Assembly: GCA_041601615.1 (NCBI GenBank)
Contig: JBFIHX010000008.1
Coordinates: 30,677 to 94,676 of the forward strand
DNA: 64,000 bases
Reading direction: 5' to 3'
Source of the DNA: Thermoplasmatota archaeon
GTDB taxonomy: Archaea; Thermoplasmatota; E2; JACPAO01; JAHFTW01
In this document: piece by piece, positions 1-64,000 of the stretch
How positions within the stretch are numbered: position 1 is the first letter of the stretch
How the letters are laid out: each line of letters starts with the position of its first letter
Translations under genes and position numbers: made by a program
Notes under the pieces: generated by a model
Told to the model about the DNA's origin: nothing
What the model saw: the letters and a program-made list of their open reading frames with translations, nothing else
Databases searched by the model: none

Positions 1-116
1 GGCCCGAGAACCGCCCACCGGGTCCAGGAGGAGTACCTGCAAGCCTCGGCGGGCCGCCGTGATGGCGGTGGCCGTACCCGATGGGCCGCCCCCGAGCACC
101 ACGAGGTCCGCAACGT

Positions 117-2066
117 TCATGCTTTGGCGGCCTTGGATTGGGGCGGACGAGCAGGAGCATCTTCTGGGCTTGCAACAGGGACCGGTGCAGTCGTTCTGGG
201 TGCTGCCTCGGCGACGCGGGCTTGTCGGTCGTGGAGGATGTTGACCGCGTGGCCTGCCATGCGGACGGCGTGGACGGGCAGTGGTGTGGTTCGAGGGCGG
301 CTCTCGACGAGGAATTCGGAGGGGAAGGACGCGCCGAATGCTACTTTGTGGCGCTCCAGGATGCCGAGTTCTCCAAACATGGTCACCATGTTGTTGATGT
401 GGGTCTGATAGTGGCCGCCGCTGGAGGGCCCTAGGATGCGGCTCCAATCGGCGCGATCCAAGAAGAGTGCTTCCAGGCGCTTGCGGTCGCGGGGGGTTGC
501 TTGCATCTCCTGGAAGGTTTCCTGGGTCAGCACTTGGTTGGGCACGCGGGCGGGCCAGAACGTGGGCAGGAATTCGTCGTACGAGGCGTCGTAGCCGGCG
601 TTGCAACTGGAGGTGTCGGTTTGCCAGGGTACGGCCATCCATTTGCTAAGGTCTCCTGCGCGACTGCCGTCCAGGCAACTGCCGGGGCCAAAAACGGGTG
701 TTGGTTGCAGCGTGGCGGGCGGCAGAGGGGCCGGTCCGGTGGCTTCCTTGATGCGCATGCCCGCCCGGTAGAGAACCGGTTGCCGCATGGGCCAGGTCAG
801 TTCGCAGCCGGGGTGGAAGGCGCCTCCCAGGCAGGCTTGGAGCTGTGCTTGGTCCATGGAGGCGGGACGTCGCTGGAGTGGCACTTCGCTGAGTTGCGTG
901 GCGCGGCGGGGACGGCCTTTTTGGAAGGTCCCCGCGGCCCAGAGGCGCAGCCGATCGTATTGCAGGTGTGTGAGTGCAAGCCACTGGCGCGTGTCCTGGG
1001 GCGTCAGGTCCATGCCGTCGCCGTAGATGGGCGGCAGGGCTTGGCTCGACATGGTGGTGTAATCGGGGTCTCGAAACAGATGGAACACTTGGGTGCGCAG
1101 TTCTTTCCACTCAGGCGAGGGGTTGGCAAGGCGGCGCAGCATGCGGGGCGCCAGGAAGTCCATGAGTCCGCCTTTGCCAAATTGCACAAGGAAGCCTTTG
1201 TTGGCCCATTGCGTTGTCGCCATGCGCTCAAAGATTGGGTAGATGTGGTCGTAGAACACAACGGGCTCGGTGGGGGGCGTGCCGGGGGCGTGCTTGACGT
1301 TCTCCCAGACATCGAACATGGTGACGGGGTCGTTGAGGCCGGGGCCGTAGTCGGGCGGAGCGACCGCGACCCAGGCGCCGTCGACGGGGACCTCGCGGCC
1401 TGAGCCATTCATTCGAACCGTGGCGTATACGGGGCCGTCGCTCGTGTCATCGTGCCAGCCAGGATTGTTGCCAAAACTCACGGCGGGGCGGCCGTCGTTG
1501 GAGGCAGAGACACCTAGGCCTCCGAAAAACAGCAAGCGCCCATCCGGGTCGGTTTGAAGTTCCCCAAGGTAGACGGACTTGTCAAAGAAACGGCCCGTGT
1601 CGAACTTGGGGGCCTTGTCGCCGGCCACACTTGGACCCGAGACGCTGCGGGGCCCGGGCACAATCTCCAGTTTGCTCCGGTCGGCTCCCTGGATGGTGTC
1701 GTTGCGCAGCCCCACAGGTTGGGCCTCTGGAATGTCCATGGCGGTGGCGAACTTGTACCAACTGGATTTTTTGTTGGCAACTTCAACGGTCCACGCGATC
1801 TGAGCGTCGTCGAGCGTCAATTCCTGCACGACTCGGCCGCGAGCATCGTAGCCATAGACCCGGAACCGAACCGCTTGGCGCTTGATGCGGCCTTGCGCGT
1901 CCTTGTACCCTCCCGGGGGCGCCTCGACGGCATCCGGCACTTCGGGCCCTAGAAAATATTCATCCGGGCTGTTGCCGATGCGAGCAATACCGATGGCCGG
2001 GTGGATGGCGGCACGAACGATTCGAGACGTTTTCTTGGATTCCGGCGCGGCGCCATCTAGGGTCAT
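117..2066 (-). CDS. LodA/GoxA-like quinoprotein L-amino-acid (lysine epsilon) oxidase family, tentative. ~650 aa after trimming an Arg-rich over-extension.
   Basis: The ORF runs 117..2519. The N-terminal 151 aa are an Arg-rich GC artefact. The start was re-placed at ATG 2066 (MTLDGAAPESKK). The length, the W/C-rich core (WMAVPWQTDTSSCNAGYD) and the overall composition resemble LodA-like oxidases. The family assignment is from memory only. Confidence 0.45.
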   Translation of the reverse strand: MTLDGAAPESKKTSRIVRAAIHPAIGIARIGNSPDEYFLGPEVPDAVEAPPGGYKDAQGRIKRQAVRFRVYGYDARGRVVQELTLDDAQIAWTVEVANKKSSWYKFATAMDIPEAQPVGLRNDTIQGADRSKLEIVPGPRSVSGPSVAGDKAPKFDTGRFFDKSVYLGELQTDPDGRLLFFGGLGVSASNDGRPAVSFGNNPGWHDDTSDGPVYATVRMNGSGREVPVDGAWVAVAPPDYGPGLNDPVTMFDVWENVKHAPGTPPTEPVVFYDHIYPIFERMATTQWANKGFLVQFGKGGLMDFLAPRMLRRLANPSPEWKELRTQVFHLFRDPDYTTMSSQALPPIYGDGMDLTPQDTRQWLALTHLQYDRLRLWAAGTFQKGRPRRATQLSEVPLQRRPASMDQAQLQACLGGAFHPGCELTWPMRQPVLYRAGMRIKEATGPAPLPPATLQPTPVFGPGSCLDGSRAGDLSKWMAVPWQTDTSSCNAGYDASYDEFLPTFWPARVPNQVLTQETFQEMQATPRDRKRLEALFLDRADWSRILGPSSGGHYQTHINNMVTMFGELGILERHKVAFGASFPSEFLVESRPRTTPLPVHAVRMAGHAVNILHDRQARVAEAAPRTTAPVPVASPEDAPARPPQSKAAKA

Positions 2067-2146
2067 AAGCGAGACTCCAACTTGGTACAGCGACAGGCGA
2101 TTATAACCGAGCTTGACGATGAACGGCCAACGTACGCACAAACCAA

Positions 2147-3202
2147 GTGCTTCAGGCCAATCCTGAAACACTGTCCCGCCTCGGCGCCCCCGTGGCATTG
2201 GCCGTCCTGCTCTCCGGCGACCCCACCAGCATTCCCCGCGCCGAGGCCGAGGCCTTGCTGCGACCCGAGCGCTGGATCGGCGACCGCGTCGTGCTCTGTG
2301 CTGACGACGACGGGCCCGCCGCCGCCCGACTTGCCTACGGCCGCATATACGGGTCCTTCTGGGCCGACGCCGAGGACACTCCGGAAGGCCACGCAGCGCT
2401 TGCGCAAGTGGTACGAGACCTTGCCCCCGGCGCCAGCACCGCCGCCGTACAAACCGTGCGCACAGGCGAGGACAAATCACCACACAAGCACGCCGTCGAG
2501 AGGCTGCTTGGCGGAGCACTCATGGACGCTGGCCACTCCATTGACCTTGACACACCCGTCTTCGTGGTGTTTGCTTGGTTCCACGCCGGTCGCGTCGTCG
2601 TGGGCAAGCTCGAAGGCAATATGGAGCATGATTTCGAGCACCGCACCGTGCAAAAACGCGCCCACTTCAGTCCCGTAAGCCTCCATCCGCGCCTCGCGCT
2701 TGCACTTGTGCACCTCACCCGTTGTGGCTCCGGCCAACGCATCCATGACCCCTTCTGCGGCACGGGCGGACTTGTCTTGGAAGCGGCATTGGATGGCTTC
2801 GACGCCTCCGGCTCCGACTTGGACGCCTGGATGGTAGCCGGCACCCTGGGAACGCTCGCCGATGAAGGCCCAGAACCCCTCGACGCGCCCGCATTCGTTG
2901 CCGACGTGGCCGACGTACCCAACTTGCTTGGGCCGGGGAGCGTGGACGGCATCGTCACAGACCTACCCTACGGAGGCGCAAGCACCACCAACAAAGAGGC
3001 GATCGCAAGCCTCTACGACCGCGCATTTGCCGCCTTCGCGCTCCTGTTGCCCGCGGGCCGCCGCGTGGTGTTCGGATGCCACGACGAAGCACTCGGTCGC
3101 CGCATCGAGGACGCCGGGTTCCGCGTCGAAGCCGTGCATGAACAGTTCGTCCACCGCAGCCTGACACGGCGGTTCTTCGTGGCTCTGCGAAGCGACCGTT
3201 AA
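2147..3202 (+). CDS. THUMP-domain tRNA (guanine-N2) methyltransferase, Trm-G10/Trm11-like
   Basis: The N-terminus matches the Trm-G10 LLSGDPT...AEAEALL pattern. It has the SAM motif DPFCGTGGLVLEAA and the catalytic DLPYG motif. Confidence 0.7.
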   Translation: MLQANPETLSRLGAPVALAVLLSGDPTSIPRAEAEALLRPERWIGDRVVLCADDDGPAAARLAYGRIYGSFWADAEDTPEGHAALAQVVRDLAPGASTAAVQTVRTGEDKSPHKHAVERLLGGALMDAGHSIDLDTPVFVVFAWFHAGRVVVGKLEGNMEHDFEHRTVQKRAHFSPVSLHPRLALALVHLTRCGSGQRIHDPFCGTGGLVLEAALDGFDASGSDLDAWMVAGTLGTLADEGPEPLDAPAFVADVADVPNLLGPGSVDGIVTDLPYGGASTTNKEAIASLYDRAFAAFALLLPAGRRVVFGCHDEALGRRIEDAGFRVEAVHEQFVHRSLTRRFFVALRSDR

Positions 3203-3267
3203 AAGCGCCTAGGCGGTCGACAACAGAGTATGGGACTGGTCAGCACGCAAAACGGAGCTGCGGCGTA

Positions 3268-4188
3268 GTGGCCGCCGACATGACGGTGACATTTCTTGGC
3301 ACCGGCGCCAGTTGGCCCACCGTGCAGCGCGGCCTTTCTAGCGTCGCCTTGAAGCGTGGCGGCGAAATCGTCTTGTTCGACTGCGGTGAAGGGACACAGC
3401 GCCAACTCCAGCTCTCGGACTTGTCGTATCAGCAAATCACGCAGATCTACCTCACGCACTACCACGGCGACCACTGCTTTGGCGTGCCTGGCCTCGTCAA
3501 GACCATGGCACTGAACGAACGCGACCGGCCGCTATGGATCTACGGCCCCCGAGGCCTGCAACGTATGGTGGACGCCTGGCAAAAAATGGGCGGATGGACG
3601 AAGCAATTTCCCATCCACGTCCAGGAGCTTGCCCCCGGCGACCGAATCGAACGCGACGGCTACACCATCGAAGTACACGAGGCCGATCACAGCATCCAAA
3701 ACATCAGCTACGCGCTGCAAGAACCGATGCGCCCCGGCCGCTTCGACAAACCCGGCGCTCTGGCCATGGGCATCCCAGAGGGCCGCATGTTTGGCATGCT
3801 GCAACGAGGCCAGAGTGTGACCCTGGACGATGGCCGCAAAATCGATCCCTCCATGGTGCTCGGCCCCAGCCGCCCAGGACGGCGCGTGGTCTACAGCGGC
3901 GACACCCAACCCTGCCTTGGGCTCATGGAAGCAGCCCGCGACGCCGACTTGTTCATTTGCGAAGCCAGTTTCACATCCGACCTCGTTGATCGGGCCCGCG
4001 AAGTCAAACACATGTGCGCCGGAGAAGCGGCCGCGATCGCCCACAAGGCCGGCGCCCGTGGCCTCGCACTTACCCACATCAGTCCGCGCTACAAAGACGC
4101 CACTCCGGTGCTCGAAGAAGCCCAAGCGGTCTTCCCCTCGGCTGTCCTTGCCGAGGACTTGATGACATTGGAGGTGCCGTTTCGGTGA
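3268..4188 (+). CDS. rnz: ribonuclease Z (tRNA 3' endonuclease)
   Basis: Metallo-beta-lactamase fold with the HYHGDH motif. Length and layout are typical of short-form RNase Z. Confidence 0.85.
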   Translation: MAADMTVTFLGTGASWPTVQRGLSSVALKRGGEIVLFDCGEGTQRQLQLSDLSYQQITQIYLTHYHGDHCFGVPGLVKTMALNERDRPLWIYGPRGLQRMVDAWQKMGGWTKQFPIHVQELAPGDRIERDGYTIEVHEADHSIQNISYALQEPMRPGRFDKPGALAMGIPEGRMFGMLQRGQSVTLDDGRKIDPSMVLGPSRPGRRVVYSGDTQPCLGLMEAARDADLFICEASFTSDLVDRAREVKHMCAGEAAAIAHKAGARGLALTHISPRYKDATPVLEEAQAVFPSAVLAEDLMTLEVPFR

Positions 4189-4703
4189 AGGGGCTCCTCG
4201 CTTTGCTGGCCGCTGCCAGTGCGAGCGAGGACGCCCCCGACGACGAATCGGCTGCCATGGAGGCCAAGAAACAGGCCCAATTGGAGCTGGCTCGCCAACG
4301 ATTGCGCGAAGCAATGATGACGCGGGAACCGGCAACGCCCGTGCGACCCGAACCGGAAGCAGCGCCTACTGGACAAGGCGCTCCGGCTCGCGGCAAGGTC
4401 GGCCAGACCGTGGACAAATACTTCGGCACCAAACTGCCCCCCGTCTGCGCTCGGCTTGGCTGCTACTTGACCGACGATGGCAAGCGATTCTACTGCGTCA
4501 ATCCGGGCTGCCAGAAGCACAAGAAACGAGCCACCAAGCACAGCCGCGTCAAGAAGGCCCGCGAAGTGCCCGGCGTGTACTTTCGCTGCCCCAAGTGCCA
4601 GAGTCGCAGCCTGGAAATCCTGCATGAGGCCAACGAGTATGCCTGCTTGGACTGCAAGCACCACTGGCCGCGTGCCCCGATCGAACCGCCGTCGGCCGAC
4701 TAA
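4185..4703 (+). CDS. zinc-ribbon protein with hydrophobic N-terminus and coiled-coil segment (hypothetical)
   Basis: A GTG at 4185 overlaps the rnz stop. Four CxxC-type pairs are present (CARLGC, CVNPGC, CPKC, CLDC). The start is uncertain; alternative ATGs lie at 4258 and 4318. Confidence 0.45.
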   Translation: MKGLLALLAAASASEDAPDDESAAMEAKKQAQLELARQRLREAMMTREPATPVRPEPEAAPTGQGAPARGKVGQTVDKYFGTKLPPVCARLGCYLTDDGKRFYCVNPGCQKHKKRATKHSRVKKAREVPGVYFRCPKCQSRSLEILHEANEYACLDCKHHWPRAPIEPPSAD

Positions 4704-5158
4704 GAGGACGGCACGGAACCCGGCGGTTCCTTGCGGCCGATGATTTCGCCCTCCGCCGTCTCCGGGCACAGCCACCATACAAGGTGCTCCGCGTCTGGCC
4801 ATGGATCTGACTCCTCCAGTTCCACCACGATCGTGAGGTCGCCAAGCACATGGGGTGTCGGAGGGACCGCCACTTGACCCGCCAGCGCCGCCTGCTTGCC
4901 GATGCGAAAACGCAGGACGCGCTCGTGGGCGCCAGGCAGGACATTGCGGCGGAAGGCGTCGATGATGCGCAATTCCCACACGCGAGCACGCAAGGTGTCC
5001 AACTCCGACGCGGTGGCCGAAATGGAATCGTCATGCAACACCGGCTCTGCATCGGGCCAAAACATCACAAGCGCATCGGCGACCTTGTCCGGATCCTCCG
5101 TGGGCCGAACGGGCGTGGACAACTGGATGCGCACAGCCGCGCCAGTCCGGGCCTGCAC
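4700..5158 (-). CDS. UPF0201/DUF54-like archaeal conserved protein (predicted RNA-binding), tentative
   Basis: The V-R-P-T-E-D-x-x-K-V-x-x-A-L N-terminal signature and the ~150 aa length are recalled from archaeal UPF0201 proteins. Confidence 0.4.
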   Translation of the reverse strand: MQARTGAAVRIQLSTPVRPTEDPDKVADALVMFWPDAEPVLHDDSISATASELDTLRARVWELRIIDAFRRNVLPGAHERVLRFRIGKQAALAGQVAVPPTPHVLGDLTIVVELEESDPWPDAEHLVWWLCPETAEGEIIGRKEPPGSVPSS

Positions 5159-5205
5159 AAAAGCAAATCACTCTCGTGAAAGGTCAGGAGAGCCGGCGGA
5201 GCGAT

Positions 5206-5586
5206 TCACTTGGAGCCGAACATCAAGACGAGCCCCATGACGCCAAGCGACGGGGCAACGACGAGGTTCAATGGATAATCCAGGAAGTAAACACTCGCAG
5301 GCACCAGGGCAAGGGCGGGCACGGCGAGGACACGCAGGAACGTCTGCATGCGTCGTTCTTTGCGCATGCGGTTGCTGACGCGCCCGGACGCCTTGGTGCC
5401 CGGCTTGTAATGGCGAAACCGGTGCTTGCGCTTCCCGTACAATTTCTTGCGTTTTCGGGGCTTTTCGGGCTTGACCTTGACCGGCCTTGCCAGCTCAGAG
5501 TCTTCTGCCCAAAGGTTGCTGGTGTGCAACGTGGACCCGGGGGCCATGGGAGCGTATTGCCCTTGGGTCAAAAAGGCGCTTGTCAC
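5206..5586 (-). CDS. small protein: basic N-terminal region plus C-terminal double-TM segment (hypothetical; start uncertain)
   Basis: This is the only plausible ORF in the gap at 5160-5690. It has a hydrophobic C-terminal ~45 aa. It may be shorter, starting at the internal Met MQTFLRVL. Confidence 0.25.
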   Translation of the reverse strand: MTSAFLTQGQYAPMAPGSTLHTSNLWAEDSELARPVKVKPEKPRKRKKLYGKRKHRFRHYKPGTKASGRVSNRMRKERRMQTFLRVLAVPALALVPASVYFLDYPLNLVVAPSLGVMGLVLMFGSK

Positions 5587-5691
5587 TTGTACGCAGGCCC
5601 AAAATCCCCAAAATCGAGCGGGTTTCGGGCCGATTTTCGCTGCATTGTGGCCACCGTTCCTCGGCCCAAGTCGCCAGCCATCCCAACCCGG

Positions 5692-6603
5692 TTACGCCGG
5701 ACCCACAGGCACCGGCGGAATGGATCGAACGAGACGGGCGCCGTGCGGCTCGACGCGGCTGCGAAGGATGCGTCCGTGTCCCTCAAGCAACGCCTCAGCG
5801 CGGTCGAGATCTCCGGGTGCGCCTTGGACCCAGAGCGTCGTCCCGAGCATGCACTGTCCCCAGTAGACATCCTCGGGCAATTGCTGACCCAATGCGACCA
5901 TGTGGTCGGGTCGAAGGCCGAGGGCGGTGCTGAACGTGGCCGCCTCGTGCAGAAGCTGCGTCCAAGCGGCTCCCCGCCCGGCTTCCAGCACGCGATCCAC
6001 GGCGGCGTCTCCGTGTCGGCGGGTGCGTTCCTTCCAGGAGTGGTCTTGGATGATGCTCTTGGTGCTGATTTCGCCGCCCAGCACGCAAAATAGGAATTCG
6101 GTCGCTTCGGGAACGGCAATTTGCATGGCCCAGCCGTGCGGGGGGCAGCCGGGGCGGATGCGGAGTTCGGCACCGCCAAACCAGGAGCCGACGGCGTCGC
6201 CAAGCCCTGCTCCGAGTTCCACTTCGGCAGCATGGGTGGCGGCGAGCGCATCTTCGGGTTCGCGGTCCAAGAGGCGGGCCGCCGCAAGGCAAGTGGCAAG
6301 CGTGCCGGCGGCACTCATTCCGAAGCCTTGGCCCAGGGGAAGTTGGATGTGGATGTCCACGTCGAAGAAGTCCTCGGGTGCCAGAATTTCAAGGGCGCGG
6401 CGCGTCACGGGTGCGTCGTGTTCTTCGCCGTTGATGCGCACGTCGTTTTGACCGGTCTCGTAAGGCAGCACACTGGCGTAGGCTCCTTTTTGCAGGCACC
6501 ATCCGCCGCCTCGGCTGCCGTTTTGCACGGGTTCGGCAAAGGCGTCGTGGACCGCAAAGAAGCCGGTGACATGGCCGGGGGCAAAGGCGCAGGCGCGGTT
6601 CAT
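5692..6603 (-). CDS. pantoate kinase (archaeal CoA pathway, GHMP-kinase family)
   Basis: GHVTGFF N-terminal signature, GHMP-kinase Gly-rich loop (PLGQGFGMSAAG), ~300 aa, adjacent to coaBC. Confidence 0.75.
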   Translation of the reverse strand: MNRACAFAPGHVTGFFAVHDAFAEPVQNGSRGGGWCLQKGAYASVLPYETGQNDVRINGEEHDAPVTRRALEILAPEDFFDVDIHIQLPLGQGFGMSAAGTLATCLAAARLLDREPEDALAATHAAEVELGAGLGDAVGSWFGGAELRIRPGCPPHGWAMQIAVPEATEFLFCVLGGEISTKSIIQDHSWKERTRRHGDAAVDRVLEAGRGAAWTQLLHEAATFSTALGLRPDHMVALGQQLPEDVYWGQCMLGTTLWVQGAPGDLDRAEALLEGHGRILRSRVEPHGARLVRSIPPVPVGPA

Positions 6604-7838
6604 GGGGCGCTCCGTTCTTCAGCCACGCGGCGCGCGATCTCTGCGAGCACCGTTTCCTTGGGGCCTTCGTAGTGTTCTTGCAGGCCGTTGGCTCCGAGCA
6701 GCCATGCTTCTGTGTCGTGGGCGCCAAAGCTGCGGGCGGTGTTGGCGATGATGAATTGGGCGCCGTAGCGCTCCAGGCGTCCTCGGGCTCGATCCAGCAG
6801 GGCGTCGGCGTCGCTTTCGGCTTTGAAGGCCACGAGTGTTGCGCGGGGGAGGCGGGCGCGGATGGATTCGATGATTTTGCCAAGCGGCCGGAGTGTGAGG
6901 GTGAGGTCTTGTTCCGACGCGAGCTTGGTGGGGCTGGCTTCGGGGGCGTAGTCGTTGATGGCAGCGGGCATCCAGACTTGGTCGTAGGCGTCGTCCGTGG
7001 CGCCGTCGCCCAGGCTTTCGACGAGTCGCACCAAGTCCGCGTGGGTCGAATAGCGCAGGGTTCGTTCTTCCAAATCGGCGGTCACGGGGGCGGTGGCGTT
7101 GCCGTACCAGAGGCGGACGTGGGCGCCAAGCCTGCGCAGTTCGCGGGCAAGCACGAGGGCACTTTGGCCGCTGCTGCGGTTGGTGAGCACGCGCATGGGG
7201 TCCACGGGTTCAGCGGTGGCGCCACCGACCACGAGGGCGGATTTTCCGGCAAGTGGACCGTGTTGTTGGGCAAGCCGATGGATGACTGCTTCCACGATTG
7301 CCTCCACGGGCGCGAGTTTGGCTTTCTTTTCCTCGTGTAGCGGCTCGACCCAGGTGACTCCGAGTTCTTCGACGAGGGCGCGGGCGTGTCGGCCAACAAT
7401 GGGGTGTTGGAGCATCGCTTCGTGCATCGCGGGGGCGACGACCACGGGAGTACGGGTGCCAAAGGCCACGGTGGCGCAGGTGGTGACGGGCGAGTCGTCG
7501 ATGCCGAGCGCCATTTTGCTCACGGTGTTGGCCGTGGCGGGTGCTATCAGAAGTAGGTCGGCTTTTTCGGGCACGTCACCAAGCAATTGGACGTGTTCCA
7601 CTTGGCCAGTGAGCTTGGTGACGACGGGGTTGCCGGTGGCAAATTCCATCGCAGCTTCCGTGAGGATGCCGAGGGCGGCGTCGCTCATGACTGCATGAAC
7701 CCGCGCACCATGGCGGCCTAGTTCTCGGGCAAGCTCCACGCACTTGACGGCGCCAATGCTGCCGCTGACGCCGAGGACGATGCGGCGGCCCTCGAGGTGG
7801 CGGCTGGCCAAACCCCGCAGGTTCTCCACCGGATGCAC
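6600..7838 (-). CDS. coaBC: bifunctional phosphopantothenoylcysteine decarboxylase / phosphopantothenate-cysteine ligase
   Basis: N-terminal flavoprotein domain (RIVLGVSGSIGA) plus C-terminal DFP/CoaB domain. Overlaps the pantoate kinase gene by 4 nt. Confidence 0.9.
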   Translation of the reverse strand: MHPVENLRGLASRHLEGRRIVLGVSGSIGAVKCVELARELGRHGARVHAVMSDAALGILTEAAMEFATGNPVVTKLTGQVEHVQLLGDVPEKADLLLIAPATANTVSKMALGIDDSPVTTCATVAFGTRTPVVVAPAMHEAMLQHPIVGRHARALVEELGVTWVEPLHEEKKAKLAPVEAIVEAVIHRLAQQHGPLAGKSALVVGGATAEPVDPMRVLTNRSSGQSALVLARELRRLGAHVRLWYGNATAPVTADLEERTLRYSTHADLVRLVESLGDGATDDAYDQVWMPAAINDYAPEASPTKLASEQDLTLTLRPLGKIIESIRARLPRATLVAFKAESDADALLDRARGRLERYGAQFIIANTARSFGAHDTEAWLLGANGLQEHYEGPKETVLAEIARRVAEERSAP

Positions 7839-7882
7839 GGGGGCTACTCGGCGAACTTGGCTTAAAAGGGCCCGGTCGGGTC

Positions 7883-8695
7883 GTGTCGCTGCGCGTGCGG
7901 AGGCACTTGATAAGTAGGCGCGGTTGTGCCTTGCGCGTGCCCATCACTGTCCACGAGACTGCCGAATTCGATGTCCAGGGAGGCGCGGTGATGGTGGCGT
8001 TTCCGAGTTTTGGCCTCGTGGGGACGTTGGCGGCCAATTTTTTGATCGAGCACTTGAAGCTCCAGGAAGTTGGGGCCTTGGACGGCGAGTCGTTCCCCAC
8101 ACTCGCGGTGGTGGAGGACGGAGAGCCGCTGTCGCCGATTCGTTTGTACTTTGGACACTTGGACGCAGCCAGTGCAGGCAGGACGCCGCTCGTGTTGGTG
8201 TTGTCGGAGTTCCAGCCAGATCCACCGATGGTGCATGAGTTGGCGGCGTCCTTGTTGCGTTGGAGCCACGACAAGGGCGCGGCACTAATGGTCAGCCCCG
8301 AGGGTTTGCTCGTGGAGGAGGACCCTAGCGGGCCCGATATGGAGGTGTTTGCGGCCGCGAGTTTGCCGGAGCTTCGGGAGCGGTTGCGTGGCCTGGGAAC
8401 GCCCTTGTTTCGCAACGGGCTGGTGACGGGAGTAACCGGCACGCTTCTTGCGATGGGCAAGCGCCAGGGCATGCCGATTGTGGGCGTGCTTGCGGAAGCG
8501 GTGCCCGATCAACCAGATGCGCGCAGTGCCGCCCAAGTGGTGACGTTGCTAGGTCGCTTGTTTGCGGTGGATTTGGACACTTCAGTCCTCCTGGCGGAAG
8601 CGGAGCGGTTTGAGGCGCGGGTGGCGGAGGCAATGCGGGTGCAGTTGACGCGGGACGGCGAGCGCGGCCACACGCAGTCGGTCATGTACGGATAG
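7883..8695 (+). CDS. PAC2-family (proteasome assembly chaperone-like, COG1938) protein
   Basis: AFPSFGLVGTLAANFLI core typical of archaeal PAC2. The true start may be the internal ATG at 7988. Confidence 0.65.
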   Translation: MSLRVRRHLISRRGCALRVPITVHETAEFDVQGGAVMVAFPSFGLVGTLAANFLIEHLKLQEVGALDGESFPTLAVVEDGEPLSPIRLYFGHLDAASAGRTPLVLVLSEFQPDPPMVHELAASLLRWSHDKGAALMVSPEGLLVEEDPSGPDMEVFAAASLPELRERLRGLGTPLFRNGLVTGVTGTLLAMGKRQGMPIVGVLAEAVPDQPDARSAAQVVTLLGRLFAVDLDTSVLLAEAERFEARVAEAMRVQLTRDGERGHTQSVMYG

Positions 8696-8762
8696 CACTT
8701 CGAGGCATGGCGGCGCCGGAGCCGTTGGGACCGCTTTTCTGTCCGACCCGTGTCCCCGCTTC

Positions 8763-10661
8763 GTGGAGTACGCGGCCCTGGTGGATCACTTCGAGCGCAT
8801 GGATGCGACGACGAAGCGACTCGAGATGACCGCGATTCTTGCCGAGGCGCTTGATGATCTTGGCCGGGAGGAAGTGGAACCGGCACTTCGGCTCATGCAG
8901 GGCAAGGTCGCGCCGGATTGGGAAGGCATCGAATTGGGTCTTGCCGAGAAGCTCGTGTTGCAAGTGCTGGCCCGTGCCGCCGGCCTCAATGTCAAGGCGG
9001 GTGGGGTGGCGCAGGCCACCAAGATATACCACGACGAGGGAGACCTGGGGCTCGCCGCACAACGCCTCATGGAACAAAAAGGCGGTGCTGCACAAGTGGG
9101 GCTTTTTTCATTCCAAAACGAAGCAACTGCATCACTTAGTGTTACAGAAGTATTCAATCGCCTCAAATCCATTGCTTTGGTGCAAGGGCAGGGAAGCCAG
9201 GACGAAAAGCAACAACTGCTATGGAAGCTCCTGTCCGACGCTGGACCCCGCGAAGCCAAGTACATCGTGCGCACCGTCGCCGGACGCTTGCGCCTCGGTG
9301 TCGCGGACATGACGTGCCTCGATGCGCTTACTGCATGGCACCGAAGACAACCGGTTCGATCCGTCACCGAAATGGAGCCCGAGGAACGCGCCACCCACGA
9401 AGATGTGCGCCGCCGCATCGAACGCGCCTTCGACCTGCGTAGCGACTTGCCGTTTGTGGCCCGCACGCTTGCCGAGGGCGGACTGGACGCCATCGACGAA
9501 GTGCAAGTGCAACACGGCACGCCGCTTCGCCCCATGGCAGCCGAGCGCTTGAAGACCCTAGGCGAAATTCTCGAAAAACACGAGGGCCGCTCCGCCTTGG
9601 AATACAAGTACGACGGTCTGCGCGTGCAAGCGCACGTCAGCGCCGACCCGAGTGTCCCCGTCAAGCTGTTTAGCCGCCGCATGGAAGACCTCACAGCGCA
9701 ATTTCCAGACGTTCAACAGTACCTCCGGGCCGCACTCAAGGGAAAAAGCGCCATCGTGGAAGGCGAATGCGTCGCAATGGACCGCGCCACGGGACGCATG
9801 AGGCCGTTTCAGGAAGTCAGCCGCAGGCGAGGGCGCAAGACCGGCCTCGGAGAAGATGCGCGCCAGGAATCCGCGCTGGCCGACGGAGCCGCCACCACCA
9901 CGAACATGATGGACGAAGTGCCCGTCACTGTGTTTTTGTTCGATTGCATGGCCGTCGACGGCCAATCCGTGATGCACGAGGGCTACCAGACCCGCCGCGA
10001 CCGCATCCCGCACGTCTTCCGACTCGGTGACGAAGTCATGTTGTCCACCATGAGCATCACGGAAGACGAAGGCGCCATGGAGACGTTCTTTCAACAAGCC
10101 GTGCAAGACGGCGCCGAGGGCGTCATGGCCAAGGCACTCGACGCGCCGTACAAGGCCGGCAACCGAGGCTTTGACTGGATCAAATACAAGACCGATTACA
10201 CCGAGGATCTCGTGGACACCATGGACCTCGTGGCCATTGGTGCATTCTACGGTCGCGGCCGCCGCGCCGGTTGGTACGGGGCTCTTCTCATGGCTGCCTA
10301 CGACCCGGACTCGGACACCTACGCCAGTGTCTGCAAGCTCGGCACTGGCTTCGACGACGCCACCTTGATGGGCCTCAAGGACAAATTCGCCCCGCACCAA
10401 AGCGAGACGAAGCCCGCCGGCGTCGACAGCGACATGGTGCCCGACGTTTGGTTCCAACCATCCGTTGTCATGGAAGTGCAAGCCGCCGAATTGACCTTGA
10501 GCCCGACGCACCGCGCCGGATGGGGCAGCATAAAAGAAGGCGCCGGGCTCGCTGCGCGTTTCCCTCGGTTTACGGTGTGGAGAGAGGACAAATCGCCGCA
10601 GCAGGCGACGACTGTGGGAGAAATTCAGGGAATGTACGAGATGCAAGGACAAACCACCTAG
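8763..10661 (+). CDS. lig: ATP-dependent DNA ligase
   Basis: Adenylation motif EYKYDGLRVQAH (KxDG). Length and domain order are those of archaeal/eukaryal ligases. Confidence 0.9.
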   Translation: MEYAALVDHFERMDATTKRLEMTAILAEALDDLGREEVEPALRLMQGKVAPDWEGIELGLAEKLVLQVLARAAGLNVKAGGVAQATKIYHDEGDLGLAAQRLMEQKGGAAQVGLFSFQNEATASLSVTEVFNRLKSIALVQGQGSQDEKQQLLWKLLSDAGPREAKYIVRTVAGRLRLGVADMTCLDALTAWHRRQPVRSVTEMEPEERATHEDVRRRIERAFDLRSDLPFVARTLAEGGLDAIDEVQVQHGTPLRPMAAERLKTLGEILEKHEGRSALEYKYDGLRVQAHVSADPSVPVKLFSRRMEDLTAQFPDVQQYLRAALKGKSAIVEGECVAMDRATGRMRPFQEVSRRRGRKTGLGEDARQESALADGAATTTNMMDEVPVTVFLFDCMAVDGQSVMHEGYQTRRDRIPHVFRLGDEVMLSTMSITEDEGAMETFFQQAVQDGAEGVMAKALDAPYKAGNRGFDWIKYKTDYTEDLVDTMDLVAIGAFYGRGRRAGWYGALLMAAYDPDSDTYASVCKLGTGFDDATLMGLKDKFAPHQSETKPAGVDSDMVPDVWFQPSVVMEVQAAELTLSPTHRAGWGSIKEGAGLAARFPRFTVWREDKSPQQATTVGEIQGMYEMQGQTT

Positions 10662-10777
10662 CATCGGCCCAATTCAACACCTCCCTCTCCATTTATGCAC
10701 CCCCTAGAGTAGCCGCCGGGGTGGGTTTGACCAAGATTCGCCTGTCTCGGTTGCGTGACGAGGTGCGGGCATTGCAG

Positions 10778-11608
10778 ATGCGATTGTCGGAGATAGAGCG
10801 CAAGCTTGCCAAGAAAAGCGATGATGCGCAGGCCATGAACGCGCTGACGTCGGCGCAGGATTATTGCGTGGAAGCAGAAAAATCGGCGAAGGCTGGAGAC
10901 TTGCAACGGGGCTGGAAGAAGGTGCACCGGGCCCGCGAGGCGTTGGTGTGTACGATGCAGCCGGTGCAGGTGCGCCTGGAGGCCGATGATTTGCTGCGCC
11001 GAGCCGCCTATTTGGATGTTGAAAAGAATCAGCTCTTGCAGCAATGGTTGAGCCAAGGCCTGGAAGCATTGCCCTTGGAGGACCAGCGGCGCACGGTGCG
11101 GCGGGCACTCAACCTGCACAACGAGCACTGGGATGTATTCTACCAAGCGGCGCGATTGACCGATGCGCGATTGCGCAGTCTTTCAGGGATGCTGATGATT
11201 GCCACCGCGGGCGCCATAGCAGCGGCATCCGTGGGTGGTCTTGAGTTGGTTCCAGGAATGGCAGGCGGCACGTTTGCGGCCATCGTCGTCTTGCTGGGCC
11301 TCGTCGGCGGTAGCACGAGTGCGTTGGTGGCCACCATCACGGGCTCCACGGATCGAATTCTGCCCATGCATACCATCGATAGTTCCTGGAGCGTCCTGCG
11401 AACACCGTTTGGCGGATCCAGCGCATTGCTGGTGGTCCTGGCACTGGGCGGCGGCATGCTCGGAGTCACCGTGGAAACGGCCCAGGGATACTACGTCTGG
11501 GCGGCGGTTGCCGGTTTCAGCGAGGGACTCTTCGTGCGCTTGGCCGCCGGCATCGCGGGACGGTTTGGCACGGAGCGATCTGCGGATGACCGGGTGATTG
11601 ACGCGTAG
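10778..11608 (+). CDS. membrane protein with N-terminal coiled-coil and C-terminal Gly/Ala-rich TM helices (hypothetical)
   Basis: The ORF 10271..11608 overlaps the ligase. The start was re-placed at ATG 10778 (GTG 10721 is also possible). Hydrophobic helices begin at GMLMIATAGAIAAASVGG. Confidence 0.5.
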   Translation: MRLSEIERKLAKKSDDAQAMNALTSAQDYCVEAEKSAKAGDLQRGWKKVHRAREALVCTMQPVQVRLEADDLLRRAAYLDVEKNQLLQQWLSQGLEALPLEDQRRTVRRALNLHNEHWDVFYQAARLTDARLRSLSGMLMIATAGAIAAASVGGLELVPGMAGGTFAAIVVLLGLVGGSTSALVATITGSTDRILPMHTIDSSWSVLRTPFGGSSALLVVLALGGGMLGVTVETAQGYYVWAAVAGFSEGLFVRLAAGIAGRFGTERSADDRVIDA

Positions 11609-12048
11609 CGCAAAGCGATTCGCACGAAATTTGGAAGCCACTCTGGGCAACCGGCGATCTAGTTGATTCGAGGCACAGGACTCTTCACCCTCATGCCGGC
11701 TCCGTCCGAGAGTCCTATCAAGGCCAGCAAGACAGGGACCTCGAGCTGAGCGCCAGGCCGCGGACGCCGCGCCTCCCCCCCCAACCCATCCCGAGTGCCT
11801 CTTCGACCTCGGCCAGACGCTGAACCATTTTGATTCATTTCTCATCTTTTTAATGGGGTTTATCCGAGCAAGCCAATCCCCCATTCAACCATATATCCAC
11901 TATATCTAGTGGAATAATGCCCGAATATTGGTAGGTATTCCCCCATCCGCCTTTACAGCGGAAAAATACTCGAAGAGTCGAGGATATTGGGCCAACAGAA
12001 GCATATATCAGCATAAGGTCCATGATGGTGCTGTCTGATACAGACTAG

Positions 12049-12267
12049 GTGAACAACATGGCCAAGACGCTACCCACCGTGCTTCTCGCACTATCACTGC
12101 TTGCCCTCACATGTGCCGCCCCAGTCGATGCATACGGCGCCTGCGTTGGGATCTGCATCGATGTCGCCGACACCAATGGCGACGGTGAGTACCGCGTTCA
12201 AACATGCACCGGAAACGTGAACGTCCAAGTGGGCCTGAGCAACGAAGCCCATTTCTGCGGGAACTGA
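12049..12267 (+). CDS. small secreted Cys-containing peptide (signal peptide plus ~44-aa mature part)
   Basis: Sec-type signal LLALSLLALTCAAPVDA. The mature part has 5 Cys and a NVNVQVGLSNEAHFCG motif shared with the two following genes. An AT-rich promoter region lies upstream. Confidence 0.5.
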   Translation: MNNMAKTLPTVLLALSLLALTCAAPVDAYGACVGICIDVADTNGDGEYRVQTCTGNVNVQVGLSNEAHFCGN

Positions 12268-12277
12268 GGCGGTTCAA

Positions 12278-12778
12278 ATGAGCCCACTTCTCACATGGGG
12301 CAGCACGACACTGCTTCTCGTCGCCGCATCGCTTGGATTGTCCCTCGTGGACAACGCATCGGACCCCGAAGCCCCTACCTCGATGACTGAAGCACTCCCG
12401 CCGCTGGACTCGACCGGCGGCGAGCACGAGTCGTTTGACCTATTGACAACGATTCATGGACACTTGGATTTCGACCTTCCAGAACATGCAACAGGTTGGG
12501 CGACTGCGACGCTGGCACCACTCGATTCTACTCCAGTGCGAAGCGACCGCAGCCTCTGCATCAAGCTCGTTCGACTCGAGCCCTCCCCTGTAACGCTTCG
12601 CCAATCCGGTCAATGCGGAATGAACGTCAACGTGCAATCGAACTTGGATTTTGGCGACCAAACCGTATTCGAGACAGATCTTGCCGAACTAGACCCCGGG
12701 CAATACCGCCTTGAATTCGAGGCGGACCCGCAAGCAGCGACCCTCCAATTTGTGGTTGCCTGGGAGATTGCACAATGA
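12278..12778 (+). CDS. secreted hypothetical protein carrying the CGMNVNVQSNLDFGD variant motif
   Basis: Signal peptide TTLLLVAASLGLSL. It is 11 nt downstream of the previous gene and overlaps the next gene by 4 nt (operon-like). Confidence 0.5.
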   Translation: MSPLLTWGSTTLLLVAASLGLSLVDNASDPEAPTSMTEALPPLDSTGGEHESFDLLTTIHGHLDFDLPEHATGWATATLAPLDSTPVRSDRSLCIKLVRLEPSPVTLRQSGQCGMNVNVQSNLDFGDQTVFETDLAELDPGQYRLEFEADPQAATLQFVVAWEIAQ

Positions 12779-13086
12779 ACAGTTGGGTACTCGCAACAGC
12801 GCTTGCCTTGGTAGCTCTCGCGGCCCCAGCGTCGGCCGATCAAGAAGCCAGCGACGGAGCTTGCGAGAATGAGGTGGTGGTCCAGTATGACCTGCGCCAC
12901 AACGAGAAACACTGCAGCAGTTGCACATTCATGATCATCATCCAGGTGGGTCTGGATAACGATACATCATGCAGAGACATCTGCATGTACAACGTCTTCA
13001 TACAGGTTGGGTTGGGCCATAATTTTGTTCATTGTGGATCTCTCCCCGTTGACCTCGTGTCACACGTACAAGCAACGATTCCCTAG
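12775..13086 (+). CDS. small secreted Cys-rich protein with two copies of the [IV]-x-[IV]-Q-V-G-L motif
   Basis: Signal peptide ALALVALAAPASA. Motifs MIIIQVGLDNDTSC and NVFIQVGLGHNFVHCG. 7 Cys. Confidence 0.5.
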   Translation: MNSWVLATALALVALAAPASADQEASDGACENEVVVQYDLRHNEKHCSSCTFMIIIQVGLDNDTSCRDICMYNVFIQVGLGHNFVHCGSLPVDLVSHVQATIP

Positions 13087-13159
13087 ATTCAAGGGCATCC
13101 GAACGCACCCAATTCTTGGAAGCTGGTGCTTTCCAAGGCGACCCTTGGTGATGAACCGT

Positions 13160-14725
13160 TCACCCTAGGGCACTTCGATGCACCAAGCTCTTCGCCGTCA
13201 TCTCAGCCCCAATCGGGAGCCCCATCAAATCCAGCAACGTCGGAGCAACGTTGCACAGCGCCCCGCCGGAGCGAAGCGAGACCCCTACGCCCGCGTGGAC
13301 GGCGATGAGTGGACTGGGTTCCATGCTGTGCGCCGTGACGCGGTCTCCGCGCCCTCCGTCGTCGGCGACTTTGCACATTTCTTCGCAGTTGCCGTGGTCG
13401 CTGGTGATGAGGACGAGGTAGCCGAGTTCGCCCGCCACGGAGACGAGGCGGTTGAGGCAGTTGTCCATGAATTCCATCATTTGGACTGCGGCATCGAGGT
13501 TGCCGGTGTGGCCGACCATGTCGGGGTTGGCGTAGTTGACGACCATGAGATCGTAGTCTTCGCTGCCCATGGCATGGAGGAGTCGATCGGTGACTTCGCC
13601 TGCGTTCATTTCGGGTTGCAGGTCGTAGGTGGCGACTTGGGGGCTGGGGATGAGGATTCGGTCTTCTCCTTCGAATGGAGTTTCGCGGCCGCCACTGAAA
13701 AAGTAGGTGACGTGGGCGTATTTTTCGGTCTCCGCGATGCGCAATTGACGCATGCCAAGGCCCGCGATGTGTTCGCCGAGCGTGCCGGTGGGGCGGGAGG
13801 GCGGGTAGGCGATGTGGATGCCGGGCCAGGCGACGAAAGCGTCGTCGTATTGCGTGGTGCATACCCAGAGGAGGTTGCTGGGCGGCGTCCGGTCGAATCC
13901 CGTGAAGGCTGGGTCCATGAAGGCGCGGGTCATTTCGCGGGACCGATCGGGTCGGAAGTTGAGCCAGATGCAGGCGTCCCCTTCGCGCACGGCACCGTTG
14001 GGATCGATGCGGGTGGCGGCTGCAAATTCGTCGTCCTCGCCGGCAAGGTACGCGGCGGCAAGAGCGGCTTGGGCGTCTGGTGCGTCCCGAGTGGCGGCGG
14101 CTCCGGTGTACAAGTCGTAGGCGGACTGCACGCGCTCCCAGCGCTGGTCGCGGTCCATGGCGTAGTATCGGCCCACGATGTCGGCGATGGTGCCGTTGTT
14201 AGCCCGGGTCATTTGGGTCGTGAGGGTGTCGAGGAAGCCGGCGGCGCTGCGGGGGTCCGTGTCGCGGCCGTCGAGGATGGGGTGGACGAACACCTCGTCG
14301 ATGCGGGCACTTGCAGCGGCTTTGAGGGCGGCGGCAAAGTGGTCTTCGTGGGCGTGGACGCCGCCGGGGCCTAGGAGCCCGAAGAGGTGCAGCCGTCCGC
14401 CGGTGCTGCGAACATGATCGAAGGCGGCTTGGTAGGCATCGTTGTTGCCAAATTCGGTGTCCTCGATTGCCTTGTTGATGCGCAAAAAGTCCTGGTAGAC
14501 GATGCGTCCGGCGCCGATGTTCAAGTGCCCCACTTCGGAGTTGCCCATCTGGCCTTCGGGCAAGCCAACGTGGTGCTGGTTGTTGTCGATAAACGTCCAG
14601 GGCGACTCGGCGCGCAGCTTGTCGAGCGTCGGCGTGTTGGCCAGTTCCACGGCGTTGCAGGGGTGATCGGGGTCGCCGAATCCAAAGCCGTCAAGAATCA
14701 CCAGAAGAGCTGGGCGGTGGGCCAC
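13160..14725 (-). CDS. gpmI: 2,3-bisphosphoglycerate-independent phosphoglycerate mutase
   Basis: LVILDGFGFGD N-terminal motif and full-length iPGM architecture. The ORF is over-extended to 14887. The start was re-placed at GTG 14725 (VAHRPALLVILDG), which is uncertain. Confidence 0.8.
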   Translation of the reverse strand: MAHRPALLVILDGFGFGDPDHPCNAVELANTPTLDKLRAESPWTFIDNNQHHVGLPEGQMGNSEVGHLNIGAGRIVYQDFLRINKAIEDTEFGNNDAYQAAFDHVRSTGGRLHLFGLLGPGGVHAHEDHFAAALKAAASARIDEVFVHPILDGRDTDPRSAAGFLDTLTTQMTRANNGTIADIVGRYYAMDRDQRWERVQSAYDLYTGAAATRDAPDAQAALAAAYLAGEDDEFAAATRIDPNGAVREGDACIWLNFRPDRSREMTRAFMDPAFTGFDRTPPSNLLWVCTTQYDDAFVAWPGIHIAYPPSRPTGTLGEHIAGLGMRQLRIAETEKYAHVTYFFSGGRETPFEGEDRILIPSPQVATYDLQPEMNAGEVTDRLLHAMGSEDYDLMVVNYANPDMVGHTGNLDAAVQMMEFMDNCLNRLVSVAGELGYLVLITSDHGNCEEMCKVADDGGRGDRVTAHSMEPSPLIAVHAGVGVSLRSGGALCNVAPTLLDLMGLPIGAEMTAKSLVHRSALG

Positions 14726-14823
14726 GGGGCGGCGACGGTGCAGGTGTTGTTCAAGGTTGGGAAGCGCTGGGCTCAAGTTCGTCCACCAAAAAGACCAACA
14801 ACCGCAAAGTTTCGGCGCCTCGC

Positions 14824-15858
14824 ATGCGCGTCGTGGTGGCCTTGGCCCTGATCGTGGTCGGTTTTGCCGGGTGCAGTGAAGAAACAACTCCTTTGGTCCT
14901 CGACGAGGAACCAGCGCCTACCGTGGTTACGGACCCGAGTGATTATTCCTACAACACGACCCGCCAGCACATCCACGACTACTGGAACGACCAGCAGAGC
15001 ATAGAGGTGTTCTCGAAGACGAAGTCGATCGGCACCATTGTGTTCGACGACTATGAAGACGAAGAGGTGCGCGGAGATACGGACCAGGTCATTCCGCAAG
15101 GAGCCAAGTGGGTCAACATCACCATGGACTGGGACCTGAATGAGCCGCGCATCTACAGCGCGACCGAATTGTGGCTGCGCACCGCCAAGGAGACCGAGCC
15201 GTTCCTAGTGGGCCCCATCGAAGACGGCGAGACGGTGACGTTCCTGAGCGACAACGGCCACGACGACCTGCCGCACCAGCGACTGAGTGCTTGGATGTTC
15301 ATTCTGCGCTTCTACAGCGACGTGGCGGACCACATCCTCACCCAAGGCACCGTGGACGTGACGGTGACGGCGGCGCGAGGCTTGGAAATTCCCGTCTATC
15401 CTGGACACCCAGACCAATGGAAGGATGCCACGGAATTGCCCTTGTTGGAGCATGAAGGAAATGTGGGCATGGACACGGGCCCCCACTCGGTTGCTGGAGT
15501 TGGCGCCGGCCACTGGTGCTTGTTCCAGTGCTTTGGAATCCTGCGGCTGGACGACGGCGCCATTGTTCCGTACAACACGAGCATGGTCGAGGTGGTGTTG
15601 AGCGAAAGTTCCGGCACTTCCACTCCGACTCTGCCTGGCCTGATGTTCCACGGCGCCGATACACTCGAATGGACCCTACTGGAACCCTCCGAGCAATCTG
15701 GCTCCACGCGGACGTATCAAATCGAAGTGCTCCCCGGAGCCGGCGACGGCGCCTACGCCCAGCAGAGCTTATGGGAATTCCATGTGGTCATCGATGAACC
15801 GGTGCCGAATGGAGTGTTCGTTGGATCCTTTGATTTGAAGGCGAGGGCGATTCGCTAA
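14824..15858 (+). CDS. secreted lipoprotein, hypothetical
   Basis: Signal peptide plus lipobox-like VVGFAGC. Acidic mature protein with no recognised domain. Confidence 0.55.
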   Translation: MRVVVALALIVVGFAGCSEETTPLVLDEEPAPTVVTDPSDYSYNTTRQHIHDYWNDQQSIEVFSKTKSIGTIVFDDYEDEEVRGDTDQVIPQGAKWVNITMDWDLNEPRIYSATELWLRTAKETEPFLVGPIEDGETVTFLSDNGHDDLPHQRLSAWMFILRFYSDVADHILTQGTVDVTVTAARGLEIPVYPGHPDQWKDATELPLLEHEGNVGMDTGPHSVAGVGAGHWCLFQCFGILRLDDGAIVPYNTSMVEVVLSESSGTSTPTLPGLMFHGADTLEWTLLEPSEQSGSTRTYQIEVLPGAGDGAYAQQSLWEFHVVIDEPVPNGVFVGSFDLKARAIR

Positions 15859-15888
15859 CCTCGCAGCCCCCGACGCGGTGCTGTTGTG

Positions 15889-16428
15889 TCAGGGAGCCGC
15901 CAAATTCCAGGTCTGGACGCGCTCATACTCGGGCCCCTCGGGTCCGAGGCGACTCTGGAAAAGCACGACCTCGGCCAGAGGGCCTTGCCAGAACGGCCCT
16001 GGGAATTCTTGGAGCAAGTTGCGCAGATCCTGAGGCCGCTTGCACCGAGCAAGCGTGATGTGCGGGACAAATTGCCGGCTTGCTTCTGGTTGGCCAAGCG
16101 ATTGCGTCGCCGCCACGATTCGCTGCTGCAGCGCGCGCAGCGGCTCCGCCTCCAAGTTGGCCCAGACAATGCGGGCATGGCGCGGGTCTTGGAACATCCC
16201 AAGGTGCCGAATTGCGCCGTCCATGGCTTGGGCGTCTTTCACCGCGGCCCCAACGGCGGTACGGATGGCTTCCCTGTCGCTCGATTCCTCCACGTCGCCA
16301 AAAAACCGCAGCGTCACGTGCTCCGTGCCCTCCGGAACCGGCCGCACGCCATCCAGCCGCTGCAACGTATTTCGTACCGGACCCAGGACATCCGCGCAGG
16401 AGACCGGCAGGCCAACAAACAAGCGCAC
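15889..16428 (-). CDS. thpR: RNA 2',3'-cyclic phosphodiesterase (2H family, LigT/ThpR)
   Basis: Two H-x-T-L motifs (HVTLRF, HITLAR). 179 aa. Confidence 0.8.
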   Translation of the reverse strand: MRLFVGLPVSCADVLGPVRNTLQRLDGVRPVPEGTEHVTLRFFGDVEESSDREAIRTAVGAAVKDAQAMDGAIRHLGMFQDPRHARIVWANLEAEPLRALQQRIVAATQSLGQPEASRQFVPHITLARCKRPQDLRNLLQEFPGPFWQGPLAEVVLFQSRLGPEGPEYERVQTWNLAAP

Positions 16429-16527
16429 GCAAGATCATTGTCTCCGGGCGCTTTGGAGGTTCGGGTGGACACAAGCGGACACCCCAATCCGCTCCGGCGG
16501 CGGCAAGCGTCAAGTTCTCGGGCCCGA

Positions 16528-17946
16528 ATGAGCGACCCGATGCGTGCCCTGTCCGTCCTGTCTGTCCTTCTGGCGCTGATGCTCCTGCCCTCCACCCTCG
16601 CGCAAGTGCCCGGGATCAAGGATGCCATCACCGACGGGACCGCCTTCGAATACGACGACGAAGCCAGCGTCGAGCGCATCCGAGCCGTGGCGGACTCGAT
16701 TTCGGGCAACGGGGTCCATGATTGCGTACAAATGGTCACATCCGACCCGACCACCGCGTACCGCATGATGGGCACCCCAACGCAAGACGCATTCATCCAA
16801 AAGCACCGCAACACCTTCGCGGATTTTGGCCTCGCATCCGACTTGCACCACTTCCAAAACGGATCCGCAGCGTTCGGAGTCGGCGGCACCGTGTTCGGAG
16901 AGGGCGGCACGAATCTACTTGCCGTCCTGCCCGGCACCCACCTCGACAAGTGGGTGGTCATCGGCGGCCACTACGACACCCGCGAAGCGACCATCGGCGC
17001 CTTGGACAACGGCAGCGGCCTCTGCTCCGTCTACGAAGTTGCTCGTGCCATGAAGGCCGACGTGGACGCCAATGGCCCCTACGAGGCGAGCATCGTGTTT
17101 GCCTGGTACGACGGCGAAGAATGGGGCCTCTACGGCGCCGTTGCATTCTCCCAAGACACGAAAGTCGCCAAGCGGCTCCTAGGTCTGCCAGAGGATGCCA
17201 GCGTGGAGATACTGGTGAGCCAAAGCTTCGACATGCCCGGCCTCAACTACCCCGCCCGCAACATCTGGGTACAATACGGCGAACCCGTCGACCTCGAAGG
17301 CTACGCCGTGCTGAACCTGCGCACCGCACCCATCCATGACGAAAACGACTGGACGTGCTGGAGCTACGGCTGCTATGAGGACCTCAAGACCCGCACCGAC
17401 TTCGAGACGGTACTGCACGCCAACACCAACTACCAATTCCTGGTGCGCGAAGTGGCCTACGACCTCCTGCAATACCCACCCGAATACGTCTGGATCAGCG
17501 ACGACCACTACGGACGCAGCGACCACATCCCCCTCATCGCAGCTGGCGCCGCAGGCATGCGCATCCAAGGCAGCCACGACGAAGAATACCCCTGCTACCA
17601 CCAACCCTGCGACACCCTCGAATGGCTCTACCTCCAAGCCGGAAGCCGCGACGAGTTGTTGCTTGCCTACAACACGGAAGCAACCATCGGCGGCACCGTC
17701 GCCATGTACGCAGCCCTACGAGGCGAAGTCGGACCCTACGGCGAACCCTTCTGGGCCGCCAAGCGCGGAGCCAACCTCGCAGACCTCCTTGCCTTGCACC
17801 CCTACGTGACTGCCCCCGGCACCCTCCAAGACGACACGCCCCCCACGGACGCCGAAATCCCCGCGCCAGCCGCCCCCGCCAGCCTCGCCGCCGTCTGCCT
17901 CGCCGCCCTCATGCAAGCCCGCCGCATCACCGGCCGAATTGGATGA
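16528..17946 (+). CDS. secreted M28-family zinc aminopeptidase
   Basis: The ORF 15886.. is over-extended. The start was re-placed at ATG 16528 (MSDPMRALSVLSVLLALMLL signal). M28 metal-ligand context GGHYDT, LDNGSG, YDGEEWGLYG. Confidence 0.8.
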   Translation: MSDPMRALSVLSVLLALMLLPSTLAQVPGIKDAITDGTAFEYDDEASVERIRAVADSISGNGVHDCVQMVTSDPTTAYRMMGTPTQDAFIQKHRNTFADFGLASDLHHFQNGSAAFGVGGTVFGEGGTNLLAVLPGTHLDKWVVIGGHYDTREATIGALDNGSGLCSVYEVARAMKADVDANGPYEASIVFAWYDGEEWGLYGAVAFSQDTKVAKRLLGLPEDASVEILVSQSFDMPGLNYPARNIWVQYGEPVDLEGYAVLNLRTAPIHDENDWTCWSYGCYEDLKTRTDFETVLHANTNYQFLVREVAYDLLQYPPEYVWISDDHYGRSDHIPLIAAGAAGMRIQGSHDEEYPCYHQPCDTLEWLYLQAGSRDELLLAYNTEATIGGTVAMYAALRGEVGPYGEPFWAAKRGANLADLLALHPYVTAPGTLQDDTPPTDAEIPAPAAPASLAAVCLAALMQARRITGRIG

Positions 17947-17996
17947 AAACGAACCGCCGCGACGACTCTAAGCCCCGCCGCCCGAATCGTGCCCCG

Positions 17997-18230
17997 ATGC
18001 GAACCATCGCCATCCTCCTAGCAAGCATGTTCGTCCTCCTGGGCGCCTTCAGCACCACTGCAAGCGCCAGCCATGACTGCGACAAGAGCCGCGACGTAGA
18101 CGCCACACTCGTCAAAGTACACGTCGAGTACGACGTCGTCTGCGCCAGCCTCGAAGTGTCCCGCTGCACCCTCTACAGCGACCCCGAATACCCCTCGCAC
18201 CCCTACTGGCGCTGCGAGCGCGTTCTCTAG
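17997..18230 (+). CDS. small secreted Cys-containing protein (77 aa, hypothetical)
   Basis: Signal peptide MRTIAILLASMFVLLGAFSTTASA. 5 Cys. Confidence 0.35.
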   Translation: MRTIAILLASMFVLLGAFSTTASASHDCDKSRDVDATLVKVHVEYDVVCASLEVSRCTLYSDPEYPSHPYWRCERVL

Positions 18231-18371
18231 ACACGCACAACAACAGCAGGCATTCTTGAATCCCTGATGAACACCTTCTCCATCTCAACCCATCCAAGCG
18301 ACACCAATCCGCCGACAAACCGCCTCTTTCTGGCAAGAATCCTTATGAGCCGCGGCCCCGGCTGCACACCC

Positions 18372-19922
18372 ATGCGCCGCCCCTTGGCCGTCCTCCTGCT
18401 TCTGCTCCTGCCCACCCTGGCAGGCTGCCTTTCCGACTCCGACAAAGATGGCGGACGCGACCTCGAAGTGCTCCCCGACAACCCAACCCACGTCCTCGAC
18501 GGCAGCACGGAACCAGTAGCGCTGCTTGCCCCCACCTTCCAACTCCGAGGCCCCCTCGCCACTGCCGACCCCGTGCTTGGCGCCGGTGAACCCAGCATCT
18601 GGGTCGCCCTCGACGGCACCATCTACGTCGCCTTCCCCGGCTGCGACCAACCAATTACCGGCGATCCGCTGGGCGCCGGCAACTGCCCCCACGGCCCCCT
18701 CTACCGAAGCCAAGACGACGGCGCAACCTTCGAACGCATGAACCAAGCCAGCGACGGCCGCTACTCCCCCGACGGACCCTCCGCCAACGGCGACGCAGAC
18801 GTAGCCGTGGACAGCGCCGGCACCGTGTACGTCAGCAACCTCGGCGGAGGCGGCATCCAACTCCACCGCTACGACGGCAATTGGACCTATCTTGGCAACA
18901 TTGTCCCACCCACCGAAAACCCCAACGACGACCCAGACCGACGCGACGGCGCCGACCGCCAATGGCTCGCAGCAGCCGGACCCGGACACGTCATCAACAC
19001 CTGGATGCGCACCAGCCCCGCCCGGGACGTGGCCATCAACACCACCTTCGACGGCGGCGCCACCTGGACCGGCACCACCTACTTCGGCAACGACATCGGC
19101 TGGCTCGGAACCGTGCAATTTGCACCCGATGGCAAACATGCCTACATCCCCTACACCCAACCCATCACGACCGCCCCTGTGGCCGACATCTACGGAGGCC
19201 AAGAATTCAGCATGCACGTCGCCTACACAGCCGACGGAGGCCTAACCTGGAACGACGTGGACACAGGTGCCCGATGGTTCAGCAGCATGACCGGCGGCCA
19301 CTGGAGCGGCACCCAAATGGCCCCCAGCCTCGACGTCACCGGCGACGGCACCGTCGTGCTCGTCTGGGCCCAAGACGAATTCCTGCCCGAAAGCACCCCG
19401 CCCTACACCGCCACCAGCGCGTCCACCATCCTCTACGCCATCACCAGCAAAGACCACGGCACCACCTGGACCGAGCCCGCCTTCATCACACCCCCGGGTA
19501 TCGCAGACACGCCGTTTGGCACCAGCATCATGCCCTGGGTCACAGGCGGCGCAGGCGACCGCTTCGCCGTCACCTTCCTGCACAACGACAGCCCCCTCGA
19601 TGGCGACTACATTGGCCTATCCTGGGACGTCATGGCACTCGTCGCCGATGGCATGGGCACCGACGACGAACGCATCGTCTACGCCACCATCGACACCAAC
19701 GTGCACCAAGGTGGCATCTGCACCCGAGGCGGACTCTGCATCCTCACCGCCAGCGACCGCGCCCTTTTGGACTTCTTTGAAGCCGACCTTTTGCCCGACG
19801 GCCGACTCATCGTAGTCTACCCCGCCGACCCACTCACCGGAGGCAAGACCATCGAAATGCGCATCGCCATCCAAGACGGCGGGACACTGATGGCCATCCC
19901 ATCCGAACCCCAAACCGCGTAG
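18372..19922 (+). CDS. BNR/Asp-box repeat (sialidase-like beta-propeller) lipoprotein
   Basis: Start re-placed at Met 18372 (MRRPLAVLLLLLLPTLAGC lipobox). Multiple S/T-x-D-G-G-x-T-W Asp-box repeats (DDGATF, DGGATW, DGGLTW, DHGTTW). Confidence 0.7.
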   Translation: MRRPLAVLLLLLLPTLAGCLSDSDKDGGRDLEVLPDNPTHVLDGSTEPVALLAPTFQLRGPLATADPVLGAGEPSIWVALDGTIYVAFPGCDQPITGDPLGAGNCPHGPLYRSQDDGATFERMNQASDGRYSPDGPSANGDADVAVDSAGTVYVSNLGGGGIQLHRYDGNWTYLGNIVPPTENPNDDPDRRDGADRQWLAAAGPGHVINTWMRTSPARDVAINTTFDGGATWTGTTYFGNDIGWLGTVQFAPDGKHAYIPYTQPITTAPVADIYGGQEFSMHVAYTADGGLTWNDVDTGARWFSSMTGGHWSGTQMAPSLDVTGDGTVVLVWAQDEFLPESTPPYTATSASTILYAITSKDHGTTWTEPAFITPPGIADTPFGTSIMPWVTGGAGDRFAVTFLHNDSPLDGDYIGLSWDVMALVADGMGTDDERIVYATIDTNVHQGGICTRGGLCILTASDRALLDFFEADLLPDGRLIVVYPADPLTGGKTIEMRIAIQDGGTLMAIPSEPQTA

Positions 19923-20211
19923 GGAATCGAATCTGCCATCCTCTGGGTGCCGTCCCAAACTCCCCAAACCTTCCAAAATGACCGAAGGCAGTGGAGCCGT
20001 AAGTAGTGACGGACCATCTAAGGATCTAGGGCTTGGTTCCCAGAACCCGTGCGTGACTCCCACGGCACGAGCAGAATTCAGGTGGATCCCAGATTCTGGA
20101 AAAGCATCCTCTCGACCGAGAGAGTGGAATTACTCTTCAAATTATTGGGAAGTCTCGGCGCCAACCTTAACCATCAATTGGCCTAATAAGTGCTACGCCA
20201 TCTTGGGGCTC

Positions 20212-20580
20212 ATGCATAAGCAGTGGGCGCTATTCTTCCTTCTCGTAACTCTCGCTAGCCTTTCAGGTTGCGCCAAGAGTCACGCTCCGCCAGCAGCCCA
20301 TGTTATCGTAACATTGGTTGACGAAGCACAAGAGACGTCGATAAAATGGGAAGAGCTGCCCGAAACTGGAAAACATAAAATATTAGAGACTCATTTTAAG
20401 ATGGCGGCAGTAGATTCAACGATGGAATCCAGTTTTGAGGTAAACATTGACGAGGCTAATGGCATTAGGATGGGACTGCAGCCAAAATCAGATCCGAACT
20501 CCAATGGAGGGTATGATGATTTATATTACATTGTTTTTCAAAACTCTACTTTCCGTGTTATAATATCTGAAATAGGTTAA
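20212..20580 (+). CDS. small lipoprotein, hypothetical (lower-GC islet)
   Basis: Start re-placed at ATG 20212 (MHKQWALFFLLVTLASLSGC lipobox). Codon composition is AT-richer than the core. An AT-rich spacer follows. Confidence 0.4.
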   Translation: MHKQWALFFLLVTLASLSGCAKSHAPPAAHVIVTLVDEAQETSIKWEELPETGKHKILETHFKMAAVDSTMESSFEVNIDEANGIRMGLQPKSDPNSNGGYDDLYYIVFQNSTFRVIISEIG

Positions 20581-20831
20581 CGAGGTTGCATGATGTTATA
20601 AGCAAAATCATAATTAGGGATTTAGTTATTATATACAATCAGTAAATATTACTAAATTTACATCGATAATAGAAAATTAAAGGGGCGCAAGTCGCTTCGC
20701 CCCCTGGGCTGTTCAGGCCAATTCGGCCCAATATCACCACCTTTGCTTATATTATGCTTACTCGATGCTGAACTAGACGTGATTACACGTCGGTGAACAT
20801 TATGCATGTAAAACAAATTTGAGCCACCTTT

Positions 20832-22100
20832 GTGGTGATAACCCTCCTTGGTGTAATCAACGCCCAAGGCCACGAGAGCAATGGTCCCGAAGGCCCTGCT
20901 ACCGACTACAAGACCTCCGAATTCGAGGTTGATACAAGCCAGATGCGCAAGAGCATCAACGAAGGCACGCCCGTGGTTTTGCCCTTTGGGGACATCGGCG
21001 CCATTTCGCTGGTCCTGGCGGAGTTCGACGTGTTCGCTCCGGGCATGAAGATTCGGCCAGTTCACGACGAAACCGGCTCCCCCGTTGGATACGAGCCGTT
21101 CCCATACTGGTCCTTTGAGGGCGTCGTCGCCAACGACCCGACCTCCCGAGCAGTCATTACGATGGACGACAGAGGCCTGTATGGCACCGTGAGGGCTTTT
21201 GACGTGCTGATGCACTACAAGCCAGTCGATGAAGACCATATCCTGGCGAGCGGTGAAATGGCCGTGGTCCGGGCGAAGTGGATCGACAACGGCAGCGCAG
21301 GCAGCATCCTCGTTGACGCGGAAAAGTACGCCATAGACACCGTCCGGGAAAACGATGCATCGCAGTCATCTCAAAGGAGCAGCGCCAAGACGGGTGGCAC
21401 AATCTACTACAAGTCTCCCGATACCAACCGAGTCTACGAGAACGACCTAAGCGTCAGTTGCAACCGCCAGCCTGCCACCGCCAAGTCCCTCGCGGACAAG
21501 CGATTCACGGACAAACACAGCAACTACGCCACTCGCATCGCCAACGCCTTCGCCATTCAACGAGCTATGTGGGACGCTTACACCTGCAACATCCTAGTCC
21601 TCAACAACATCGAGGCGCTACCGTATAACTATAGTAGTTCTGGCACTTGTTCCACGCACCTATTGCATTTCCGCCAATTCAACGAGGAAGAGTGGGGAAT
21701 CAATGCGTATCAACTATTCACTGGCATTGAGCTTAATGACTGTGATGGAATTGGATACAAGGAAAGTGCCGGGGTGCAAGCCAAGCACTACTATGGGTAC
21801 CGAACCGAAAATCCAAACAATTGGTGGGACGACCGTTTGAGCCTCATAGAGGCCGTTGACCACAACCGCTGGTCGGACTCTAACGACCCGGACGAACAGA
21901 GCGACCTGGGCCTTGTGAGTGCCCAAGAAATCGGCCACAACTGGGGCGAGCCAAGCCACCCACAGAGCGCGCAAAACTACCGCTACAACGTAATGGCGGA
22001 TGGAACGATCTATGACGACCGCGATTTCTGGATGACCAATGGAAATTCTTGGAACACTGCGGAGCTTATCGTCAAGGCAACGCAAGGAAAATTCATCTAA
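20832..22100 (+). CDS. hypothetical protein with degenerate metzincin/reprolysin-like motif
   Basis: GTG start immediately after a stop. QEIGHNWGEPSH resembles HExxHxxGxxH, but the first His is Gln and the third His is shifted by one. GC is ~50-58%, below the core. Confidence 0.5.
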   Translation: MVITLLGVINAQGHESNGPEGPATDYKTSEFEVDTSQMRKSINEGTPVVLPFGDIGAISLVLAEFDVFAPGMKIRPVHDETGSPVGYEPFPYWSFEGVVANDPTSRAVITMDDRGLYGTVRAFDVLMHYKPVDEDHILASGEMAVVRAKWIDNGSAGSILVDAEKYAIDTVRENDASQSSQRSSAKTGGTIYYKSPDTNRVYENDLSVSCNRQPATAKSLADKRFTDKHSNYATRIANAFAIQRAMWDAYTCNILVLNNIEALPYNYSSSGTCSTHLLHFRQFNEEEWGINAYQLFTGIELNDCDGIGYKESAGVQAKHYYGYRTENPNNWWDDRLSLIEAVDHNRWSDSNDPDEQSDLGLVSAQEIGHNWGEPSHPQSAQNYRYNVMADGTIYDDRDFWMTNGNSWNTAELIVKATQGKFI

Positions 22101-22575
22101 CTAGGATTTTCAGCGTCAACTCCCCCCCCTTTCCCGCTCCACTCCCGTCGGCATGCTTGAATCTAAAGACACCGCCTTGGAACTACCCCAATATATCGCA
22201 ATTTAGTGCCAGAAATCTTTTAATTTTGGGTTAATATGGACTTTCATTATCAAAAATATTGGCATGGTGAAAATTAAGTTTTGCGCATCCCCCTCCTTGG
22301 CTGCTCCAAACATGGGCTTCTGGGTCTACGAGGATTTTTTCCATGTAGCTGGATTTGCTCACGATTGCCCTGCGGTTCACTCCGATGGCTGACGCTGAAC
22401 CCAAATTCGAATGTGAACAGCCTAAGGACGCGGCTCGTTTTTGGCGGTCTATCTAAAACCGGGGGCACCAGGGGCCATTGCCTATAGCCTCTCCAGCACC
22501 AGGCGCCAACACCGGGTTTTGGAAGGCACCGCCATCCTCCACAATCCATAAGACGCCGCACCGCTGGAGCGCATC

Positions 22576-23082
22576 GTGGACCGCCGCCAGTGGCTCGAAA
22601 CCGCCCGCGAAGAATCCGGCTACACCAGCACCGACCCGGCGCCGCCTCTCGTGGCCCCGGGAGCGTCGGCCGAAGTGGCAGACCTGGCAGCAAAGCTCCT
22701 GGATACGTCGCAGCCCATGTTTCAACGCATGCGTGCCGTCTTCGCGCTTCGCAACGTGGGCGGAGCTGCCGCCGTGGACGCACTCGCGTCGGCGTTTCTC
22801 GACTCGTCTGCCTTGCTTCGCCACGAACTGGCGTACGTGCTTGGCCAAATGGGCGACGCCCACGCGCTGCCCTACCTCGTGAAGGTGCTATCCACCGAGG
22901 ACGAGCATGTGATGGTGCGACACGAAGCCGCCGAGGCTCTAGGCGCGATAGGCGATGAGCGCGGGCGCGCCGTGTTGGAACGATTCCTGGCAGACCCGAA
23001 CCCGGAGGTCTCCGAGTCGTGCGAGGTCGCCCTCGACCTCCTGGATTGGGTCAATTCGTCGTCGATGGACTACTCGGAGTAA
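22576..23082 (+). CDS. HEAT/PBS-lyase repeat protein with two His-Glu motifs (half a deoxyhypusine-hydroxylase-like dyad)
   Basis: Repeats LRHELAYVLGQMGD and VRHEAAEALGAIGD. 168 aa. Confidence 0.55.
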   Translation: MDRRQWLETAREESGYTSTDPAPPLVAPGASAEVADLAAKLLDTSQPMFQRMRAVFALRNVGGAAAVDALASAFLDSSALLRHELAYVLGQMGDAHALPYLVKVLSTEDEHVMVRHEAAEALGAIGDERGRAVLERFLADPNPEVSESCEVALDLLDWVNSSSMDYSE

Positions 23083-23089
23083 ACGCGCA

Positions 23090-23293
23090 CTAATTCAGTG
23101 GGCAATGGTGGAAGATCCAGCACCATCCCGTGTCGCTGAGGACACAGACCCAACCCGTCATCACGTTGTAGACACAGGAAGCGTTCTCCCGGGGAATGCT
23201 GTCCGGCATGTGGTCTGCAGCGGCCGTCGGCGCCAAGGCTGCGGTGCCAAGCACCAGCAGGCAAGTCATGGCGAGTGTGATGGTTTTGTTCAT
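23090..23293 (-). CDS. small secreted Cys-rich protein (67 aa, hypothetical)
   Basis: Start re-placed at MNKTITLAMTCLLVLGTAALAPTAAA signal peptide. 5 Cys in the mature part. Confidence 0.35.
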   Translation of the reverse strand: MNKTITLAMTCLLVLGTAALAPTAAADHMPDSIPRENASCVYNVMTGWVCVLSDTGWCWIFHHCPLN

Positions 23294-23337
23294 GGTTTCA
23301 CGTCCAGCCAGCATTGGGCCGACCAAGGGAGGACTAC

Positions 23338-24687
23338 TCAGTGGCTTTGTGAACTGTTCGGTGGCCGGCCCGGATGATCCGATGCGCGAATGGGCCCCTC
23401 GCCGGTTTCCTCAATTTCTACGTCAAGGCCCCGAATGAACGTCAAGTCCGGACCACGTTCGCCCGTGACGCGGCGAGGAATGTCGCGGGAAATCCGAGCC
23501 ATCAATTCGTAGTTCAAGAGGTGCTGGCCCTCGGCAAACGAATGGACCGTGATTTCCTCATCGCCTTGGTGACCAATCAGCACAACCTCATCGCCGGGGC
23601 CGGCCGAAGGCAAGTGCCCCACATCCACTTGGACCATGTTCATGTTCACCTGCCCAACAATGGGACAAGGCGTGCCATGAATCAGCACCTGGCCCGCATT
23701 CGAGAGCCCCCGAGTGAATCCATCGCCATAACCCACGGGTAGAATCGCAAGCGTCGTGTCGCGGTTCGTGCGGTGGGCTTGGCCGTATCCCACGAACGTA
23801 CCCTCTGGAACGTGCTTGACTGCCATGATGCGGGTTCGCCAGCTCATGGCCCGGCGCAACCGAAGCGGCCTCGCCTCATCTCGCACACGATACCCTGCCC
23901 GCACCTCTGGTGTTGGCCACAAGCCGTACCCTGCTATGCCGGATCGGACCATTTCCATGCGAAACCGCTCGTCAAGAAGTGCCGCGCTGGAACTACTCAC
24001 ATGCCGCGCCGGCACCGCGCACCCCGCACTTCGCACTTGGTCGCAGACGGACTCAAACACCTCCATTTGGGCTTGGACTCGGGCTTCATTGCGGCGATCC
24101 TCGGCGCCCGCCAGATGCGTGCAAAGCCCCACCACTTCAATCTCGTCCATGTCCGCAGCAGCACAGATGACATCCACCGCAGAATCCGGTTCGAGTCCCG
24201 TGCGGTGCATGCCTGTCTCTACCTCCACATGCACCCGAAGCGGCAGGCAATCCGAACGATTGCGGGCCGCATCCCGCGCACCCTGCATCGTCGCCTGCCA
24301 GTCCGCATCATCGTTGACCCAAGGCTCCAAGCCGCAGCGAGCAACCCACAGCATGTTCTCCGGCTCCACATGCCCCATGACCTGAATGCGGCTTTGGCCA
24401 TCACTGGCACCAAGCGCATGCCAAGCCTCATGGGCGCTGAAGACGGCAAAATCACGCACACCCGCCCCCTCGGCGATGGGCACCACGGCGGCGATGCCAT
24501 GGCCGTAGGCGTCCGCTTTGATCACGAAACACAATCGGGCCGGGTCGAATTCTCGCTGCAACGCTTGCAGATTTCCCTCAAGTCTGCCCTGATCAATCTC
24601 AATCCATGTTCCCTGCGCTGGCGGGGCATCCTCCGGCTCCTGCACCGCGTCGTCTAGGCTCATGCTCGCCTCGCAAGCTGCACCCAA
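23338..24687 (-). CDS. alr: alanine racemase (PLP-dependent) with ~40-aa C-terminal extension
   Basis: PLP-lysine motif VIKADAYGHG. Full Alr fold length. Extra acidic tail after ...IPRRV. Confidence 0.85.
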   Translation of the reverse strand: MGAACEASMSLDDAVQEPEDAPPAQGTWIEIDQGRLEGNLQALQREFDPARLCFVIKADAYGHGIAAVVPIAEGAGVRDFAVFSAHEAWHALGASDGQSRIQVMGHVEPENMLWVARCGLEPWVNDDADWQATMQGARDAARNRSDCLPLRVHVEVETGMHRTGLEPDSAVDVICAAADMDEIEVVGLCTHLAGAEDRRNEARVQAQMEVFESVCDQVRSAGCAVPARHVSSSSAALLDERFRMEMVRSGIAGYGLWPTPEVRAGYRVRDEARPLRLRRAMSWRTRIMAVKHVPEGTFVGYGQAHRTNRDTTLAILPVGYGDGFTRGLSNAGQVLIHGTPCPIVGQVNMNMVQVDVGHLPSAGPGDEVVLIGHQGDEEITVHSFAEGQHLLNYELMARISRDIPRRVTGERGPDLTFIRGLDVEIEETGEGPIRASDHPGRPPNSSQSH

Positions 24688-25808
24688 AATTGAATGCCCC
24701 GCTCCAGCAGAACATCGGGAAATTCATACCGGTCGTCATGCAGCGGCGGCTGATCCACGCCCGAACCGAGCCCCAGAAGTGCTCCTGGCCAACGGGCACA
24801 TGCGTGTCCAAAGTCCTCGCTCCAGCCAAACGGACCCTCCAACCGCACAAGCTCCATGCCGACCGCCAGCGCCGCCTCGGACGCCGCCGTGAGCGCCCCA
24901 TCGTCGTTGCGGGTCTCCGGAAACGGATCCACCTCCGCCCAGTGCAGCTCCAGGTCCAGGTCCCCGGCGGCCTCCGAGGCAAGCTCCAGCCAGGTCGAGC
25001 GCATCCATTCCACGTCCTCAGCAGAACCGCGCAGGGTAGCCGCCACCGTGCCCCAGCCGGGACTGGTGCCGTACGCTTCCTCGCCGAGGCGCACATGGAT
25101 CAACGTCGCAAGTGCTTCCGGGCCAAGCCCCATGGCAAGCCCCTCCACCGCGTCGGCGAGGCGGGCCAAAGCTGCCCACGGAGACCGCCCGTCGCCGGGT
25201 TGCGCCGCGTGGCTCTCGGTGCCCAAAAACGTCAGACGGACGCCCTGACTCGCAAGCGCGCCAGGACCAAGCAACAACGCCCCCATTGGATACCCCGGAA
25301 CGTTGTGGATTGAGTAGCAATCCCGCATGTTCAAACCTGACAAGCGCGGGTCTTCGAGGCAACGCGCCATGCCCGAACCATCCTCTTCACTCGGCTGAAA
25401 CAGAACCGACACAGGACGCTCGGCTGGAGCCGAAGCAAGGTGCGCTAGGGCCGCCGCCACCATCACCATGTGCCCGTCGTGCCCACAACCATGCCGAGCA
25501 CCATCCCGGGCCGGAATCGCATCCAATTCGGCGCGAAACAGATGCACCTTGCCGCCGCTCGTGCCCGCCACCTGCGCCAACAGCCCGTGGCTGCCGTCGC
25601 CACCGATTCCGGTTTCCACGCGGACACCCCGCGCTTCCAACCACGTTTGCAGCAGGTTCGCAGTCTGTGATTCGTGACCACTCTGCTCGGCCAACGCGTG
25701 CAGCGACGCACGCAACATGGTCGCTTCGGCAAGCTCTGCGGGGGTCAGCGATTCAATGCGTGGCCTCTTGGAAGGCACTGCGGACCCCTTCGACACGAGT
25801 CGGGTCAA
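24660..25808 (-). CDS. M20-family amidohydrolase (aminoacylase / hippurate hydrolase-like)
   Basis: Metal-binding context GHDGHM and SEEDGSGMA. ~380 aa. The start could instead be the internal Met at 25718. Confidence 0.7.
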   Translation of the reverse strand: MTRLVSKGSAVPSKRPRIESLTPAELAEATMLRASLHALAEQSGHESQTANLLQTWLEARGVRVETGIGGDGSHGLLAQVAGTSGGKVHLFRAELDAIPARDGARHGCGHDGHMVMVAAALAHLASAPAERPVSVLFQPSEEDGSGMARCLEDPRLSGLNMRDCYSIHNVPGYPMGALLLGPGALASQGVRLTFLGTESHAAQPGDGRSPWAALARLADAVEGLAMGLGPEALATLIHVRLGEEAYGTSPGWGTVAATLRGSAEDVEWMRSTWLELASEAAGDLDLELHWAEVDPFPETRNDDGALTAASEAALAVGMELVRLEGPFGWSEDFGHACARWPGALLGLGSGVDQPPLHDDRYEFPDVLLERGIQFWVQLARRA

Positions 25809-26193
25809 GCTTGAGGAAGTAAATGCCCCTGTCGTCGCGCTTTGGCAAGCCCCCCGGGTAGTTTCCAGAGCGCGGCGGAAACGGCACCTGGTACAACGCC
25901 GCCTGGGCCGCCTCGATGTCCGTGTTGAGCGTGCACCGCTCGACGGGTCCGAACGCCTGCACCGACTCCCAGATGTTCTCCGACTCCATGTGGACCACCG
26001 TCAGGCACGCCTCCTGTGTCTCGTTCTCGTACCTGTCCTTGAGTCCCGGATGACACTGGAACCATGCCCGCTCGCCGTCAAAACCATAGAACAGAGGCAC
26101 CGCGTAGGCCCGCCCGCCGTCGGCAAGCGACAGCACACCCATACGCGAGCGGCGCAGAATCTCCAGAGCATCCTCGTGCGGCATCGGCTCCAT
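25753..26193 (-). CDS. pyridoxamine 5'-phosphate oxidase-like FMN-binding split-barrel protein
   Basis: N-terminal HEDALEILRRSRMGVLSL pattern typical of the PNPOx-like family. 146 aa. Confidence 0.6.
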   Translation of the reverse strand: MEPMPHEDALEILRRSRMGVLSLADGGRAYAVPLFYGFDGERAWFQCHPGLKDRYENETQEACLTVVHMESENIWESVQAFGPVERCTLNTDIEAAQAALYQVPFPPRSGNYPGGLPKRDDRGIYFLKLDPTRVEGVRSAFQEATH

Positions 26194-26305
26194 ACGTCCT
26201 ATCGTGCAGTTTCTTCGATATTAACTGTATCCCCGCCGAGACGGCGGCCAAGAAGACCGAGCTGCCCCACGCCTAAATATGGGTCCTCCGTCGCCGGTTC
26301 ACGGG

Positions 26306-27868
26306 ATGAAAGTCACCCGTGCCCTGCTGTCCGTCAGCGACAAGACAGGCATCGTCCAATTTGCCCGCCGACTCTCCAAAGCCGGCGTCGAACTCGTCAG
26401 CACCGGAGGCACCGCCTCCCTGCTGCGCTCGGAAGGCCTAGAGGTCCGCGACATCAGCGACCTCACCGGTTTTCCAGAGATGATGGACGGCCGCGTCAAG
26501 ACCCTGCACCCGATCGTCGCCGGCGGCATCCTCGCTGCCCGTGACGACCCGGCCCACGTTGCCAGCATGGAAGCCCACGGCATCTGCGCCATTGACCTCG
26601 TCTGCGTCAACCTCTACCCCTTCGAGCAAACCGCCTCCAGCGACGCGACGCTGCCCGAACTCATCGAACAAATCGACATCGGCGGCCCCAGCCTCCTTCG
26701 CGCCGCCGCCAAGAACCACCGCCACGTCTACGTCGTCACCGGCGCCGACCAATACGACCGCGTCATGGCCGGCATCGAAGGCACCATCCCCGCCGACGAA
26801 GACGAAGCCCTGCGCCAGGAACTCGCCCTGCGCACCTACCAACTCACCGCTCGCTACGACGCCGTCATCGCCCGTGTGCTCTCGAAACGATTCGGCCTCA
26901 CAGACTACCCCGAACACCTCGTATTCGCCTTCGACCGCCGCGACGTGCTGCGCTACGGCGAAAACAGCCACCAACGCGCCGCCTACTACGAAAAATCTGG
27001 GCCCCGCAACGAACTGGAACCGAGCATCATCAAGGCCGAACAACTGCACGGCAAACAACTCAGCTACAACAACATCCTCGACGCCGACCTCGCGCTCGAA
27101 TCCGTCAAGGAATTCCCCGAACGCCCCTGCTGCGTCATCATCAAACACGCCACACCGTGCGGCATCGCCACAGCCGACACCCTCCAAACCGCCTGGAAGG
27201 ACGCCCTCGCCTGCGATCCCTACTCGCCCTTCGGCGGCGTCGTCGCCATGAACCGCGAAGTCACCCTAGATGTTGCCGAAGAACTTGCCAAACTGTTCTT
27301 GGAAATCGTCGTCGCCCCCGGCTTCAGCCCCGACGCCCTCGCGCGCCTTCAAAAGAAAAAGAACCTCCGCCTCCTGTCCGTCCCCGACCTCGACGACGAC
27401 TACCACCGCAGCGGCACCCAAATCCGCAGCATCACCGGCGGCCTTCTCGTCCAAGACCGCGACCTGAAGCCCTACGACACCACCCAGTGGCAAACCGTCA
27501 CCAAGCTCACCCCCACGGACGAGCAAGTGGAGAGCATGCTGTTTGCCGCGCGCTGCGTCAAGGCCATCCGCAGCAACGCCGTCGTCTTCGTCCAAGGCAC
27601 CAAGACCGTCGGCATCGGCGGCGGCCAAACCGCCCGCGTGGACAGCACTACCATTGCCACCGTCAAGGGCGGCGACAACATCAAGGGTAGCGTCATGGCC
27701 AGCGACGCCTTCTTCCCGTTCCGTGACGCCGTGGATGTGGCTGCCGAACACGGCGTTTCCGCCATCGTGCAACCCGGTGGATCCATCCGCGACGACGAAG
27801 TGATTGAAGCCGCCGACGAGCACGGCATCGCCATGATGTTCAGCGGCCAGCGATCGTTCCGCCACTAG
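26306..27868 (+). CDS. purH: bifunctional AICAR transformylase / IMP cyclohydrolase
   Basis: Start re-placed at MKVTRALLSVSDKTGI. MGS-like plus AICARFT domains at full length. Confidence 0.9.
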   Translation: MKVTRALLSVSDKTGIVQFARRLSKAGVELVSTGGTASLLRSEGLEVRDISDLTGFPEMMDGRVKTLHPIVAGGILAARDDPAHVASMEAHGICAIDLVCVNLYPFEQTASSDATLPELIEQIDIGGPSLLRAAAKNHRHVYVVTGADQYDRVMAGIEGTIPADEDEALRQELALRTYQLTARYDAVIARVLSKRFGLTDYPEHLVFAFDRRDVLRYGENSHQRAAYYEKSGPRNELEPSIIKAEQLHGKQLSYNNILDADLALESVKEFPERPCCVIIKHATPCGIATADTLQTAWKDALACDPYSPFGGVVAMNREVTLDVAEELAKLFLEIVVAPGFSPDALARLQKKKNLRLLSVPDLDDDYHRSGTQIRSITGGLLVQDRDLKPYDTTQWQTVTKLTPTDEQVESMLFAARCVKAIRSNAVVFVQGTKTVGIGGGQTARVDSTTIATVKGGDNIKGSVMASDAFFPFRDAVDVAAEHGVSAIVQPGGSIRDDEVIEAADEHGIAMMFSGQRSFRH

Positions 27869-27915
27869 GCCCCGGCTGAGCCTGACCCCGTTTTCTCCTG
27901 TTGAGCCGGGGCTTT
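27869..27915 (+). terminator. GC-rich hairpin (GCCCCGGCT...AGCCGGGGC) downstream of purH
   Basis: A 9-bp inverted repeat enclosing a T-rich loop (GTTTTCTCCTGTTG). Confidence 0.25.
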
Positions 27916-27974
27916 CGAGACCGACTTATAGGTTTTGAACGATGTTATAATGTAGTTGGGAAGCTATAGGATTC

Positions 27975-28391
27975 TTGATGGCAACCACCATTGCGTTGCA
28001 CGATTCAACCCGCGAGCGACTGGCGATTTTTCAGAAAAAGAGCCACCTGCCCAGCATGGATGCCGTCGTTCTCGCACTTCTGGACGCCCCACTACACACC
28101 GCCCAAGCCATCTGGTCGCGGCACCGAAGCGCCGCCCTCGAAGTTTGCAACCGGCGGGGAATTTTGCGCGCCGTGGCATTCGGCAGCCGCGTCTGGGGAA
28201 CCCCGCACGGCACCAGTGACTTCGACTTGATGGTGGAATTCGAACGCACCCCAGACCTTTGGACCTACCAAGACATCGCGGAGGAACTGGAGCAAGCCCT
28301 TGGAGTCCACGTGGACATGCACACGCCCCGCGGGCTTCGCCCCAGACTCCTTGCACGCATCGAAGCCGAGGGAGCGCGCCTCCTTGGATGA
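27975..28391 (+). CDS. mntA: MntA-type nucleotidyltransferase antitoxin with N-terminal ribbon-helix-helix-like segment
   Basis: Polymerase-beta NTase motif AFGSRVWGTPHGTSDFDLMVEF. N-terminal STRERLAIF is RHH-like. Directly precedes a HEPN gene. Confidence 0.7.
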   Translation: MMATTIALHDSTRERLAIFQKKSHLPSMDAVVLALLDAPLHTAQAIWSRHRSAALEVCNRRGILRAVAFGSRVWGTPHGTSDFDLMVEFERTPDLWTYQDIAEELEQALGVHVDMHTPRGLRPRLLARIEAEGARLLG

Positions 28392-28722
28392 AGCGGCCCA
28401 CGACGCGCTCATCGACATGCTGGAGCACGCAGAATCCGCCATGGCTCGCCTTGAACATCGCGGTGTCGAAGATCTGCTCGAAAACAAGGACCTCGCGTGG
28501 GTGATGGAACGCCTCCTCATCACCATCGGCGAAGCCGCACGGCGCATACCAGACCCAATTCGCGCACAGATGGAGCTTCCTTGGAAACGAATCGTGGGCA
28601 TGCGGAACATCTTGACGCACGATTACGGCAACGTTGACCAAGTCGCCGTAACGGACACCGTCCACAATCGACTGCCCGAGCTCGTCGCCCAGGTGCAAGC
28701 ATTCCTGTCCACAAACCCTTGA
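28384..28722 (+). CDS. hepT: HepT-type HEPN toxin (DUF86)
   Basis: R-x4-H-x-Y motif RNILTHDY. Likely TTG start at 28384, overlapping the mntA stop. Confidence 0.7.
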   Translation: MDEAAHDALIDMLEHAESAMARLEHRGVEDLLENKDLAWVMERLLITIGEAARRIPDPIRAQMELPWKRIVGMRNILTHDYGNVDQVAVTDTVHNRLPELVAQVQAFLSTNP

Positions 28723-29414
28723 ATCCCCCCTGCCTCCCCGCCCCCGTGCCCCTGCGCGTTGCCGTCCTTGCTTCCGGCCGTGGCTCGAATCTCAAAGCGC
28801 TCCTGAAGGCCATCGACAAGGGCCTCGTGGACGCCTCGGTCACCCTCGTCATCACGGACCGCCCCGGCGCTGGTTGCTTGGAGCACGCCCGCGACCATGG
28901 GGTGCCGGCGGTGGTGGAGTTGCCGCGCGAGACGGACGAGTCGCGCGCATCCTACGACGCGAGGCTCCTGCCGGTGCTTGCGGCGGAGGCGCCAGACCTC
29001 GTGGTGCTTGCGGGCTTCATGCGCATCCTGACCCCCGTGGTCCTTTCGCCGTTTGCTGGCCGCGTTGTCAACATCCATCCGGCTCTGCTTCCCTCCTTCA
29101 AGGGTGCCCATGGCATCCGCGACACTCTGGCTGCGGGGGCGCCACTTGCCGGCTGTTCGACGCATTTTGTCACGCCCGACTTGGACGGCGGGCCGCTCAT
29201 TTTGCAAGCCGCGCTCGCGGTTGCGCCGGATGATGACCAAGCGAGCCTGGGTGCCCGAGTCTTGGGCCTCGAACACCAAATCCTGCCACGCACGGTGCAA
29301 TTGATTGCCGAAGGCCGCGTCTCCATCGACTCCGAATCGGGCCTGGTGCGGATTGCGCCGGGCGCCGCCTGGACGCCCACGGTCGCTGATGCTCTCTACA
29401 GCCACGGATTCTAG
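28719..29414 (+). CDS. purN: phosphoribosylglycinamide formyltransferase
   Basis: RVAVLASGRGSNL N-terminus and the HPALLPSFKG catalytic region. Confidence 0.85.
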   Translation: MNPPCLPAPVPLRVAVLASGRGSNLKALLKAIDKGLVDASVTLVITDRPGAGCLEHARDHGVPAVVELPRETDESRASYDARLLPVLAAEAPDLVVLAGFMRILTPVVLSPFAGRVVNIHPALLPSFKGAHGIRDTLAAGAPLAGCSTHFVTPDLDGGPLILQAALAVAPDDDQASLGARVLGLEHQILPRTVQLIAEGRVSIDSESGLVRIAPGAAWTPTVADALYSHGF

Positions 29415-29415
29415 G

Positions 29416-30753
29416 ATGTCGACGCCAAACGATGTGGACCCGTGGAGCTACGAGGAGGCCCTGGAGTGGCTGTACGCTCGCCAAGGCCTCGGCATCAAGC
29501 TCGGATTGGAGAAAGTCCACGAGCTTCTAGCCCTGCTTGGCGACCCGCAGCACGCCTTCAAAGTCGTACACATCGCAGGAACCAACGGCAAGGGCAGCGT
29601 CACCCGCATCCTAGCCAACGTTTTGCACCGCGCCGGTCAGCGCGTCGGCGCCTTCACCAGCCCGCACCTCGTTCGATTTACGGAGCGCGTCGAAGTGGAC
29701 GGGGCAGAAATCAGCCGCGAGGCCGTTGCTCGCATCCTCGCCCGCATCCGGCCGCTTGTTGCCGACTTTGATGCCCGAGACGAACCGCCCACGTTCTTCG
29801 AGATCAACACGCTTCTGGCGTTCGTGCATTTCCAGGAAGCCGGCGTGGACTGGGCCGTGGTGGAAACCGGACTCGGCGGCAGGCTCGACGCCACCAACGT
29901 CGTGACTCCAGAGCTGTCCATCATCACCAACGTCGCCAACGACCACGCAGAATTCTTGGGCGACCACCCCGCCGACATCGCCTACGAAAAAGGCGGGATC
30001 ATGAAACCGGGCGTCCCCTGCGTAACCGGCGCCGAGGCCGACGCCTTGCATGTTCTGAAACTGATCAGCCGCGAATTGCGCTGCCCCATGAGCATCCTCG
30101 GCGAAGACTACGAAGTGCTCCCCGACATCAACGGCTTCCGCTTGCGCTGGCCCCTGGGAGAAGCACGGTACGACCTAGCCATGGCCGGCGCGCACCAAAT
30201 CCAGAACGCAGCACTCGTGGTCGCCGCCGCCGGAGCGCTACGAGGCCTTGGCCACACGATTCCCGAACCATCGGTCCAACAAGCACTGGCCACGGTGCAG
30301 GTGCCGGGCCGCATGGAACAATTCACCCTCCACGAACCCGTGGCCCCCGCACATGCCGTAGAAGTGCTTCTGGACGGAGCCCACAACGAGGCCGGCGCCG
30401 GCGCCCTGCGCTACCACCTCGGCCGCATCGACTGGGCCGGCTTCCACCTCATCGTCGGCTTCAACCGCGACAAAAATTGGCAAGTGATGCTGGACCAATG
30501 GATGCCCCTAGCGGCACACGTCTGGGCCGTGCCGCTTCGCACGTCGCGCAGCCTTGCCCCCGTCGAAATCTGCGCCTACGTTGCCCCCGCCGGGTTCCCC
30601 ACCGACGAAGCGCAAGACGTTGCCGACGCCATCGCACGCGCCATCGCCTCCGGGGCCCGCCGCATCGTCCTTGCCGGCAGCTTGTTCTTGGTCGGCGAAG
30701 CACGCGCCCACATCACAGGCGAGCCCATGGAGGAGATCCGTGGCAACCAGTGA
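29416..30753 (+). CDS. folC: folylpolyglutamate synthase / dihydrofolate synthase
   Basis: Start re-placed at ATG 29416. P-loop HIAGTNGKGS. Mur-ligase fold length. Confidence 0.85.
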   Translation: MSTPNDVDPWSYEEALEWLYARQGLGIKLGLEKVHELLALLGDPQHAFKVVHIAGTNGKGSVTRILANVLHRAGQRVGAFTSPHLVRFTERVEVDGAEISREAVARILARIRPLVADFDARDEPPTFFEINTLLAFVHFQEAGVDWAVVETGLGGRLDATNVVTPELSIITNVANDHAEFLGDHPADIAYEKGGIMKPGVPCVTGAEADALHVLKLISRELRCPMSILGEDYEVLPDINGFRLRWPLGEARYDLAMAGAHQIQNAALVVAAAGALRGLGHTIPEPSVQQALATVQVPGRMEQFTLHEPVAPAHAVEVLLDGAHNEAGAGALRYHLGRIDWAGFHLIVGFNRDKNWQVMLDQWMPLAAHVWAVPLRTSRSLAPVEICAYVAPAGFPTDEAQDVADAIARAIASGARRIVLAGSLFLVGEARAHITGEPMEEIRGNQ

Positions 30754-32797
30754 AGCAACACGCACACACGACTCCGAACGGCCCTGGATTGAACCTCTTG
30801 AAGCCTACCGCCAGCTTCGCGCCGCCGGCCTCCATCCGCAATTGCTGGAGGGCCTCGGAGCGCACCCAGAGGCTCGCCGCGCATACATCGCACTCGGAGC
30901 CGCCGTCCAGCTAGAAGTACGGGGCAACACGCTCACCGCCACCGAAGGCACCCAGCGATCCAAGCGCCACGATGTGCTGCCTGCCCTGCGTGAATGGACC
31001 AGCAAATACAGCGCCCAAAAAAGTGAACACGGCGTGTTTACAGGCGGCTGGATCGGATTCGTCGGCTACGAATTCCTGCACCACCTCGAACCTACACTCC
31101 CCGCCCGCTCCGCCACGACCCCCGACCTTTGCATGTGGCTATGCCGCGATGTATTGGTGTTTGATCGCGCAACCAAGCGCGTCCAGCTGCTCTGCCACGA
31201 CCTTCCGGGCGAACTAGAAGCGGACGCACGCGCCGAAGCGACCCTGCGGGCCCTGGAATCGCCGCCGGCGCCTCCTCCGCATTCAGCTCCGTCGAATCCA
31301 CCCACGCCAAACGGCGCCTGGGCCACAAGCCTCGACCAAGCCTCCTTCAAGGCCGCAACCGCCCGCCTCGTAGAACTCGTAGCATCAGGCGACCTGTTTC
31401 AGGCCAACCTCGCAACCCGATTCCAAACCCCCTGCACCGACGACCCCACAGACCTATTCTCGCGCCTAGCCGAAGCCAACCCAAGTCCCTACATGGCCCT
31501 CCTTGACGGCGGCGACTGGCAGATTGTGTCATGCAGCCCCGAACAACTGTTTGCCGTAGAGGACGGCGTCCTGCGCGCACGACCCATCGCCGGCACACGG
31601 CCCCGAGGACAGACCGCCGCAGCAGACGAAGCCCACGAGCAGGAACTCCTTTCCGACCCCAAGGAACAAGCAGAACACACCATGCTCGTGGACCTCCTTC
31701 GCAACGACGTGGCCAAAGTCGCAATGCCCGGCACCGTACGCGTCCCGGAACGCATGAGCGTGGAGCGCTACCGCCACGTGATGCACCTCGTCAGCCGCGT
31801 CGAAGGCACCGTACGCCCCGACACCGGCTTTGTCGACTGGCTCGCAGCCTTGTTTCCCGGCGGCACCATCACGGGCGCCCCCAAGCACCGCGCCTGCCTG
31901 CGCATCGCCGAAGCCGAACCCGTCGCACGCGGCCCCTACACAGGCTCCGCCGGTTGGATCGGCTGGAATGGTGACGCGCACTGGAACATCCTGATTCGCA
32001 CGCTCGTGTTGGAGGCAGGCCACGCGACCGTCCACGCCGGCAGCGGCATCGTGGCCGAATCCGACCCCGAGCGCGAATGGCTGGAAGCAGGCCACAAAGC
32101 CCAAGCCCTTCTGGAAGCAGCAACCGGCGGCGACCAAGGCGGCGGCAACCGCACACGCATCGGCGAAGTAACCCGACACGGCTCCTGGAACCCACCGCCC
32201 ATCCCTCCCGGGCCGCCCTTTGCCGCGCGCGTGCTCCTCGTGGACAACTACGATTCCTTCACCTACAACCTAGCCGACTACCTCGCATCCCTTGGCGCCA
32301 AAGTACAAGTGGTGCGCAACGACGAAGACTGGATGGGTGCCCTCGCGGCGCACGCGGCAACGCACATCGTGCTCAGTCCAGGCCCCGGCCGGCCCGAAGA
32401 CAGCGGCGCAACCCTAGAAATCGCCCACGCCGTGGCACGCGGAAATCTGAATCTGCCCGTGCTCGGCGTCTGCCTCGGACACCAAGCGCTGGCCCTGGCC
32501 GCCGGCGGGACCGTCGACGTGGGCCACGCCGTGCACGGAAAAACCGGCACCATCACCCACCAAAACAGCCGCCTGACCGAATGCCTGCCCTCGCCCATCC
32601 CTGTCGGACGCTACCACAGCCTCGTCGTGCGCCGCGACTCGCTGCCGGACTCCTGGAAGGAAACAGCTTGGCTTTCCGACGGCACTTTGATGGCGATGGA
32701 GCACCAAGAACGACCCGTCTTCGGCTTGCAGTTTCACCCGGAATCCATTTCTACCGACACGGGCCTCGAAATCTTGCGCGCGTTTCTGGTGCTTTGA
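30740..32797 (+). CDS. pabAB: aminodeoxychorismate synthase, fused component I (PabB) and glutamine amidotransferase (PabA)
   Basis: Chorismate-binding domain (PIAGTRPRG, GAPK) followed by a class-I GATase (LGVCLGHQAL, HPES). GTG start at 30740 overlaps the folC end. The ORF track over-extends to 30554. Confidence 0.85.
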   Translation: MATSEATRTHDSERPWIEPLEAYRQLRAAGLHPQLLEGLGAHPEARRAYIALGAAVQLEVRGNTLTATEGTQRSKRHDVLPALREWTSKYSAQKSEHGVFTGGWIGFVGYEFLHHLEPTLPARSATTPDLCMWLCRDVLVFDRATKRVQLLCHDLPGELEADARAEATLRALESPPAPPPHSAPSNPPTPNGAWATSLDQASFKAATARLVELVASGDLFQANLATRFQTPCTDDPTDLFSRLAEANPSPYMALLDGGDWQIVSCSPEQLFAVEDGVLRARPIAGTRPRGQTAAADEAHEQELLSDPKEQAEHTMLVDLLRNDVAKVAMPGTVRVPERMSVERYRHVMHLVSRVEGTVRPDTGFVDWLAALFPGGTITGAPKHRACLRIAEAEPVARGPYTGSAGWIGWNGDAHWNILIRTLVLEAGHATVHAGSGIVAESDPEREWLEAGHKAQALLEAATGGDQGGGNRTRIGEVTRHGSWNPPPIPPGPPFAARVLLVDNYDSFTYNLADYLASLGAKVQVVRNDEDWMGALAAHAATHIVLSPGPGRPEDSGATLEIAHAVARGNLNLPVLGVCLGHQALALAAGGTVDVGHAVHGKTGTITHQNSRLTECLPSPIPVGRYHSLVVRRDSLPDSWKETAWLSDGTLMAMEHQERPVFGLQFHPESISTDTGLEILRAFLVL

Positions 32798-32798
32798 C

Positions 32799-33653
32799 AT
32801 GGACGGACTTGCCTACATCGACGGAAGAACCACAGACCTCGGCGCCGCTCGCGTGCCCCTGCTAGACCGAGGCTACCTCCTCGGCGACGGCGTCTTCGAA
32901 ACCCTCCGCACCGCCCACGGCCAAGTCTTCCAACTTGACGACCACGCCGCACGGTTTCGCACCGGCCTCAAAGCCCTCGGCCTCGACCCAGAAGTGGAAG
33001 ACCTGTTCCAAGAAGCAGTAGCACTCCTGGTTGCCGACGGTGTTCCCAAATTGGGCGACGAACTGTACCTACGCATCAACGCCACCACCGGCGTCATGGA
33101 AGACCTCGACGGCCGCGACGCAGGCGTCACCATCACCGGCATCTGCAAACCCTTCAAGCCGTACCCCATGCGCTACTTTACCCACGGGGTCCACTTGATT
33201 CAAAGCCGCCGCGTCCTCGAAGCGCCAAGCCCGACCCGAGGCGCCAAACCCATGAGCTTCCTGCCCCACGTCATGGCACGACGCGAGGCCCACACCCGCA
33301 CCGCCCACGACGCCATCCTCTGCAACGGCGCCGGCCGCGTCGCAGAAGCGACCACCAGCAACGTCTTTGCCTACCAAGAAGGCACCGTGTACGCACCCGG
33401 AACCGACGAAGGCGCCGTGGACGGCGTCACCCGCAAATTGGTGCTCGGATTCCTGGCCGACGCAGACATTCCCGTAGACGAACGCCTGGAACTGGACACC
33501 CTACGCGAAGCCGATGAAGTGTTCGTCACCAACACCACCGGAGGCGTAGTCCCCGTCACTCGATTTGAGGACGAGCCCGTGGGCAATGGCCAGAAGGGCG
33601 AACTTACGGCGAGACTCGGCCACGCCTACGAAGACCTGGTGCGCGGTCGATGA
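32799..33653 (+). CDS. pabC: aminodeoxychorismate lyase / class-IV aminotransferase
   Basis: Fold-type IV PLP enzyme (GDGVFET) sitting between pabAB and folP. Confidence 0.65.
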   Translation: MDGLAYIDGRTTDLGAARVPLLDRGYLLGDGVFETLRTAHGQVFQLDDHAARFRTGLKALGLDPEVEDLFQEAVALLVADGVPKLGDELYLRINATTGVMEDLDGRDAGVTITGICKPFKPYPMRYFTHGVHLIQSRRVLEAPSPTRGAKPMSFLPHVMARREAHTRTAHDAILCNGAGRVAEATTSNVFAYQEGTVYAPGTDEGAVDGVTRKLVLGFLADADIPVDERLELDTLREADEVFVTNTTGGVVPVTRFEDEPVGNGQKGELTARLGHAYEDLVRGR

Positions 33654-34513
33654 GCATTCTGGGACCGGTCGCCGAGCCACGCGTGCTGCCCCTGGCGCAT
33701 GGCGGCGAACTCGTGATTCCCCGAGGCCAATGCCTCGTGATGGGCATCCTCAACGCGACCCCAGACAGTTTCAGCGACGGCGGCGAATTGGATACCCCAC
33801 TGGCCCTGGAAGCGCGCATCCGGCAGATGCTCGAAGAAGGCGCAGACATCCTGGATGTGGGCGGCGAATCGACCAGGCCCGGACACGAGCCCGTTTCTGC
33901 CGGCGAGGAACTGACCCGCGTGCTTCCTGTCATCGAAGCTATTCGACGCATCAACGAGCAAATCCCCATCAGCATCGACACCCGCAAGACCCGGGTCGCC
34001 AGACTCGCATTGGAAGCCGGCGCAAGCCTCGTCAACGATGTGAGCGGCCTCGGCGAACCAGGAATGGGCCGACTCGTCGCGGACGCCGGGTGCAGCATCG
34101 TCTTGATGCGCAGCGAGACCTGCCACGGCGACGTGGTCACGTCCACGCGCAGCCAATTGCAGGCCGCTATGGTCCGCGCTCGAACCTCAGGAATCCCCGA
34201 TCATTGCTTGGTGCTGGATCCAGGGCTTGGCTTCGGCGAACGCCCCGGCGCCAGCGTCGAAGACAACCTCGCCTTGATCGACCGCATCGCAGACTACAAC
34301 ATGGGCCGGCTGGTGCTCATCGGAGCAAGCCGCAAACGATTCGCGGGCGCCATGATTGGTGGAGCACCTAATCCACTTGACCGCGTGGAAGCAAGCGTAA
34401 AACTGGCCGTGCGCGCAGCGCAGGCCGGTGCATCCATTGTGCGCGTGCATGACGTACAGGCGACCGTGCAGGCCCTCGCGGCATCAGGTTTCCGACGCAC
34501 CGCGCTCGGCTAA
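33650..34513 (+). CDS. folP: dihydropteroate synthase
   Basis: Pterin-binding motifs ILNATPDSFSDGG, DVGGESTRPG, VNDVSG. Confidence 0.9.
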   Translation: MSILGPVAEPRVLPLAHGGELVIPRGQCLVMGILNATPDSFSDGGELDTPLALEARIRQMLEEGADILDVGGESTRPGHEPVSAGEELTRVLPVIEAIRRINEQIPISIDTRKTRVARLALEAGASLVNDVSGLGEPGMGRLVADAGCSIVLMRSETCHGDVVTSTRSQLQAAMVRARTSGIPDHCLVLDPGLGFGERPGASVEDNLALIDRIADYNMGRLVLIGASRKRFAGAMIGGAPNPLDRVEASVKLAVRAAQAGASIVRVHDVQATVQALAASGFRRTALG

Positions 34514-34543
34514 ACAGAAAGCCTGGACTCTGCTTGGATACGA

Positions 34544-35923
34544 TCAGTGGCCGTGGTCGTGACCGTGGCCATCGTCCTCGTGCTGGTCCGGCTCGGCTGG
34601 CTCGTCCGAATGCGTCGGTTCATCGTGGTGATCTGCACCGTCTCCAGAGCCCGACGGGGCGGCCGCGTGATCACCTTCGTGGTGGTGCGAAGCGTCCACA
34701 CCCTCCGGGTTGCCACGCACGTACGGCGAGGATCGCATCCCATAGTTGTCGCCATCCTCGACGGCGGGTGCGGGATCTACGGTGCGCACTTCCACATGGA
34801 AGGTCACGGCGCGACCCGTAAGCACGTCGTACTTCAGGGGCGTGTAGCCGTAGACAAGGTTGCCTTTCTCGGCGCCTTCGGTGCGGTACTTGCCATTGTC
34901 CAAGCCAAGCAGTCCCTGGCCGGGGGCGGCAGCCTGAATATCGAAGGTCTTGCCCACGTCCGGTTCCAAGTCGCGCACCAATTCATCGCCGACGATGCGC
35001 GTCAAGAGAATCGCACCCACGATGTCGGCAGGGTCGCGCTGGCCCGCCTCGGCGATGTCGAAGCGGAACGTCACGCTGCCATCGTTGAGACCGTCGCCGT
35101 CCGTGTCCACGTTGGCAGGATCGGTGCCGAGGGCGCGCTCGCGGCCGTTGGATAGGCCATCTTGATCGGTGTCGTCCGTTTCTGCTGGATCGGCCGGGTC
35201 CTGAGGGTCCGTGCCTAGGTTTGCCTCGAATGCGTCGGTGAATCCGTCGCCATCAGAGTCGGGGCCGGCGGGCACGAAGGGCGTCGCGCTCTGGCTTTCG
35301 ATGGCGACCACTCGGCCCTTGTAGGTGGGGCTGAGGTCGAACAAGGCGCCCACGGTGGGCTCGATGCTGATCTGGGTCACGAACGTGTTCATGTCCACGC
35401 TGTCCTGGGCAGGATTCACGTCCAGGCGCTGCGGGATGCGGACTGTTTTGTGATAGCCGGCGCGAGTGGGGTCGTTGCGGCTCTCGATGACCTTGATTGT
35501 GCCGTTTTCGGCTCCGATGAGCGCTTGTTCCATTTGGGCGCCGAAGCCACTCTGCTCCGAGCCGAGGGCGAAGGTCACGGGGATGCCAAACTTGGCTAGG
35601 AGTCCGGCAGAAGCAAGTGCTTCCGACACGTCACGGACCGAAAGCTGCGTTGCATTCGTGGCCAAGAGCGATTCCATGCGGGTCCGGTTTTCGTCCTTCA
35701 AGATCGCGTCGAACGCCTGCCGGAGTGCCACGGTTCCTACGGTGCCGTCCGCCGCAACAATGGTGGAGAGACCCCAAACCAGTGGTTCGTTGGTGTCCGC
35801 GTCGAGTGCGACCACGGAAGCGGTGATGATGGAGCCTGGAACGGCGCCATCCTCGGGGAATCCGGTGCAGCCACTGGATGCCAGGGCGGCGGTTGCGAGC
35901 AACAGAACGAGGAATCGGTTCAT
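34544..35923 (-). CDS. secreted lipoprotein with thrombospondin-type-3-like Ca-binding repeats and His-rich C-terminal tail
   Basis: Lipobox ALASSGC. D-x-D-x-D-G repeats ([27 protein letters not shown]). C-terminus HHHEGDH...[10 protein letters not shown]. Confidence 0.6.
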
Positions 35924-37158
35924 GAGGAAAGTCTCCGACGAAGGAAGGCGTCGAGTCGTTCGAAGGCGGCACCCAATATGTCGGTATCGGGAAGCAGCAC
36001 GAGGCGGAAGTGGTCGCGGCCGTACACTTTGTCGAAGCCGCTGCCGTGGACCGTGAGCACTTTTTCTTCGTGCAGGAAGTCGAGAACGAACTCCTTGTCG
36101 TCGCTCCAGGGCCCGGTGCCGTCCACGAGGGCATCGATGCGGGGGAAGGCGTAGAAGGCGCCGTCGGGCTTGGCGCAGTGGATCCCGTCGATTTCATTGA
36201 GTTGCTTGACGGTGAAGTCGCGGCGGACGCGCAATGCGTCATTCATGGCGGCAATGTGATCTTGGGGTCCGTCGAGTGCCACGGCTGCGGCTTTCTGGGC
36301 GATGGTGGAAGCACAAATGCGGTTGCGGGCAACCTTCAGTACGCCTTCTTTGATTTGCGCAAGGCTACCCGTGGGGTCGTTCCACAAGCCGTGCCCAAGG
36401 CGCCAGCCGGGAACGAGGTACACTTTGGACATGCCGTTCAGCGTCACCATCGGAACATCGGGCGCAACGGTTGCGCTGGCAACTTGGGTGCCGTCGAAGG
36501 TCATGTCGTCGTAGATTTCGTCCGAAATGAGGAAGGCGTGGTCTTGGTGTTCGCCCACGAGGTCGGCAAATTGCTTGACGATCTTCTCCGAATACAACGC
36601 GCCCGTGGGGTTGTTGGGGTTGATGAGGCAGACCGCTTTGGTTTTGGGCGTGAGCTTGGCGCGCACGTCCTCCACGTCCGGCTGCCAGTCCTCACTTTCC
36701 AGCGTCGCGTAGTGAACGGGAGTGCCGCCGAAGTACTTCACCAAGGAATCATACGGCGGGTAGGCGGGGCCAGGAATCAAGACCTCGTCTCCGGGGACGA
36801 TGGCAGCGCCAAGCAGCATTTGCAGGACCTCGGTGACGCCCGTGCCCACGGTCACGTCGCCCACGGCGTAGTCCATGCCGTTGCGGCGCTTTTCGCGGCG
36901 TCGAATTGCATCCACGAACGCAGGGTCTCCCTCCGAAGCCGTGTAGCCGTTGTGGCCGTCGCGTGCCGCGTCCGCTAGGGCATCGAGCATGTGCTGCGGT
37001 GGCTGGAATCCATACTGGATCGGGTCGCCGATGTTGAGCTTCAGCACCTCGTGCCCTGCTGCCTCAAGCTTGCGGGCCGGAATCACAACGTCCCGGATGG
37101 CATACTCGACCTGGAGCGACCGCTCGGCGGCGGCCAGTGCGTGCCCCGTCGTCTGCAT
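35920..37158 (-). CDS. class-I/II PLP aminotransferase (alanine/aspartate aminotransferase-like)
   Basis: NPNNPTG, SKVY (PLP-Lys) and GWRLG motifs. Confidence 0.85.
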
Positions 37159-37256
37159 GAATGAGCGGAGAGCAGGTGGGTGAAAAAACCAGGGGAACGA
37201 GGGTCTCCTCGCCCCTAGGTGCTGCCATCGGCATGAAATAGCCCGGGCCGCGTGCG

Positions 37257-38180
37257 ATGGTTATGGGCCGATTCCTGAGTGCCATGTGCGCCATCGCTTT
37301 GCTCCTGCTTGCCGGCTGCTCGCAGTCCGCGCCAGAAGGAGCGCCTGAGGAATTTGCACTCGAAACCGATCTGGCAGCAACCAAGGACACGGGCGTCATC
37401 CGCGGCATCGTCGTGGACGGATCGGTCGTGCCCATCGTGGGCGCCACCATCACTGTCTCGGGGTTGGAACGATCCACCACGAGCAACGAAAACGGCGCAT
37501 TTGGCTTTGCAGACTTACCCCCCGGCACCTACTTTCTCCAAGTCCTCCAACCAGGCTATGCTCCGGCTCAATCCAGTGTAGATGTCAAGGCCGGCGTCAA
37601 CGACCCTCCGATCGTGAAAGTGCAATTGCAGCGTGACGCTTCCACGAGCCCGTACAACTCCGCCTATCAGTTTCGCGGCTTCATGAAATGCAGCCTCAGC
37701 TACATCGCGCTTTGCGGAGTCTCCCCCGAATCCACGGGAGACAAATTCCTCGCGACATTCGAACTCAATGGCGCGCCCACTTGGCTCAACATGGAATCAG
37801 TATGGGACGGAACCCAACCCACCGGCGACCAAATGAACCTCAACATGGGACGAACTCCCGCCGGTCCGGCCACCACCTGCTGCACCGCGCAAGGCCCCAG
37901 CCCATTGCTCGTCCAAGCCAATGAAACCGTGATCCTCGAATCCGGAATCGGCGTCGAAGGAGATCTCATCGGCCGCATGTTTTCCTGGGAAATGGAAGGC
38001 ACCGGCATCGACGACCACACAGGCCAATGTGTCTACGTCGTCTTGACCACCTATTGCCAGGGCCCCGGCGTGGCGCTGGAGCAAGAATTCGAGTTGTTCG
38101 TACACGCATTCTACCACTATGCACCGCCCGAAGACTGGCGGTTTACCTCGCAACCGGACGTCCCGGCGCCGCCCTACTGA
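37257..38180 (+). CDS. lipoprotein with carboxypeptidase-regulatory-like (CarbopepD_reg) beta-sandwich domain
   Basis: Lipobox LLLLAGC. GVIRGIVVDGS...GATITV...TTSNENGAFGFADLPPGTYFLQV is typical of the CarboxypepD_reg fold. Confidence 0.6.
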   Translation: MVMGRFLSAMCAIALLLLAGCSQSAPEGAPEEFALETDLAATKDTGVIRGIVVDGSVVPIVGATITVSGLERSTTSNENGAFGFADLPPGTYFLQVLQPGYAPAQSSVDVKAGVNDPPIVKVQLQRDASTSPYNSAYQFRGFMKCSLSYIALCGVSPESTGDKFLATFELNGAPTWLNMESVWDGTQPTGDQMNLNMGRTPAGPATTCCTAQGPSPLLVQANETVILESGIGVEGDLIGRMFSWEMEGTGIDDHTGQCVYVVLTTYCQGPGVALEQEFELFVHAFYHYAPPEDWRFTSQPDVPAPPY

Positions 38181-38333
38181 GACGCGAAAGTCGCCCCTGT
38201 AGTGGCCGCTTGACGAACCGTACTTGGGCTAGGCCACGGCGCGATGCCCGCCACAGGTCCCACGAGCCGTTCGGCAAGAGAAATTCGAGCGAACAGCGAA
38301 ACGAGCCAGACTTGGCGATGGCGACAGTGCCAC

Positions 38334-39749
38334 TCAGGGTTGGTTTTCGTCCAGCGTTCGCCGGGCCGTGGTGTCAGCCATGAAGAACGAATCCTCTGTG
38401 GCGCGGTCGGGAATCTCCGTCTCTCCAAGTGCTGCCGAAATGTGGTCCCAGAGCGTCAGGTTGCCCACTTGTCCATACCCGACGTAGTAGTACAGGGGCA
38501 GGGTCTCAGGGAAGGAGCTCCATTCGACGGGAACGGAGCTGTAGATGCCGAGACCGCCGACGATGCAGTCTGCACCGCTGCACTTGGGGCCGTCCCAGTG
38601 TCCATCTTCGACGGGCCGGGGATTGGCCGTGTGGTAGAACAACATCTTGGCTTCTTCCAGGCTCAAGAATCCGTCCGCAAGCGGCCCCGTGGCCGGCGCC
38701 ATGTCGTCTGCCGCCACGACGATGTTGCCGTCACGAACCCCGACGCCGGTGTCGCCCACCGCTTGGCGGACTTCCATGAGCATGCGAGCAAAGGTGCCTG
38801 CGGCAAACGGTGTTGCGCCGCTGGTGCCGCCCCCTCCGCGCTCGTCGCGTGCATCGACGGAATCGTACTCTGCCGCCGGGTGGGCATTGGCGTCCGCGAC
38901 GATGTGGGGCATGGTCATGGTCCAGGGCGTGTAGTAGCCGTTGTCGTGGCCGCCGACCATGATGATGCCGTCGCCGCCTGCGATGTTGTCAAAGTAGGCT
39001 GGGTGCCCAGTGACGCCGAAGAATCCAGCGAGTCCATTGCCGCCGGCCACAAAGATGGCATGGCGCTTGGCTGCGGCGACCACTTGGCTGCGGTCGTTTC
39101 CGAGCAAACCCGCGGAGCCCTCGGGCGCCAAAGATTCCAGGTAGCTCATGGGAAGGTCGCCCCAGGAATTGGTTTGAAGGTCGATCCAGGGTTGCTCCGA
39201 TGCCCAAACCATGGAATCGTCCGTGAAACCTTGGATGCTGACAATGCGGCACTCGGGACAGAGGCTGGATTCGCTACCGGCAACTCGGCTCGTGGTCATG
39301 GTACCGTGGCCGCCTCGGTCCAGAATCGATCCGGGGAGTGTACCCTGGTCGCAGTCGGTTCTTCCGGGCGAGAACGTGATGGCTCCGATGATTCGAGTGC
39401 CAGGAATCCAGTACAGCGTTTCTGGTTCCACGCTGCTCCAGACTTCACAATCAGCCAGCACGGCCATGTTGTAGTCCTCGACTTCTAGGCTCAATCGAAG
39501 CGCTTGCACGTCGGCCGGGAAGCCTGGAATGTAGGTGCTCGGGTGCGTCCAAGCAATGGGACGGTTGTCGCGGAATTCAAGGTGGTACGGGTTCACGCCC
39601 GTGTCCACGTCCGCCACGACCACGAGGGCGCCCGAAGGAGCGACTCCAGGGCCACCGCCATCGACCGGGTCAGGATTGTTGCTGCCGTTGTCGAGGCAAC
39701 CACCGAGAGTTACAGCCAGGAGGGCCAAGAAGAGCATCCAAGTGCGCAT
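38334..39749 (-). CDS. secreted subtilisin-like serine peptidase (S8)
   Basis: Start re-placed at MRTWMLFLALLAVTLGGC. Catalytic-triad contexts VADVDTGV (Asp), HGTMTTS (His), GTSGATPFAAG (Ser). Confidence 0.8.
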   Translation of the reverse strand: MRTWMLFLALLAVTLGGCLDNGSNNPDPVDGGGPGVAPSGALVVVADVDTGVNPYHLEFRDNRPIAWTHPSTYIPGFPADVQALRLSLEVEDYNMAVLADCEVWSSVEPETLYWIPGTRIIGAITFSPGRTDCDQGTLPGSILDRGGHGTMTTSRVAGSESSLCPECRIVSIQGFTDDSMVWASEQPWIDLQTNSWGDLPMSYLESLAPEGSAGLLGNDRSQVVAAAKRHAIFVAGGNGLAGFFGVTGHPAYFDNIAGGDGIIMVGGHDNGYYTPWTMTMPHIVADANAHPAAEYDSVDARDERGGGGTSGATPFAAGTFARMLMEVRQAVGDTGVGVRDGNIVVAADDMAPATGPLADGFLSLEEAKMLFYHTANPRPVEDGHWDGPKCSGADCIVGGLGIYSSVPVEWSSFPETLPLYYYVGYGQVGNLTLWDHISAALGETEIPDRATEDSFFMADTTARRTLDENQP

Positions 39750-39857
39750 GCCTTGCCACGAAGAGTGCGAGTACAAGATTGTTGAGGCGTGAGACAGCTC
39801 TGTTCGTGGACGCAGGGACTTCGGTAGACTCAAGCAACCCACGAAACTTCGCTGCGC

Positions 39858-40649
39858 GTGGATGGTCCACGGTTGGCACTATACGACCGCATTAGTGCGC
39901 AAACACGGTTGGTCCAAGCATTTCATAATCGCATGATTGCACAGTTCTGGGTGCTCGCCGTCTCGGGTGCGGCCCTCGTGCGGTTTGTTTTTCTCGAATG
40001 GATGCCACACTTGCCAGGCTCAAATCGCCTTGGCTTGGCGACCGCCATTCTCTCCCTTAATGGCGTTCTAGCCGGCCTAGCGCTATCTGTGCGGATTCGC
40101 AAATGGACGTCCACCAGGACCTCCGAGTACCCAACGCCCATTCGAAGCTACCGTGCATCATGGACCCAGATTGCAGTAGTCTGGATTGCAGGGGCCGGTT
40201 TGATTTCATCGTGGTTTTTGGAAGTGGGCTTTGGCGCAGCGGCGACAATGTTCGGATTTGCTCTGGTGGTTATGTCCATCCCGGCTACCATTCCATGGAT
40301 GGGTGGAAACAAAGACACGAAATTTCGGGCGTGGATGTATGGAATATTTGCATACAGCTATGGTTTCTTGATATTGGCCGCAGTTTTGGGGGCATTCGCA
40401 GCAGTTGTAGCGAGTGGCCCAACTCGATATGCCTTATTCAGTCTGTTTGGAATCGGAATTGGACTTCAATTGCTCGCCAGTGCCGCCATCTCCCTCGACC
40501 GGTCGGACCTAAACACCCCAAATAAGTTTCGAGAACTGCGTCGCAAACTCATGGAACCAAATTCAAACTTGAAAAACATCGAGTCAGAATACTGGCTCAT
40601 TGTTCGCGCCGCCCACGAAGATTCGCATCGGCCGATCTTGGATGGTTAG
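39858..40649 (+). CDS. polytopic membrane protein, hypothetical
   Basis: About 6 hydrophobic helices. Somewhat AT-richer codon use. Confidence 0.45.
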   Translation: MDGPRLALYDRISAQTRLVQAFHNRMIAQFWVLAVSGAALVRFVFLEWMPHLPGSNRLGLATAILSLNGVLAGLALSVRIRKWTSTRTSEYPTPIRSYRASWTQIAVVWIAGAGLISSWFLEVGFGAAATMFGFALVVMSIPATIPWMGGNKDTKFRAWMYGIFAYSYGFLILAAVLGAFAAVVASGPTRYALFSLFGIGIGLQLLASAAISLDRSDLNTPNKFRELRRKLMEPNSNLKNIESEYWLIVRAAHEDSHRPILDG

Positions 40650-41344
40650 GCCACATCCAGTAATTCGTCAATTTGCACTAGGACCCAAATCGACCCCACC
40701 AGCCAATCGTACTCGTGACGCTCCACCAATGCGTGTGCTGTGGCGCCGACGGGCAGCCCCGCGAGTCCCTTCCGGGCAAATGATTCGTAGCCATCGGGGA
40801 CGCGCATCCCCTGCGGCGTTGGCCCTTCGCCCAGATACCACGGCCTACTGCTGAGGGTCACGAAATCGCCATACAGGTGGTAGCGGTTGCGGCTCGTGGC
40901 GCCGGCGTTGCTGGCCAGCAATTCGCCTTGTTCGTTGAATACGAAGATGGTGACGACGGTGGCGTTTCGACCGCCTTCGCCGAATCGTTCTGTATCCGCT
41001 TCCGAAGCCTCCGTGACTGCCAATACGTCACCGGGTGTACGGCATCCGGCTGGGATGTCCACGCGCCAGAGGACGGGAGATTCCGAGTGCAATTGCATGC
41101 TGCGGGGCCCGTCAAGGCACGTCAAGTCGAGGCTGCGGGCGGAGGGTTCTCCGACAGCAAGAAACGGAATCGACTTTCCCGGTTCCGCGACAGCTTCGTG
41201 AAACGCCCACGCAAGTCCCAGCGGTTCTTCTACGGGTGTTGGAAGTGGATCGTCATGTGGAAGGCTTGGAGCCGGCAGTACCACGACGAGGCCGGCGGCC
41301 ACGAGCCCGAGCACCAGGGGCAGCACCCATTCCCGGGCGCTCAT
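40646..41344 (-). CDS. N-terminally membrane-anchored hypothetical protein
   Basis: Single N-terminal TM (VLPLVLGLVAAGLVVVL). Overlaps the upstream acyltransferase gene by 4 nt. Confidence 0.45.
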   Translation of the reverse strand: MSAREWVLPLVLGLVAAGLVVVLPAPSLPHDDPLPTPVEEPLGLAWAFHEAVAEPGKSIPFLAVGEPSARSLDLTCLDGPRSMQLHSESPVLWRVDIPAGCRTPGDVLAVTEASEADTERFGEGGRNATVVTIFVFNEQGELLASNAGATSRNRYHLYGDFVTLSSRPWYLGEGPTPQGMRVPDGYESFARKGLAGLPVGATAHALVERHEYDWLVGSIWVLVQIDELLDVA

Positions 41345-42198
41345 TCTGCCTTCGGGCTCCCGGTGGTGGCGCTGACGTCGTTGGCCGTGACGCGCTCGCC
41401 GGGGACGAGGTCGCGGATTTTGCGCACAGGTACGCCGCCGTAGATGGCGTCACCGTCCAGGGTGGTTCCCTTGGGAACGAGACTCATGGCGCCGATGTGG
41501 CAGTTGTCGCCCATGGTCACGCCGGGGAAGATGTTCGTGTACTGGCCGATGGTGCAGCGGTTGCCGATGACGACTTTTTCGCGCACAAGGCTGCCTTTTT
41601 CGCCGACGTGTCCGAGGATGCTGGCGTTGGCGCCGATGACGGTGTCGTCGCCGACGCTGATGAGGTCCAGATCGTAGACGTGCTGGGTGTTGAACACCAC
41701 GTTGCGGCCGATTTTGGCCCCCATGGCGCGCAGGTACCAGTTGTAGACGTTGGTCAGGCGCGCAAATCGTCCATAGACCGTGTTGAACAGGAAGACGAGG
41801 CCGTTGTGGTTGTACCAGAACCAGATGCGGAAGCTGTGGATTTTGATGGCGCCGGTGTGTGGTTTCCAGCCCATGAGCAAGAACAGCATCCGGACGGCAG
41901 GCAGGACGACCATCAGGGCGAGTCCGAAGGTGAAGAACCCGATGATGCTCCAGTAGAGGCCGACGAAGTTGTCCAGCACGGAACCGAAGGAGCCTGCCCA
42001 CGCGGGGTGCACATCGAGGGACCAGCCCCAGCGCGCCAGAGCCAGCGCCGGAAGTGCAGCCACGGCCATGAAGGCGCCGAGACTGAGATAGGAATAGATC
42101 CAGATGGTCCCGGCGATGGCCCGGATGAGTCCTTTGGCACCCACGAGTCTCCGAGACCCGGCCCCTGTTTCAAGGATGCGTTGCTGCGAGGCGCCCAA
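41341..42198 (-). CDS. membrane-anchored left-handed-beta-helix (hexapeptide-repeat) acyltransferase
   Basis: Two to three N-terminal TM helices, then hexapeptide repeats (IGRNVVFNT, VIGANASILGHV, VVIGNRCTIGQYTNI, MGDNCHIGAMSLV). Confidence 0.65.
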   Translation of the reverse strand: MGASQQRILETGAGSRRLVGAKGLIRAIAGTIWIYSYLSLGAFMAVAALPALALARWGWSLDVHPAWAGSFGSVLDNFVGLYWSIIGFFTFGLALMVVLPAVRMLFLLMGWKPHTGAIKIHSFRIWFWYNHNGLVFLFNTVYGRFARLTNVYNWYLRAMGAKIGRNVVFNTQHVYDLDLISVGDDTVIGANASILGHVGEKGSLVREKVVIGNRCTIGQYTNIFPGVTMGDNCHIGAMSLVPKGTTLDGDAIYGGVPVRKIRDLVPGERVTANDVSATTGSPKAE

Positions 42199-42389
42199 TC
42201 AGGACCCGATGGGTGTGTCGGGGCAGATGCCGAAGAGGCCCTCACCTGGCTTGCACTCATCGGAAATCAGGGGACCCGGCATCAAGGCGACGACGGATGC
42301 CCGAGGGGAGCTCCAGCCCCGGCCCACACCGCCCAGGGTGATGGAAATCCACGGCAGGCACGCCATGAGCGGTGCCGCGAAGGAGCCCG

Positions 42390-42551
42390 CCGCCGAAGGC
42401 TGTTGGGGCCCGTGCATGTATGCAGGGCAATGCACGCGGTTCCGGATCGAGATCCGGGCGAACAAATTAGGAATGGGAAGGGAAAAGGGGGAGTGTTCCA
42501 AGGAACATTTTCGTGCACCTTGGCAGGGTTCAGCTGATCCGAACCAACGGA
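42390..42551 (-). repeat. conserved non-coding 3' flank of Tyr/Cys-rich gene copy 1 (contains hairpin CGTGCAT-N12-ATGCACG)
   Basis: Near-identical to 43300..43457 and recognisably related to 44010..44154. Confidence 0.6.
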
Positions 42552-42872
42552 TTAGCAGAGGCCAACGCGAACGGGGCTCGTGTCGACGTACAGTTCGTTG
42601 CCGTAGCAGGTGTAGGAGTTGCCGTCGCAGTAGTAGCTGGTCCACGGGTAGTACACGTTCAGGGGGCCGTCGACGTAGGTGCGGTAGCTGTAGCAGCTGC
42701 TCGGGAAGTCGTAGTACGTGGTGCATGTCCGGACTAGGGAATCGCCGGTCAAGGGATCGTACAAGATTGGCGAGTTGCAGTACGTGGTGTGCGTGGCAGA
42801 TGCCGGCGAAATCATCAGCATGGTTCCGACGAGCAGCATTCCTAGCAGCAGGGGTTTGAGTATGGAGTTCAT
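42552..42872 (-). CDS. small secreted Tyr/Cys-rich protein, tandem paralog 1 (106 aa; ~80-aa mature part with 6 Cys and ~17 Tyr)
   Basis: Signal peptide MNSILKPLLLGMLLVGTMLMISPASA. 75-80% identical to the two paralogs downstream on this strand. Confidence 0.65.
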   Translation of the reverse strand: MNSILKPLLLGMLLVGTMLMISPASATHTTYCNSPILYDPLTGDSLVRTCTTYYDFPSSCYSYRTYVDGPLNVYYPWTSYYCDGNSYTCYGNELYVDTSPVRVGLC

Positions 42873-42940
42873 CCAATCCCCGCATTCAAAATATTCAATA
42901 TAAATATAATACGGGATGTTCGGAAAATCCTAAAATATGG
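42873..42940 (-). promoter_or_regulatory. AT-rich archaeal-type promoter (TATA-like TTTATATT ~30 nt upstream of ATG) for paralog 1
   Basis: A very AT-rich block directly upstream of the gene in otherwise 65% GC DNA. The reverse-complement reads ...GTATTATATTTATATTGAATATTTTGAATGCGGGGATTGGATG. Confidence 0.35.
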
Positions 42941-43299
42941 CCATGCGCCGAGCCGAACTATATTTTCCTAGATGGTTTAGTATCAGTGAAATGGACACCA
43001 CACCCACTTGGAATTGCCCCCGGACTGCGGCCCTAGAGGCGCCGACCACCACTAGGCTGCCCAGAAGAACGTAGGCCAGTGCGCCACCCCCGAGGCCAGT
43101 TTCATTGCAATCACTGCTTGCACTGGCTGTTCGGCCAAGCGTACAAGAATAAGGCGCCAACGAGAATAGGGACGGCATCCTCGACGGCCCGGACCAGTTC
43201 TTTGGCACCCGTAACTTGCCGAGACTTGGGCCCTGATTCAAGGACGCGAGAAATCCGACGCATCCGCGGGCGGTGCGCGGAGCCACGAAGAGCCCGCCA

Positions 43300-43457
43300 C
43301 CAAACCTTGGGGGCCCCGTGCATGTATGCAGGGTAATGCACGCGGTTCCGATCGGAGATCCTAGCGAGCAATGCCGGAATTGGAGGGGAAAAGGAGGAGA
43401 GTACCAAGAGACATCTTGGCGAAACTTGGCGTGTTTCAACTCATCCGAACCGACGGA
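43300..43457 (-). repeat. conserved non-coding 3' flank of copy 2 (same hairpin element)
   Basis: Near-identical to the copy-1 3' flank. Confidence 0.6.
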
Positions 43458-43775
43458 CTAGCAGACGCCAACGCGAGCAGGGTTCGTGTCGACGTACAGC
43501 GTGTTCTGGTAGCAGGTGTAGCTGTTGCCGTCGCAGTTGTAGTTCCTCCACGGGTAGTACACGTTCGTGGGACCATCGATGTAGCTGCGGGAGTAGTAGC
43601 AGCTGCTAGGGTAGTTGTAGTAGGTGGTGCACGTCCGAATCGGGTCACCAGTCAAGGGGTCGTACACGATGGGCGAGCCGCAGTACGTGTAGTGGCTGGC
43701 AGAAGCCGGCGAAATCATCAGCACGGTTCCGACGAGGAGCATTCCGAGTAGCAGGGGTTTGAGTATGGAGTTCAT
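43458..43775 (-). CDS. small secreted Tyr/Cys-rich protein, tandem paralog 2 (105 aa)
   Basis: Same signal peptide and Cys spacing as paralog 1. Confidence 0.65.
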   Translation of the reverse strand: MNSILKPLLLGMLLVGTVLMISPASASHYTYCGSPIVYDPLTGDPIRTCTTYYNYPSSCYYSRSYIDGPTNVYYPWRNYNCDGNSYTCYQNTLYVDTNPARVGVC

Positions 43776-44009
43776 CCAATCCCAGCATGCAAAAAATTCA
43801 ATATAAACATAAGACGGGATGTTCGAAAAATCCTAAAATATAGTCGTGGGGCAGCGCCATTCTACATGTTACTAGCGGTTTTAGAATCAATGAGAAGGTG
43901 GCCATCCCCAACCTCGAATTGGCTCCAGGCAGCGCCCCTCGAGGCGGCTCCGCCACCCCCCCTAGACTTCCCAGAAGAACGTCGACAGACCCGCCACCGA
44001 ACACAGAGG

Positions 44010-44154
44010 GGGCCCGCGCATGTTTTCAAGGTTAATTGAACGGTGTTGTGTCGAGATCCGAGCGAACAAAGCAGGAATTGGAAGGGAAAAGGAGGAAAAT
44101 CCAAGGGGCTGCTTCGTGCACCTTGGCCTGTTTCAACCCATCCGATTTGACAGA
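44010..44154 (-). repeat. diverged copy of the conserved 3' flank (copy 3)
   Basis: Shares the CCTTTTCCCTTCC pyrimidine tract and the GGATCTCGA segment. The hairpin has degenerated. Confidence 0.45.
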
Positions 44155-44475
44155 CTAGCAGAGGCCAACGCGAACGGGGCTCGTGTCGACGTACACTTCG
44201 TTCTGGTAGCAAGTGTAGCTGTTGCCGTCGCAGTAGTAGTTGGTCCACGGGTAGTACACGTTCACGGGGCCATCAACGTAGGTGCGGTAGTAGTAGCAGC
44301 TGCTAGGGTAGTTGTAGTAGGTGGTGCAGATTGTGACCATCGGATCGCCTGTCAAGGGATCGTACACAAGGGGCGGATTGCAGTACGTCGTGTGGTTGGC
44401 GGAAGCCGGCGTAATCATCAGCACGGTTCCAACGAGCAGCATTGCGAGTAGCAGGGGTTTGAGTATGGAGTTCAT
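44155..44475 (-). CDS. small secreted Tyr/Cys-rich protein, tandem paralog 3
   Basis: Starts at MNSILKPLLLAMLLVGTVLMITPASA. The ORF track allows 3 extra codons up to 44484. Confidence 0.65.
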   Translation of the reverse strand: MNSILKPLLLAMLLVGTVLMITPASANHTTYCNPPLVYDPLTGDPMVTICTTYYNYPSSCYYYRTYVDGPVNVYYPWTNYYCDGNSYTCYQNEVYVDTSPVRVGLC

Positions 44476-44987
44476 ACAATTCATTCATGCCAAATACCAA
44501 TATAAGTTTGGCTCGGGATTTTTGATAATTGGCCCAATATCAATGGTCGATGTAGCCCCCATATAGTTTACTATTTAGTTTTTTATCCAAGGATTGGGGA
44601 CGCACCCAATATACCTGCCTTCAGCGACGAATGGCCCAGTGGAGTCGCCGGCCGGTTGCGAGCCCAGCAGCAATTGAGCAAGTCCGCCATCTTTGAAAGC
44701 GGCATCACTGCGAGCACAGGAGGTGCTGTCTCTACAGAGGCGTCCGCTGAATGCCAGCGCCGTCGGTAGGACCCAGGTCGTTCATCCATTCATGATTGAA
44801 TCGCAGTTGTTTGCGGGTCCAAGGCCAAATGCAGGGGCCCGAAGCGCAGATTTCCCTTACAAGCGCGCCAACAAGCGCCGTGCGATCCTTGCCCCGCGCT
44901 CCTCTACAAAACCAGAACCACCCAATGGTTGACGGCCCGCCCCTCCCCCCCACAACCTTCACGACCCCACCTAGACCTCCACGCCCC

Positions 44988-46022
44988 ATGCGCACCCTGG
45001 CCACCCTTCTGTTGATCATCCCCCTTTTGGCAGGTTGCCTCTCCGACGATAGGGCAGATTCCATCGACAGCGCCGACGATCCCCTGCCCTTGACTGAATT
45101 GAATTGGGACGTGGTGGCCGGCGTGGATTGGTGGGAAGACCTCGCCACGAGCTACCCGAAACACGACACCTACACGCCCGTCAACGCAGCACTTCGCCAA
45201 CACCTCGTTTCCGAGATGCAGGCACTTGGCTTCGAGGTGGAAGTGCGCACCTACTACGCCTTGCCCCGCGATCCATCCCAAGTTCCGGCGCCTGAAGTAG
45301 AACCCATCGAAGTCCACGCCATCGTCGCGACCAAACTTGGCACCGAATTTCCCAACGAACGCATCGGCCTCGTCAGCCACTACGACACCCAAACCCTCAC
45401 CGTCCATGGCGCCTACGACGACGCCTCTGGAGTCGCTGCCGAATACAACATCTGCAAGAGCCTCGCCGACGTGCCCATGAAGCGAACACTCGCCTGCATC
45501 TTCTTTGACGCCGAAGAGCAAGGACTGGTCGCGTCGAAGCGCTACGTCGAAGACGTGGTGCTGGCGGGCGACGAGGGCTACACCTACGAATTCGTGCTCG
45601 GCTACGACATGACGGGCATCAACTGGCCCGGCTACCCCGACTGGAAAATGTACGTCATGGTCGGCGAGAACGTCGTCGAATGGCTGCGCCCCTTTGCCCA
45701 AGACGTGATGCACAACCAACTCGGCTACCCCACGAGCGGCGTCGAAGTGCTCGACGTACACGACCGCAACTCGGACGAACGTCGCTTCAAGGAAGCCGGT
45801 GTGCCGATCCTGCGCTTTGCCGGGGGTCGCAACGCCGCCGACTACCCCCAATACCACATGCCCCTCGACACCGTCGACTATGTCTACGACTTTGTGGGTG
45901 GCCGCGCCAACTTTGAAGCCGGATTTGCCACCGTCGTGGAAGCAAGCCACCACACCATCCTCGCCCTCGACGAAACCGGCGCCACCGCTTTGCAGCAGAA
46001 GGCCGGCATCCCAAGCCAGTAA
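44988..46022 (+). CDS. M28-family aminopeptidase lipoprotein
   Basis: Start re-placed at MRTLATLLLIIPLLAGC. M28 contexts HYDT, DDASGV, FFDAEEQGL. Confidence 0.8.
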   Translation: MRTLATLLLIIPLLAGCLSDDRADSIDSADDPLPLTELNWDVVAGVDWWEDLATSYPKHDTYTPVNAALRQHLVSEMQALGFEVEVRTYYALPRDPSQVPAPEVEPIEVHAIVATKLGTEFPNERIGLVSHYDTQTLTVHGAYDDASGVAAEYNICKSLADVPMKRTLACIFFDAEEQGLVASKRYVEDVVLAGDEGYTYEFVLGYDMTGINWPGYPDWKMYVMVGENVVEWLRPFAQDVMHNQLGYPTSGVEVLDVHDRNSDERRFKEAGVPILRFAGGRNAADYPQYHMPLDTVDYVYDFVGGRANFEAGFATVVEASHHTILALDETGATALQQKAGIPSQ

Positions 46023-46173
46023 CGACCCCAATCCACGCCAAGGAGCCCCTGAGCCTAGAGTTCACAGAACACGAATAGCGGCAGGTTGCGCGGCATTCCC
46101 TGATTGAATCCGCCGGAAGGGATTCCGGTGGTTTGCTAGAAACACCATCCTCCAGCACCACCGAAGTCAACCC

Positions 46174-48672
46174 GTGGACGCGCCGGCTGGATTCCGCGCC
46201 ACCCTCTTCGTGGTGGTCCTTCTTGCGGCACTCGCCATCCCAAGCGAGGTCGTGGCACCTGCAAGCCCATTCACTGCCCAACTCGCCGCAACCTCCGCCG
46301 AAGGCTGGACCAACAGTGCCGAGGCACGCACATCCCCCGGCGCCGCAACTACATCCACCAGCGGCACCGTGCTCACCCTCACCGCCTTCGGCCCCGCCGC
46401 CAGCGGAAGTATCGAATCCATCCGGATCCGCGTGGACGCGAGCCAAGCCAACCACTACGACGACGAAATCACCGTTTCCATCACGGGCGGCTGCAACGAC
46501 GCGACAGTCAGCACCCCCAGCATTCAACCAACCACGAGCCGAGCCACCTACACACTCAACGCCCCATGCAGCGCGGGCTGGACCTGGCCCGGCGCCACTT
46601 CCTTGCAGGTGCGACTCGAATCCAAAGCCAACGGAGGCATCCTCGGCGTCGGCGCCACCGACGGCACCTGGAGCATCCATTTCGCTACCCTAGAAGTCAC
46701 CTACACCAACCAAGTCCCCAGCGCAAACGCGGGCGCCGATCGAACCGTCATGGAGGGCAGCACAGTCACCCTCCAAGCCAGCGGCAACGACCCCGAAGGC
46801 GGACCCCTGGCCTATTCCTGGAGCCAAACCAGCGGCCCCACCGTGACCCTCAGCACCGGCCCCGAGCCCACCTTCACAGCACCAACGCTCGCAACAAACA
46901 ACCCCACGAGCCTTACCTTCTCGCTACAAGCCCAAGACGACCACGGCCAACAAACCACCGACACCATCCAAATCACGGTCCAAAACCACAACCAACCCCC
47001 CGTAGCCCGCGCCGGCAGCGACCGGCCCGCCAAAACAAGCGAAATGGTGACCCTAGACGGCAGCACCTCCACGGACCCCGACGAAGACCCCTTGACCTAC
47101 TCCTGGAGTCAAACCGATGGCCCCGTCGTCCAGCTTCACGCCGCAAACACCGCAACACCCGGATTCACAGCAGCCACCAGCGGCATCCACACCTTCCAAC
47201 TCACCGTACTCGACGGCCACGACGGCAGCCACTCCGACTCCATCACCATCACCGTCAGCACAGCCACGACTCCGCCCGCGACCGAAAACAACATTCCCGC
47301 CCCCACCCCTGCACCCTCCTCTGCGCCCTCGCCTGCGCCCGCGCCCGCGCCCTCCTCCGCGCCGGCCTCCACTTCGGCACCTGCTGCCCCCAGCACCACG
47401 CCCGAATCCACAACCACCACAGCAACCAGCCCCACCGAACCCAACCCCCACCCAAGCAATGCAACAACCCTAGCGCCCCCGCCAGCCAACACCACAACCA
47501 GCCCCAGCAACCAAACCGACAACGGCAGCAACAGCGCCTCCGCCGCCAGCCGCACAACCCACCAAGCCAGCCAAACCCAATCCCAAAGCCAAACGCCCGC
47601 CCCCGAGCCATTCCAACGCATGGACGCCTGGATCTACTGGATCGGAGCCGCATTCCTCGCCAGTGTCACCACCACCGGCGCCGTCGTCCACCGACGAATA
47701 CGCCACCGCCCCCGCCTGCTACCCGCCGGCACCATCCCCAACCAAATCCCGCCCCGAGAACCCATCCTCACACAACCCGACCCCACCGCCACTGCACGGG
47801 AAGCCACAGCCGAACCCATCATCACGCCACCACCCACGCCAAGCCCCGAACCACCCACATCCCAACGACCCAACATCATCCTCGGTGACCTCGGACAAGA
47901 ACTACGCAACCAAGAACTCCTGCAATTTCTCAACAACGCCAGCCACGACCTCGCAAGCCCCCTCACCCCCATCCGACTCCAACTCTCCATGCTCCTGCAA
48001 TACCACGGCGACAACCTCGACGACAAACAACGCCGCGCCCTCGCCGTCGTCACCCGCAACGTCGACCAAATGGGCCTCCTCATCACCGACCTCAAAGACG
48101 CCGCCCGCCTCCAAGCCGGCCACATGGACCTCTACCCCGAACCCATGGACCTCACCGCACTCACCCGCGACGCCGCCGAAACCTTCGAAGCCCCATGCCG
48201 CGAGAAAGGCGTCCAGCTCCACTTCGACGCCCAACCCACAACCGCCTACATCCTCGGAGACGCCGGCCGCCTCAACCAAGTCCTCTACAACCTCATCAAC
48301 AACGCCCTCAAATTCACCGACCAAGGAGGCACCATCCACATCGCACTGCGCCAAAGCGACAACCACTACGTCGTCGCCATCCAAGACACCGGCATCGGCA
48401 TGACACCCGAAGACGCCGCCCGCCTCTTCCAACCCTTCAGCCAGGCCCACGGCGCCAACCAGAAGAAAAAAGGCAGCGGCCTCGGCCTCTACATCAGCAA
48501 AGGCATCATCGAAGGCCACAACGGAGAAATCTGGTGCCAAAGCGAAGGCAGAGGCCACGGCAGCGTATTCGCATTCATGATCCCCACGCACACAAAATCA
48601 AGCACGCAAGGCGAAAGGGAAGAACAGGAAGAAAACGCCGCAAGCGACGCAACAGAACAAACGACGGACTAA
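46174..48672 (+). CDS. sensor histidine kinase with extracellular PKD-like repeats, Pro/Thr/Ser-rich linker, one TM, HisKA and HATPase domains
   Basis: Signal peptide. Two SWSQT-type PKD repeats (PLAYSWSQTSGP, PLTYSWSQTDGP). TM MDAWIYWIGAAFLASV. H-box HDLASPLT. N/G1/G2 boxes (LINNALKFT, DTGIGM, GSGLGL). Confidence 0.8.
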   Translation: MDAPAGFRATLFVVVLLAALAIPSEVVAPASPFTAQLAATSAEGWTNSAEARTSPGAATTSTSGTVLTLTAFGPAASGSIESIRIRVDASQANHYDDEITVSITGGCNDATVSTPSIQPTTSRATYTLNAPCSAGWTWPGATSLQVRLESKANGGILGVGATDGTWSIHFATLEVTYTNQVPSANAGADRTVMEGSTVTLQASGNDPEGGPLAYSWSQTSGPTVTLSTGPEPTFTAPTLATNNPTSLTFSLQAQDDHGQQTTDTIQITVQNHNQPPVARAGSDRPAKTSEMVTLDGSTSTDPDEDPLTYSWSQTDGPVVQLHAANTATPGFTAATSGIHTFQLTVLDGHDGSHSDSITITVSTATTPPATENNIPAPTPAPSSAPSPAPAPAPSSAPASTSAPAAPSTTPESTTTTATSPTEPNPHPSNATTLAPPPANTTTSPSNQTDNGSNSASAASRTTHQASQTQSQSQTPAPEPFQRMDAWIYWIGAAFLASVTTTGAVVHRRIRHRPRLLPAGTIPNQIPPREPILTQPDPTATAREATAEPIITPPPTPSPEPPTSQRPNIILGDLGQELRNQELLQFLNNASHDLASPLTPIRLQLSMLLQYHGDNLDDKQRRALAVVTRNVDQMGLLITDLKDAARLQAGHMDLYPEPMDLTALTRDAAETFEAPCREKGVQLHFDAQPTTAYILGDAGRLNQVLYNLINNALKFTDQGGTIHIALRQSDNHYVVAIQDTGIGMTPEDAARLFQPFSQAHGANQKKKGSGLGLYISKGIIEGHNGEIWCQSEGRGHGSVFAFMIPTHTKSSTQGEREEQEENAASDATEQTTD

Positions 48673-48860
48673 GCGACGCGAACGTTGGCGGCGCGAGGAC
48701 CGCGCTCGGATTGCTCGGTGTCGAACTCGACAGTCATGCCCTCACGGGGCTCACCCTCGAACGCAGAGTGGTGGAAGAAAACCTCCTTCGTTCCACCCTC
48801 CGGCATGATGAAGCCGAAGCCCTTGTCGTCGATGAATTTTGTAATGGTTCCAGTGGCCAT
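48669..48860 (-). CDS. cold-shock domain protein (CspA family)
   Basis: MATGTITKFIDDKGFGFI matches the RNP-1 motif of CSDs. 63 aa. Confidence 0.85.
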   Translation of the reverse strand: MATGTITKFIDDKGFGFIMPEGGTKEVFFHHSAFEGEPREGMTVEFDTEQSERGPRAANVRVA

Positions 48861-49047
48861 ACACGGCGACCAAACCTAGAACCATAAAAGCGTGCAGGCT
48901 TGGGACGAGCGAGGAAAAAAGGCCCCAATCGCCGAAAAAACAGGCCGCGCCAGAGCAGAAAGCGAGGCGGCGAAAGTGCCCCCACCCCCGGCAATCTCCC
49001 AGGCCTTGCCACCCATGCATCAGCCAGCCCCAATCCTTCTTGGCGCC

Positions 49048-49413
49048 TCACACAGCACCGGGTTGCTGTGACAGTAGGTTGAGGGCACCGGCACATGTCC
49101 AGATTCCATACTCTTCCAGAGGCATGGATTCAATGAATCCGTAGGGGCCAAGGGGGCTGCCGTCATCGAATTGAATGACGCGCTTGGGGAAATTCACCAA
49201 CCTAAAGTTGGCATTCGTGACTTCCGCTTGAAACGACACATTGCCCCTCTCCAGCGTGCTGTGGTATACGATGCCGGGCGACTGTACCTGCAGGTCGTAT
49301 TCGCCGTGGTACACCATCCGGCCCCGGACCTCCAGGTCGGCAGCCACGAAGGAATCTGCCCCTGCCACTCCCGGTACGAGAAGCAACAGTAAGACGAGAT
49401 GCCACGAAGCCAT
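49048..49413 (-). CDS. secreted hypothetical protein (~120 aa)
   Basis: Start re-placed at MASWHLVLLLLLVPGVAGA signal peptide. Confidence 0.4.
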   Translation of the reverse strand: MASWHLVLLLLLVPGVAGADSFVAADLEVRGRMVYHGEYDLQVQSPGIVYHSTLERGNVSFQAEVTNANFRLVNFPKRVIQFDDGSPLGPYGFIESMPLEEYGIWTCAGALNLLSQQPGAV

Positions 49414-49475
49414 TACCTTAGCCCGACTACGGGCGCAAGCACTCGGTTCCATGCCTCCATGATTCAACGAAAAAC

Positions 49476-50456
49476 ATGGTTTATAATGATAGTCTTGATA
49501 GCTGGTTCCTCTTGAACAAAGGATTTGCCCTAAAAGCTTTGTATCCTGCTTTGTCTCGTTTCTTTGTGGTTTGGCAACAGGTGCGTGCATCCGTCCTGCT
49601 TGGCCTGCTGGCCCTGACCCTCCTCGCCGGATGCTTGAGTCAGGACGACAATTCTGACAAGCCTACGGGAATCTCCTCCACGGACCCACCGACCAGCAGC
49701 AAGAGGGGCGAGACACCCGAGGGAAACGGGAGCGCAGATCCGGCGACCTCACCGCCTGCATTCTTTGATCCGTTCAGGACTGTCATCGACCTTTCCCAAT
49801 GCCTGTTTATGCCTGTTTCATCCTTGATTCAAAGCGCGGACGCGCAGGCGGCACTGCCGAGTGGATATCGGCCCGCCCCCCTCGCCCCCGGCTTGGTCCC
49901 CGTCAACCTGAATCTGTATGATTGCTCAGCCGTCATCATCGACAATAGAACCGTCCTGCATGATGTCCGCTTCGGCTATGTCTCCATCGCTGCCTACGCA
50001 GATGATAAGAACGTCAGCGGAGTCGGCCGCTCCGAAGGATACATCGAGAGCTTCTTCTCCGATAACCCTGTTCTTCTTGGCCTGATTGCCGGCGTCGATA
50101 TCCCGACCCACGCAGCAATTTTTACGATAGAGCGTGGTTCCAACACCAGCGCTTGTACGGTGGAAATTGAAGGCGAGGCATGGTACTCGTTCCAAGGGGT
50201 CAAGAGCGATGACCTTCGAACAAATTCGATTGCGTACCGCGAGCACCGTCGGTCGGAGTCGGCGGCCGCTTGGGCCGACATCACGGTCACCTATGACTAC
50301 AACAACCTCGTCACCGAAGGAGTCCTCCATGCACAATCAGGAGTCCTTGCCACTGCATCCCCTGCGAATTCAGGATTGCACGCGGCCATCTCCAGCCAAG
50401 GAGAAATGACTGGAGAAATTCGGTTCGGTCGGCACCTCTTCCCAATGGAAACGTGA
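49476..50456 (+). CDS. lipoprotein, hypothetical
   Basis: Lipobox LLALTLLAGC. The start may be GTG ~49581 rather than 49476. Confidence 0.5.
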   Translation: MVYNDSLDSWFLLNKGFALKALYPALSRFFVVWQQVRASVLLGLLALTLLAGCLSQDDNSDKPTGISSTDPPTSSKRGETPEGNGSADPATSPPAFFDPFRTVIDLSQCLFMPVSSLIQSADAQAALPSGYRPAPLAPGLVPVNLNLYDCSAVIIDNRTVLHDVRFGYVSIAAYADDKNVSGVGRSEGYIESFFSDNPVLLGLIAGVDIPTHAAIFTIERGSNTSACTVEIEGEAWYSFQGVKSDDLRTNSIAYREHRRSESAAAWADITVTYDYNNLVTEGVLHAQSGVLATASPANSGLHAAISSQGEMTGEIRFGRHLFPMET

Positions 50457-50460
50457 TCAC

Positions 50461-51110
50461 ATGAAAAATCGTATTTTTGCCATCGCCTCCGCGCACACAA
50501 TCGCCCTCAGCATGGTTCTTGCAACCCTTATGGCCCCAGTGGGAATGGCCCAGACACCCCCGTCAAGATAGATGCGACCAACCCCACGAAACGTGGAAAT
50601 TCTCACCGAAGAGGACCACGAAGCAATGCTCGCCGCCATTTCCAAGGCAACATTCCGAAGCCCACACTACGCGGGGCACCTACGGGCCCACTTCATCTCT
50701 AGTTCGGAACCCGGCTTCGGAGCCCCCGAACCCCAATTCCCCTGGCCGGCAAGCAGAAGACCAGGCAGGTTTGTAGAGCGTATCTGTCTCACGGATTTCC
50801 GCCCACCGTTGACCATCCTAGGGCTGCACCCAGAGTACCGCAACGCCCGAACACGCTGCATGGCCTGTTCCAAGACGAAGGCGAGGCCATCCAGCATGCG
50901 GAGGAACTCGAACACGACGGCACTGACACCTACATCTTCGCCGACGAGGCCCCGTCCGGCGAGCGCGTGGAATCCCTGACCGCGTCGTGGATGACGCCGC
51001 AGAATTTCAGGGGTTTCATAGAGCAACTGGACGAGGGCAAAGCAGACCAGGATGTGAATGCGGCGTGGCCCGACGAGGAACATGGATCGTGGTACCGGTG
51101 GTGCGCGTGA
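50461..51110 (+). pseudogene. possible decayed or frameshifted gene(s)
   Basis: A 36-codon signal-peptide-only ORF lies at 50461-50571. A protein-like 83-codon acidic reading frame (HGLFQDEGEAIQHAEELEHDGTDTYIFADE...) ends at 51110 with no start codon. The stretch is otherwise gene-poor. Confidence 0.25.
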
Positions 51111-51955
51111 GCGTGCGGTCCATGTGCGGCCAGTGCGGCATGGGGTTGTCGATGGGCGTGGGCGAGGCAGTGACCTCGCACGACTGCTGGAGCGAATGCT
51201 CGACCGAGGAAACCATGTTGGCCTTCGACCCGGCGTGGCCGCCGTGCCCGTGCCCCCGGCTGGGTCGGCTGGTGCCGCCCCGGTGGCTTGACTGCGCTTC
51301 GAGCCAGAGGCCCTCGTGTCGAAGAAGACCGAGAGCCCTGCACACGTCGAATACTTCCACGGAAAAGGAGGCATGGGCAGCTGGGCGCTCCCGTTTTCGT
51401 GGAGCGGGGAGGCCGTGGCCCAAGCGCTGCGAAGCACCGCGCACACGTCGCCTTGGACAACGGCCGCGTGCCGCCGTCGTGGACACATCCCTGCACTACC
51501 GGCCCAGGGGACTCGTTGTCGGGAACCTGAAATTGTCTGGAGCGAGGCAGGGCACGGCTATTGCCCGCTGATGAAAATGCATTTGTTCTACGATCTGCTT
51601 CAGGAGTCGTGGGCTTTCCACGGTTGGATGATCCAGGGTCTTGGTTTGGCCTTTCATTCCTGGCATTGGTGGGAGCCTTTTTATTGGCTGGAGCACGCCG
51701 TCATGAAACCGAGGCGGCGCCTGCCCCGGCCGTATTCATTGCGGTCGCTCTGTTGCTGTGCGCGTCCTTCCTGCTCGTGGCGCTCATCGCGGTCGTCGTT
51801 CGCTGGCGTGCGAAGCGGAAGGCGGTGGCAGGAGAGCAGGAAGCATAGAGTCTACTGCCTCCGCTGCTCAAGCCGCACGTCGAGGCCCCAGAGACACAAC
51901 CCCCTGCCCCGCCGTAGCTATGCACCGTTGGTTAATTAGTTGAAGAAGAAGGTAA

Positions 51956-52600
51956 AGGGAGGAGACATTCGGATTCCCAGGCTACGAGGCGGTAGAGGAT
52001 ATCGCCTTCACCACCACGGTCGAGGGAATCCAATGGGGCAACTCCACGTTGATCCTGGGCCACATGAAAAACAGCGACGGCACCCACACCGTCGTGCTCA
52101 CGGATCGCGCCGTCCGCGCCCTGCGGGCCTGGGTACGCGGCCTCCATGCCTCCCCCACGTGGCGTGGACCCGCAACGCCCCTCTTCACGGGGCCCGACGG
52201 CCGCGTGGTCACGAACAAGTGGCTCAACGAGGTCATGAAGCGCGTCGCGGCAATTGCCGGCGTCCAAAAGCGAGTCACGAGTCATGTCTACCGGCACACG
52301 GCAGGAACCCTCATCGGCCGCGAGAACCCCAAACTCGCCGTGTAACAACTCGGCGTCACGGACAAGGTCTTCCAAGCCCACTACAACCGGCCCCGACTCG
52401 AAGACCGCCTCCACCGACGCGACCTCCTGCCAGGAAGCAACGGCTCGCGCAAAACCCCGATGGAACGCCTCGGCTCGGCGTATTGGAAGTTCGAGCACGG
52501 CCTCATCGACCGCCAAGAACTCGACCACGTCCGAGAACTCACCCGGCTTGAAGTGACCACCAAAAACCAATCGAAACACGAAGAATCCGCATATGCATGA
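51956..52600 (+). pseudogene. tyrosine recombinase (integrase) C-terminal catalytic fragment, copy 1; 5'-truncated and carrying an in-frame TAA at 52343-52345
   Basis: Beta-hairpin segment after box I (ILGHMKNSDGTHTVVLTD), box II HVYRHTAGT, and catalytic Tyr region (AHYNRPRLEDRLHRRD) after the stop. ~60-70% identical to copy 2 at 60427..60993. Confidence 0.6.
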
Positions 52601-52612
52601 AACAAATCGTGT

Positions 52613-52692
52613 GGGGCCCAATTGGGCCCCGACACGGTTCGTATACGCGCTACGGTTCGTATACGCGCACTGCGGTTGATAGTCCCACCCGG
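52613..52692 (+). repeat. att-proximal repeat cluster: 18-bp perfect palindrome GGGGCCCAATTGGGCCCC, 2 x 17-bp tandem ACGGTTCGTATACGCGC, then 13-bp att core TAGTCCCACCCGG
   Basis: The att core is identical to 61051..61063 (the 3' end of tRNA-Gln). A GGTTCGTAT segment also follows integrase copy 2. Confidence 0.55.
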
Positions 52693-53063
52693 TTTCTTCA
52701 GAGGTTGGTGCCCAATTGGGCGCTTTTCCATCTTTTCCCTTCCCACATTTGTTCGCCCGAACAGCCGGCCTTGCTTGCACCCTTCGGTGCTCTGATTGCA
52801 TCCAGGCACTCCTGGTTCTGCCCTTCCTAGGGCCGACCCGAATCGGGACCCAATTCTGAACGGGGGCAGGAAGGCAGACTCATTACAAAATCAGAGGATT
52901 GCGTGCCGCAATCACTCAAAAACCCGCCCGCCTCGGCGTCTGCGTCCAAGCGGTTTCAGTTCACCTTCGGGCCAACAGTCGAACCGCCCTACAGAACGGT
53001 TCGTTCGTCCAGCCTGGGAAAGTGAATGACGAAGACCTGCTTCCCTACCCAGACCCAACAGGA

Positions 53064-53372
53064 ATGGTCGAGGTCATCGTCCTGCTCGCAGCCATATCCG
53101 TAGGGGTCACCGGATATTTCACCAGAAATGGCGACGTAGAAGCCGGGTGTGGCTGCGCTTCGGCTGGCTTGCTGTTGGCCTTCTACGCCACTGTGGCGCT
53201 TGCCTGTCTGAATGACGAACATCTGTCCTCCGATGATGACGTAGCAGTAGCTGTCGTGCTGTTGTTCAGCGTCGGGGCTGTCGTGATCGCAGTGCCACTT
53301 CACTTCGTCGCCAAGCTCGCCGATTCTGAGCGCGGTTGCAACGAGGGGGGTCTCGGAGGATGCGCCTGCTGA
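53064..53372 (+). CDS. small membrane protein (hypothetical)
   Basis: Start re-placed at MVEVIVLLAAISVG. Three hydrophobic helices. Confidence 0.35.
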   Translation: MVEVIVLLAAISVGVTGYFTRNGDVEAGCGCASAGLLLAFYATVALACLNDEHLSSDDDVAVAVVLLFSVGAVVIAVPLHFVAKLADSERGCNEGGLGGCAC

Positions 53373-53949
53373 ATCCCAGATGGGGATGCCCAGAATTTCG
53401 GGGCCGGTTTGCGTCTCGAAGGCATGACCAAGGACCCAGATAAGGCCAGTCTCGTAGCGTCCAAGTACCGCGTTCCGGGATGCTACGGCCCTTCAGAGCC
53501 GGGTCCGGTTGGCGGTGGTATGACAGGTGCGCCACTGGGGCTTGCATGAATGAAAAGGTCAGGACTGCTTCGCTTCCCGTCCTTTCCTGAAGGATCTTTG
53601 TCCTAGAGAAGAAGTCGTGCCGGAGTCTGATTCTTAAGGGTGGTCGTCGTCCAGGCGCTTTGCCGCATCGGCGTGAACGTCGCCTTGGACACCGACCGCA
53701 TACCACCATAATGGCTCCCCTGCCACCCTCGGCGTTGAGACCTACGCAGTGCCGACCCCACCCCCCACTTCAGGGCAGAGCTACGACGTGCTGGCGTGGT
53801 CCACATCGGGACATGAGCCTCGGGGTGTGGGCATGAGCGAAGTGAATCCAATGTGTGGGAGTGCATGTCCTCGTAGTGTACCGCGAGGGAGGCCTCAAGA
53901 GCCTTCACGCCTTCGTATTGAGGAGGTTAGTGTTGCCTCGCACTCGAAC

Positions 53950-54825
53950 TCAGGCCATGGTGGGCGTGGGCCCAGGGTTGAGGCGCGAAGGCAGCAAGGG
54001 AGTGAGTGCGAGCCAGGGCCAGATCAGGATCATTGAGTCCAATTGGAGCCATGCACGGGACATTCCCCAGTACGCCAGGAACAGCAACGCAAGCGTTACG
54101 GCGTGGGTGGGTGTGAGGTGTTTGTCCTGGTAGCGGCTAGCCAGGAGGTCGAGGTGTTGCTGTCTTGCTTCGGGAGTGTCGCGTTCGGCGGTCTCGGTGG
54201 CAGGGGGCCGAACGATGGCGTACAGGGGGGACGCGTATGCAACTACCAGCGCGAAAAGAAGGCCCGAGGCCAGTGCCTCCAGTGTGGGCGGAGGGGCACC
54301 GTCGAAGAAGAAGGATAGGGCGCCCCAATTGAATTGCCATCCGAAGAGGAACACAAGTTGAAGGGCACCGTAGGCGGATGCGACGATGCGCAGACCGCGC
54401 GGTGGGTTCCAGGTGGTAGCTACCAGGATGAGGGTGGCAATAGTCGCGGCGGCGTGGATGGTAGCAAGAAAGCGGACGCCCGCGTTGCTCCAGTCGGCCT
54501 CGGCAAGCAGCGCCCACATCGGTAGCGCCGAGAGAAAGAGCGTGTGTTCTCCCGCCTTGGGTGTGATGGTGGCGCGGAAAAAGAGCGCGAACGCCATGAC
54601 CGCGCCCATCGCGACGGAAAACGCCGCCGTCACGGGGTCCTCCAACTGTGCAGTGGCGAAGGCCCAGCCGAGGGGCGCGACGACGAGCACAATCAGGACA
54701 TGCTTTTTGGTCCAGTGCCGCCACGTCAGGTACAGGAGTTGCAGGAGACACCCCGCAGCAAAGGCGGCTGCCGCTACACCAGATCCAGGCATGGTCATTC
54801 CGACTCGGGCGGCTTGACGCCCCAA
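53950..54825 (-). CDS. polytopic membrane protein (hypothetical)
   Basis: Seven to eight hydrophobic helices. No recognised motif. Confidence 0.45.
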   Translation of the reverse strand: MGRQAARVGMTMPGSGVAAAAFAAGCLLQLLYLTWRHWTKKHVLIVLVVAPLGWAFATAQLEDPVTAAFSVAMGAVMAFALFFRATITPKAGEHTLFLSALPMWALLAEADWSNAGVRFLATIHAAATIATLILVATTWNPPRGLRIVASAYGALQLVFLFGWQFNWGALSFFFDGAPPPTLEALASGLLFALVVAYASPLYAIVRPPATETAERDTPEARQQHLDLLASRYQDKHLTPTHAVTLALLFLAYWGMSRAWLQLDSMILIWPWLALTPLLPSRLNPGPTPTMA

Positions 54826-55427
54826 TCCTGAAGGGTGAGCAACTTCCCACTTGTACCTGTGAATTTTATGAAATTCTCTACATCTGGGCTATACCATGCG
54901 TGCCAGATTTCACCACTTTGGAATGTACTAATTGTGTGGATTGTTTTCATTTTACCCCATGTGGTGTCTACGGTGTCCCACCCTTCGACAGCCACGTCAT
55001 AATGGTAATTTTCCTCGTATCCGTCTTGGTAGGTGGTGCAGTTATGGGTGTAGTTTGCCATCGGGAAAATTGGTCGTTGAGGGCAGTCATTCCAGAAGTA
55101 AAGCTTCGTCTGAAATGCCACCCACCCTAACGACTCTGTATCTACCCACTGGGTTCCCGCGCCTGTTGGGTGGATGTAGGGATCGGGCGGAGTCTCTACA
55201 AGAAGTCGGTATGTAGAATACCCTTGGTGTTCTTCAATACCCTCAACTTTGTAATGAAGCCACTCACCATCCGTGGTGTTGTATTTCCACCACTGTCCTA
55301 CCCCCCATGTGGGTACTGGCACATCCGACGGATCTGGCAAGGAGGCGTCCGCCTCGGAGGCCATACAGCCCGACAGGACGATGGCAACGAGCAGCAGGGA
55401 AGGAACGATAAGGATACGCATATTCAT
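54795..55427 (-). CDS. lipoprotein, Trp/Tyr-rich (hypothetical)
   Basis: Start re-placed at MRILIVPSLLLVAIVLSGC lipobox. AT-richer codon use. Confidence 0.45.
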   Translation of the reverse strand: MNMRILIVPSLLLVAIVLSGCMASEADASLPDPSDVPVPTWGVGQWWKYNTTDGEWLHYKVEGIEEHQGYSTYRLLVETPPDPYIHPTGAGTQWVDTESLGWVAFQTKLYFWNDCPQRPIFPMANYTHNCTTYQDGYEENYHYDVAVEGWDTVDTTWGKMKTIHTISTFQSGEIWHAWYSPDVENFIKFTGTSGKLLTLQDWGVKPPESE

Positions 55428-55440
55428 CTCCGAGATGATT

Positions 55441-58400
55441 TCAGTCATAAATAACTTCGTCGTGTCTCCAAACGTATTCCTGCGACGGAGTCGGAGAGAC
55501 TAAGTGGTCTACGAAGAACAGATCGACAGGTAGTGCCCAGTTGACAATGGGCGGTTGTTGGATGACAGCAGTGTATGGTACGCGGAGGAAGTTCGGATTG
55601 AAATCCCGCTCCTCCAATGCGTAGTGGATTTCGTCGCCTGTCTGGGCAAGGTTCCAGTAATACCCAACGATATCCCCGACGAAGTGTATTTTCATCATTG
55701 TTAAGAGCCATTTTTCGATATTTTTAGATTCTAGTGTTTTTATGATGGCCTTGACCCACCCATCGGCTTTTTGAGTAACTTCGGCGAAATTCGCGAAGTC
55801 CTCGTCCATGTCTAGAACATGGTGACGGAAGCCGATGCAATCATGGGGGTGGCTCGACTCACCCGAATGCCCGTAGTTTATCCACTCACAGGACTTGTAG
55901 TATGCCTCCCAATAGGCATTAAGAGCAAAACCATTGCCATCATTAGGTGCACGGCCGCTGGGAGGCGGGTTCTGCACTCTGTCGCGGTCTACAGACGAGT
56001 ACGGGTTGGATGGTACGAGGTTCATGAACCGGTCGCCGTCCGTGGCAGGGTTGCCTCCATTTCGAGTCTCGTATTGTTGGATGAACCATGTGTAATACTG
56101 GCCGTTGATTGGCGTAATCTGACCCCGGTTGGAACTGAATCGTTGGTCGTGGTCGTACTCGTAGTGATCCCACCCACTGACACGATTGCTGGAGGAATAG
56201 TATTCGTTCTTCAGCAGTTGCAGATTCGACCAGTAGTGGAAGCGGTTCCCAGTCTCATCCTCCTTCCACAACACCTTCAGGGTGTCCTTGTAGGCATGGT
56301 CGAAGAACGCATACGCATCGTAGCCGTGGCTGTCGTGATTGATGCCATTGGCGTCCGTGCGCCGAGTCGTGGTGAACCGGCTCATGACCTCGTAGTCCTC
56401 CTGGCCTGAGTAGAGCGCGACCTCTACGATCAACTCGCCGGCCCGGTCGGAACCGCCGTTCTCGCGGATCACGGAATTGGCGCTGCCGCTGTCCAGGTCT
56501 ACGCCGAAGCGCAAGCCGGGTGCAAACGACGTGCCGACGAAACGGAACGTATTGTCGCCCTCCACAAGGTATTCAGGCGGGAACGAAATGTAGCGGTACT
56601 GTTCCTCGGTACTGCTCCATGCGCAAGGATTGATCATGTAGATCATGACTCCGTTGACTTCCAAGCTGATGCTGTACTCACCTCCTTCGCTGCACCCGGT
56701 GCTGCGGCCCCAGATGCCCATCCAGGCGTCGTAGCCGCCGCCGTAACTCAGGTCTCGGATGTCGAGAGTCTTGATGAACTCGTCATTGCCACTGTTGACC
56801 TCCGCGCTCGTCTCGGCAGAAAAATCGTCGTTGTAGTATCCCTTGTAAGTATTGGCCTGGACCGTGTTGTAATTCCATTCCGTCGTGTAGACAGTGGTTG
56901 AATCGTTCGGAGATGGGGGCTGGCTGCTCGTGGTACCTGTCACGGACACGTCGTCCACGAACCAACCAAGGAAGCCGTTGGCGATGCTGTCTATTGTGTC
57001 GAAGCGGAACGCGAGGCGCACGTCCTGGCCGGTGAAGCTGCTCAGGCTGTACGTGCGCGTGACCCATTGCTCTTGGCTACCGTCGATGAGCGGGAAGTCC
57101 TGCAACACGGCACCCGTCGAACTGACGACCTGGACCCATTTCCGGTCGTAGCTCGTGCCAGATTCCGTCTGGTGCCAGCTCCTGAACGACAACGTGGCGC
57201 TTCCTGGAACGGTGAAGATGGGGCTGGTCAGGGTGCCGCTGTTGCGGGCGCCGTTGTCGTAATTGTTCGTGGATTCTTGTCCGTACCAACTGCTCTTGCA
57301 ACACGACTGGTACTTGTCAGAGGACAAGTGCCACATACCGGTCGTGCTCCACGAAGTGGAGGCGCTGTTGAATCCCTCCGATATGCCTTGGCCCGTGGAG
57401 CCGCCACCTCCGGTGTCGTCGGTTTCGGTGATTAGCACGTCGTCGATGGCCCAATGGTCGTAACTCGACCCACTGTGGGTCAGTTGGCGCCACCGGAACT
57501 GGGTGCTGGTCGTCTGGGCTCCCACTGGAATGGTTTCCGTGATGGACGTGAAGAGCGAGTAGCTGTCTTCTTTGTAGGTCTTGATAGTCGCCCAAGAGCC
57601 GCCGCCGTTGGTGCTGTATTCCAGGACTACGTCCTCGCTGGAGTCTGCATTCTCACACGGCGAGGACCCGGTACCGATGCGGAGGTAGAAGTTGACATGG
57701 CCTCCGCTGCTTACGTCCAGGCTCTTGGTGGCGGCGCTACGGGTGGAGCCGCCATCAAAGTAGAGCGCGTAGGGGCTGCTCTGGCTGCCGCAACTGCTGC
57801 CTTCGCTAGCGCCTGAGTAGGTCCACTTGTTCGTGTCAAAGCTGCCGTCATTGAAGTTGTCCGAGAGCCGGGTCACACCGCTACCGCCGTTGGTGACGGT
57901 GTTGGTGATGACCACGTCGTCCACGGCCCAGTGGTCTCGGTCTGTGTATGCTGCGAAGTTGAGTTCCCGCCATCGGAACATGGTGTTGCTCGTCTTAGCG
58001 ACCGATGGAATCGCGGCGGACTGGGACCCCCATGAGCCGTGGCTTCCAGCTTGAAGCGTCTTGATGGCAGTCCAGGAGGAACCGCCGTTGGTCGAGTATT
58101 CCAGGACCAGATCGTCGTCGTGTTCGGGTTCGGGCTTGTCACAGGTCCCTCCCCCCGTCCCGGTTCCGTGGCGGGCATAGAAGGATATGGAATCACCGTT
58201 CTGGACGTTGAGGCCTGGGGTGCGGGCGTAGCGGCCGCTGGTGCCGTAGAAGTAAAGGGCACGGCTTCCGCTGACGCTGCCGCAATTCGTGGATTCACTC
58301 ACGCCGCTTCGGCTCGGCCACTTGGATGAACTGATGGTGCCGTCGTCGAAATCGTCCTGGAACACGATCTGGGTGCCGACTTCCTGCAAGTCCGGGGATG

Positions 58401-59118
58401 CCGTGGGTAGTTCCGGTGTGAGGTTGGTGGTCTGGTGGTACGTGCGGTTCCAGTCCTCGAAGGGAATGTAGTCGGCCATCATGCCCGGCATGGGGTTGCT
58501 GCCGGTGCGGGGCACGCGGATGTCGGGGAGAACGTCGCGGGGCGCGGGGAGGCTGGCAGGCATTGGGGTGGATGTGGATTGGGTCGAGTCGTTGCAGTCC
58601 GGCGGGCTCGGCGGTTCGGGTGGATTAGTGTCACCCCCGCCTTCCACCTGAACGTTTACCTTGCCCCCGCTAGAGTCCGAGGACGAGGCTCGGGAGGAGG
58701 TGGTTTGGCAGGGGTTGATAGGCGGGTCTTCCACAAGATCCAGCAGGTTGGTGTGGTAGAAGACCCGAGTCGGCACCGGGCTTTGCTGGATGGCGATCTC
58801 GTCATCGGGGAATTCCGCAAGGTCGTAGGCGGGAAGGGCGCCGGAGTAGAGTAGGCCCTTGTATTCGTCCAACTGGTTTGCCAGGGCAGTCATGACGCTG
58901 TTGGCGCGGAGGCTGCGGGCGGTGGGGGCCATGCCAGTGGGGTCAAGGCCGCCGACGGTCAGGTCCATGGCGTCCAGAAGTTCGCGCTCCAGTTCCCCCA
59001 CGTCGTCGCGGCCCAGGGGCAGTTGGTCTTGGCTGGCGGTGAGGGGGATGCTCACAAGTAGCGTCAGGCTCAACACGGCGGCAGTCGTAATCTTTGTCAG
59101 GGTGGCAGGATTGAACAT
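55441..59118 (-). CDS. large secreted protein (~1220 aa) with three MAM-like/jelly-roll repeats and an uncharacterised ~420-aa C-terminal domain
   Basis: Start re-placed at MFNPATLTKITTAAVLSLTLLVSIPLTAS. Three repeats carry the C-G-S...ALYF-x-G...LEYSTNGG-x-SW...FRWRQ...DHWA[IV]DDV pattern. GC is lower than the core. Confidence 0.7.
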   Translation of the reverse strand: MFNPATLTKITTAAVLSLTLLVSIPLTASQDQLPLGRDDVGELERELLDAMDLTVGGLDPTGMAPTARSLRANSVMTALANQLDEYKGLLYSGALPAYDLAEFPDDEIAIQQSPVPTRVFYHTNLLDLVEDPPINPCQTTSSRASSSDSSGGKVNVQVEGGGDTNPPEPPSPPDCNDSTQSTSTPMPASLPAPRDVLPDIRVPRTGSNPMPGMMADYIPFEDWNRTYHQTTNLTPELPTASPDLQEVGTQIVFQDDFDDGTISSSKWPSRSGVSESTNCGSVSGSRALYFYGTSGRYARTPGLNVQNGDSISFYARHGTGTGGGTCDKPEPEHDDDLVLEYSTNGGSSWTAIKTLQAGSHGSWGSQSAAIPSVAKTSNTMFRWRELNFAAYTDRDHWAVDDVVITNTVTNGGSGVTRLSDNFNDGSFDTNKWTYSGASEGSSCGSQSSPYALYFDGGSTRSAATKSLDVSSGGHVNFYLRIGTGSSPCENADSSEDVVLEYSTNGGGSWATIKTYKEDSYSLFTSITETIPVGAQTTSTQFRWRQLTHSGSSYDHWAIDDVLITETDDTGGGGSTGQGISEGFNSASTSWSTTGMWHLSSDKYQSCCKSSWYGQESTNNYDNGARNSGTLTSPIFTVPGSATLSFRSWHQTESGTSYDRKWVQVVSSTGAVLQDFPLIDGSQEQWVTRTYSLSSFTGQDVRLAFRFDTIDSIANGFLGWFVDDVSVTGTTSSQPPSPNDSTTVYTTEWNYNTVQANTYKGYYNDDFSAETSAEVNSGNDEFIKTLDIRDLSYGGGYDAWMGIWGRSTGCSEGGEYSISLEVNGVMIYMINPCAWSSTEEQYRYISFPPEYLVEGDNTFRFVGTSFAPGLRFGVDLDSGSANSVIRENGGSDRAGELIVEVALYSGQEDYEVMSRFTTTRRTDANGINHDSHGYDAYAFFDHAYKDTLKVLWKEDETGNRFHYWSNLQLLKNEYYSSSNRVSGWDHYEYDHDQRFSSNRGQITPINGQYYTWFIQQYETRNGGNPATDGDRFMNLVPSNPYSSVDRDRVQNPPPSGRAPNDGNGFALNAYWEAYYKSCEWINYGHSGESSHPHDCIGFRHHVLDMDEDFANFAEVTQKADGWVKAIIKTLESKNIEKWLLTMMKIHFVGDIVGYYWNLAQTGDEIHYALEERDFNPNFLRVPYTAVIQQPPIVNWALPVDLFFVDHLVSPTPSQEYVWRHDEVIYD

Positions 59119-59235
59119 TCGATTTCCTCCAGTGGACTCATCGACTTCGGGCATATCGGCCGATGTGAGTTGCCCCAAGAAATGGACTTTGGTACTTGAA
59201 TTCTTGCTGTAAGGGCAATTTGCATTTCCCATTTG

Positions 59236-59259
59236 ACCCAATATCAATAATCATATTGG
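59236..59259. promoter_or_regulatory. inverted repeat CCCAATAT-N8-ATATTGGG upstream of the large secreted-protein gene
   Basis: A member of the recurring CCCAATAT intergenic motif family (see findings). Confidence 0.3.
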
Positions 59260-59871
59260 GGAAGATTTCTGTAGTGCCTCCTGAGCCGCAGGGTGGAGCG
59301 GGAGCGCTACAAGGCGGACGTTGCGTTTGCCGGGTTGCCCCGGCCGGACAAGGCCTGAATCTGTCACGCGCCGGACGCGGGCCTTGGTTGTGGAGATGGC
59401 CCACCCGTGATGCTGCTGGAGCTTGTGGCACAGCACCGCCAACGCCCAGGCGTTGTCCCGGATGAGCTCGTAGAGCAGCCGTAAGGCGTCGTCGCGTAGG
59501 GTGGCGGCCTGAAGCCACCACACATCTAGGTCATCGCGCCACGGGAAGAGGCAATGGCGATGGCCCAGCACGCGGCGCTCGATATTACCCTCCTTGGTCA
59601 GGTCACCAACTACCTCCATTGCGAACGCCGCCCGCACCGGAACCCTCCGGCGGACCCGCTGGACCGCTTCAGAAACGCCGATGCCAGGGTGGCGGCGAAC
59701 GACACGGGCCAGGCACCGGGCCACCTCCTTGTGGCGGCGAATGCAAGACTCGTGCGTGGGGCGCGTTTGTGTTTGGGGGTGAAGCAACAATGAGCAGGCA
59801 GGACGCATCGAGCCGTCCTGATCGTCTTGGGTAGTTAGGTGCGTTGGAGCAAACGCCGGCATTGGGTTCAT
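59251..59871 (-). CDS. hypothetical protein (possibly shorter, starting MEVVGDLTKEG)
   Basis: Open frame with protein-like composition in its C-terminal 120 aa. No recognised motif. Confidence 0.25.
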   Translation of the reverse strand: MNPMPAFAPTHLTTQDDQDGSMRPACSLLLHPQTQTRPTHESCIRRHKEVARCLARVVRRHPGIGVSEAVQRVRRRVPVRAAFAMEVVGDLTKEGNIERRVLGHRHCLFPWRDDLDVWWLQAATLRDDALRLLYELIRDNAWALAVLCHKLQQHHGWAISTTKARVRRVTDSGLVRPGQPGKRNVRLVALPLHPAAQEALQKSSPI

Positions 59872-60426
59872 TCTGGATCTCGTTCAAGGGCGGTCACGAG
59901 CCATGAGTGCGCTTCTAGTTCCATTTGGACGCCGCCGGGTCCGCAAGCGTAGATGGAGTCGTCGCGGCGTTGCCAGAATCCCCCTGTCCCTGCGTCGAGA
60001 TTCCGCAGGAGCCGGCGGTGTTCTGCGGCCATGCGAAGGGATGCGAGGCTTTGCCGTGTCGCGCCGGCCTTGTGCCTCAGTAAGACATCAAAATCAGAAT
60101 CATCGACGTGCCGGTTGCGATTGGAGCCACGGCGATAGCTGCATCGTCCGGGGGTGTGACTCATGCTACCCTCAGGCCCTCTTGCGTCCCGCCCTTGAAT
60201 GATCGAGGGTCCAGGGATTGTTGGTGCGTCTTGGCTCCCGTGTGTGGCCTTAGGGGGATTGCAAATGGTCTCTGTGCCGGGAATCGGCCGTCAAGGACAA
60301 CAGGAGCGGCCATCATGGCAACCACTCCCGGCCGGTCCTGTCGTCATAGAATCGCACCGTGCCGTGGTCGTCTTGCCACGCAGTCAAGAGGCCCAGGTCC
60401 AGCAAGGCCCGCAAGATTAGCTCTTC

Positions 60427-60993
60427 TTGGCCACCGCAAGCAAGCGGCAAATCACCCCAGGTCCCGCGGAGGGGGACAAGCTTGTACTCGAAGAGGGACG
60501 CGCCGTGCGCACCCTGCGCAAGCGGATTCGATCCCTCAGCACCTCGCCAATATGGCGGGGCCCTGAGACGCCCATCTTCATAGCCCCGGATGGAACGATT
60601 CCAACGGGCAAGTGGCTCAACGACGGCCTCAAGCGCGTCGCGGCCATCGCAGGCATCCGCAAACGCACCACGTCACACGTCTTCCGCGCCACCGCAGGCA
60701 CCCTCATCGGCCGCGAGAACCCAAAACTCGCCATGCAACAACTCGGCGTCAGCGAAGGCGTGTTCAACCGCCACTACAACAAACCCCGCCTGGAAGACCG
60801 CCTCCACCGACGCGACATCTTGCCGGGTGGCGAAGGCGTGCGACAATCGCCCATGGAGAAGCTCGGAACTGCCCACTGGCGCTACGACCACGGGCTCATC
60901 AACAAGGCCGAGCTCGAGCAAGTCCGAGAACTCACCCGGCTTGAAGTGACCACGCAAACGACACCCAAACCTGAAGAAAGCGCTTACGCATGA
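60427..60993 (+). pseudogene. tyrosine recombinase (integrase) C-terminal fragment, copy 2 (open frame but lacking box I and the N-terminal domain)
   Basis: TTG start immediately after a stop. Box II HVFRATAGT and catalytic Tyr context FNRHYNKPRLEDRLHRRD. Followed 58 nt downstream by the att core and tRNA-Gln. Confidence 0.55.
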
Positions 60994-61051
60994 ATGGGTT
61001 GGGGCGGTTCGTATCCTTCTCCCCGGTGCGTAGCCGGACGGAGAAGTAAGT

Positions 61052-61123
61052 AGTCCCACCCGGATTCGAACCGGGGTCACAGGCTCCAAAGGCCCGTATG
61101 ATTGACCACTACACTATGGGACT
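61052..61123 (-). tRNA. tRNA-Gln (anticodon UUG)
   Basis: Reverse-complement AGTCCCATAGTGTAGTGGTCAATCATACGGGCCTTTGGAGCCTGTGACCCCGGTTCGAATCCGGGTGGGACT. Acceptor AGTCCCA/TGGGACT, T-arm CCCGG-TTCGAAT-CCGGG, anticodon stem CGGGC/GCCTG with loop CTTTGGA. Closely resembles haloarchaeal tRNA-Gln. Confidence 0.75.
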
Positions 61124-61137
61124 GAGCGGATGCGAGG

Positions 61138-61208
61138 TCCCAGAGGGGAGTGGTCTTGATTGCGGTCCCGAAGGACCGCAGGACTGACCACTACACTATG
61201 GGGCTCGG
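61138..61208 (-). repeat. partial tRNA-like duplicate (5' ~22 nt of tRNA-Gln) fused to a GCGGTCC-TTCG-GGACCGC tetraloop hairpin
   Basis: CCCCATAGTGTAGTGGTCA matches the tRNA-Gln 5' end. No T-arm. Second-att-like remnant. Confidence 0.4.
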
Positions 61209-61416
61209 CGTGTTGCTTTGCGCATGGACGTTTGGAACTTCATCGTGGTCCTTTGGGACGTGGACGAGGGCCATTTTGACCATGCGCGAGGCGCTTGGGT
61301 TGCCTTGCGGCGAGCCGCCCAGCCCTGACCCCTTTTTAGGGCCTTCAGTCCCGCGTGGGCCTTGGCCCGGTTCGACCGGGGCGCTGTGGTTTTGGCTTTG
61401 GCCGTCGTAGGTTAGG

Positions 61417-61689
61417 TTGGTGAACATCATGAGAGGTCACGATACAATCCAGGAAACACCCACGGTTCATGCGCATCGAACGGCGAAAGTCGTGGAGTTG
61501 GTGGCGACTTCCTCGAAGAGTTTCGAGGATGCGGTCAAGCACGCGATTGAGGATGCGAATCGCACGACGCGAGGCATTACCGGTTGCGAGGTGCAGCGCT
61601 GGTCGGTCCGGTGTCGTGATGGCAAGGTTTCGGAGTACCGCGTGGACCTGAAGCTGGTGTTTGGCATCGAGCATTCGCCGCAGCCGTAG
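61417..61689 (+). CDS. dodecin-family flavin-binding protein
   Basis: KVVELVATSSKSFEDAVKHAIEDA...RGITGCEV...KLVFGIE matches the dodecin fold signature. The start may be at 61429. Confidence 0.7.
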   Translation: MVNIMRGHDTIQETPTVHAHRTAKVVELVATSSKSFEDAVKHAIEDANRTTRGITGCEVQRWSVRCRDGKVSEYRVDLKLVFGIEHSPQP

Positions 61690-61717
61690 GTTGGCGTGCT
61701 GGCCGTCCGGATTCGTT

Positions 61718-63523
61718 CTATTCTGCTTCGATCCAGCCGTTGGCTTCGGCTTGCCTGAGCATGCGCCGGAAGCTTTGGGTTTCCATGCCGGTGATTTGAA
61801 TGCGGTCGCCGGTGTGGTACTTGTGGTCCTTTTCCCAGTCTTTGAAGGCCTTGACGACTTTGACGGTGCCTTGGACGCCGCTGCCGACGAATTTCATGAG
61901 TTGCTTGCTGGTGTAGGCTTCGCTGAAGTTGCCTTGGAAGACGCCGAAGCGTTGGTGGGCGATGACGGCGATTTTGGTGCAGACACGATCCAGGAAGGCG
62001 CGGTCGTGGCTGACGACGAGGATGGTGCCTTCGTATTCTTGCAAGGCGGCGGCGATGACCCGTTGGCTATCAATGTCCAAGTGGTTCGTGGGTTCGTCGA
62101 GCACCAGGAGGTTGTGTTTGTCTGCGATGAATTTGGCGAGGGCTAAGCGTGCGCGTTCGCCGCCGCTGAGGTTCTTGACTTTCTTGAAGACGTCGTCGCC
62201 GACGAAGCGGAAGCGCCCGAGGAGGCCGCGGCTCCATTCGTCGGGTGGCGGTGGGTCTCGCAGGCTGCGGATTTCATCGATGATTTCTCGCTCCGGGTCC
62301 AGGGTTTCGTGGTGCTGGTCGAAGTAGCCGATGCGGACGTTTTTGCCGAGTTTGATTTCGCCGGCGTCGGGGGGGAGTTTGCCGATGAGGGTCTTGATGA
62401 GGGTGGATTTGCCGCAGCCGTTGGGGCCGATGATGCCGATCTTGTCGCCGCCGACCACTTCGAGGTTGGCGTCTTTGAACAAGGTGCGCCCTTCGAAGCC
62501 TTTGGTGAGGCCTTCGACATCCATGACGTCTTTGGCGACACGGTCGGTTTCGAAGAGGAGTCGGAAGCCTTTGCGCTTGGTGGGTGCTTCGGGTGCGGGC
62601 GCGCCTTGTTGTTGCTGCGATAGGCGCGTCTTGCGGCTTTTGACTTGGGAGTCGAAGCGGTTGCGGCGCTTGAGTTCCTCAATGATGGAGAGTTGGCGTT
62701 TGACTTCGTTGAAGTCGCGGCGTTTCTTTGCGGCGATGGCTTGTGCCATGGCGGCGCGTTGCTCCTGGTAGCTGGTGTAGTTGCCGTCGTATTCGAAGAC
62801 CTGTTTGTGGTCCACTTCGAAGACGCGGTTGCTGACGTTGTCCAGGAGGTATTCGTCGTGCGCGGCGACGACCACGGCGGCATCGAGGTCCAAGAGGTAG
62901 TTTTCGATGAATTCCACGGTGGGGATGTCCATGTGGTTCGTGGGTTCATCGAGGAGAAGCACGTCCGTGTCCTTGGCGGCCGAGAGCGCTTTGCACAGGA
63001 GCACTTTGCTGCGCTCGCCGCCCGAGAGTTCGCCAAACTTGGAGTCCAGCACTTCTTCGGTGAGTCCGAGGCTGTTGAGCAGCGGATTGCCGCTGGCGTC
63101 GCCCTTGGAGCGTTCCGTGGCCAGTTCTGTCTGAAGTTCGGAGTAGCGCGCCATTTTTTGCTGCGCGTCGGGCTGGTCCCAGGCTCCGGGTTCGCCCATC
63201 CATGCTTCGAGGGCGGAGACTTCGGCTTCCATGGCGTCGGCGCGGGCGGTGGGAGCGGCCAGGAGCTCCGAAACGGGCGTGTTGTGGGGAATGTCCGGCA
63301 CTTGGGGCAAGTAGCTGACGCGCAGGTCCGGCTTGGTTTCGAATTCGCCGAGGTCCGCTTTCATTTGTCCGGCAAGGAGCTTGAACAGCGTGGTTTTGCC
63401 GGCTCCGTTGGGCCCCACGAGGGCAATCTTGTCGCCGGGGTTGATGACGAACGAGGCCTCACGCAGGATGTGGCTGGGGCCGTAGGATTTGGATATGCCG
63501 TCTGCGCGCACCAGATGTTGCAT
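61718..63523 (-). CDS. ABC-F family ATPase (two tandem ABC ATPase domains, no TMD) with ~50-aa C-terminal extension
   Basis: Two Walker A motifs (GPNGAGKTT, GPNGCGKST), two LSGGE signatures, an inter-domain linker and a basic coiled stretch. Confidence 0.85.
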   Translation of the reverse strand: MQHLVRADGISKSYGPSHILREASFVINPGDKIALVGPNGAGKTTLFKLLAGQMKADLGEFETKPDLRVSYLPQVPDIPHNTPVSELLAAPTARADAMEAEVSALEAWMGEPGAWDQPDAQQKMARYSELQTELATERSKGDASGNPLLNSLGLTEEVLDSKFGELSGGERSKVLLCKALSAAKDTDVLLLDEPTNHMDIPTVEFIENYLLDLDAAVVVAAHDEYLLDNVSNRVFEVDHKQVFEYDGNYTSYQEQRAAMAQAIAAKKRRDFNEVKRQLSIIEELKRRNRFDSQVKSRKTRLSQQQQGAPAPEAPTKRKGFRLLFETDRVAKDVMDVEGLTKGFEGRTLFKDANLEVVGGDKIGIIGPNGCGKSTLIKTLIGKLPPDAGEIKLGKNVRIGYFDQHHETLDPEREIIDEIRSLRDPPPPDEWSRGLLGRFRFVGDDVFKKVKNLSGGERARLALAKFIADKHNLLVLDEPTNHLDIDSQRVIAAALQEYEGTILVVSHDRAFLDRVCTKIAVIAHQRFGVFQGNFSEAYTSKQLMKFVGSGVQGTVKVVKAFKDWEKDHKYHTGDRIQITGMETQSFRRMLRQAEANGWIEAE

Positions 63524-63567
63524 GGGCTTGCGGGCGGCGAGTTGGGCCTTGGTGATGAGCGTTGGGC

Positions 63568-63993
63568 TCAGTCCTCGTCCTCGTCGTCGTCCTCGTACTC
63601 CTCGCCTTCTTCCAAATCGTCTGCGTCGAGGCTGTACTCTTCGGGGTCGACGCCGGGGCCGGGGTGGAAGCCGATAGGGAGCTTCGGGTTCAAGGGTCCG
63701 TCGTCGAATTCGTAGGGGAATTTATTCCAGTACGGGGAGTCGTCGAGGACGTGGTAGCGACTGTTTTCGGCGTTGATGCCACGGATCATGTGGCTGCCGA
63801 TGCGGTCGATGTGGTACAGGATGGTTCCTTGGAAGACGGATTCGCCGATTTGCTTGTAGAAGCGGCCACAGACGGTGATGGCGATGGTGCGGTCGGTGAC
63901 GAATTCGTCGACGTAGTGCGCCATGTGGTAGGCGCTGGGCAGTTCAATGTGGGGGCGGATGGTGATTTCCTCTCGGAGTCCGTGCAGGATCAT
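63568..63993 (-). CDS. hypothetical protein with poly-acidic C-terminal tail; N-terminus may extend beyond the window
   Basis: Open frame to the window edge. Ends EEGEEYEDDDEDED. Confidence 0.35.
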   Translation of the reverse strand: MILHGLREEITIRPHIELPSAYHMAHYVDEFVTDRTIAITVCGRFYKQIGESVFQGTILYHIDRIGSHMIRGINAENSRYHVLDDSPYWNKFPYEFDDGPLNPKLPIGFHPGPGVDPEEYSLDADDLEEGEEYEDDDEDED

Positions 63994-64000
63994 GAGGGGC

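Follow-up and report, generated by a model that had tools for sequence, protein, structure and literature searches.

The described systems closest to the locus reported here are the chaplins of Streptomyces, the curli subunits and the archaeocins of the halocin C8 type. Chaplins (short forms ChpD-H, long forms ChpA-C; PF03777) are Sec-secreted and small, with ~45-60 residues in the mature form and a domain of ~40 aa, in which two cysteines bracket a segment spaced as GN-x5-GL-x-N-x-A and the end reads C-x-N; paralogs with one domain and with several are encoded close together. The curli subunits CsgA and CsgB (PF07012) are built from tandem strand-turn-strand repeats of ~20 residues (S-x5-Q-x-G-x-G-N-x-A-x3-Q, five copies, no Cys), and the system encodes a paralogous subunit pair as well as a lipoprotein. 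Halocin C8 is exported by the Tat route as a 283-aa precursor, cleavage of which releases the immunity protein HalI and a peptide of 76 aa; halR and genes for ABC transport flank the halocin gene (doi 10.64898/2026.07.27.741052).

In the 64 kb of Thermoplasmatota DNA analysed here (the window, 64,000 nucleotides), three real genes, P1, P2 and P3, are tightly packed and form a translationally coupled operon (Table 1). The three co-directional open reading frames of the first-pass annotation were all found in place on the + strand, and the same three genes are reported by public gene callers. For P1 the end at 12267 was retained and the GTG start at 12049 was not: the public callers choose the ATG at 12058, which is the better start because AGGTGA sits 5 nt upstream. 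The P2 ATG is preceded by GAGG, 8 nt upstream, and P3 starts with an ATG that overlaps the stop codon of P2 (ATGA, 12775-12778); these Shine-Dalgarno (SD) sites and the overlap indicate one operon. Three assemblies carry the identical locus sequence, two of them from sequencing runs and one an NCBI MAG.

Table 1. Features of the P1-P3 locus (positions in the window).
Feature	Position	Strand	Basis or remark
P1, 69 aa	12058..12267	+	alternative GTG start 12049; SD-like AGGTGA 12047-12052
P2, 166 aa	12278..12778	+	sequence, homologs, AlphaFold2 model
P3, 103 aa	12775..13086	+	sequence, homologs, AlphaFold2 model
P1 canonical hairpin module, CTGNVNVQVGLSNEAHFC	12205..12258	+	motif scan, homolog alignment
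P2 motif-like segment CGMNVNVQSNL	12614..12646	+	not conserved in P2 homologs; pLDDT <50
P3 repeat 1, degenerate, CENEVVVQYDLRHNEKHC	12862..12915	+	homolog alignment, AlphaFold2 model
P3 repeat 2, CTFMIIIQVGLDNDTSC	12922..12972	+	motif scan, homolog alignment, AlphaFold2 model
P3 repeat 3, CMYNVFIQVGLGHNFVHC	12982..13035	+	motif scan, homolog alignment, AlphaFold2 model
Cassette without counterpart in sister genome L004	11605..13175		blastn against L004, composition
AT-rich upstream region, TATA-like TTTTTAATGG, CATATATCC, GCATATATCAGCATAAGG	11811..12057	+	sequence, composition
Possible structured leader	12016..12066	+	upstream CCAUG pairs with the start-codon CAUG of P1, enclosing a small hairpin

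All three products proved to be small, apparently secreted Cys proteins, as had been claimed; signal peptides were assigned by visual inspection and a rough hydrophobicity filter. In P1, a predicted signal peptide of ~25 aa is followed by an acidic mature protein of 44 aa with four Cys, which agrees with the ~44-aa Cys peptide proposed earlier. P3 combines a predicted signal peptide of ~21 aa with an acidic mature protein of 82 aa (six Cys), and P2 has an N-terminal hydrophobic signal or anchor, two conserved Cys and an all-beta character. The number of Cys is even in every mature product and all are acidic (pI 4.1-4.9).

P1 and P3 share a Cys-bracketed module of 17-18 residues, CxGx[VI]xVQVG[LV]xNx3-4C, present as one canonical and one degenerate copy in P1 and as three tandem copies in P3. 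The motif instances quoted in the first-pass annotation were exact; it had counted two copies in P3 and overlooked the first, CENEVVVQYDLRHNEKHC. In the six-frame translation of the window, C-x2-[NM]-[VI]-x-[VI]-Q occurs four times, always within P1-P3, and QVGL also four times (three of them in P1-P3), while the back-translated DNA motif was found once, in P1, with 0.00 occurrences expected from 100 window shuffles. The motif is more than a chance match, being conserved in the homologs of P1 and P3. Alignment of the mature families with hhalign related P1 to P3 through the module (probability 89.5%, E 1.9e-6, score 35.8), a score reached by none of 100 column shuffles (maximum 20.1). P1 and P3 constitute a family not described before, made up of small acidic proteins with Sec-type secretion; a signal peptide, at least one module and a neighbouring P2-type all-beta gene were found together in the window and in two further loci, L013 and L014.

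The degenerate motif ascribed to P2 exists as a segment, CGMNVNVQSNL, but is not conserved in the P2 homologs, where it aligns with CDGTLSVAPEA and CGGAGSVSVEG; C-x-G-x3-V alone is therefore common to the P2 family at this place. P2 was rejected as a module carrier: its best local alignment always fell on this segment, but with E 0.02-0.17 and on residues that vary in the homologs. P2 is an all-beta protein unrelated to P1 and P3, probably of the sandwich type; its AlphaFold2 model is poor (pLDDT 57), and Foldseek with this model gave generic beta-sandwiches only (TM 0.35-0.45).

Mature P3 was modelled by AlphaFold2 on a three-sequence alignment (pLDDT 75, pTM 0.65), with averages of 83-91 for residues 11-60 and 75 for residues 61-70. 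The model has six strands, two per repeat, so that each repeat is modelled as a beta-hairpin, and the pTM value points to a packing of all three hairpins into one domain. Conserved module residues lie mostly within the strands (V-x-V-Q-V) rather than in an exposed loop.

The view that the motif lies outside described families was upheld by searches of Pfam, NCBIfam, PADLOC, PHROGs, PDB sequences and Foldseek. With P1, P3 and their homologs as queries, Pfam gave nothing at E<=1 or at E<=10, and NCBIfam gave no match for the locus proteins; among the anti-phage defence and phage families of PADLOC and PHROGs, a PHROG at signal-peptide level (E 0.05) was the sole match. PDB sequence profile searches returned noise only, and comparison of the P3 model with PDB and BFVD by Foldseek gave nothing significant. 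The best weak PDB matches of this model were to endoglin, with left-handed beta-helix proteins lower and non-significant.

Word-indexed homology searches with P1, P2 and P3 each retrieved the query itself only. When 1.84 billion proteins were searched exhaustively, only two true P3 relatives emerged, P0006 and P0007 (E ~1e-5). Both adjoin clear P1 and P2 homologs and a fourth cysteine-rich protein, X, which indicates that the genes co-occur as a cluster; the linkage of homologs raised in the first-pass annotation was accordingly found in L013 and L014, with X as an additional gene. Recurrence of the gene set in two other uncultured lineages points to a real but very rare accessory family. For the homologs in these two contigs, the E values are 7.7e-9 and 2.2e-8 with P1 and 3.7e-9 and 1.9e-9 with P3; the P2 homologs (E 2e-4) are lipoproteins with an LAGC lipobox. 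The segment VQTCxGNVNVQVG is invariant in all three known P1-family members, and this core persists across lineages of 61-73% G+C; P2 has diverged to ~25% identity. The L013 cluster is surrounded by lipoprotein genes.

Other candidates from these searches were set aside. The high-scoring giants P0004, P0005 and P0008 reflected summed ~8-bit matches to unrelated repeats (HYR-like and others), and P0008 contains no Cys. No match was confirmed in a JGI metagenome scan with the P1 alignment; 36 JGI matches to the back-translated motif were all chance-like once translated. In IMG/VR, no relative was confirmed with the A5 alignment, and the motif scan gave one candidate match, L056.

Gene order is P3-P1-X-P2 in the relatives versus P1-P2-P3 in the window, with P1-(X)-P2 kept and P3 adjacent. 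Since X is missing from the window locus and P3 there is without the Cys-rich domain found at the C-terminus of its homologs, the window copy may be a reduced version. The rotated order, together with these losses and that of the lipobox Cys of P2, would also suit a decaying, function-less cassette, a rearranged and reduced remnant of the four-gene cluster. Such a remnant is improbable given three intact reading frames with SD sites and translational coupling, the retention of every Cys and core motif residue, and the same sequence in three assemblies.

Among the described systems, chaplins resemble the P1 family in layout: by inspection, both have a small secreted domain whose C-terminal half is bracketed by two conserved Cys, a resemblance only, and the segment between them has the same spacing with the same C-x-N ending. 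A one-module (P1) and a three-module (P3) paralog are encoded side by side, as are chaplins of one and several domains. P1 and P3 differ from chaplins in the length of the repeat unit, in being strongly acidic (the chaplin examined is neutral), in having no sortase-type anchor and in their archaeal host. With curli, P1-P3 share the tandem repeats of about twenty residues, a pair of paralogous subunits and a lipoprotein in the system, but the module matches only Q-x-G-x-x-N-x-A of the curlin repeat. The two-residue G-L turn in the P3 model implies antiparallel hairpins, not the beta-arc solenoid of curli, and no csgE/F/G-like secretion or assembly gene was found among the locus neighbours.

Distant homology to these bacterial functional-amyloid subunits, chaplins or curlin, is suggested to the eye by P1 GN-VNVQV-GL-S-N-E-A...C beside chaplin GN-TINVI-GL-L-N-P-A...C and CsgA R5 VNVTQVGFGNNA, and hhalign selects precisely those segments. 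The scores make it highly improbable: P1 against six chaplin domains gave E 0.014 (probability 3%), matched by 12 of 200 column shuffles, and CsgA gave E 0.073-0.22, equalled in 8 of 200; neither the ChpA-C nor the Curlin_rpt model of Pfam matched, and no PDB CsgA match was obtained at E<=10. For the P3 family against chaplin domains, the hhalign E value was 0.33. A small chance is given to the locus being an archaeal, disulfide-stapled analogue, rather than a homolog, of chaplin- or curli-type fibre systems, in which P3 would nucleate or anchor P1 polymerisation on the cell surface by hairpin stacking and P2 would act as tether or chaperone; if true, this would mean a previously unknown extracellular matrix or coat for uncultured Thermoplasmatota.

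The genes lie in a 1.57 kb cassette; synteny with the sister genome L004 extends up to 11604 and resumes at 13176 (blastn). G+C is 55% in the cassette versus 61% in the window. The slot is bounded by genes for a conserved 295-aa membrane protein and iPGM, with DNA ligase also a neighbour, and in L004 it is occupied by a different, unrelated Cys-rich secreted gene. The slot proteins of the related loci (L004:11090-11698, L005:4833-5510 and 5574-6281) share with P1-P3 a signal peptide and many Cys, and segments such as C..GEVGAEVHAG..S...C loosely recall the module; they differ in having ~170 mature residues and are likewise without a Pfam family. Homology to them was not supported: no significant profile similarity was found outside the signal peptide. 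An extracellular M28-type peptidase and other lipoprotein genes occur near the locus in the window and in related loci.

The first-pass annotation had placed P1 in the size range of archaeal secreted antimicrobial peptides, with P2 as a conceivable partner. In archaeocin-type antagonism of this kind, P1, perhaps with P3 and X, would be Sec-secreted disulfide-stabilised toxins and a membrane-tethered P2 the immunity protein of the producer. Like the peptide of halocin C8-type systems, P1 is archaeal, small, secreted and rich in Cys, and a partner may protect its producer; the family is very rare, its distribution patchy (three lineages only), and the cassette, with G+C lower than that of the genome, sits in a hypervariable slot that holds another Cys-rich secreted gene in sister genomes. 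The co-transcribed P2 is a lipoprotein in the homologs, as are the lantibiotic immunity proteins NisI and SpaI. This antimicrobial reading is based on size and cysteine content only, and it is judged somewhat unlikely, with several points against it. Neither halocin_C8_dom (TIGR04449) nor Hac8_like_N (PF22862), nor any bacteriocin family, was matched in NCBIfam and Pfam. Unlike halocin C8, the three signal peptides have no twin-arginine and the precursors measure only 69-166 aa; the genes adjacent to P1-P3 include no transporter or regulator gene, in contrast to the halC8 locus, and no processing or immunity-type gene. All products are acidic, not amphipathic-cationic; three copies of the module in P3 are more in keeping with a repeat protein than with a toxin peptide, and an invariant P1 core beside a P2 of ~25% identity is unlike a co-evolving toxin-immunity pair.

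Possible rather than probable, and tentatively preferred, is that P1-P3 form an extracellular, surface-associated binding or assembly unit. The products would act jointly outside the cell, an interaction to which co-occurrence alone points: P2 would be located on the surface of the membrane, the P3 hairpin modules, stabilised by disulfides, would form a compact stack, and P1 would associate with P3 or with a target through its invariant VQTCxGNVNVQVG face. The module would then be a structural or recognition element rather than a membrane-active toxin. Strain-to-strain variability of this kind would be usual for cell-surface and interaction genes; a variable, patchy locus of low G+C suits a conflict system equally well.

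Repeated disulfide-bracketed hairpins with an invariant turn could alternatively present the VQVG-L-x-N loop of another secreted ligand binder, such as a multi-headed inhibitor of proteases or a protein that binds metals or small molecules. Repeated disulfide-closed hairpin loops are found in Bowman-Birk-type inhibitors, and the peptidase and lipoprotein genes nearby would fit. It is quite unlikely, as no similarity to an inhibitor family was found (Pfam, PDB sequence, Foldseek), the conserved residues are mostly in strands, and P1 and P3 carry no His, Met or Cys metal-site pattern except for the CxxC at the repeat junctions.

The secretomes of uncultured archaea are almost wholly uncharacterised, and the locus defines a compact, well-conserved hairpin module without relative in Pfam, NCBIfam, PDB sequences or the PDB and viral fold libraries, as well as a conserved secreted-protein cluster of three to four genes. 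Should self-assembly, adhesion or antagonism prove to be its role, the module would represent a new archaeal cell-surface or interaction system and, being small and stable, a scaffold that biotechnology might use. Immediate importance is modest because the family is rare and seen in three lineages only. Several further small secreted Cys-rich genes lie within the same 64 kb and, with the strain-variable slot, suggest a diversified extracellular disulfide-rich toolkit in this Thermoplasmatota lineage.

The spacer upstream of P1, 450 bp long, had been described as AT-rich; this holds for its 3' ~245 bp (43.7% G+C), presumed to be an archaeal promoter and leader, and not for 11609-11810 (63% G+C). 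A hairpin resembling a terminator 3' of P3 was rejected, being no better than shuffles (z -1.2). A structured leader upstream of P1 is weakly indicated by a comparison of three sequences only (13 pairs, four with changes on both sides; z -1.4, -0.9 and -3.6), the P1 homologs of L013 and L014 having the same arrangement in their upstream regions.

P1, P2 and P3, the three genes for small secreted Cys proteins, are genuine, and their clustering is conserved. The ORFs were seen where the first-pass annotation had placed them and all three were called by independent gene callers, with P1 starting at ATG 12058 (69 aa) behind AGGTGA at 12047–12052. GAGG stands 8 nt upstream of the P2 start, and the ATG of P3 overlaps the stop of P2 (ATGA), so that P1-P2-P3 constitute one translationally coupled operon. 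The AT-rich promoter spacer described ahead of P1 holds for 11811–12057 (43.7 % G+C); positions 11609–11810 are GC-rich (63 %). All three products are acidic and disulfide-competent, with N-terminal signal-like sequences. Cys counts of the mature proteins are all even (4, 6, 10, 2, 6) and pI values are 4.1–4.9 throughout, which fits fully disulfide-bonded extracellular proteins. The source of the window is an uncultured Thermoplasmatota archaeon; NCBI MAG assembly GCA_041635295.1 and a pair of Logan assemblies contain identical sequence, and the relatives nearest to the adjoining ATP-dependent DNA ligase are from Thermoplasmatota MAGs (55–91 % identity).

Features of the P1–P3 locus, of related loci and of other small secreted Cys-rich genes (window positions unless a contig is named)
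Feature	Position	Strand	Remarks
Membrane protein, 295 aa	end 11608		conserved; neighbour on one side
P1	12058-12267	+
P2	12278-12778	+
P3	12775-13086	+
iPGM gene	13160-14887	-	convergent; neighbour on the other side
Lipoprotein-like gene, 344 aa	14824-15858	+	within second insertion; N-terminus MRVVVALALIVVGFAGC
X	L013:5969-6271; L014:2254-2535		fourth Cys-rich secreted protein, with WYYPPxVYQAWC and DCPCPHCP
Slot genes of sister genomes	L004:11090-11698; L005:4833-5510, 5574-6281		~170-residue secreted proteins, 12-14 Cys
Three tandem paralogs, 105-109 aa	42552-42872, 43458-43775, 44155-44484	- (all)	signal peptide, 6 Cys, Tyr-rich
Small ORF, 77 aa	17997-18230	+	signal-peptide-like N-terminus, 4 Cys
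Small ORF, 78 aa	23326-23090	-	signal-peptide-like N-terminus, 4 Cys
Putative leader with CCAUG, P1 family	12016-12066; L013:5672-5722; L014:1936-1983

The motif strings quoted for the three proteins proved exact. In the six-frame translation of the 64 kb, C..[NM][VI].[VI]Q occurs four times, each time in a P1–P3 ORF, and the degenerate DNA form occurs once (in P1) against 0.00 expected in shuffles. P1 matched each of two P3 repeats by BLASTP with E 0.003. Where two copies had been counted in P3, the family alignment revealed the unit C-x-G-x-[VI]-x-V-Q-V-G-[LV]-x-N-x3-C three times in tandem, with linkers of 2–3 residues; P1 carries a single canonical unit, in which x4 precedes the final Cys, and a degenerate unit (CxGxC[VI][ED]V...VQTC) ahead of it. 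Family profiles of P1 and P3, compared without signal peptides by using hhalign, gave a probability of 89.5 % and E 1.9e-6 (score 35.8; maximum of 20.1 among 100 column shuffles). P1 and P3 thus have a new Cys-bracketed hairpin module in common. The degenerate copy assigned to P2 was not kept among P2 homologs, which read CDGTLSV or CGGAGSV, and the P2 profile reached only E 0.02–0.17 against those of P1 and P3.

The AlphaFold2 model of mature P3, built on a three-sequence alignment, had a pLDDT of 75 and a pTM of 0.65 (block means of 83–91 for residues 11–60 and 75 for residues 61–70). It contains six strands, two per repeat with a two- to four-residue G-L turn between them, so that P3 is predicted to consist of three beta-hairpins in one compact domain. 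The P2 model was poor (pLDDT 57), eight-stranded and all-beta; it matched generic beta-sandwiches only, and the motif-like segment of P2 fell in a low-confidence loop.

Searches of Pfam, NCBIfam, PADLOC, PHROGs and PDB sequences returned no match to P1–P3, in agreement with the earlier impression that the motif belongs to no described family, and Foldseek against PDB and BFVD gave nothing significant; the locus represents a new sequence family. By eye, the module resembles two repeats of functional amyloids, CsgA (curli) R5, VNVTQVGFGNNA, and the C-terminal half of chaplins, CGNTINVIGLLNPAFGNHC. With real csgA and with real chaplin genes taken from plasmids of Streptomyces as the comparison set, hhalign selected exactly these segments, with weak statistics (E 0.073–0.22 for CsgA; 0.014, probability 3 %, for chaplins). 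Column shuffles reached the observed score in 8/200 and 12/200 cases, respectively, so the resemblance is no better than chance; curlin or chaplin membership was rejected, and the likeness is a loose analogy only. Giant proteins with collagen-like GTSGTSG tracts on TARA and other marine contigs (L036, L038, L041, L042, L045, L050, L053) each contain one CYGDIIVQVGTGNYC segment that matches the module pattern, probably by coincidence, given the single copy per protein and the lack of further similarity.

When 5.8 billion protein clusters were searched by word index, P1, P2 and P3 each found only itself. Exhaustive phmmer with mature P3 against 1.84 billion representatives gave six hits: the query, two genuine relatives (P0006, 143 aa, and P0007, 139 aa; E ~1e-5, 45–48 % identity, same architecture) and three spurious ones. 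The latter, giant repeat proteins P0004, P0005 and P0008, were rejected because many ~8-bit matches to unrelated repeats add up to their scores. The summing of 10–32 weak domain hits was the sole origin here of whole-sequence E-values down to 5.5e-41, and per-domain scores should be checked before such values are trusted for short Cys/Val-rich queries.

The P0006 and P0007 genes sit on Logan contigs L013 and L014, directly followed by a clear P1 homolog, X and a P2 homolog. Homologs of the three thus co-occur, and the cluster is conserved in three lineages (G+C 61 %, 66 % and 73 %). The P1 homologs read VQTCAGNVNVQVG[LI]xN[ED]AxYC and match window P1 by tblastn with E 7.7e-9 and 2.2e-8; the P2 homologs have an LAGC lipobox (E 2e-4 for that of L013). 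P1-(X)-P2 is collinear throughout, and P3 lies upstream on both contigs but downstream in the window. The window copy is without X, without the C-terminal Cys-rich domain of the P3 homologs (PCPPQLPxxNFxCHxV...DFCLW) and without the lipobox Cys of P2; that it is a decaying remnant seems improbable. X and the extra domain had no Pfam or NCBIfam match, and X matched nothing among PDB sequences. All P1/P2/P3/X-type proteins of the three lineages are singleton clusters; scanning JGI metagenomes and IMG/VR added no confirmed member, and IMG/VR yielded one motif match (L056).

The locus varies between strains. Relative to L004, a sister genome whose ligase is 91 % identical, 8003–11604 and 13176–14740 are syntenic, and the cassette between (11605–13175, 1.57 kb; 55 % G+C against 61 % for the window) stands in for a 780-bp segment of L004 that contains an unrelated 202-aa Cys-rich secreted gene, of which a second sister genome, L005, has two paralogs. 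This slot family is unannotated; Pfam gave no hit, and its similarity to P1–P3 is not significant. On L013 and L014 the cluster lies elsewhere, with an Lhr-type helicase gene on one side and a gene for a membrane protein on the other. The replacement and the differing contexts mark it as an accessory module that can relocate, and its slot in the secretome as hypervariable. A second insertion, at 14741–15987, stands where L004 has only ~107 bp; Pfam and PADLOC searches with its lipoprotein-like product were empty.

A toxin plus immunity system would fit the patchy, low-G+C, variable-slot distribution and a lipoprotein partner, and is possible though doubtful. Halocin C8 has a Tat-exported 283-aa precursor, a HalI domain and, as neighbouring genes, an ABC transporter and a regulator (doi 10.64898/2026.07.27.741052), none of which was seen here. 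The absence of export, processing and immunity machinery, the joint encoding of one-module and three-module paralogs, the strong constraint on the core and the acidity of the proteins lead us to favour, tentatively, a surface-associated binding or assembly role. P1, P2 and P3 would cooperate outside the cell, where the P3 hairpin stack and single-module P1 might join via the invariant VQTCxGNVNVQVG face, with P2 as a membrane-proximal partner. Some other ligand-binding role is unlikely.

Small, secreted, Cys-rich proteins in a lineage-specific cluster, such as P1–P3, are not unusual for this genome: the same 64 kb contains at least five further such ORFs. The three tandem paralogs (...YCNSPILYDPLTGD...CDGNSYTCY...VRVGLC) are another small secreted Cys-rich family; the 77- and 78-aa ORFs, together with P1–P3, suggest an expanded small disulfide-rich secreted repertoire.

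Each of the three P1-family genes is preceded by a CCAUG able to pair with the start-codon CAUG; a short hairpin, its stem differing in sequence from lineage to lineage, lies inside this pairing. RNAalifold on only three sequences gave 13 pairs, four of them changed on both sides, and single-sequence z-scores were only -1.4, -0.9 and -3.6; the pairing may serve translational control or may be due to chance.

What the first reader, a model, noticed from the sequence alone, without database searches (positions are those of the whole stretch)
11984..59259. Recurring CCCAATAT(CA) motif in AT-rich intergenic regions flanking accessory secreted-protein genes
Occurrences: ATATTGGGCC at 11984-11993, upstream of P1; GGCCCAATATCA at 20735-20746, upstream of the metzincin-like gene; CCCCAATATAT at 22186-22196; GGCCCAATATCA at 44531-44542 plus the inverted pair ATTGGG-N6-CCCAATAT at 44593-44613, upstream of Tyr/Cys paralog 3; the inverted repeat CCCAATAT-N8-ATATTGGG at 59236-59259, upstream of the giant secreted protein; and the palindromes GGGGCCCAATTGGGCCCC at 52613-52630 and GCCCAATTGGGC at ~52707-52718 near the att site. 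A GC-rich head joined to an AT tail, repeatedly in inverted pairs, looks like a dimeric transcription-factor operator shared by an accessory or mobile regulon. Alternatively it could be a site used by the integrative elements.
Basis: seen in the sequence. Interest (0 to 1): 0.55.

Follow-up and report, generated by a model that had tools for sequence, protein, structure and literature searches.

The report
Promoter-region DNA word in an archaeon
A short DNA word (GATATTGGG, the reverse complement of CCCAATATC) recurs far more often than chance next to the promoters of a few orphan secreted-protein genes in an uncultured Thermoplasmatota archaeon; it is probably a docking site for an unknown gene regulator, which is a real but fairly ordinary kind of finding.

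Summary
The motif is real and non-random. CCCAATAT occurs 8 times against 0.73 expected. It is the top-ranked 8-mer within the low-GC islands, with 7 copies against 0.30 expected (p = 3e-8). Four copies share the 14-mer TGATATTGGGCCAA with at most 1 mismatch (0.01 expected). Copies cluster: 5 neighbour pairs lie within 80 bp of each other (P = 0.0009).

- The window is archaeal (Thermoplasmatota), with leaderless genes and BRE/TATA promoters. Sigma-70 and operator logic does not apply.
- The two CCCAATTGGG palindromes near 52.6 kb are a separate feature, beside an integrase remnant and a tRNA-Gln att fragment.
- One quoted coordinate is 10 bases off.

The copies lie about 20-40 bp upstream of TATA-like boxes of four low-GC orphan gene units whose products carry signal peptides. 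These are the P1-P3 operon, the metzincin-like gene, Tyr/Cys paralog 3 and the 1,225-aa protein. In the P1 and metzincin-like promoters the 7-bp core starts at exactly -74, the TATAT box at -54 and the Shine-Dalgarno sequence (SD) at -10, but the core is inverted between the two.

My best reading is a binding site for an unknown sequence-specific transcription factor just upstream of BRE/TATA (confidence about 0.4). The main rivals are a specialised core-promoter (TATA) variant (about 0.3) and a recombinase site (about 0.1). No orthologous promoters exist in public data, so conservation could not be tested. This is a new member of a known kind, of modest interest.

The parts
11982..11995 (+). 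Best-class copy 1, GGATATTGGGCCAA. The 7-mer core ATATTGG starts 74 nt before the P1 ATG (12058) and points towards the P1-P3 operon.
11921..11932 (.). Weak palindromic copy CCGAATATTGGT (two overlapping one-mismatch half-sites), 59 bp upstream of copy 1.
12004..12008 (+). TATAT of a TATA-like box (GCATATATCA), 54 nt before the P1 ATG. GGTGA (the SD) is at -10.
12058..13086 (+). P1 (72 aa), P2 (166 aa) and P3 (103 aa): an operon of small orphan proteins with signal peptides and no Pfam match.
20723..20736 (-). Best-class copy 2, TGATATTGGGCCGA on the minus strand (GGCCCAATATCA on the plus strand). The core CCAATAT starts 74 nt before ATG 20802 of the metzincin-like gene, inverted relative to copy 1.
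20748..20752 (+). TATAT of a TATA-like box (GCTTATATTA), 54 nt before ATG 20802. GGTGA is at -10.
20802..22100 (+). Metzincin-like orphan gene (about 50% GC). The reading frame from ATG 20802 has an in-frame TGA at 20820-20822; the uninterrupted ORF starts at GTG 20832.
22186..22195 (-). Second-class copy, TATATTGGGG on the minus strand, 86 nt after the stop of the metzincin-like gene. It is in direct orientation with copy 2.
44529..44542 (-). Best-class copy 3, the exact TGATATTGGGCCAA. It is part of the 22-bp near-palindrome TTGATAATTGGCCCAATATCAA (44522-44543). The core starts 65 nt before the Tyr/Cys paralog 3 ATG (44475).
44593..44613 (-). ATTGGG-N6-CCCAATAT pair. The exact copy TATATTGGG (44605-44613, minus strand) starts 137-138 nt before the paralog 3 ATG.
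44497..44505 (-). CTTATATTGG, the proximal TATA-type box of paralog 3. ATATTGG is at -28, the canonical TATA position of this lineage. Paralogs 1 and 2 have TTTATATTGAA at the same place.
44155..44475 (-). Tyr/Cys-rich paralog 3 (106 aa), the third of three tandem orphan paralogs.
59233..59260 (.). Best-class copy 4 (TGATATTGGGTCAA, minus strand, 59233-59246) plus its inverted partner CATATTGGG (59252-59260). Together they read CCCAATAT-CAATAATC-ATATTGGG. The cores lie 126 and 141 nt before ATG 59118.
55441..59118 (-). 1,225-aa secreted protein (two Reelin-subrepeat-B stretches and a MAM-like stretch). It is preceded by a GGAGGA SD and followed by two overlapping ORFs (54795-55448, 53950-54825). 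It lies on an 8.4-kb element inserted at tRNA-Gln.

Best explanation
The repeated word is a genuine cis-element whose invariant unit is GATATTGGG (reverse complement CCCAATATC). In its four best copies it extends to tTGATATTGGG(C/T)C(A/G)A. The host is a Thermoplasmatota archaeon whose genes are mostly leaderless and use a TATA box about 26 nt before the start codon.

The element lies in clusters of two or three copies, about 20-40 bp upstream of TATA-like boxes. Four gene units carry it, all low-GC, orphan and encoding proteins with signal peptides: the P1-P3 operon, the metzincin-like gene, Tyr/Cys paralog 3, and the 1,225-aa protein with its downstream ORFs.

I read it as the binding site of an unknown sequence-specific transcription factor. 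The factor would recognise one strong half-site and, weakly, a CCAA(T) partner across a central G/C. It would act on the neighbouring TATA/BRE by helping or hindering TBP/TFB recruitment. A position just upstream of BRE/TATA is where archaeal activators usually sit, so activation is the more likely sign.

- Shown: the enrichment, the clustering, the promoter-proximal position, the identical -74/-54/-10 geometry in two promoters, and the archaeal promoter context.
- Inferred: that a protein binds the element, that the TATA-like boxes named are the functional ones, and the sign of regulation.
For: **Non-random and specific.**
- 8 copies against 0.73 expected.
- Top 8-mer in the low-GC islands, p = 3e-8.
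- The 14-mer with at most 1 mismatch occurs 4 times against 0.01 expected.

**Homotypic clusters.** There are 5 neighbour pairs within 80 bp (P = 0.0009).

**Invariant G/C positions on both sides of a 5-bp AT core.** This pattern argues for base-specific reading rather than TBP binding alone.

**The word differs from the lineage's housekeeping promoter consensus.** That consensus has an AT peak at -28..-25, a C-rich stretch at -23..-21 and G at -36, derived from 69-76 genes.

**Fixed position with flipped orientation.** In the P1 and metzincin-like promoters the core starts at -74, TATAT at -54 and GGTGA at -10 in both, but the core is inverted between them.

**A related tandem GATTTTGGG x2.** It lies 31-40 nt upstream of a canonical, conserved TATA of a conserved gene. 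So the word can occupy an upstream position rather than the TATA position.

**Alternatives tested and not supported.**
- No extended repeat or MITE surrounds the copies.
- No RNA family or stable leader fold was found.

**Archaeal identity.** Pantoate kinase, LigA, a PAC2 chaperone and 'Thermoplasmatota archaeon' names on ligase homologues all point the same way.
Against: - No candidate regulator was found in the window. The structure model of the neighbouring 206-aa ORF is unusable (pLDDT 41).
- No conservation test was possible. The linked genes have no orthologues. In 78 kb from six relatives there are only 2 CCAATAT, one checked as lying inside a gene and the other apparently so.
- Distances to start codons vary (-28, -65, -74, -126, -137, -141).
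- The arrangements of paired copies differ, so no single dimer geometry fits.
- 13-14 of 14 identical bases in four copies is tighter than most regulon operators.
- One copy (44497-44503) sits exactly at the TATA position, and the word resembles the paralogs' TATA boxes. This favours the core-promoter rival.
Confidence: 0.4

Rival explanations
1. The word is a specialised core promoter. In this reading, (T)TGATATTG is a TATA-box variant and the following GGGCC(AA) is a flanking contact, perhaps for TFB. Each copy would be a promoter firing in the ATATTGGG direction. These promoters would give leadered mRNAs for P1, paralog 3 and the giant gene, and short or antisense RNAs elsewhere.
For: - The paralogs' proximal boxes TTTATATTG and CTTATATTGG end 22-23 nt before their ATGs, as housekeeping TATA boxes do. 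ATATTGG is at -28 in paralog 3.
- Lineage TATA boxes often read xTTTWAAG|CC, and one is TTGATAAG|CC, which is similar in style.
- The ATATTGG direction points to a gene in 6 of 9 intergenic copies.
- An AT-rich stretch lies 15-22 nt downstream of copies 1, 3 and 4, like the -10 AT bump of this lineage.
- The minus-strand copy at 20723-20736 is followed by a hairpin plus T-run.
Against: - The lineage consensus after the AT box is C-rich, not G-rich.
- The AT core is only 5 bp, flanked by invariant G on both sides.
- Most copies would need 5' leaders of 36-110 nt in a lineage that is mainly leaderless.
- The copy before the metzincin-like gene is inverted at the same -74 position.
- No intergenic copy occurs in 78 kb of relatives.
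- Three copies would drive no recognisable gene.
Confidence: 0.3
2. The copies are core-type sites, or leftover half-sites, of a tyrosine recombinase. They would be dif-like or cassette-exchange sites marking the borders of exchangeable accessory-gene cassettes.
For: - Four copies share a near-identical 14-mer.
- 59235-59264 reads TGACCCAATAT-CAATAATC-ATATTGGGGAA: 11-bp arms matching at 9 of 11 positions, with an 8-bp spacer.
- 44522-44543 reads TTGATAAT-TGGCCC-AATATCAA. In style this recalls the Pyrococcus abyssi dif ATTGGATATAA-TCGGCC-TTATATCTAAA (PMC2958812).
- The metzincin-like gene is flanked by direct CCCAATAT copies at 20727 and 22187.
- In the closest relative, the P1 operon position holds a different secreted-protein gene.
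Against: - The polarity of the arms is opposite in the 59-kb and 44-kb pairs.
- Most copies are single arms.
- dif should be a single copy.
- The integrase remnants present use a tRNA-Gln fragment as att, without the motif.
- No recombinase gene lies next to any copy.
- A metagenome scan for the 20-mer family found only unrelated, mostly low-GC contigs.
- The fixed -74 position relative to the start codons fits a promoter role better.
Confidence: 0.1
3. The pattern has no function of its own. It would be a by-product of local AT-rich composition, or of shared ancestry of promoter fragments brought in with foreign DNA.
For: - All copies sit in low-GC, apparently foreign regions.
- The one-mismatch set of the 8-mer is not enriched.
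- There is no comparative support.
Against: - A local-composition null still gives p = 3e-8, and the word ranks first among all 8-mers.
- The 14-mer occurs 4 times against 0.01 expected.
- Flanks share no similarity beyond about 17 nt, so simple duplication is unlikely.
- The copies are clustered, and two promoters share a fixed position.
Confidence: 0.12
4. The word is an RNA-level element. The inverted pairs would form hairpins in 5' leaders or act as terminators.
For: CCCAATAT-N8-ATATTGGG and ATTGGG-N6-CCCAAT could each form a small hairpin.
Against: - The motif-bearing leaders fold no better than shuffled sequences (z = -1.55, +0.78, +0.92 and -0.40).
- There are no Rfam matches.
- Most copies are unpaired single words.
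- No T-run follows the hairpins.
Confidence: 0.04

Closest known systems
Archaeal upstream activating sites bound just upstream of BRE/TATA (from my own knowledge: Ptr2 of Methanocaldococcus jannaschii; TFB-RF1 of Pyrococcus furiosus)
   Same: Short sequence-specific sites lie in one to three copies immediately upstream of the BRE/TATA of a small set of promoters. Their position is compatible with TBP/TFB recruitment.
   Different: The sequence is unrelated to any published site that I know. No Lrp-type or other regulator was identified. Binding, the sign of regulation and the TSS positions are untested. The lineage (Thermoplasmatota MAG) has no experimental system.
Thermococcales glycolytic motif TATCAC-N5-GTGATA, bound by TrmB-like regulators (from my own knowledge)
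   Same: It is a regulon-type motif containing TATCA/TGATA, found near the BRE/TATA of several promoters. Copy 3 has TGATA...TATCA ends.
   Different: The arrangement is opposite (TGATA-N10-TATCA rather than TATCAC-N5-GTGATA). The conserved GGGCC centre has no counterpart. Only one of the four copies is symmetric.
Archaeal BRE/TATA core promoter
   Same: The word has an AT core with conserved flanks. One copy sits at the canonical -28 position, and the word resembles the TATA boxes of the three paralogs.
   Different: The lineage consensus derived here is TTTWAAG followed by C-rich sequence, with G at -36. The motif is G-rich after a 5-bp AT core and mostly lies 58-141 nt from start codons.
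Xer/dif-type recombination sites (P. abyssi dif, PMC2958812) and dif-module-like cassette borders
   Same: AT-rich inverted arms surround a short central region containing GGCC, and the sites lie next to accessory genes.
   Different: There are several copies, mostly single arms, with inconsistent polarity. No Xer gene is in view. The sequence matches only in style.

Membership tests
   Pantoate kinase next to CoaBC, archaeal LigA, a PAC2 chaperone and a TIGR01177 methyltransferase are present. Ligase homologues are named Thermoplasmatota archaeon. An AT peak at -26 before start codons indicates leaderless TATA promoters. The sigma-70 scan found nothing consistent.
Transcription-factor binding site (archaeal UAS/operator) | A specific word recurs in several promoter regions beyond chance. 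| tested here: met
Transcription-factor binding site (archaeal UAS/operator) | The site has a defined position relative to the core promoter. | tested here: inconclusive
   The -74/-54/-10 geometry is identical in two promoters. Distances differ at paralog 3 and the giant gene. TSSs are unknown.
Transcription-factor binding site (archaeal UAS/operator) | The site has dyad or repeat symmetry matching an oligomeric factor. | tested here: inconclusive
   There is a strong half-site plus a weak CCAA(T) partner. Only copy 3 is a good palindrome, and the paired copies have different spacings.
Transcription-factor binding site (archaeal UAS/operator) | A cognate regulator exists and binds the site. 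| not testable with these tools
   No DNA-binding domain was found in window ORFs. The AF2 model of ORF 59251-59871 is unusable.
Transcription-factor binding site (archaeal UAS/operator) | The site is conserved in orthologous promoters. | not testable with these tools
   The linked genes are orphans. The relatives fetched lack them.
Archaeal TATA/BRE core promoter | An AT-rich box about 26 nt upstream of the TSS, or of the start codon in leaderless genes. | tested here: inconclusive
   This is met for 44497-44503 (-28). It is not met for the other copies unless long leaders are assumed.
Archaeal TATA/BRE core promoter | The word matches the lineage's own promoter consensus. | tested here: not met
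   The consensus is TTTWAAG plus C-rich sequence at -23..-21 and G at -36. The motif has GGG after the AT core.
Tyrosine-recombinase core site (dif/att) | Two inverted arms of about 11 bp flank a 6-8 bp spacer. | tested here: inconclusive
   This is met at 59235-59264 (arms 9/11, spacer 8) and loosely at 44522-44543. The other copies are single arms.
Tyrosine-recombinase core site (dif/att) | The site is associated with a recombinase gene or with element borders. | tested here: not met
   The integrase remnants at 51956-52597 and 60427-60993 pair with tRNA-Gln and its 3' fragment, not with the motif.
MITE / repeated mobile element | Similarity extends beyond the core, with terminal inverted repeats. 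| tested here: not met
   There is no shared flank beyond about 17 nt.
Structured RNA element | A stable or conserved fold, or an Rfam match. | tested here: not met

The most novel reading that the evidence does not exclude
A single dedicated factor could control a private regulon of horizontally acquired, low-GC, orphan secreted-protein genes in an uncultivated Thermoplasmatota lineage, through the 14-bp word TGATATTGGGCCAA. The factor might be a sequence-specific regulator or an alternative TFB/TBP. The regulon would include a 1,225-aa adhesin-like protein carried on an integrated element. This would be an archaeal counterpart of dedicated control of foreign genes.
Probability: 0.2. Interest if true: 0.5.

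Novelty: new member of a known kind. Interest (0 to 1): 0.3.

Why it matters
Almost nothing is known about gene regulation in uncultured Thermoplasmatota. A sharply defined 14-bp word tied to a handful of orphan secreted-protein genes would give a concrete handle in three ways. It could be used as bait for DAP-seq or pull-downs. It could serve as a marker to find the rest of the regulon in the full genome. It could test whether accessory, foreign-looking genes in archaea are wired to a dedicated regulator.

The by-product may be as useful as the motif itself: a promoter grammar for this lineage (AT peak at -26, C-rich -23..-21, G at -36, mostly leaderless).

Even so, an unassigned cis-regulatory motif is a common kind of object. 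The present evidence comes from only four to seven copies in one 64-kb window.

Tried and rejected
**Promoter-type readings that did not fit.**
- Sigma-70, sigma-54, sigma-28, sigma-32 and Fur-box readings were made by eye, and a promoter scan was run. No consistent -35/-10 emerged, and the question became moot once the host proved archaeal.

**Phylogenetic footprinting.**
- The Tyr/Cys paralog family has no homologue outside this genome among 5.8 billion clusters.
- The giant protein has only itself and a 37% relative whose upstream region lacks the motif.
- The genome-contig scan returned only distant Bacteroidia and Verrucomicrobia hits.
- Six related ligase loci (78 kb) are syntenic but lack the accessory genes and have no intergenic copy.

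**Attempts to extend the same genome.**
- Only about 3-kb contigs from GCA_041635295.1 and Logan were reachable.
- The last look-up failed.

**Pattern scans of large collections.**
- The 14-mer in viral contigs gave more than 120 single, apparently random hits.
- The 20-mer family in metagenomes gave 66 unrelated contigs, many of them long hairpins in low-GC bacteria.

**Other checks that led nowhere.**
- Literature search for the word returned only primers.
- MITE/repeat search found nothing.
- Rfam and RNA folding found nothing.
- Regulator search by Pfam, NCBIfam, PDB and AF2 found nothing, including for ORF 59251-59871.

**Grouping with the 52.6-kb palindromes.**
- Merging the 52.6-kb CCCAATTGGG palindromes with the motif was rejected.
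Full report

CCCAATAT occurs 8 times in the window: 11984-, 20727+, 22187+, 35972+, 44533+, 44605+, 59237+ and 59253-. Dinucleotide-preserving shuffles give 0.73.

GGCCCAATATCA 'at 20735' is really at 20725-20736. The 59-kb inverted repeat is at 59237-59260. The second 52-kb palindrome is at 52710-52721. The copy at 35972, inside an aminotransferase gene, was missed.

All other copies lie in AT-rich islands, so I repeated the test inside the 6.7 kb of low-GC islands with a per-island Markov null.
- CCCAATAT is the top-ranked 8-mer of 5,658, with 7 copies against 0.30 expected (p = 3e-8).
- CCAATAT is the top 7-mer, with 11 against 1.26.

The one-mismatch set is not enriched (28 against 24), so the signal lies in the exact word. 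Eight of 43 NATATT words are followed by GGG.

Four copies share much more. TGATATTGGGCCAA with at most one mismatch occurs at 11982-11995(+), 20723-20736(-), 44529-44542(-) and 59233-59246(-), 4 times against 0.01 expected. Their alignment gives tTGATATTGGG(C/T)C(A/G)A, and nothing is shared beyond about 17 nt. The hits are clustered: 5 neighbour pairs lie within 80 bp (P = 0.0009).

**2.

The palindromes GGGGCCCAATTGGGCCCC (52613-52630) and GCCCAATTGGGC (52710-52721) share only CCCAAT with the motif. That 6-mer is barely enriched (48 against 35).

I aligned 52.3-52.9 kb with 60.7-61.3 kb. The alignment shows two paralogous integrase remnants, at 51956-52597 and 60427-60993 (62-67% identical). 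One lies beside tRNA-Gln (61050-61123). The other lies beside an approximately 18-nt fragment of the 3' end of that tRNA (about 52680-52697), which is an att site. The first palindrome is an insertion directly after the integrase stop codon. This is a separate feature.

**3. The host is an archaeon**

The window carries the following:
- a pantoate kinase next to CoaBC;
- an archaeal-type LigA;
- a PAC2/proteasome-assembly chaperone;
- a TIGR01177 methyltransferase;
- RNase Z.

Ligase homologues are named 'Thermoplasmatota archaeon'. Proteins of the window are singletons at 90% identity in a 15-billion-protein collection. The nearest relative has a 91% identical ligase (GCA_041623015.1).

I took 69-76 upstream regions from six related loci, plus a few window genes, and derived the lineage's promoter grammar:
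- an AT peak at -28..-25 (82% AT at -26);
- a C-rich stretch at -23..-21;
- G at -36;
- a small AT bump at -10.

This describes leaderless mRNAs with a TATA box of the type cTTTWAAG|CC. Sigma-70 and operator reasoning therefore does not apply, and scans for it gave nothing consistent.

**4. Where the copies sit**

All non-coding copies lie beside low-GC genes that have no Pfam match or are orphans, and whose products begin with signal-peptide-like sequences. These are:
- the P1-P2-P3 operon (12058-13086);
- the metzincin-like gene (ATG 20802);
- Tyr/Cys paralog 3 (ATG 44475);
- the 1,225-aa Reelin-B/MAM protein (ATG 59118).

The M28 peptidase downstream of 44.5 kb most likely starts at 44988 (lipobox). 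The 44.5-kb copies therefore belong to paralog 3.

Measured from the start codons, the P1 and metzincin-like promoters are superimposable. The 7-bp core starts at -74, TATAT at -54 and the GGTGA Shine-Dalgarno sequence (SD) at -10 in both. Yet the core is ATATTGG in one and CCAATAT in the other.

Paralog 3 has cores at -28, -65 and -137. The giant gene has cores at -126 and -141.

The -28 copy of paralog 3 (CTTATATTGG) occupies the canonical TATA position. It aligns with TTTATATTGAA in paralogs 1 and 2.

A related tandem, GATTTTGGG x2 (5598-5615), lies 31-40 nt upstream of a canonical TATA (TTTTTG). That TATA is conserved in the relative, before a conserved small membrane-protein gene.

**5. 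Interpretation**

A sequence-specific protein site just upstream of BRE/TATA fits best, for these reasons:
- G/C positions on both sides of a 5-bp AT core are invariant.
- The word differs from the lineage's own TATA consensus.
- It occurs in homotypic clusters.
- It keeps its position but flips orientation between two otherwise identical promoters.
- It can lie upstream of an independently recognisable TATA box.

From my own knowledge, archaeal activators such as Ptr2 and TFB-RF1 work from this position by recruiting TBP/TFB. The sign of regulation here is inferred, not shown.

The main rival is that (T)TGATATTG is itself a TATA variant. In favour:
- It resembles the paralogs' TATA boxes and one relative's TTGATAAG|CC.
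- One copy sits at -28.
- The ATATTGG direction points to a gene in 6 of 9 intergenic copies.

Against:
- The G-rich flank is contrary to the lineage's C-rich one.
- Long leaders would be required.
- The copy before the metzincin-like gene is inverted.

A recombination-site reading is kept alive by several points:
- The 14-mers are near-identical.
- The 59-kb site has 11-bp arms (9/11 matching) with an 8-bp spacer.
- There is a stylistic likeness of TTGATAAT-TGGCCC-AATATCAA to the P. abyssi dif ATTGGATATAA-TCGGCC-TTATATCTAAA (PMC2958812).
- Direct copies flank the metzincin-like gene.
- In the closest relative, the P1 operon position holds a different gene.

Several points count against it:
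- Arm polarity is inconsistent.
- Most copies are single arms.
- The integrases in view use a tRNA att.
- A metagenome scan gave only unrelated hits.

RNA-level and MITE explanations failed their tests.

**6. Limits**

The genes linked to the motif have no orthologues anywhere in the searched collections, so conservation could not be tested. The 78 kb from relatives contain no intergenic copy, but they also lack comparable islands. The rest of the source genome could not be reached. No regulator was identified.

**7. Verdict**

This is a real, statistically solid, promoter-associated DNA word in an uncultured archaeon. It is most likely a transcription-factor site (about 0.4), possibly a specialised core-promoter element (about 0.3), and less likely a recombinase site (about 0.1). 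It is a new member of a known kind and of modest interest.

Noticed in passing
window 1-64000; relatives L126-L128, L132-L134: The window is from a Thermoplasmatota archaeon, not a bacterium. Across 69-76 genes of the lineage, the upstream regions show an AT peak at -28..-25, a C-rich stretch at -23..-21, G at -36 and a small AT bump at -10. This is a leaderless TATA promoter grammar (cTTTWAAG|CC).
   Followed up: yes
window 20802-20834: The metzincin-like gene has a signal-peptide-like start, ATG CAT GTA AAA CAA ATT, followed by an in-frame TGA (20820-20822) and then ...FVVITLLGVINAQG. The promoter geometry, identical to that of P1, points to ATG 20802 as the original start. The gene may be a pseudogene, may re-initiate at GTG 20832, or the TGA may be a sequencing error.
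   Followed up: partly
window 42552-44484: Three tandem paralogs of a 105-109-aa Tyr/Cys-rich secreted protein lie here, about 80% identical at the DNA level including their flanks. The family has no homologue outside this genome among 5.8 billion protein clusters.
   Followed up: partly
window 12058-13086: P1 and P3 are small secreted proteins with a repeated (V/I)QVGLxN...C unit. The unit resembles the QxGxxN core of curlin repeats, but Pfam gives no hit. In the closest relative (L126 11114-11698) the same chromosomal position holds a different Cys-rich secreted gene, so the position looks like a cassette-turnover spot.
   Followed up: partly
window 51956-52721 and 60427-61123: Two paralogous tyrosine-integrase remnants lie here, one next to tRNA-Gln and the other next to an approximately 18-nt 3' fragment of that tRNA (about 52680-52697). 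They look like tandem integrated elements. Between them and the att fragment are two GCCCAATTGGGC palindromes (52613-52630, 52710-52721) and a direct repeat ACGGTTCGTATACGCGC x2 (about 52635-52670), possibly arm-type sites.
   Followed up: partly
window 11959-11982 and 20672-20708: In both the P1 and metzincin-like promoter regions, a hairpin followed by a T-run is oriented on the strand opposite to the gene, directly beside the motif. These could terminate short divergent transcripts or insulate the promoters.
   Followed up: no
window 5598-5615 (minus strand): A tandem GATTTTGGG-GATTTTGGG(CC), one mismatch from the motif, lies 31-40 nt upstream of the canonical TATA (TTTTTG, 5574-5569) of a conserved small basic membrane-protein gene (ATG 5547). 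The relative L126 has GAAATTGG at the aligned position.
   Followed up: partly
window 13103-13113 and 44600-44610: The 11-mer ACGCACCCAAT occurs just after the P1-P3 operon and within the paralog 3 upstream region. The copy at 13103 lies in inverted orientation to the motif copy at 11982, so the P1 operon is bracketed by GA(T)ATTGGG-like words.
   Followed up: no
window 117-2519 (minus strand): A LodA-type L-lysine epsilon-oxidase homologue (LodA_N and LodA_C domains) is encoded in this archaeal genome. The family is mostly known from bacteria.
   Followed up: no
window 59251-60164 (minus strand): Two ORFs (98 aa and 206 aa) overlap by ATGA. The stop codon of the 206-aa ORF overlaps the 59-kb palindrome, directly upstream of the giant gene. 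There is no family match, and the AF2 model has pLDDT 41. The idea that one of them is the local regulator is untested.
   Followed up: partly
metagenome loci L135-L200: The degenerate palindrome TGATAWTKGSCCMAWTATCA occurs in 66 unrelated metagenome contigs. Perfect palindromes are over-represented (38 of 66). Several are centres of much longer hairpins in low-GC bacterial contigs. These are unrelated to this archaeon.
   Followed up: partly

What the first reader, a model, noticed from the sequence alone, without database searches (positions are those of the whole stretch)
42199..44580. Tandem triplication of a small Tyr/Cys-rich secreted protein gene, each unit with its own AT-rich promoter and a conserved non-coding 3' flank
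Three paralogs lie at 42552-42872, 43458-43775 and 44155-44475 (minus strand). They encode ~105-aa precursors with near-identical Sec signal peptides. The ~80-aa mature parts have 6 conserved Cys and about 20% Tyr (YY, YxY, YYCDGNSYTCY). The paralogs differ at many mature-region positions, while the signal peptide, the Cys scaffold and ~160 bp downstream of each stop are conserved. That pattern is typical of diversifying secreted effectors such as halocin-like antimicrobial peptides, adhesins or surface variation. No known family was recognised from memory. The operon continues into a membrane-anchored acyltransferase and two membrane proteins.
Basis: seen in the sequence. Interest (0 to 1): 0.75.

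Follow-up and report, generated by a model that had tools for sequence, protein, structure and literature searches.

The report
Tandem trio of orphan secreted archaeal proteins
Three neighbouring genes in an uncultured archaeon encode near-copies of a tiny exported protein rich in tyrosine and cysteine. The protein belongs to a very rare, unnamed family, is under ordinary purifying selection, and has no known function.

Summary
Three minus-strand genes (42552-42872, 43458-43775, 44155-44475) encode 105-106 aa precursors. Each has a Sec-type signal peptide and a ~9.2 kDa mature part with 6 invariant Cys and 17.5-20% Tyr.

**Copy number.** The copies are ~80% identical in DNA. A second public assembly reproduces the whole array with one mismatch in 2979 bp, so it is not an artefact.

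**Family.** It is real but tiny: about 12 sequences, 10 clusters among 5.8 billion proteins. Those that can be placed are Thermoplasmatota-like MAGs or metagenome contigs. There is no Pfam, NCBIfam, PHROG or PDB match. A related MAG has an independently amplified four-gene array and a fifth copy elsewhere.

- dN/dS is 0.33-0.48, so selection is purifying, not diversifying.
- The 3' flank diverges at about the synonymous rate, so it is a duplication passenger. Only a hairpin plus CU-rich terminator-like tract recurs in other genomes.
- Neighbouring genes differ at every locus, so there is no conserved operon.

**New points.** An 11-nt promoter element sits 39-40 nt before the ATG in all seven array genes of two genomes. 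A relic of the acyltransferase 5' end marks the duplication. The C-terminal third weakly resembles HYR-like adhesion repeats.

Function is inferred: an abundant extracellular binding or coating protein.

The parts
44155..44475 (-). Copy 3 coding sequence (106 aa precursor). The signal peptide is encoded by 44398-44475.
   Evidence: ORF. Identical to database protein P0001. Family alignment.
43458..43775 (-). Copy 2 coding sequence (105 aa precursor). The signal peptide is encoded by 43698-43775.
   Evidence: ORF. Identical to P0002. Alignment.
42552..42872 (-). Copy 1 coding sequence (106 aa precursor). The signal peptide is encoded by 42795-42872.
   Evidence: ORF. The exact sequence is present in the protein collection. 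Alignment.
43990..44505 (-). Duplication unit 3: about 30 nt of promoter, the gene and about 165 nt of 3' flank.
   Evidence: Self-BLAST: 81% identity to units 1 and 2 over 520 nt.
43274..43982 (-). Duplication unit 2: about 205 nt upstream, the gene and about 185 nt of 3' flank.
   Evidence: Self-BLAST: 80% identity to unit 1 over 715 nt.
42366..43072 (-). Duplication unit 1, the counterpart of unit 2.
44514..44524 (-). Conserved upstream promoter element CAAAAATCCCG. Its 3' end lies 38 nt before the ATG of copy 3.
   Evidence: The pattern CRAAMATCMCS occurs only 3 times in 64 kb, once before each copy. In locus L002 it occurs 4 times, once before each array gene.
43815..43825 (-). Conserved upstream promoter element CGAACATCCCG of copy 2.
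42912..42922 (-). Conserved upstream promoter element CGAACATCCCG of copy 1.
44499..44506 (-). TATA-like box CTTATATT at -31..-24 of copy 3. This placement implies a leaderless or very short-leader mRNA.
   Evidence: Read from the sequence. The upstream 60 nt are 37% G+C.
43800..43807 (-). TATA-like box TTTATATT at -32..-25 of copy 2.
42897..42904 (-). TATA-like box TTTATATT at -32..-25 of copy 1.
44080..44126 (-). 3' element of copy 3: hairpin CCAAGG-N14-CCTTGG (44126-44101), then a CU-rich tract (44100-44080). It looks like a terminator.
   Evidence: Stem found, tract. Only 6 such tracts occur in 64 kb, and 3 of them are here.
43382..43429 (-). 3' element of copy 2: hairpin 43429-43404, then CU-rich tract 43403-43382.
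42475..42523 (-). 3' element of copy 1: hairpin 42523-42498, then CU-rich tract 42495-42475.
43182..43248 (-). Relic of the 5' end of the acyltransferase gene. It was carried into the spacer between copy 2 and copy 1 by the duplication.
   Evidence: 78% identical to 42114-42180, which lies inside ORF 41341-42198 (family D4). The translations RVLESGPKSRQVTGAKELVRAVE and RILETGAGSRRLVGAKGLIRAIA align.

Best explanation
**What is shown.** The locus is a three-gene tandem array, made by local duplications of a 0.5-1 kb unit. One of the duplications also copied the first codons of the downstream acyltransferase gene. The gene belongs to a very small, unnamed family. The members that can be placed come from Thermoplasmatota-like archaea.

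Each copy is an independent transcription unit. Reading 5' to 3', it has:
- a family-specific 11-nt element ending 38-39 nt before the ATG;
- a TATA-like box at -32..-24, implying a leaderless or near-leaderless mRNA;
- the coding sequence;
- a hairpin followed by a CU-rich terminator-like tract.

All copies are kept by purifying selection.

**What is inferred.**
- The precursor is exported by the Sec pathway and cut after the conserved P-A-S-A.
- The mature protein is about 80 aa, acidic and roughly 9.2 kDa. It folds as an up-and-down antiparallel beta-sheet.
- Its six invariant cysteines form three disulfides that staple successive hairpins. The likely pairs are C32-C50, C60-C82 and C89-C106.
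- Its many tyrosines line the sheet surface.
- It acts outside the cell as an abundant, stable binding or coating module. The target would be a surface, a polymer or the cell's own envelope.
- The array serves mainly to raise dosage, with mild sub-functionalisation of loop residues.
For: **Array and duplication history**
- ORFs and repeats.
- Acyltransferase relic at 43182-43248.
- A second assembly is 99.97% identical over the whole array.

**Family**
- An exhaustive HMMER scan of 1.84 billion representatives finds 4 further full-length relatives, E 5e-24 to 1.8e-8.
- Word-indexed searches find 10 clusters in 5.8 billion proteins.
- All 6 Cys, plus P40, G43, Y90, Y95, R102 and G104, are invariant in 12 sequences.

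**Selection**
- dN/dS is 0.33-0.48 in the mature part and 0.09-0.25 in the signal part.
- It is 0.27-0.44 in the older array of L002, where dS is 0.65-1.06.

**Independent amplification**
- The window trio and the L002 quartet form separate clades. The same MAG also has a single copy (L008) that is closer to the window trio.

**Promoter and terminator**
- The promoter element is found only before family genes, at a fixed distance, in two genomes.
- A CU-rich tract follows family genes in the window, L002 and L006.

**Protein features**
- Export signal: a Lys-containing n-region, a 15-residue hydrophobic core and P-A-S-A, with no RR motif and no lipobox (read).
- The C-terminal 28 residues match HYR_4C adhesion repeats. 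The hhalign score is 28.2, against at most 20.8 in 200 column shuffles.
- The mature protein is acidic and 20% aromatic.
Against: - No experiment or expression data bear on function.
- Both structure models are of middling confidence (mean pLDDT 64-66), and no fold match is specific.
- The disulfide pairing is inferred from strand order only.
- The HYR resemblance covers only the last third. It does not reach any Pfam threshold. It was also noticed in the best weak hit of a very large search, so it suffers selection bias.
- No anchor, partner gene or conserved neighbour points to a target.
- dN/dS of 0.3-0.5 is higher than for typical housekeeping proteins. Some adaptive change in loops is therefore not excluded.
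Confidence: 0.55

Rival explanations
1. The proteins are archaeocins, meaning secreted disulfide-stabilised antimicrobial peptides in the manner of halocins. The paralogs would differ in target range.
For: - They are small, exported, have three probable disulfides, occur as multiple paralogs and have a very narrow taxonomic range.
- Variable positions cluster in predicted loops.
Against: - No NCBIfam or Pfam hit of any kind, at E up to 0.1 and 10 respectively.
- No immunity, processing or export gene is conserved next to family members at six loci.
- dN/dS is below 0.5 in both arrays, and an array is retained to dS of about 1.
- The mature protein is acidic and hydrophilic, unlike membrane-active peptides.
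- From general knowledge, halocin C8 is cut from a 283-aa Tat precursor that also supplies the immunity protein. That architecture is absent here.
Confidence: 0.13
2. The proteins are subunits of a self-assembling extracellular structure, such as a fibre, sheath, amyloid-like film or envelope coat. The paralogs would be major and minor subunits, as in curli CsgA/CsgB, chaplins or cannulae CanA-C.
For: - The sequence is beta-rich and rich in Tyr, Thr, Asn and Ser. It is predicted as an open up-and-down sheet with exposed edge strands.
- The best structural analogues are single-layer or barrel-wall sheets.
- There are several co-expressed paralogs with strong-looking promoters.
Against: - No similarity to any known fibre subunit family: the Pfam scan was negative.
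- No assembly, nucleator or anchoring gene is conserved nearby.
- Three intramolecular disulfides in 80 residues argue for a compact monomer.
- L004 carries a single copy. L006 shows one copy, but it lies at the edge of its contig.
Confidence: 0.17
3. The mature protein is a true, highly diverged stand-alone HYR-type (Ig-like) adhesion domain. It would have been derived from, or be ancestral to, the repeats of giant surface proteins.
For: - It has the same unit length, about 80 aa, and six Cys per unit.
- The C-terminal pattern W-x4-C-x2-N-S-x2-C-x5-[FY]-[VI]-D-T-x-P is shared with the HYR_4C repeats of P0009.
- hhalign gives 50.8% probability, and the score lies far above the shuffles.
Against: - No family member hits PF02494 or PF23237, even at E up to 10.
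- The N-terminal two-thirds do not align.
- The match was picked from the tail of a search of 1.84 billion proteins.
Confidence: 0.15
4. The triplication is an assembly artefact or an array of decaying pseudogenes.
For: The sequence comes from a short-read MAG. In the second assembly the contig breaks on both sides of the array.
Against: - The copies differ by about 20%, so they cannot be created or merged by an assembler.
- An independent contig reproduces order and sequence with 1 mismatch in 2979.
- All three frames are intact, with dN/dS well below 1 and all family-invariant residues kept.
Confidence: 0.01

Closest known systems
HYR / HYR_4C extracellular adhesion repeats (Pfam PF02494, PF23237)
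   Same: The unit is about 80 residues, with six Cys per unit in the repeats of P0009. The C-terminal motif is shared (W, C, N-S, C, aromatic, V/I-D-T, P, then C). Both are extracellular.
   Different: Here the domain stands alone behind its own signal peptide, rather than being repeated in a giant protein. No Pfam-level match exists. Only the last 28 columns align. The protein is unusually Tyr-rich. The predicted topology is a meander, not clearly an Ig sandwich.
Halocins and other archaeocins (for example halocin C8)
   Same: They are archaeal, small, secreted, disulfide-rich and stable. They also have a narrow distribution.
   Different: There is no sequence relation and no adjacent or fused immunity protein. 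The signal is Sec-type rather than Tat. The protein is acidic and hydrophilic. Selection is purifying.
Hydrophobins and chaplins (small secreted multi-paralog proteins with a fixed Cys pattern that coat surfaces)
   Same: Size, signal peptide, invariant Cys scaffold with variable loops, and several paralogs per genome that are often clustered.
   Different: There is no sequence similarity (Pfam negative). The protein is not hydrophobic (GRAVY -0.4 to -0.7). The host is an archaeon.
[not shown]
   Same: A predicted run of long antiparallel hairpins forming an open sheet.
Type A carbohydrate-binding modules (for example CBM1, CBM5/12) with planar aromatic faces
   Same: They are small, disulfide-stabilised beta modules whose Tyr/Trp platform binds crystalline polymers.
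   Different: No CBM family is hit in Pfam. No enzyme domain is attached or adjacent.

Membership tests
Sec-exported secretory protein (signal peptidase I substrate) | An N-terminal positively charged n-region, a hydrophobic core of 10-15 residues, small residues at -3 and -1 (A-x-A), and no twin-arginine, lipobox or class III motif. | tested here: met
   Read from the alignments. The sequence is M-N-S-I-L-K, then a 15-residue hydrophobic core, then P-A-S-A, followed by T/S/N-H. No dedicated signal-peptide predictor was available.
Tandem gene duplication | Head-to-tail units whose similarity extends through non-coding flanks, with junction evidence. | tested here: met
   The units are 80-81% identical over 520-715 nt, promoter and 3' flank included. 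A relic of the neighbouring gene's 5' end lies in the spacer. A second assembly reproduces the array.
Diversifying (positively selected) effector family | dN/dS above 1, at least across the mature region. | tested here: not met
   dN/dS is 0.33-0.48 in the window trio and 0.27-0.44 in the L002 quartet. Site-wise tests are not possible with so few sequences.
Halocin C8-like archaeocins | A match to a known halocin or bacteriocin domain model. | tested here: not met
   No NCBIfam or Pfam family at E up to 0.1 or up to 10.
Halocin C8-like archaeocins | An immunity or processing partner that is fused or adjacent. | tested here: not met
   The precursor consists only of signal plus mature part. Neighbours differ at all loci.
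Halocin C8-like archaeocins | Growth inhibition of related archaea. | not testable with these tools
   This needs purified protein and cultures.
HYR / HYR_4C domain | A score above the Pfam gathering threshold for PF02494 or PF23237. | tested here: not met
   None of 11 members matches, even at E up to 10.
HYR / HYR_4C domain | Profile-profile similarity over the domain. | tested here: inconclusive
   hhalign gives 50.8% probability over 28 of about 80 columns. The score is 28.2, against a shuffle maximum of 20.8. The comparison was chosen after seeing the hit.
HYR / HYR_4C domain | An Ig-like beta-sandwich fold. | tested here: inconclusive
   [not shown]
Hydrophobin, chaplin, beta-gamma-crystallin or killer toxin, CBM families | A match to the corresponding Pfam models. 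| tested here: not met
   No Pfam family for any member. There is no specific structural match either.
Structured non-coding RNA in the 3' flank | An Rfam match, or covariation that supports a fold. | tested here: not met
   Rfam finds only a tRNA elsewhere in the window. The RNAalifold covariation term is +1.23, with 2 compensatory pairs among 41. With three sequences the power is low.
Operon with the downstream acyltransferase | Conserved adjacency in other genomes and no intervening terminator. | tested here: not met
   A 353-nt spacer holds a hairpin and a CU-rich tract. No hexapeptide transferase lies near family genes in L002, L004, L006 or L008.

The most novel reading that the evidence does not exclude
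These genes define a new archaeal class of stand-alone, triple-disulfide beta-sheet proteins with a tyrosine-lined face. The proteins would be made in bulk from repeatedly and independently amplified gene arrays under a dedicated regulator that recognises the CRAAMATCMCS element. They would coat the cell or glue it to sediment particles or polymers. That would be a hydrophobin- or adhesin-like function not yet described in archaea, possibly sharing ancestry with HYR adhesion repeats.
Probability: 0.2. Interest if true: 0.6.

Novelty: new variant of a known kind. Interest (0 to 1): 0.35.

Why it matters
Small secreted proteins of uncultured archaea are almost entirely uncharacterised. This family has several features that point to a strongly selected extracellular role:
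- a fixed six-cysteine scaffold;
- extreme tyrosine content;
- its own conserved promoter element;
- independent tandem amplification in two lineages.

If that role proves to be adhesion or surface coating, it would show how sediment-dwelling Thermoplasmatota interact with particles or polymers. It would also provide a compact, disulfide-stabilised scaffold of possible biotechnological use. As it stands, this is a well-defined orphan family, not a surprising mechanism.

Tried and rejected
**Searches that found nothing**
- Pfam, NCBIfam and PHROGs scans of the paralogs and relatives gave no hits.
- A PDB sequence search gave nothing below E 0.15.
- Foldseek against PDB gave a best E of 0.32.
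- The AlphaFold database library was unavailable.
- The first GTDB species-representative scan, whose patterns came from the trio alone, found nothing.
- Two scans of JGI metagenome contigs and one of viral contigs found nothing. The DNA pattern was checked to work on the known loci.
- Four literature searches found no description of the family or of the source assemblies.

**Ideas considered and dropped**
- The other weak HMMER hits (P0010-P0013) lose significance with the broader family profile. They carry unrelated repeat domains, so they were rejected as compositional.
- A second conserved small ORF in the 3' flank. The frames stay open in the window, but the flanks of L002, L006 and L008 share nothing beyond the CU tract.
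- Pairing between the 5' leader (GGGATTGG) and the 3' flank (CCAATTCC). This holds only for some copies and is absent in L002.
- An N-terminal His metal-binding motif. The His is not at a fixed position in P0007 and P0008.
- A protease-inhibitor role linked to the neighbouring M28 peptidase. The adjacency is not conserved.
Full report

Yes. The ORF list shows three minus-strand ORFs at 42552-42872 (106 aa), 43458-43775 (105 aa) and 44155-44475 (106 aa).

- The precursors are 79-83% identical overall.
- The first 26 residues (MNSILKPLLLGMLLVGTxLMIsPASA) are identical at 23-25 positions. The mature parts are 73-81% identical.
- Each mature part has six Cys and 14-16 Tyr in 79-80 residues, which is 17.5-20%.
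- It weighs about 9.2 kDa, has a pI of 4.2-5.4 and is 20% aromatic.
- At the DNA level the three units are 80-81% identical over 520-715 nt, flanks included.
- No further copy or pseudogene lies in the 64 kb.

**2. Is the copy number real?**

All three proteins are on record from an NCBI contig of 100,260 bp, presumably the source of the window. Two of them, and a 109-aa variant of the third, are also on a second contig. That second contig is JBFJJT010000149.1 of assembly GCA_041635295.1.

It is 2979 bp long and matches window 41945-44923 with one mismatch, carrying all three genes in the same order. Copies that differ by 20% are not the kind of repeat an assembler collapses or invents. I put the artefact reading at about 1%.

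**3. Anatomy of one unit**

Coordinates below are relative to each ATG on the minus strand.

*a. Upstream element.* An 11-nt element, CGAACATCCCG or CAAAAATCCCG, ends 38-39 nt before the ATG.
- The degenerate pattern CRAAMATCMCS occurs exactly three times in the window, once per copy.
- It occurs exactly four times in the 15.9-kb locus L002 of another genome, once before each of that genome's four family genes at the same distance.
- The pattern was derived from these sequences, so matching them is circular. Two things are not circular: it is absent everywhere else, and it survives before copy 3. Copy 3's upstream region is otherwise unrelated to those of copies 1 and 2, at 46-49% identity in the last 35 nt.

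*b. TATA-like box.* TTTATATT or CTTATATT sits at -32..-24, within 60 nt of 33-37% G+C. In an archaeon this placement predicts a leaderless or very short-leader mRNA. That is inferred from general knowledge of archaeal promoters.

*c. Coding sequence.*

*d. 3' element.* It starts 28 nt after the stop. A perfect 6-bp hairpin, CCAAGG-N14-CCTTGG, is followed at once by a CU-rich tract such as TCCTCCTTTTCCCTTCC.
- Only six such tracts exist in the window, and three of them are here.
- Similar tracts follow the family genes of L002 and L006.
- I read this as a terminator or 3'-UTR element. That is an inference.

**4. The 'conserved 3' flank'**

About 165-190 nt after the stop is alignable. Its divergence is K = 0.29 for copies 1 and 2, and 0.44-0.48 against copy 3. 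That is equal to or greater than the synonymous divergence of the genes, dS 0.31-0.34.

- Rfam finds nothing there.
- RNAalifold gives a positive (unfavourable) covariation term.
- Apart from the CU tract, nothing in the flank recurs in other genomes.

The flank is therefore a passenger of the duplication, not a conserved functional element.

**5. Duplication history**

- Unit 2 (43982-43274) matches unit 1 (43072-42366) from about 205 nt upstream of the ATG to about 185 nt past the stop.
- Unit 3 (44505-43990) shares only about 30 nt upstream and about 165 nt downstream.
- Inside the spacer between copies 2 and 1, 43248-43182 is 78% identical to 42180-42114, which are codons 7-28 of the acyltransferase ORF 41341-42198. 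The translations also align: RVLESGPKSRQVTGAKELVRAVE against RILETGAGSRRLVGAKGLIRAIA.
- So the duplication that produced copies 1 and 2 spanned the gene, its flank and the start of the acyltransferase gene. The extra gene start has since decayed.
- Flank divergence says copies 1 and 2 are the most recent pair, whereas coding divergence is about equal for all pairs.
- The signal-peptide region is distinctly more similar (K 0.07-0.11; dS 0.15-0.27) than the mature region. This is compatible with some gene conversion or with constraint on the 5' end. I did not resolve which.

**6. Selection**

Nei-Gojobori dN/dS is 0.33-0.48 for the mature region and 0.09-0.25 for the signal region. The four-gene array of L002 is older (dS 0.65-1.06) and gives 0.27-0.44.

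The copies are therefore maintained by purifying selection over long periods, with somewhat relaxed constraint. Variable positions fall in blocks: 33-37, 45-49, 55-56, 62-67, 78-81 and 91-94. These lie mostly between or at the ends of predicted strands.

**7. The family**

- The word-indexed search with one paralog returned only the window's own paralogs.
- An exhaustive HMMER scan of 1.84 billion cluster representatives found four further full-length relatives of 100-113 aa, with E from 5e-24 to 1.8e-8.
- Searches with growing alignments added only the members of one more genome and then nothing new. The total is ten 90%-identity clusters in 5.8 billion proteins.
- All six Cys are invariant across 12 sequences, as are P40, G43, Y90, Y95, R102 and G104. 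The C-terminal motif C-[DN]-G-x-[SYT]-[YW]-x-C-Y ... V-Y-V-D-T-S-P-x-R-x-G-x-C is nearly so.

*Where the relatives lie.*

| Locus | Source | Family genes | Neighbours |
|---|---|---|---|
| L002/L007 | JBFJXT010000009.1, titled 'MAG: Thermoplasmatota archaeon isolate Mix_sand19.2022.05.G.64' | four in tandem (108, 118, 117, 117 aa) | an ABC transporter and an MMPL transporter |
| L008 | another contig of the same MAG | one | next to a tRNA-Met and a DEAD-box helicase |
| L004 | JGI contig, 70% G+C | one | between an aldolase/PFK pair and a threonine dehydratase |
| L006 | Logan contig | one visible; the gene is at the contig edge | beside an FKBP gene |

No neighbour is shared between loci.

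In a neighbour-joining tree the window trio forms a clade, sister to L008 plus P0005. The L002 quartet forms a separate clade. Tandem arrays therefore arose independently in two subfamilies.

Scans of GTDB species representatives, JGI metagenome contigs and viral contigs found no further loci.

The window itself is probably from a Thermoplasmatota archaeon. This is an inference from an archaeal-type ATP-dependent DNA ligase, the TATA-type promoters and its closest family relatives.

**8. What the protein looks like**

The N-terminus has the classic Sec/signal-peptidase-I layout and lacks RR, lipobox and class III motifs (read). There is no C-terminal anchor. Three L002 members have about 10 extra residues after the last Cys.

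AlphaFold2 was run with 3 and with 9 aligned sequences.
- Mean pLDDT is 66.5 and 64.0, with 70-78 over most of the mature part (about 40 over the last 15 residues of the second model).
- Both models show seven antiparallel strands in up-and-down order.
- From strand order, the likeliest disulfides are C32-C50, C60-C82 and C89-C106. This is inferred, not shown.

**9. A lead to known families**

The fifth-best HMMER hit, P0009 (E 4e-6, summed over 25 short matches), is a 3562-aa protein made of 25 HYR_4C repeats, PF23237. Each repeat is about 80 aa with six Cys. Each ends W-R-V-T-D-C-x-D-N-S-x-E-C-S-Q-V-V-K-F-[VI]-D-T-T-P-P, which lines up with W-T-S-Y-Y-C-D-G-N-S-Y-T-C-Y-G-N-E-L-Y-V-D-T-S-P-V of the family.

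- Profile-profile comparison with eight diverse repeats gives 50.8% probability over 28 columns.
- The score of 28.2 exceeds all 200 column-shuffled controls (mean 10.4, maximum 20.8) and the reversed controls.
- Against this, no family member hits HYR models in Pfam even at E up to 10. The first two-thirds do not align. The comparison was also chosen after the fact.

I treat a remote relationship to HYR adhesion modules as possible, at about 15%, but unproven.

**10. Function**

The following are shown:
- export signal;
- fixed Cys scaffold;
- purifying selection;
- independent promoters sharing a family-specific element;
- repeated amplification;
- no conserved partner genes.

The following is inferred: an abundant, stable, extracellular binding or coating protein whose tyrosine-lined sheet is the working surface.

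The rivals, with my estimates:
- **Archaeocin, about 13%.** It is disfavoured by the lack of any immunity or export partner, the acidic hydrophilic character and dN/dS well below 1.
- **Self-assembling structural subunit, about 17%.** This is not excluded.

**11. Verdict**

Its reading as 'diversifying effectors in an operon with a conserved non-coding flank' is largely not borne out.

What remains is a clean, very rare orphan family of small secreted archaeal proteins, with a recurrent tendency to form tandem arrays. The kind of thing is familiar: tandemly amplified small secreted proteins with a cysteine scaffold. The family itself is new and its function is untested. Interest is moderate to low, at 0.35.

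Noticed in passing
window 41341-42198 (-) and 40646-41344 (-): A membrane-anchored hexapeptide-repeat acyltransferase. Its best NCBIfam match is the C-terminal domain of Pls/PosA-type NRPS (TIGR02353, E 3.6e-22, far below the family cutoff). It overlaps by 4 nt a 232-aa ORF with an N-terminal hydrophobic segment and no family match. The two are probably a two-gene operon of their own.
   Followed up: partly
window 44796-46022 (+): An M28 peptidase transcribed divergently from copy 3. The ORF as listed starts at a TTG. An internal MRTLATLLLIIPLLAGC looks like the true start, with a lipobox-like LAGC.
   Followed up: no
window 117-2519 (-): An 800-aa protein resembling the CTQ-dependent glycine and lysine oxidases GoxA/LodA (E 4.9e-122, below the equivalog cutoff). 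This is unusual in an archaeal contig.
   Followed up: no
window 61718-63523 (-) and 13160-14887 (-): Bacterial-type genes in what appears to be an archaeon: an ABC-F (EttA-like) ATPase and a bacterial-type cofactor-independent phosphoglycerate mutase. Locus L004 likewise has a bacterial-type topoisomerase I, so its taxonomic origin is uncertain.
   Followed up: no
window 20001-21000 and 55001-56000: Local G+C dips to 0.456 and 0.507, against about 0.62 elsewhere. ORFs 19978-20580 and 20658-21239 have no Pfam match. This may be foreign DNA.
   Followed up: partly
window 46174-48672 (+): A histidine kinase with extracellular PKD/Big_9 domains and a very long Pro/Thr/Ser-rich linker. Strong GC and AT skew at 46-49 kb reflects this low-complexity coding region.
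   Followed up: partly
window 55441-59247 (-): A 1268-aa ORF with no NCBIfam match.
   Followed up: no
L002 4212-4568, 4882-5235, 5549-5902: Three of the four array members in the related MAG carry about 10-residue tails after the otherwise C-terminal Cys (GGRSIEAELL, GSLAVFTPQLL, NGLTFDADTN). Their meaning is unknown.
   Followed up: no
window 42795-42872, 43698-43775, 44398-44475: The signal-peptide-coding DNA is much more alike between copies (K 0.07-0.11; dS 0.15-0.27) than the mature-coding DNA (K 0.17-0.23; dS 0.36-0.39). This suggests 5' gene conversion or constraint on the mRNA start.
   Followed up: partly
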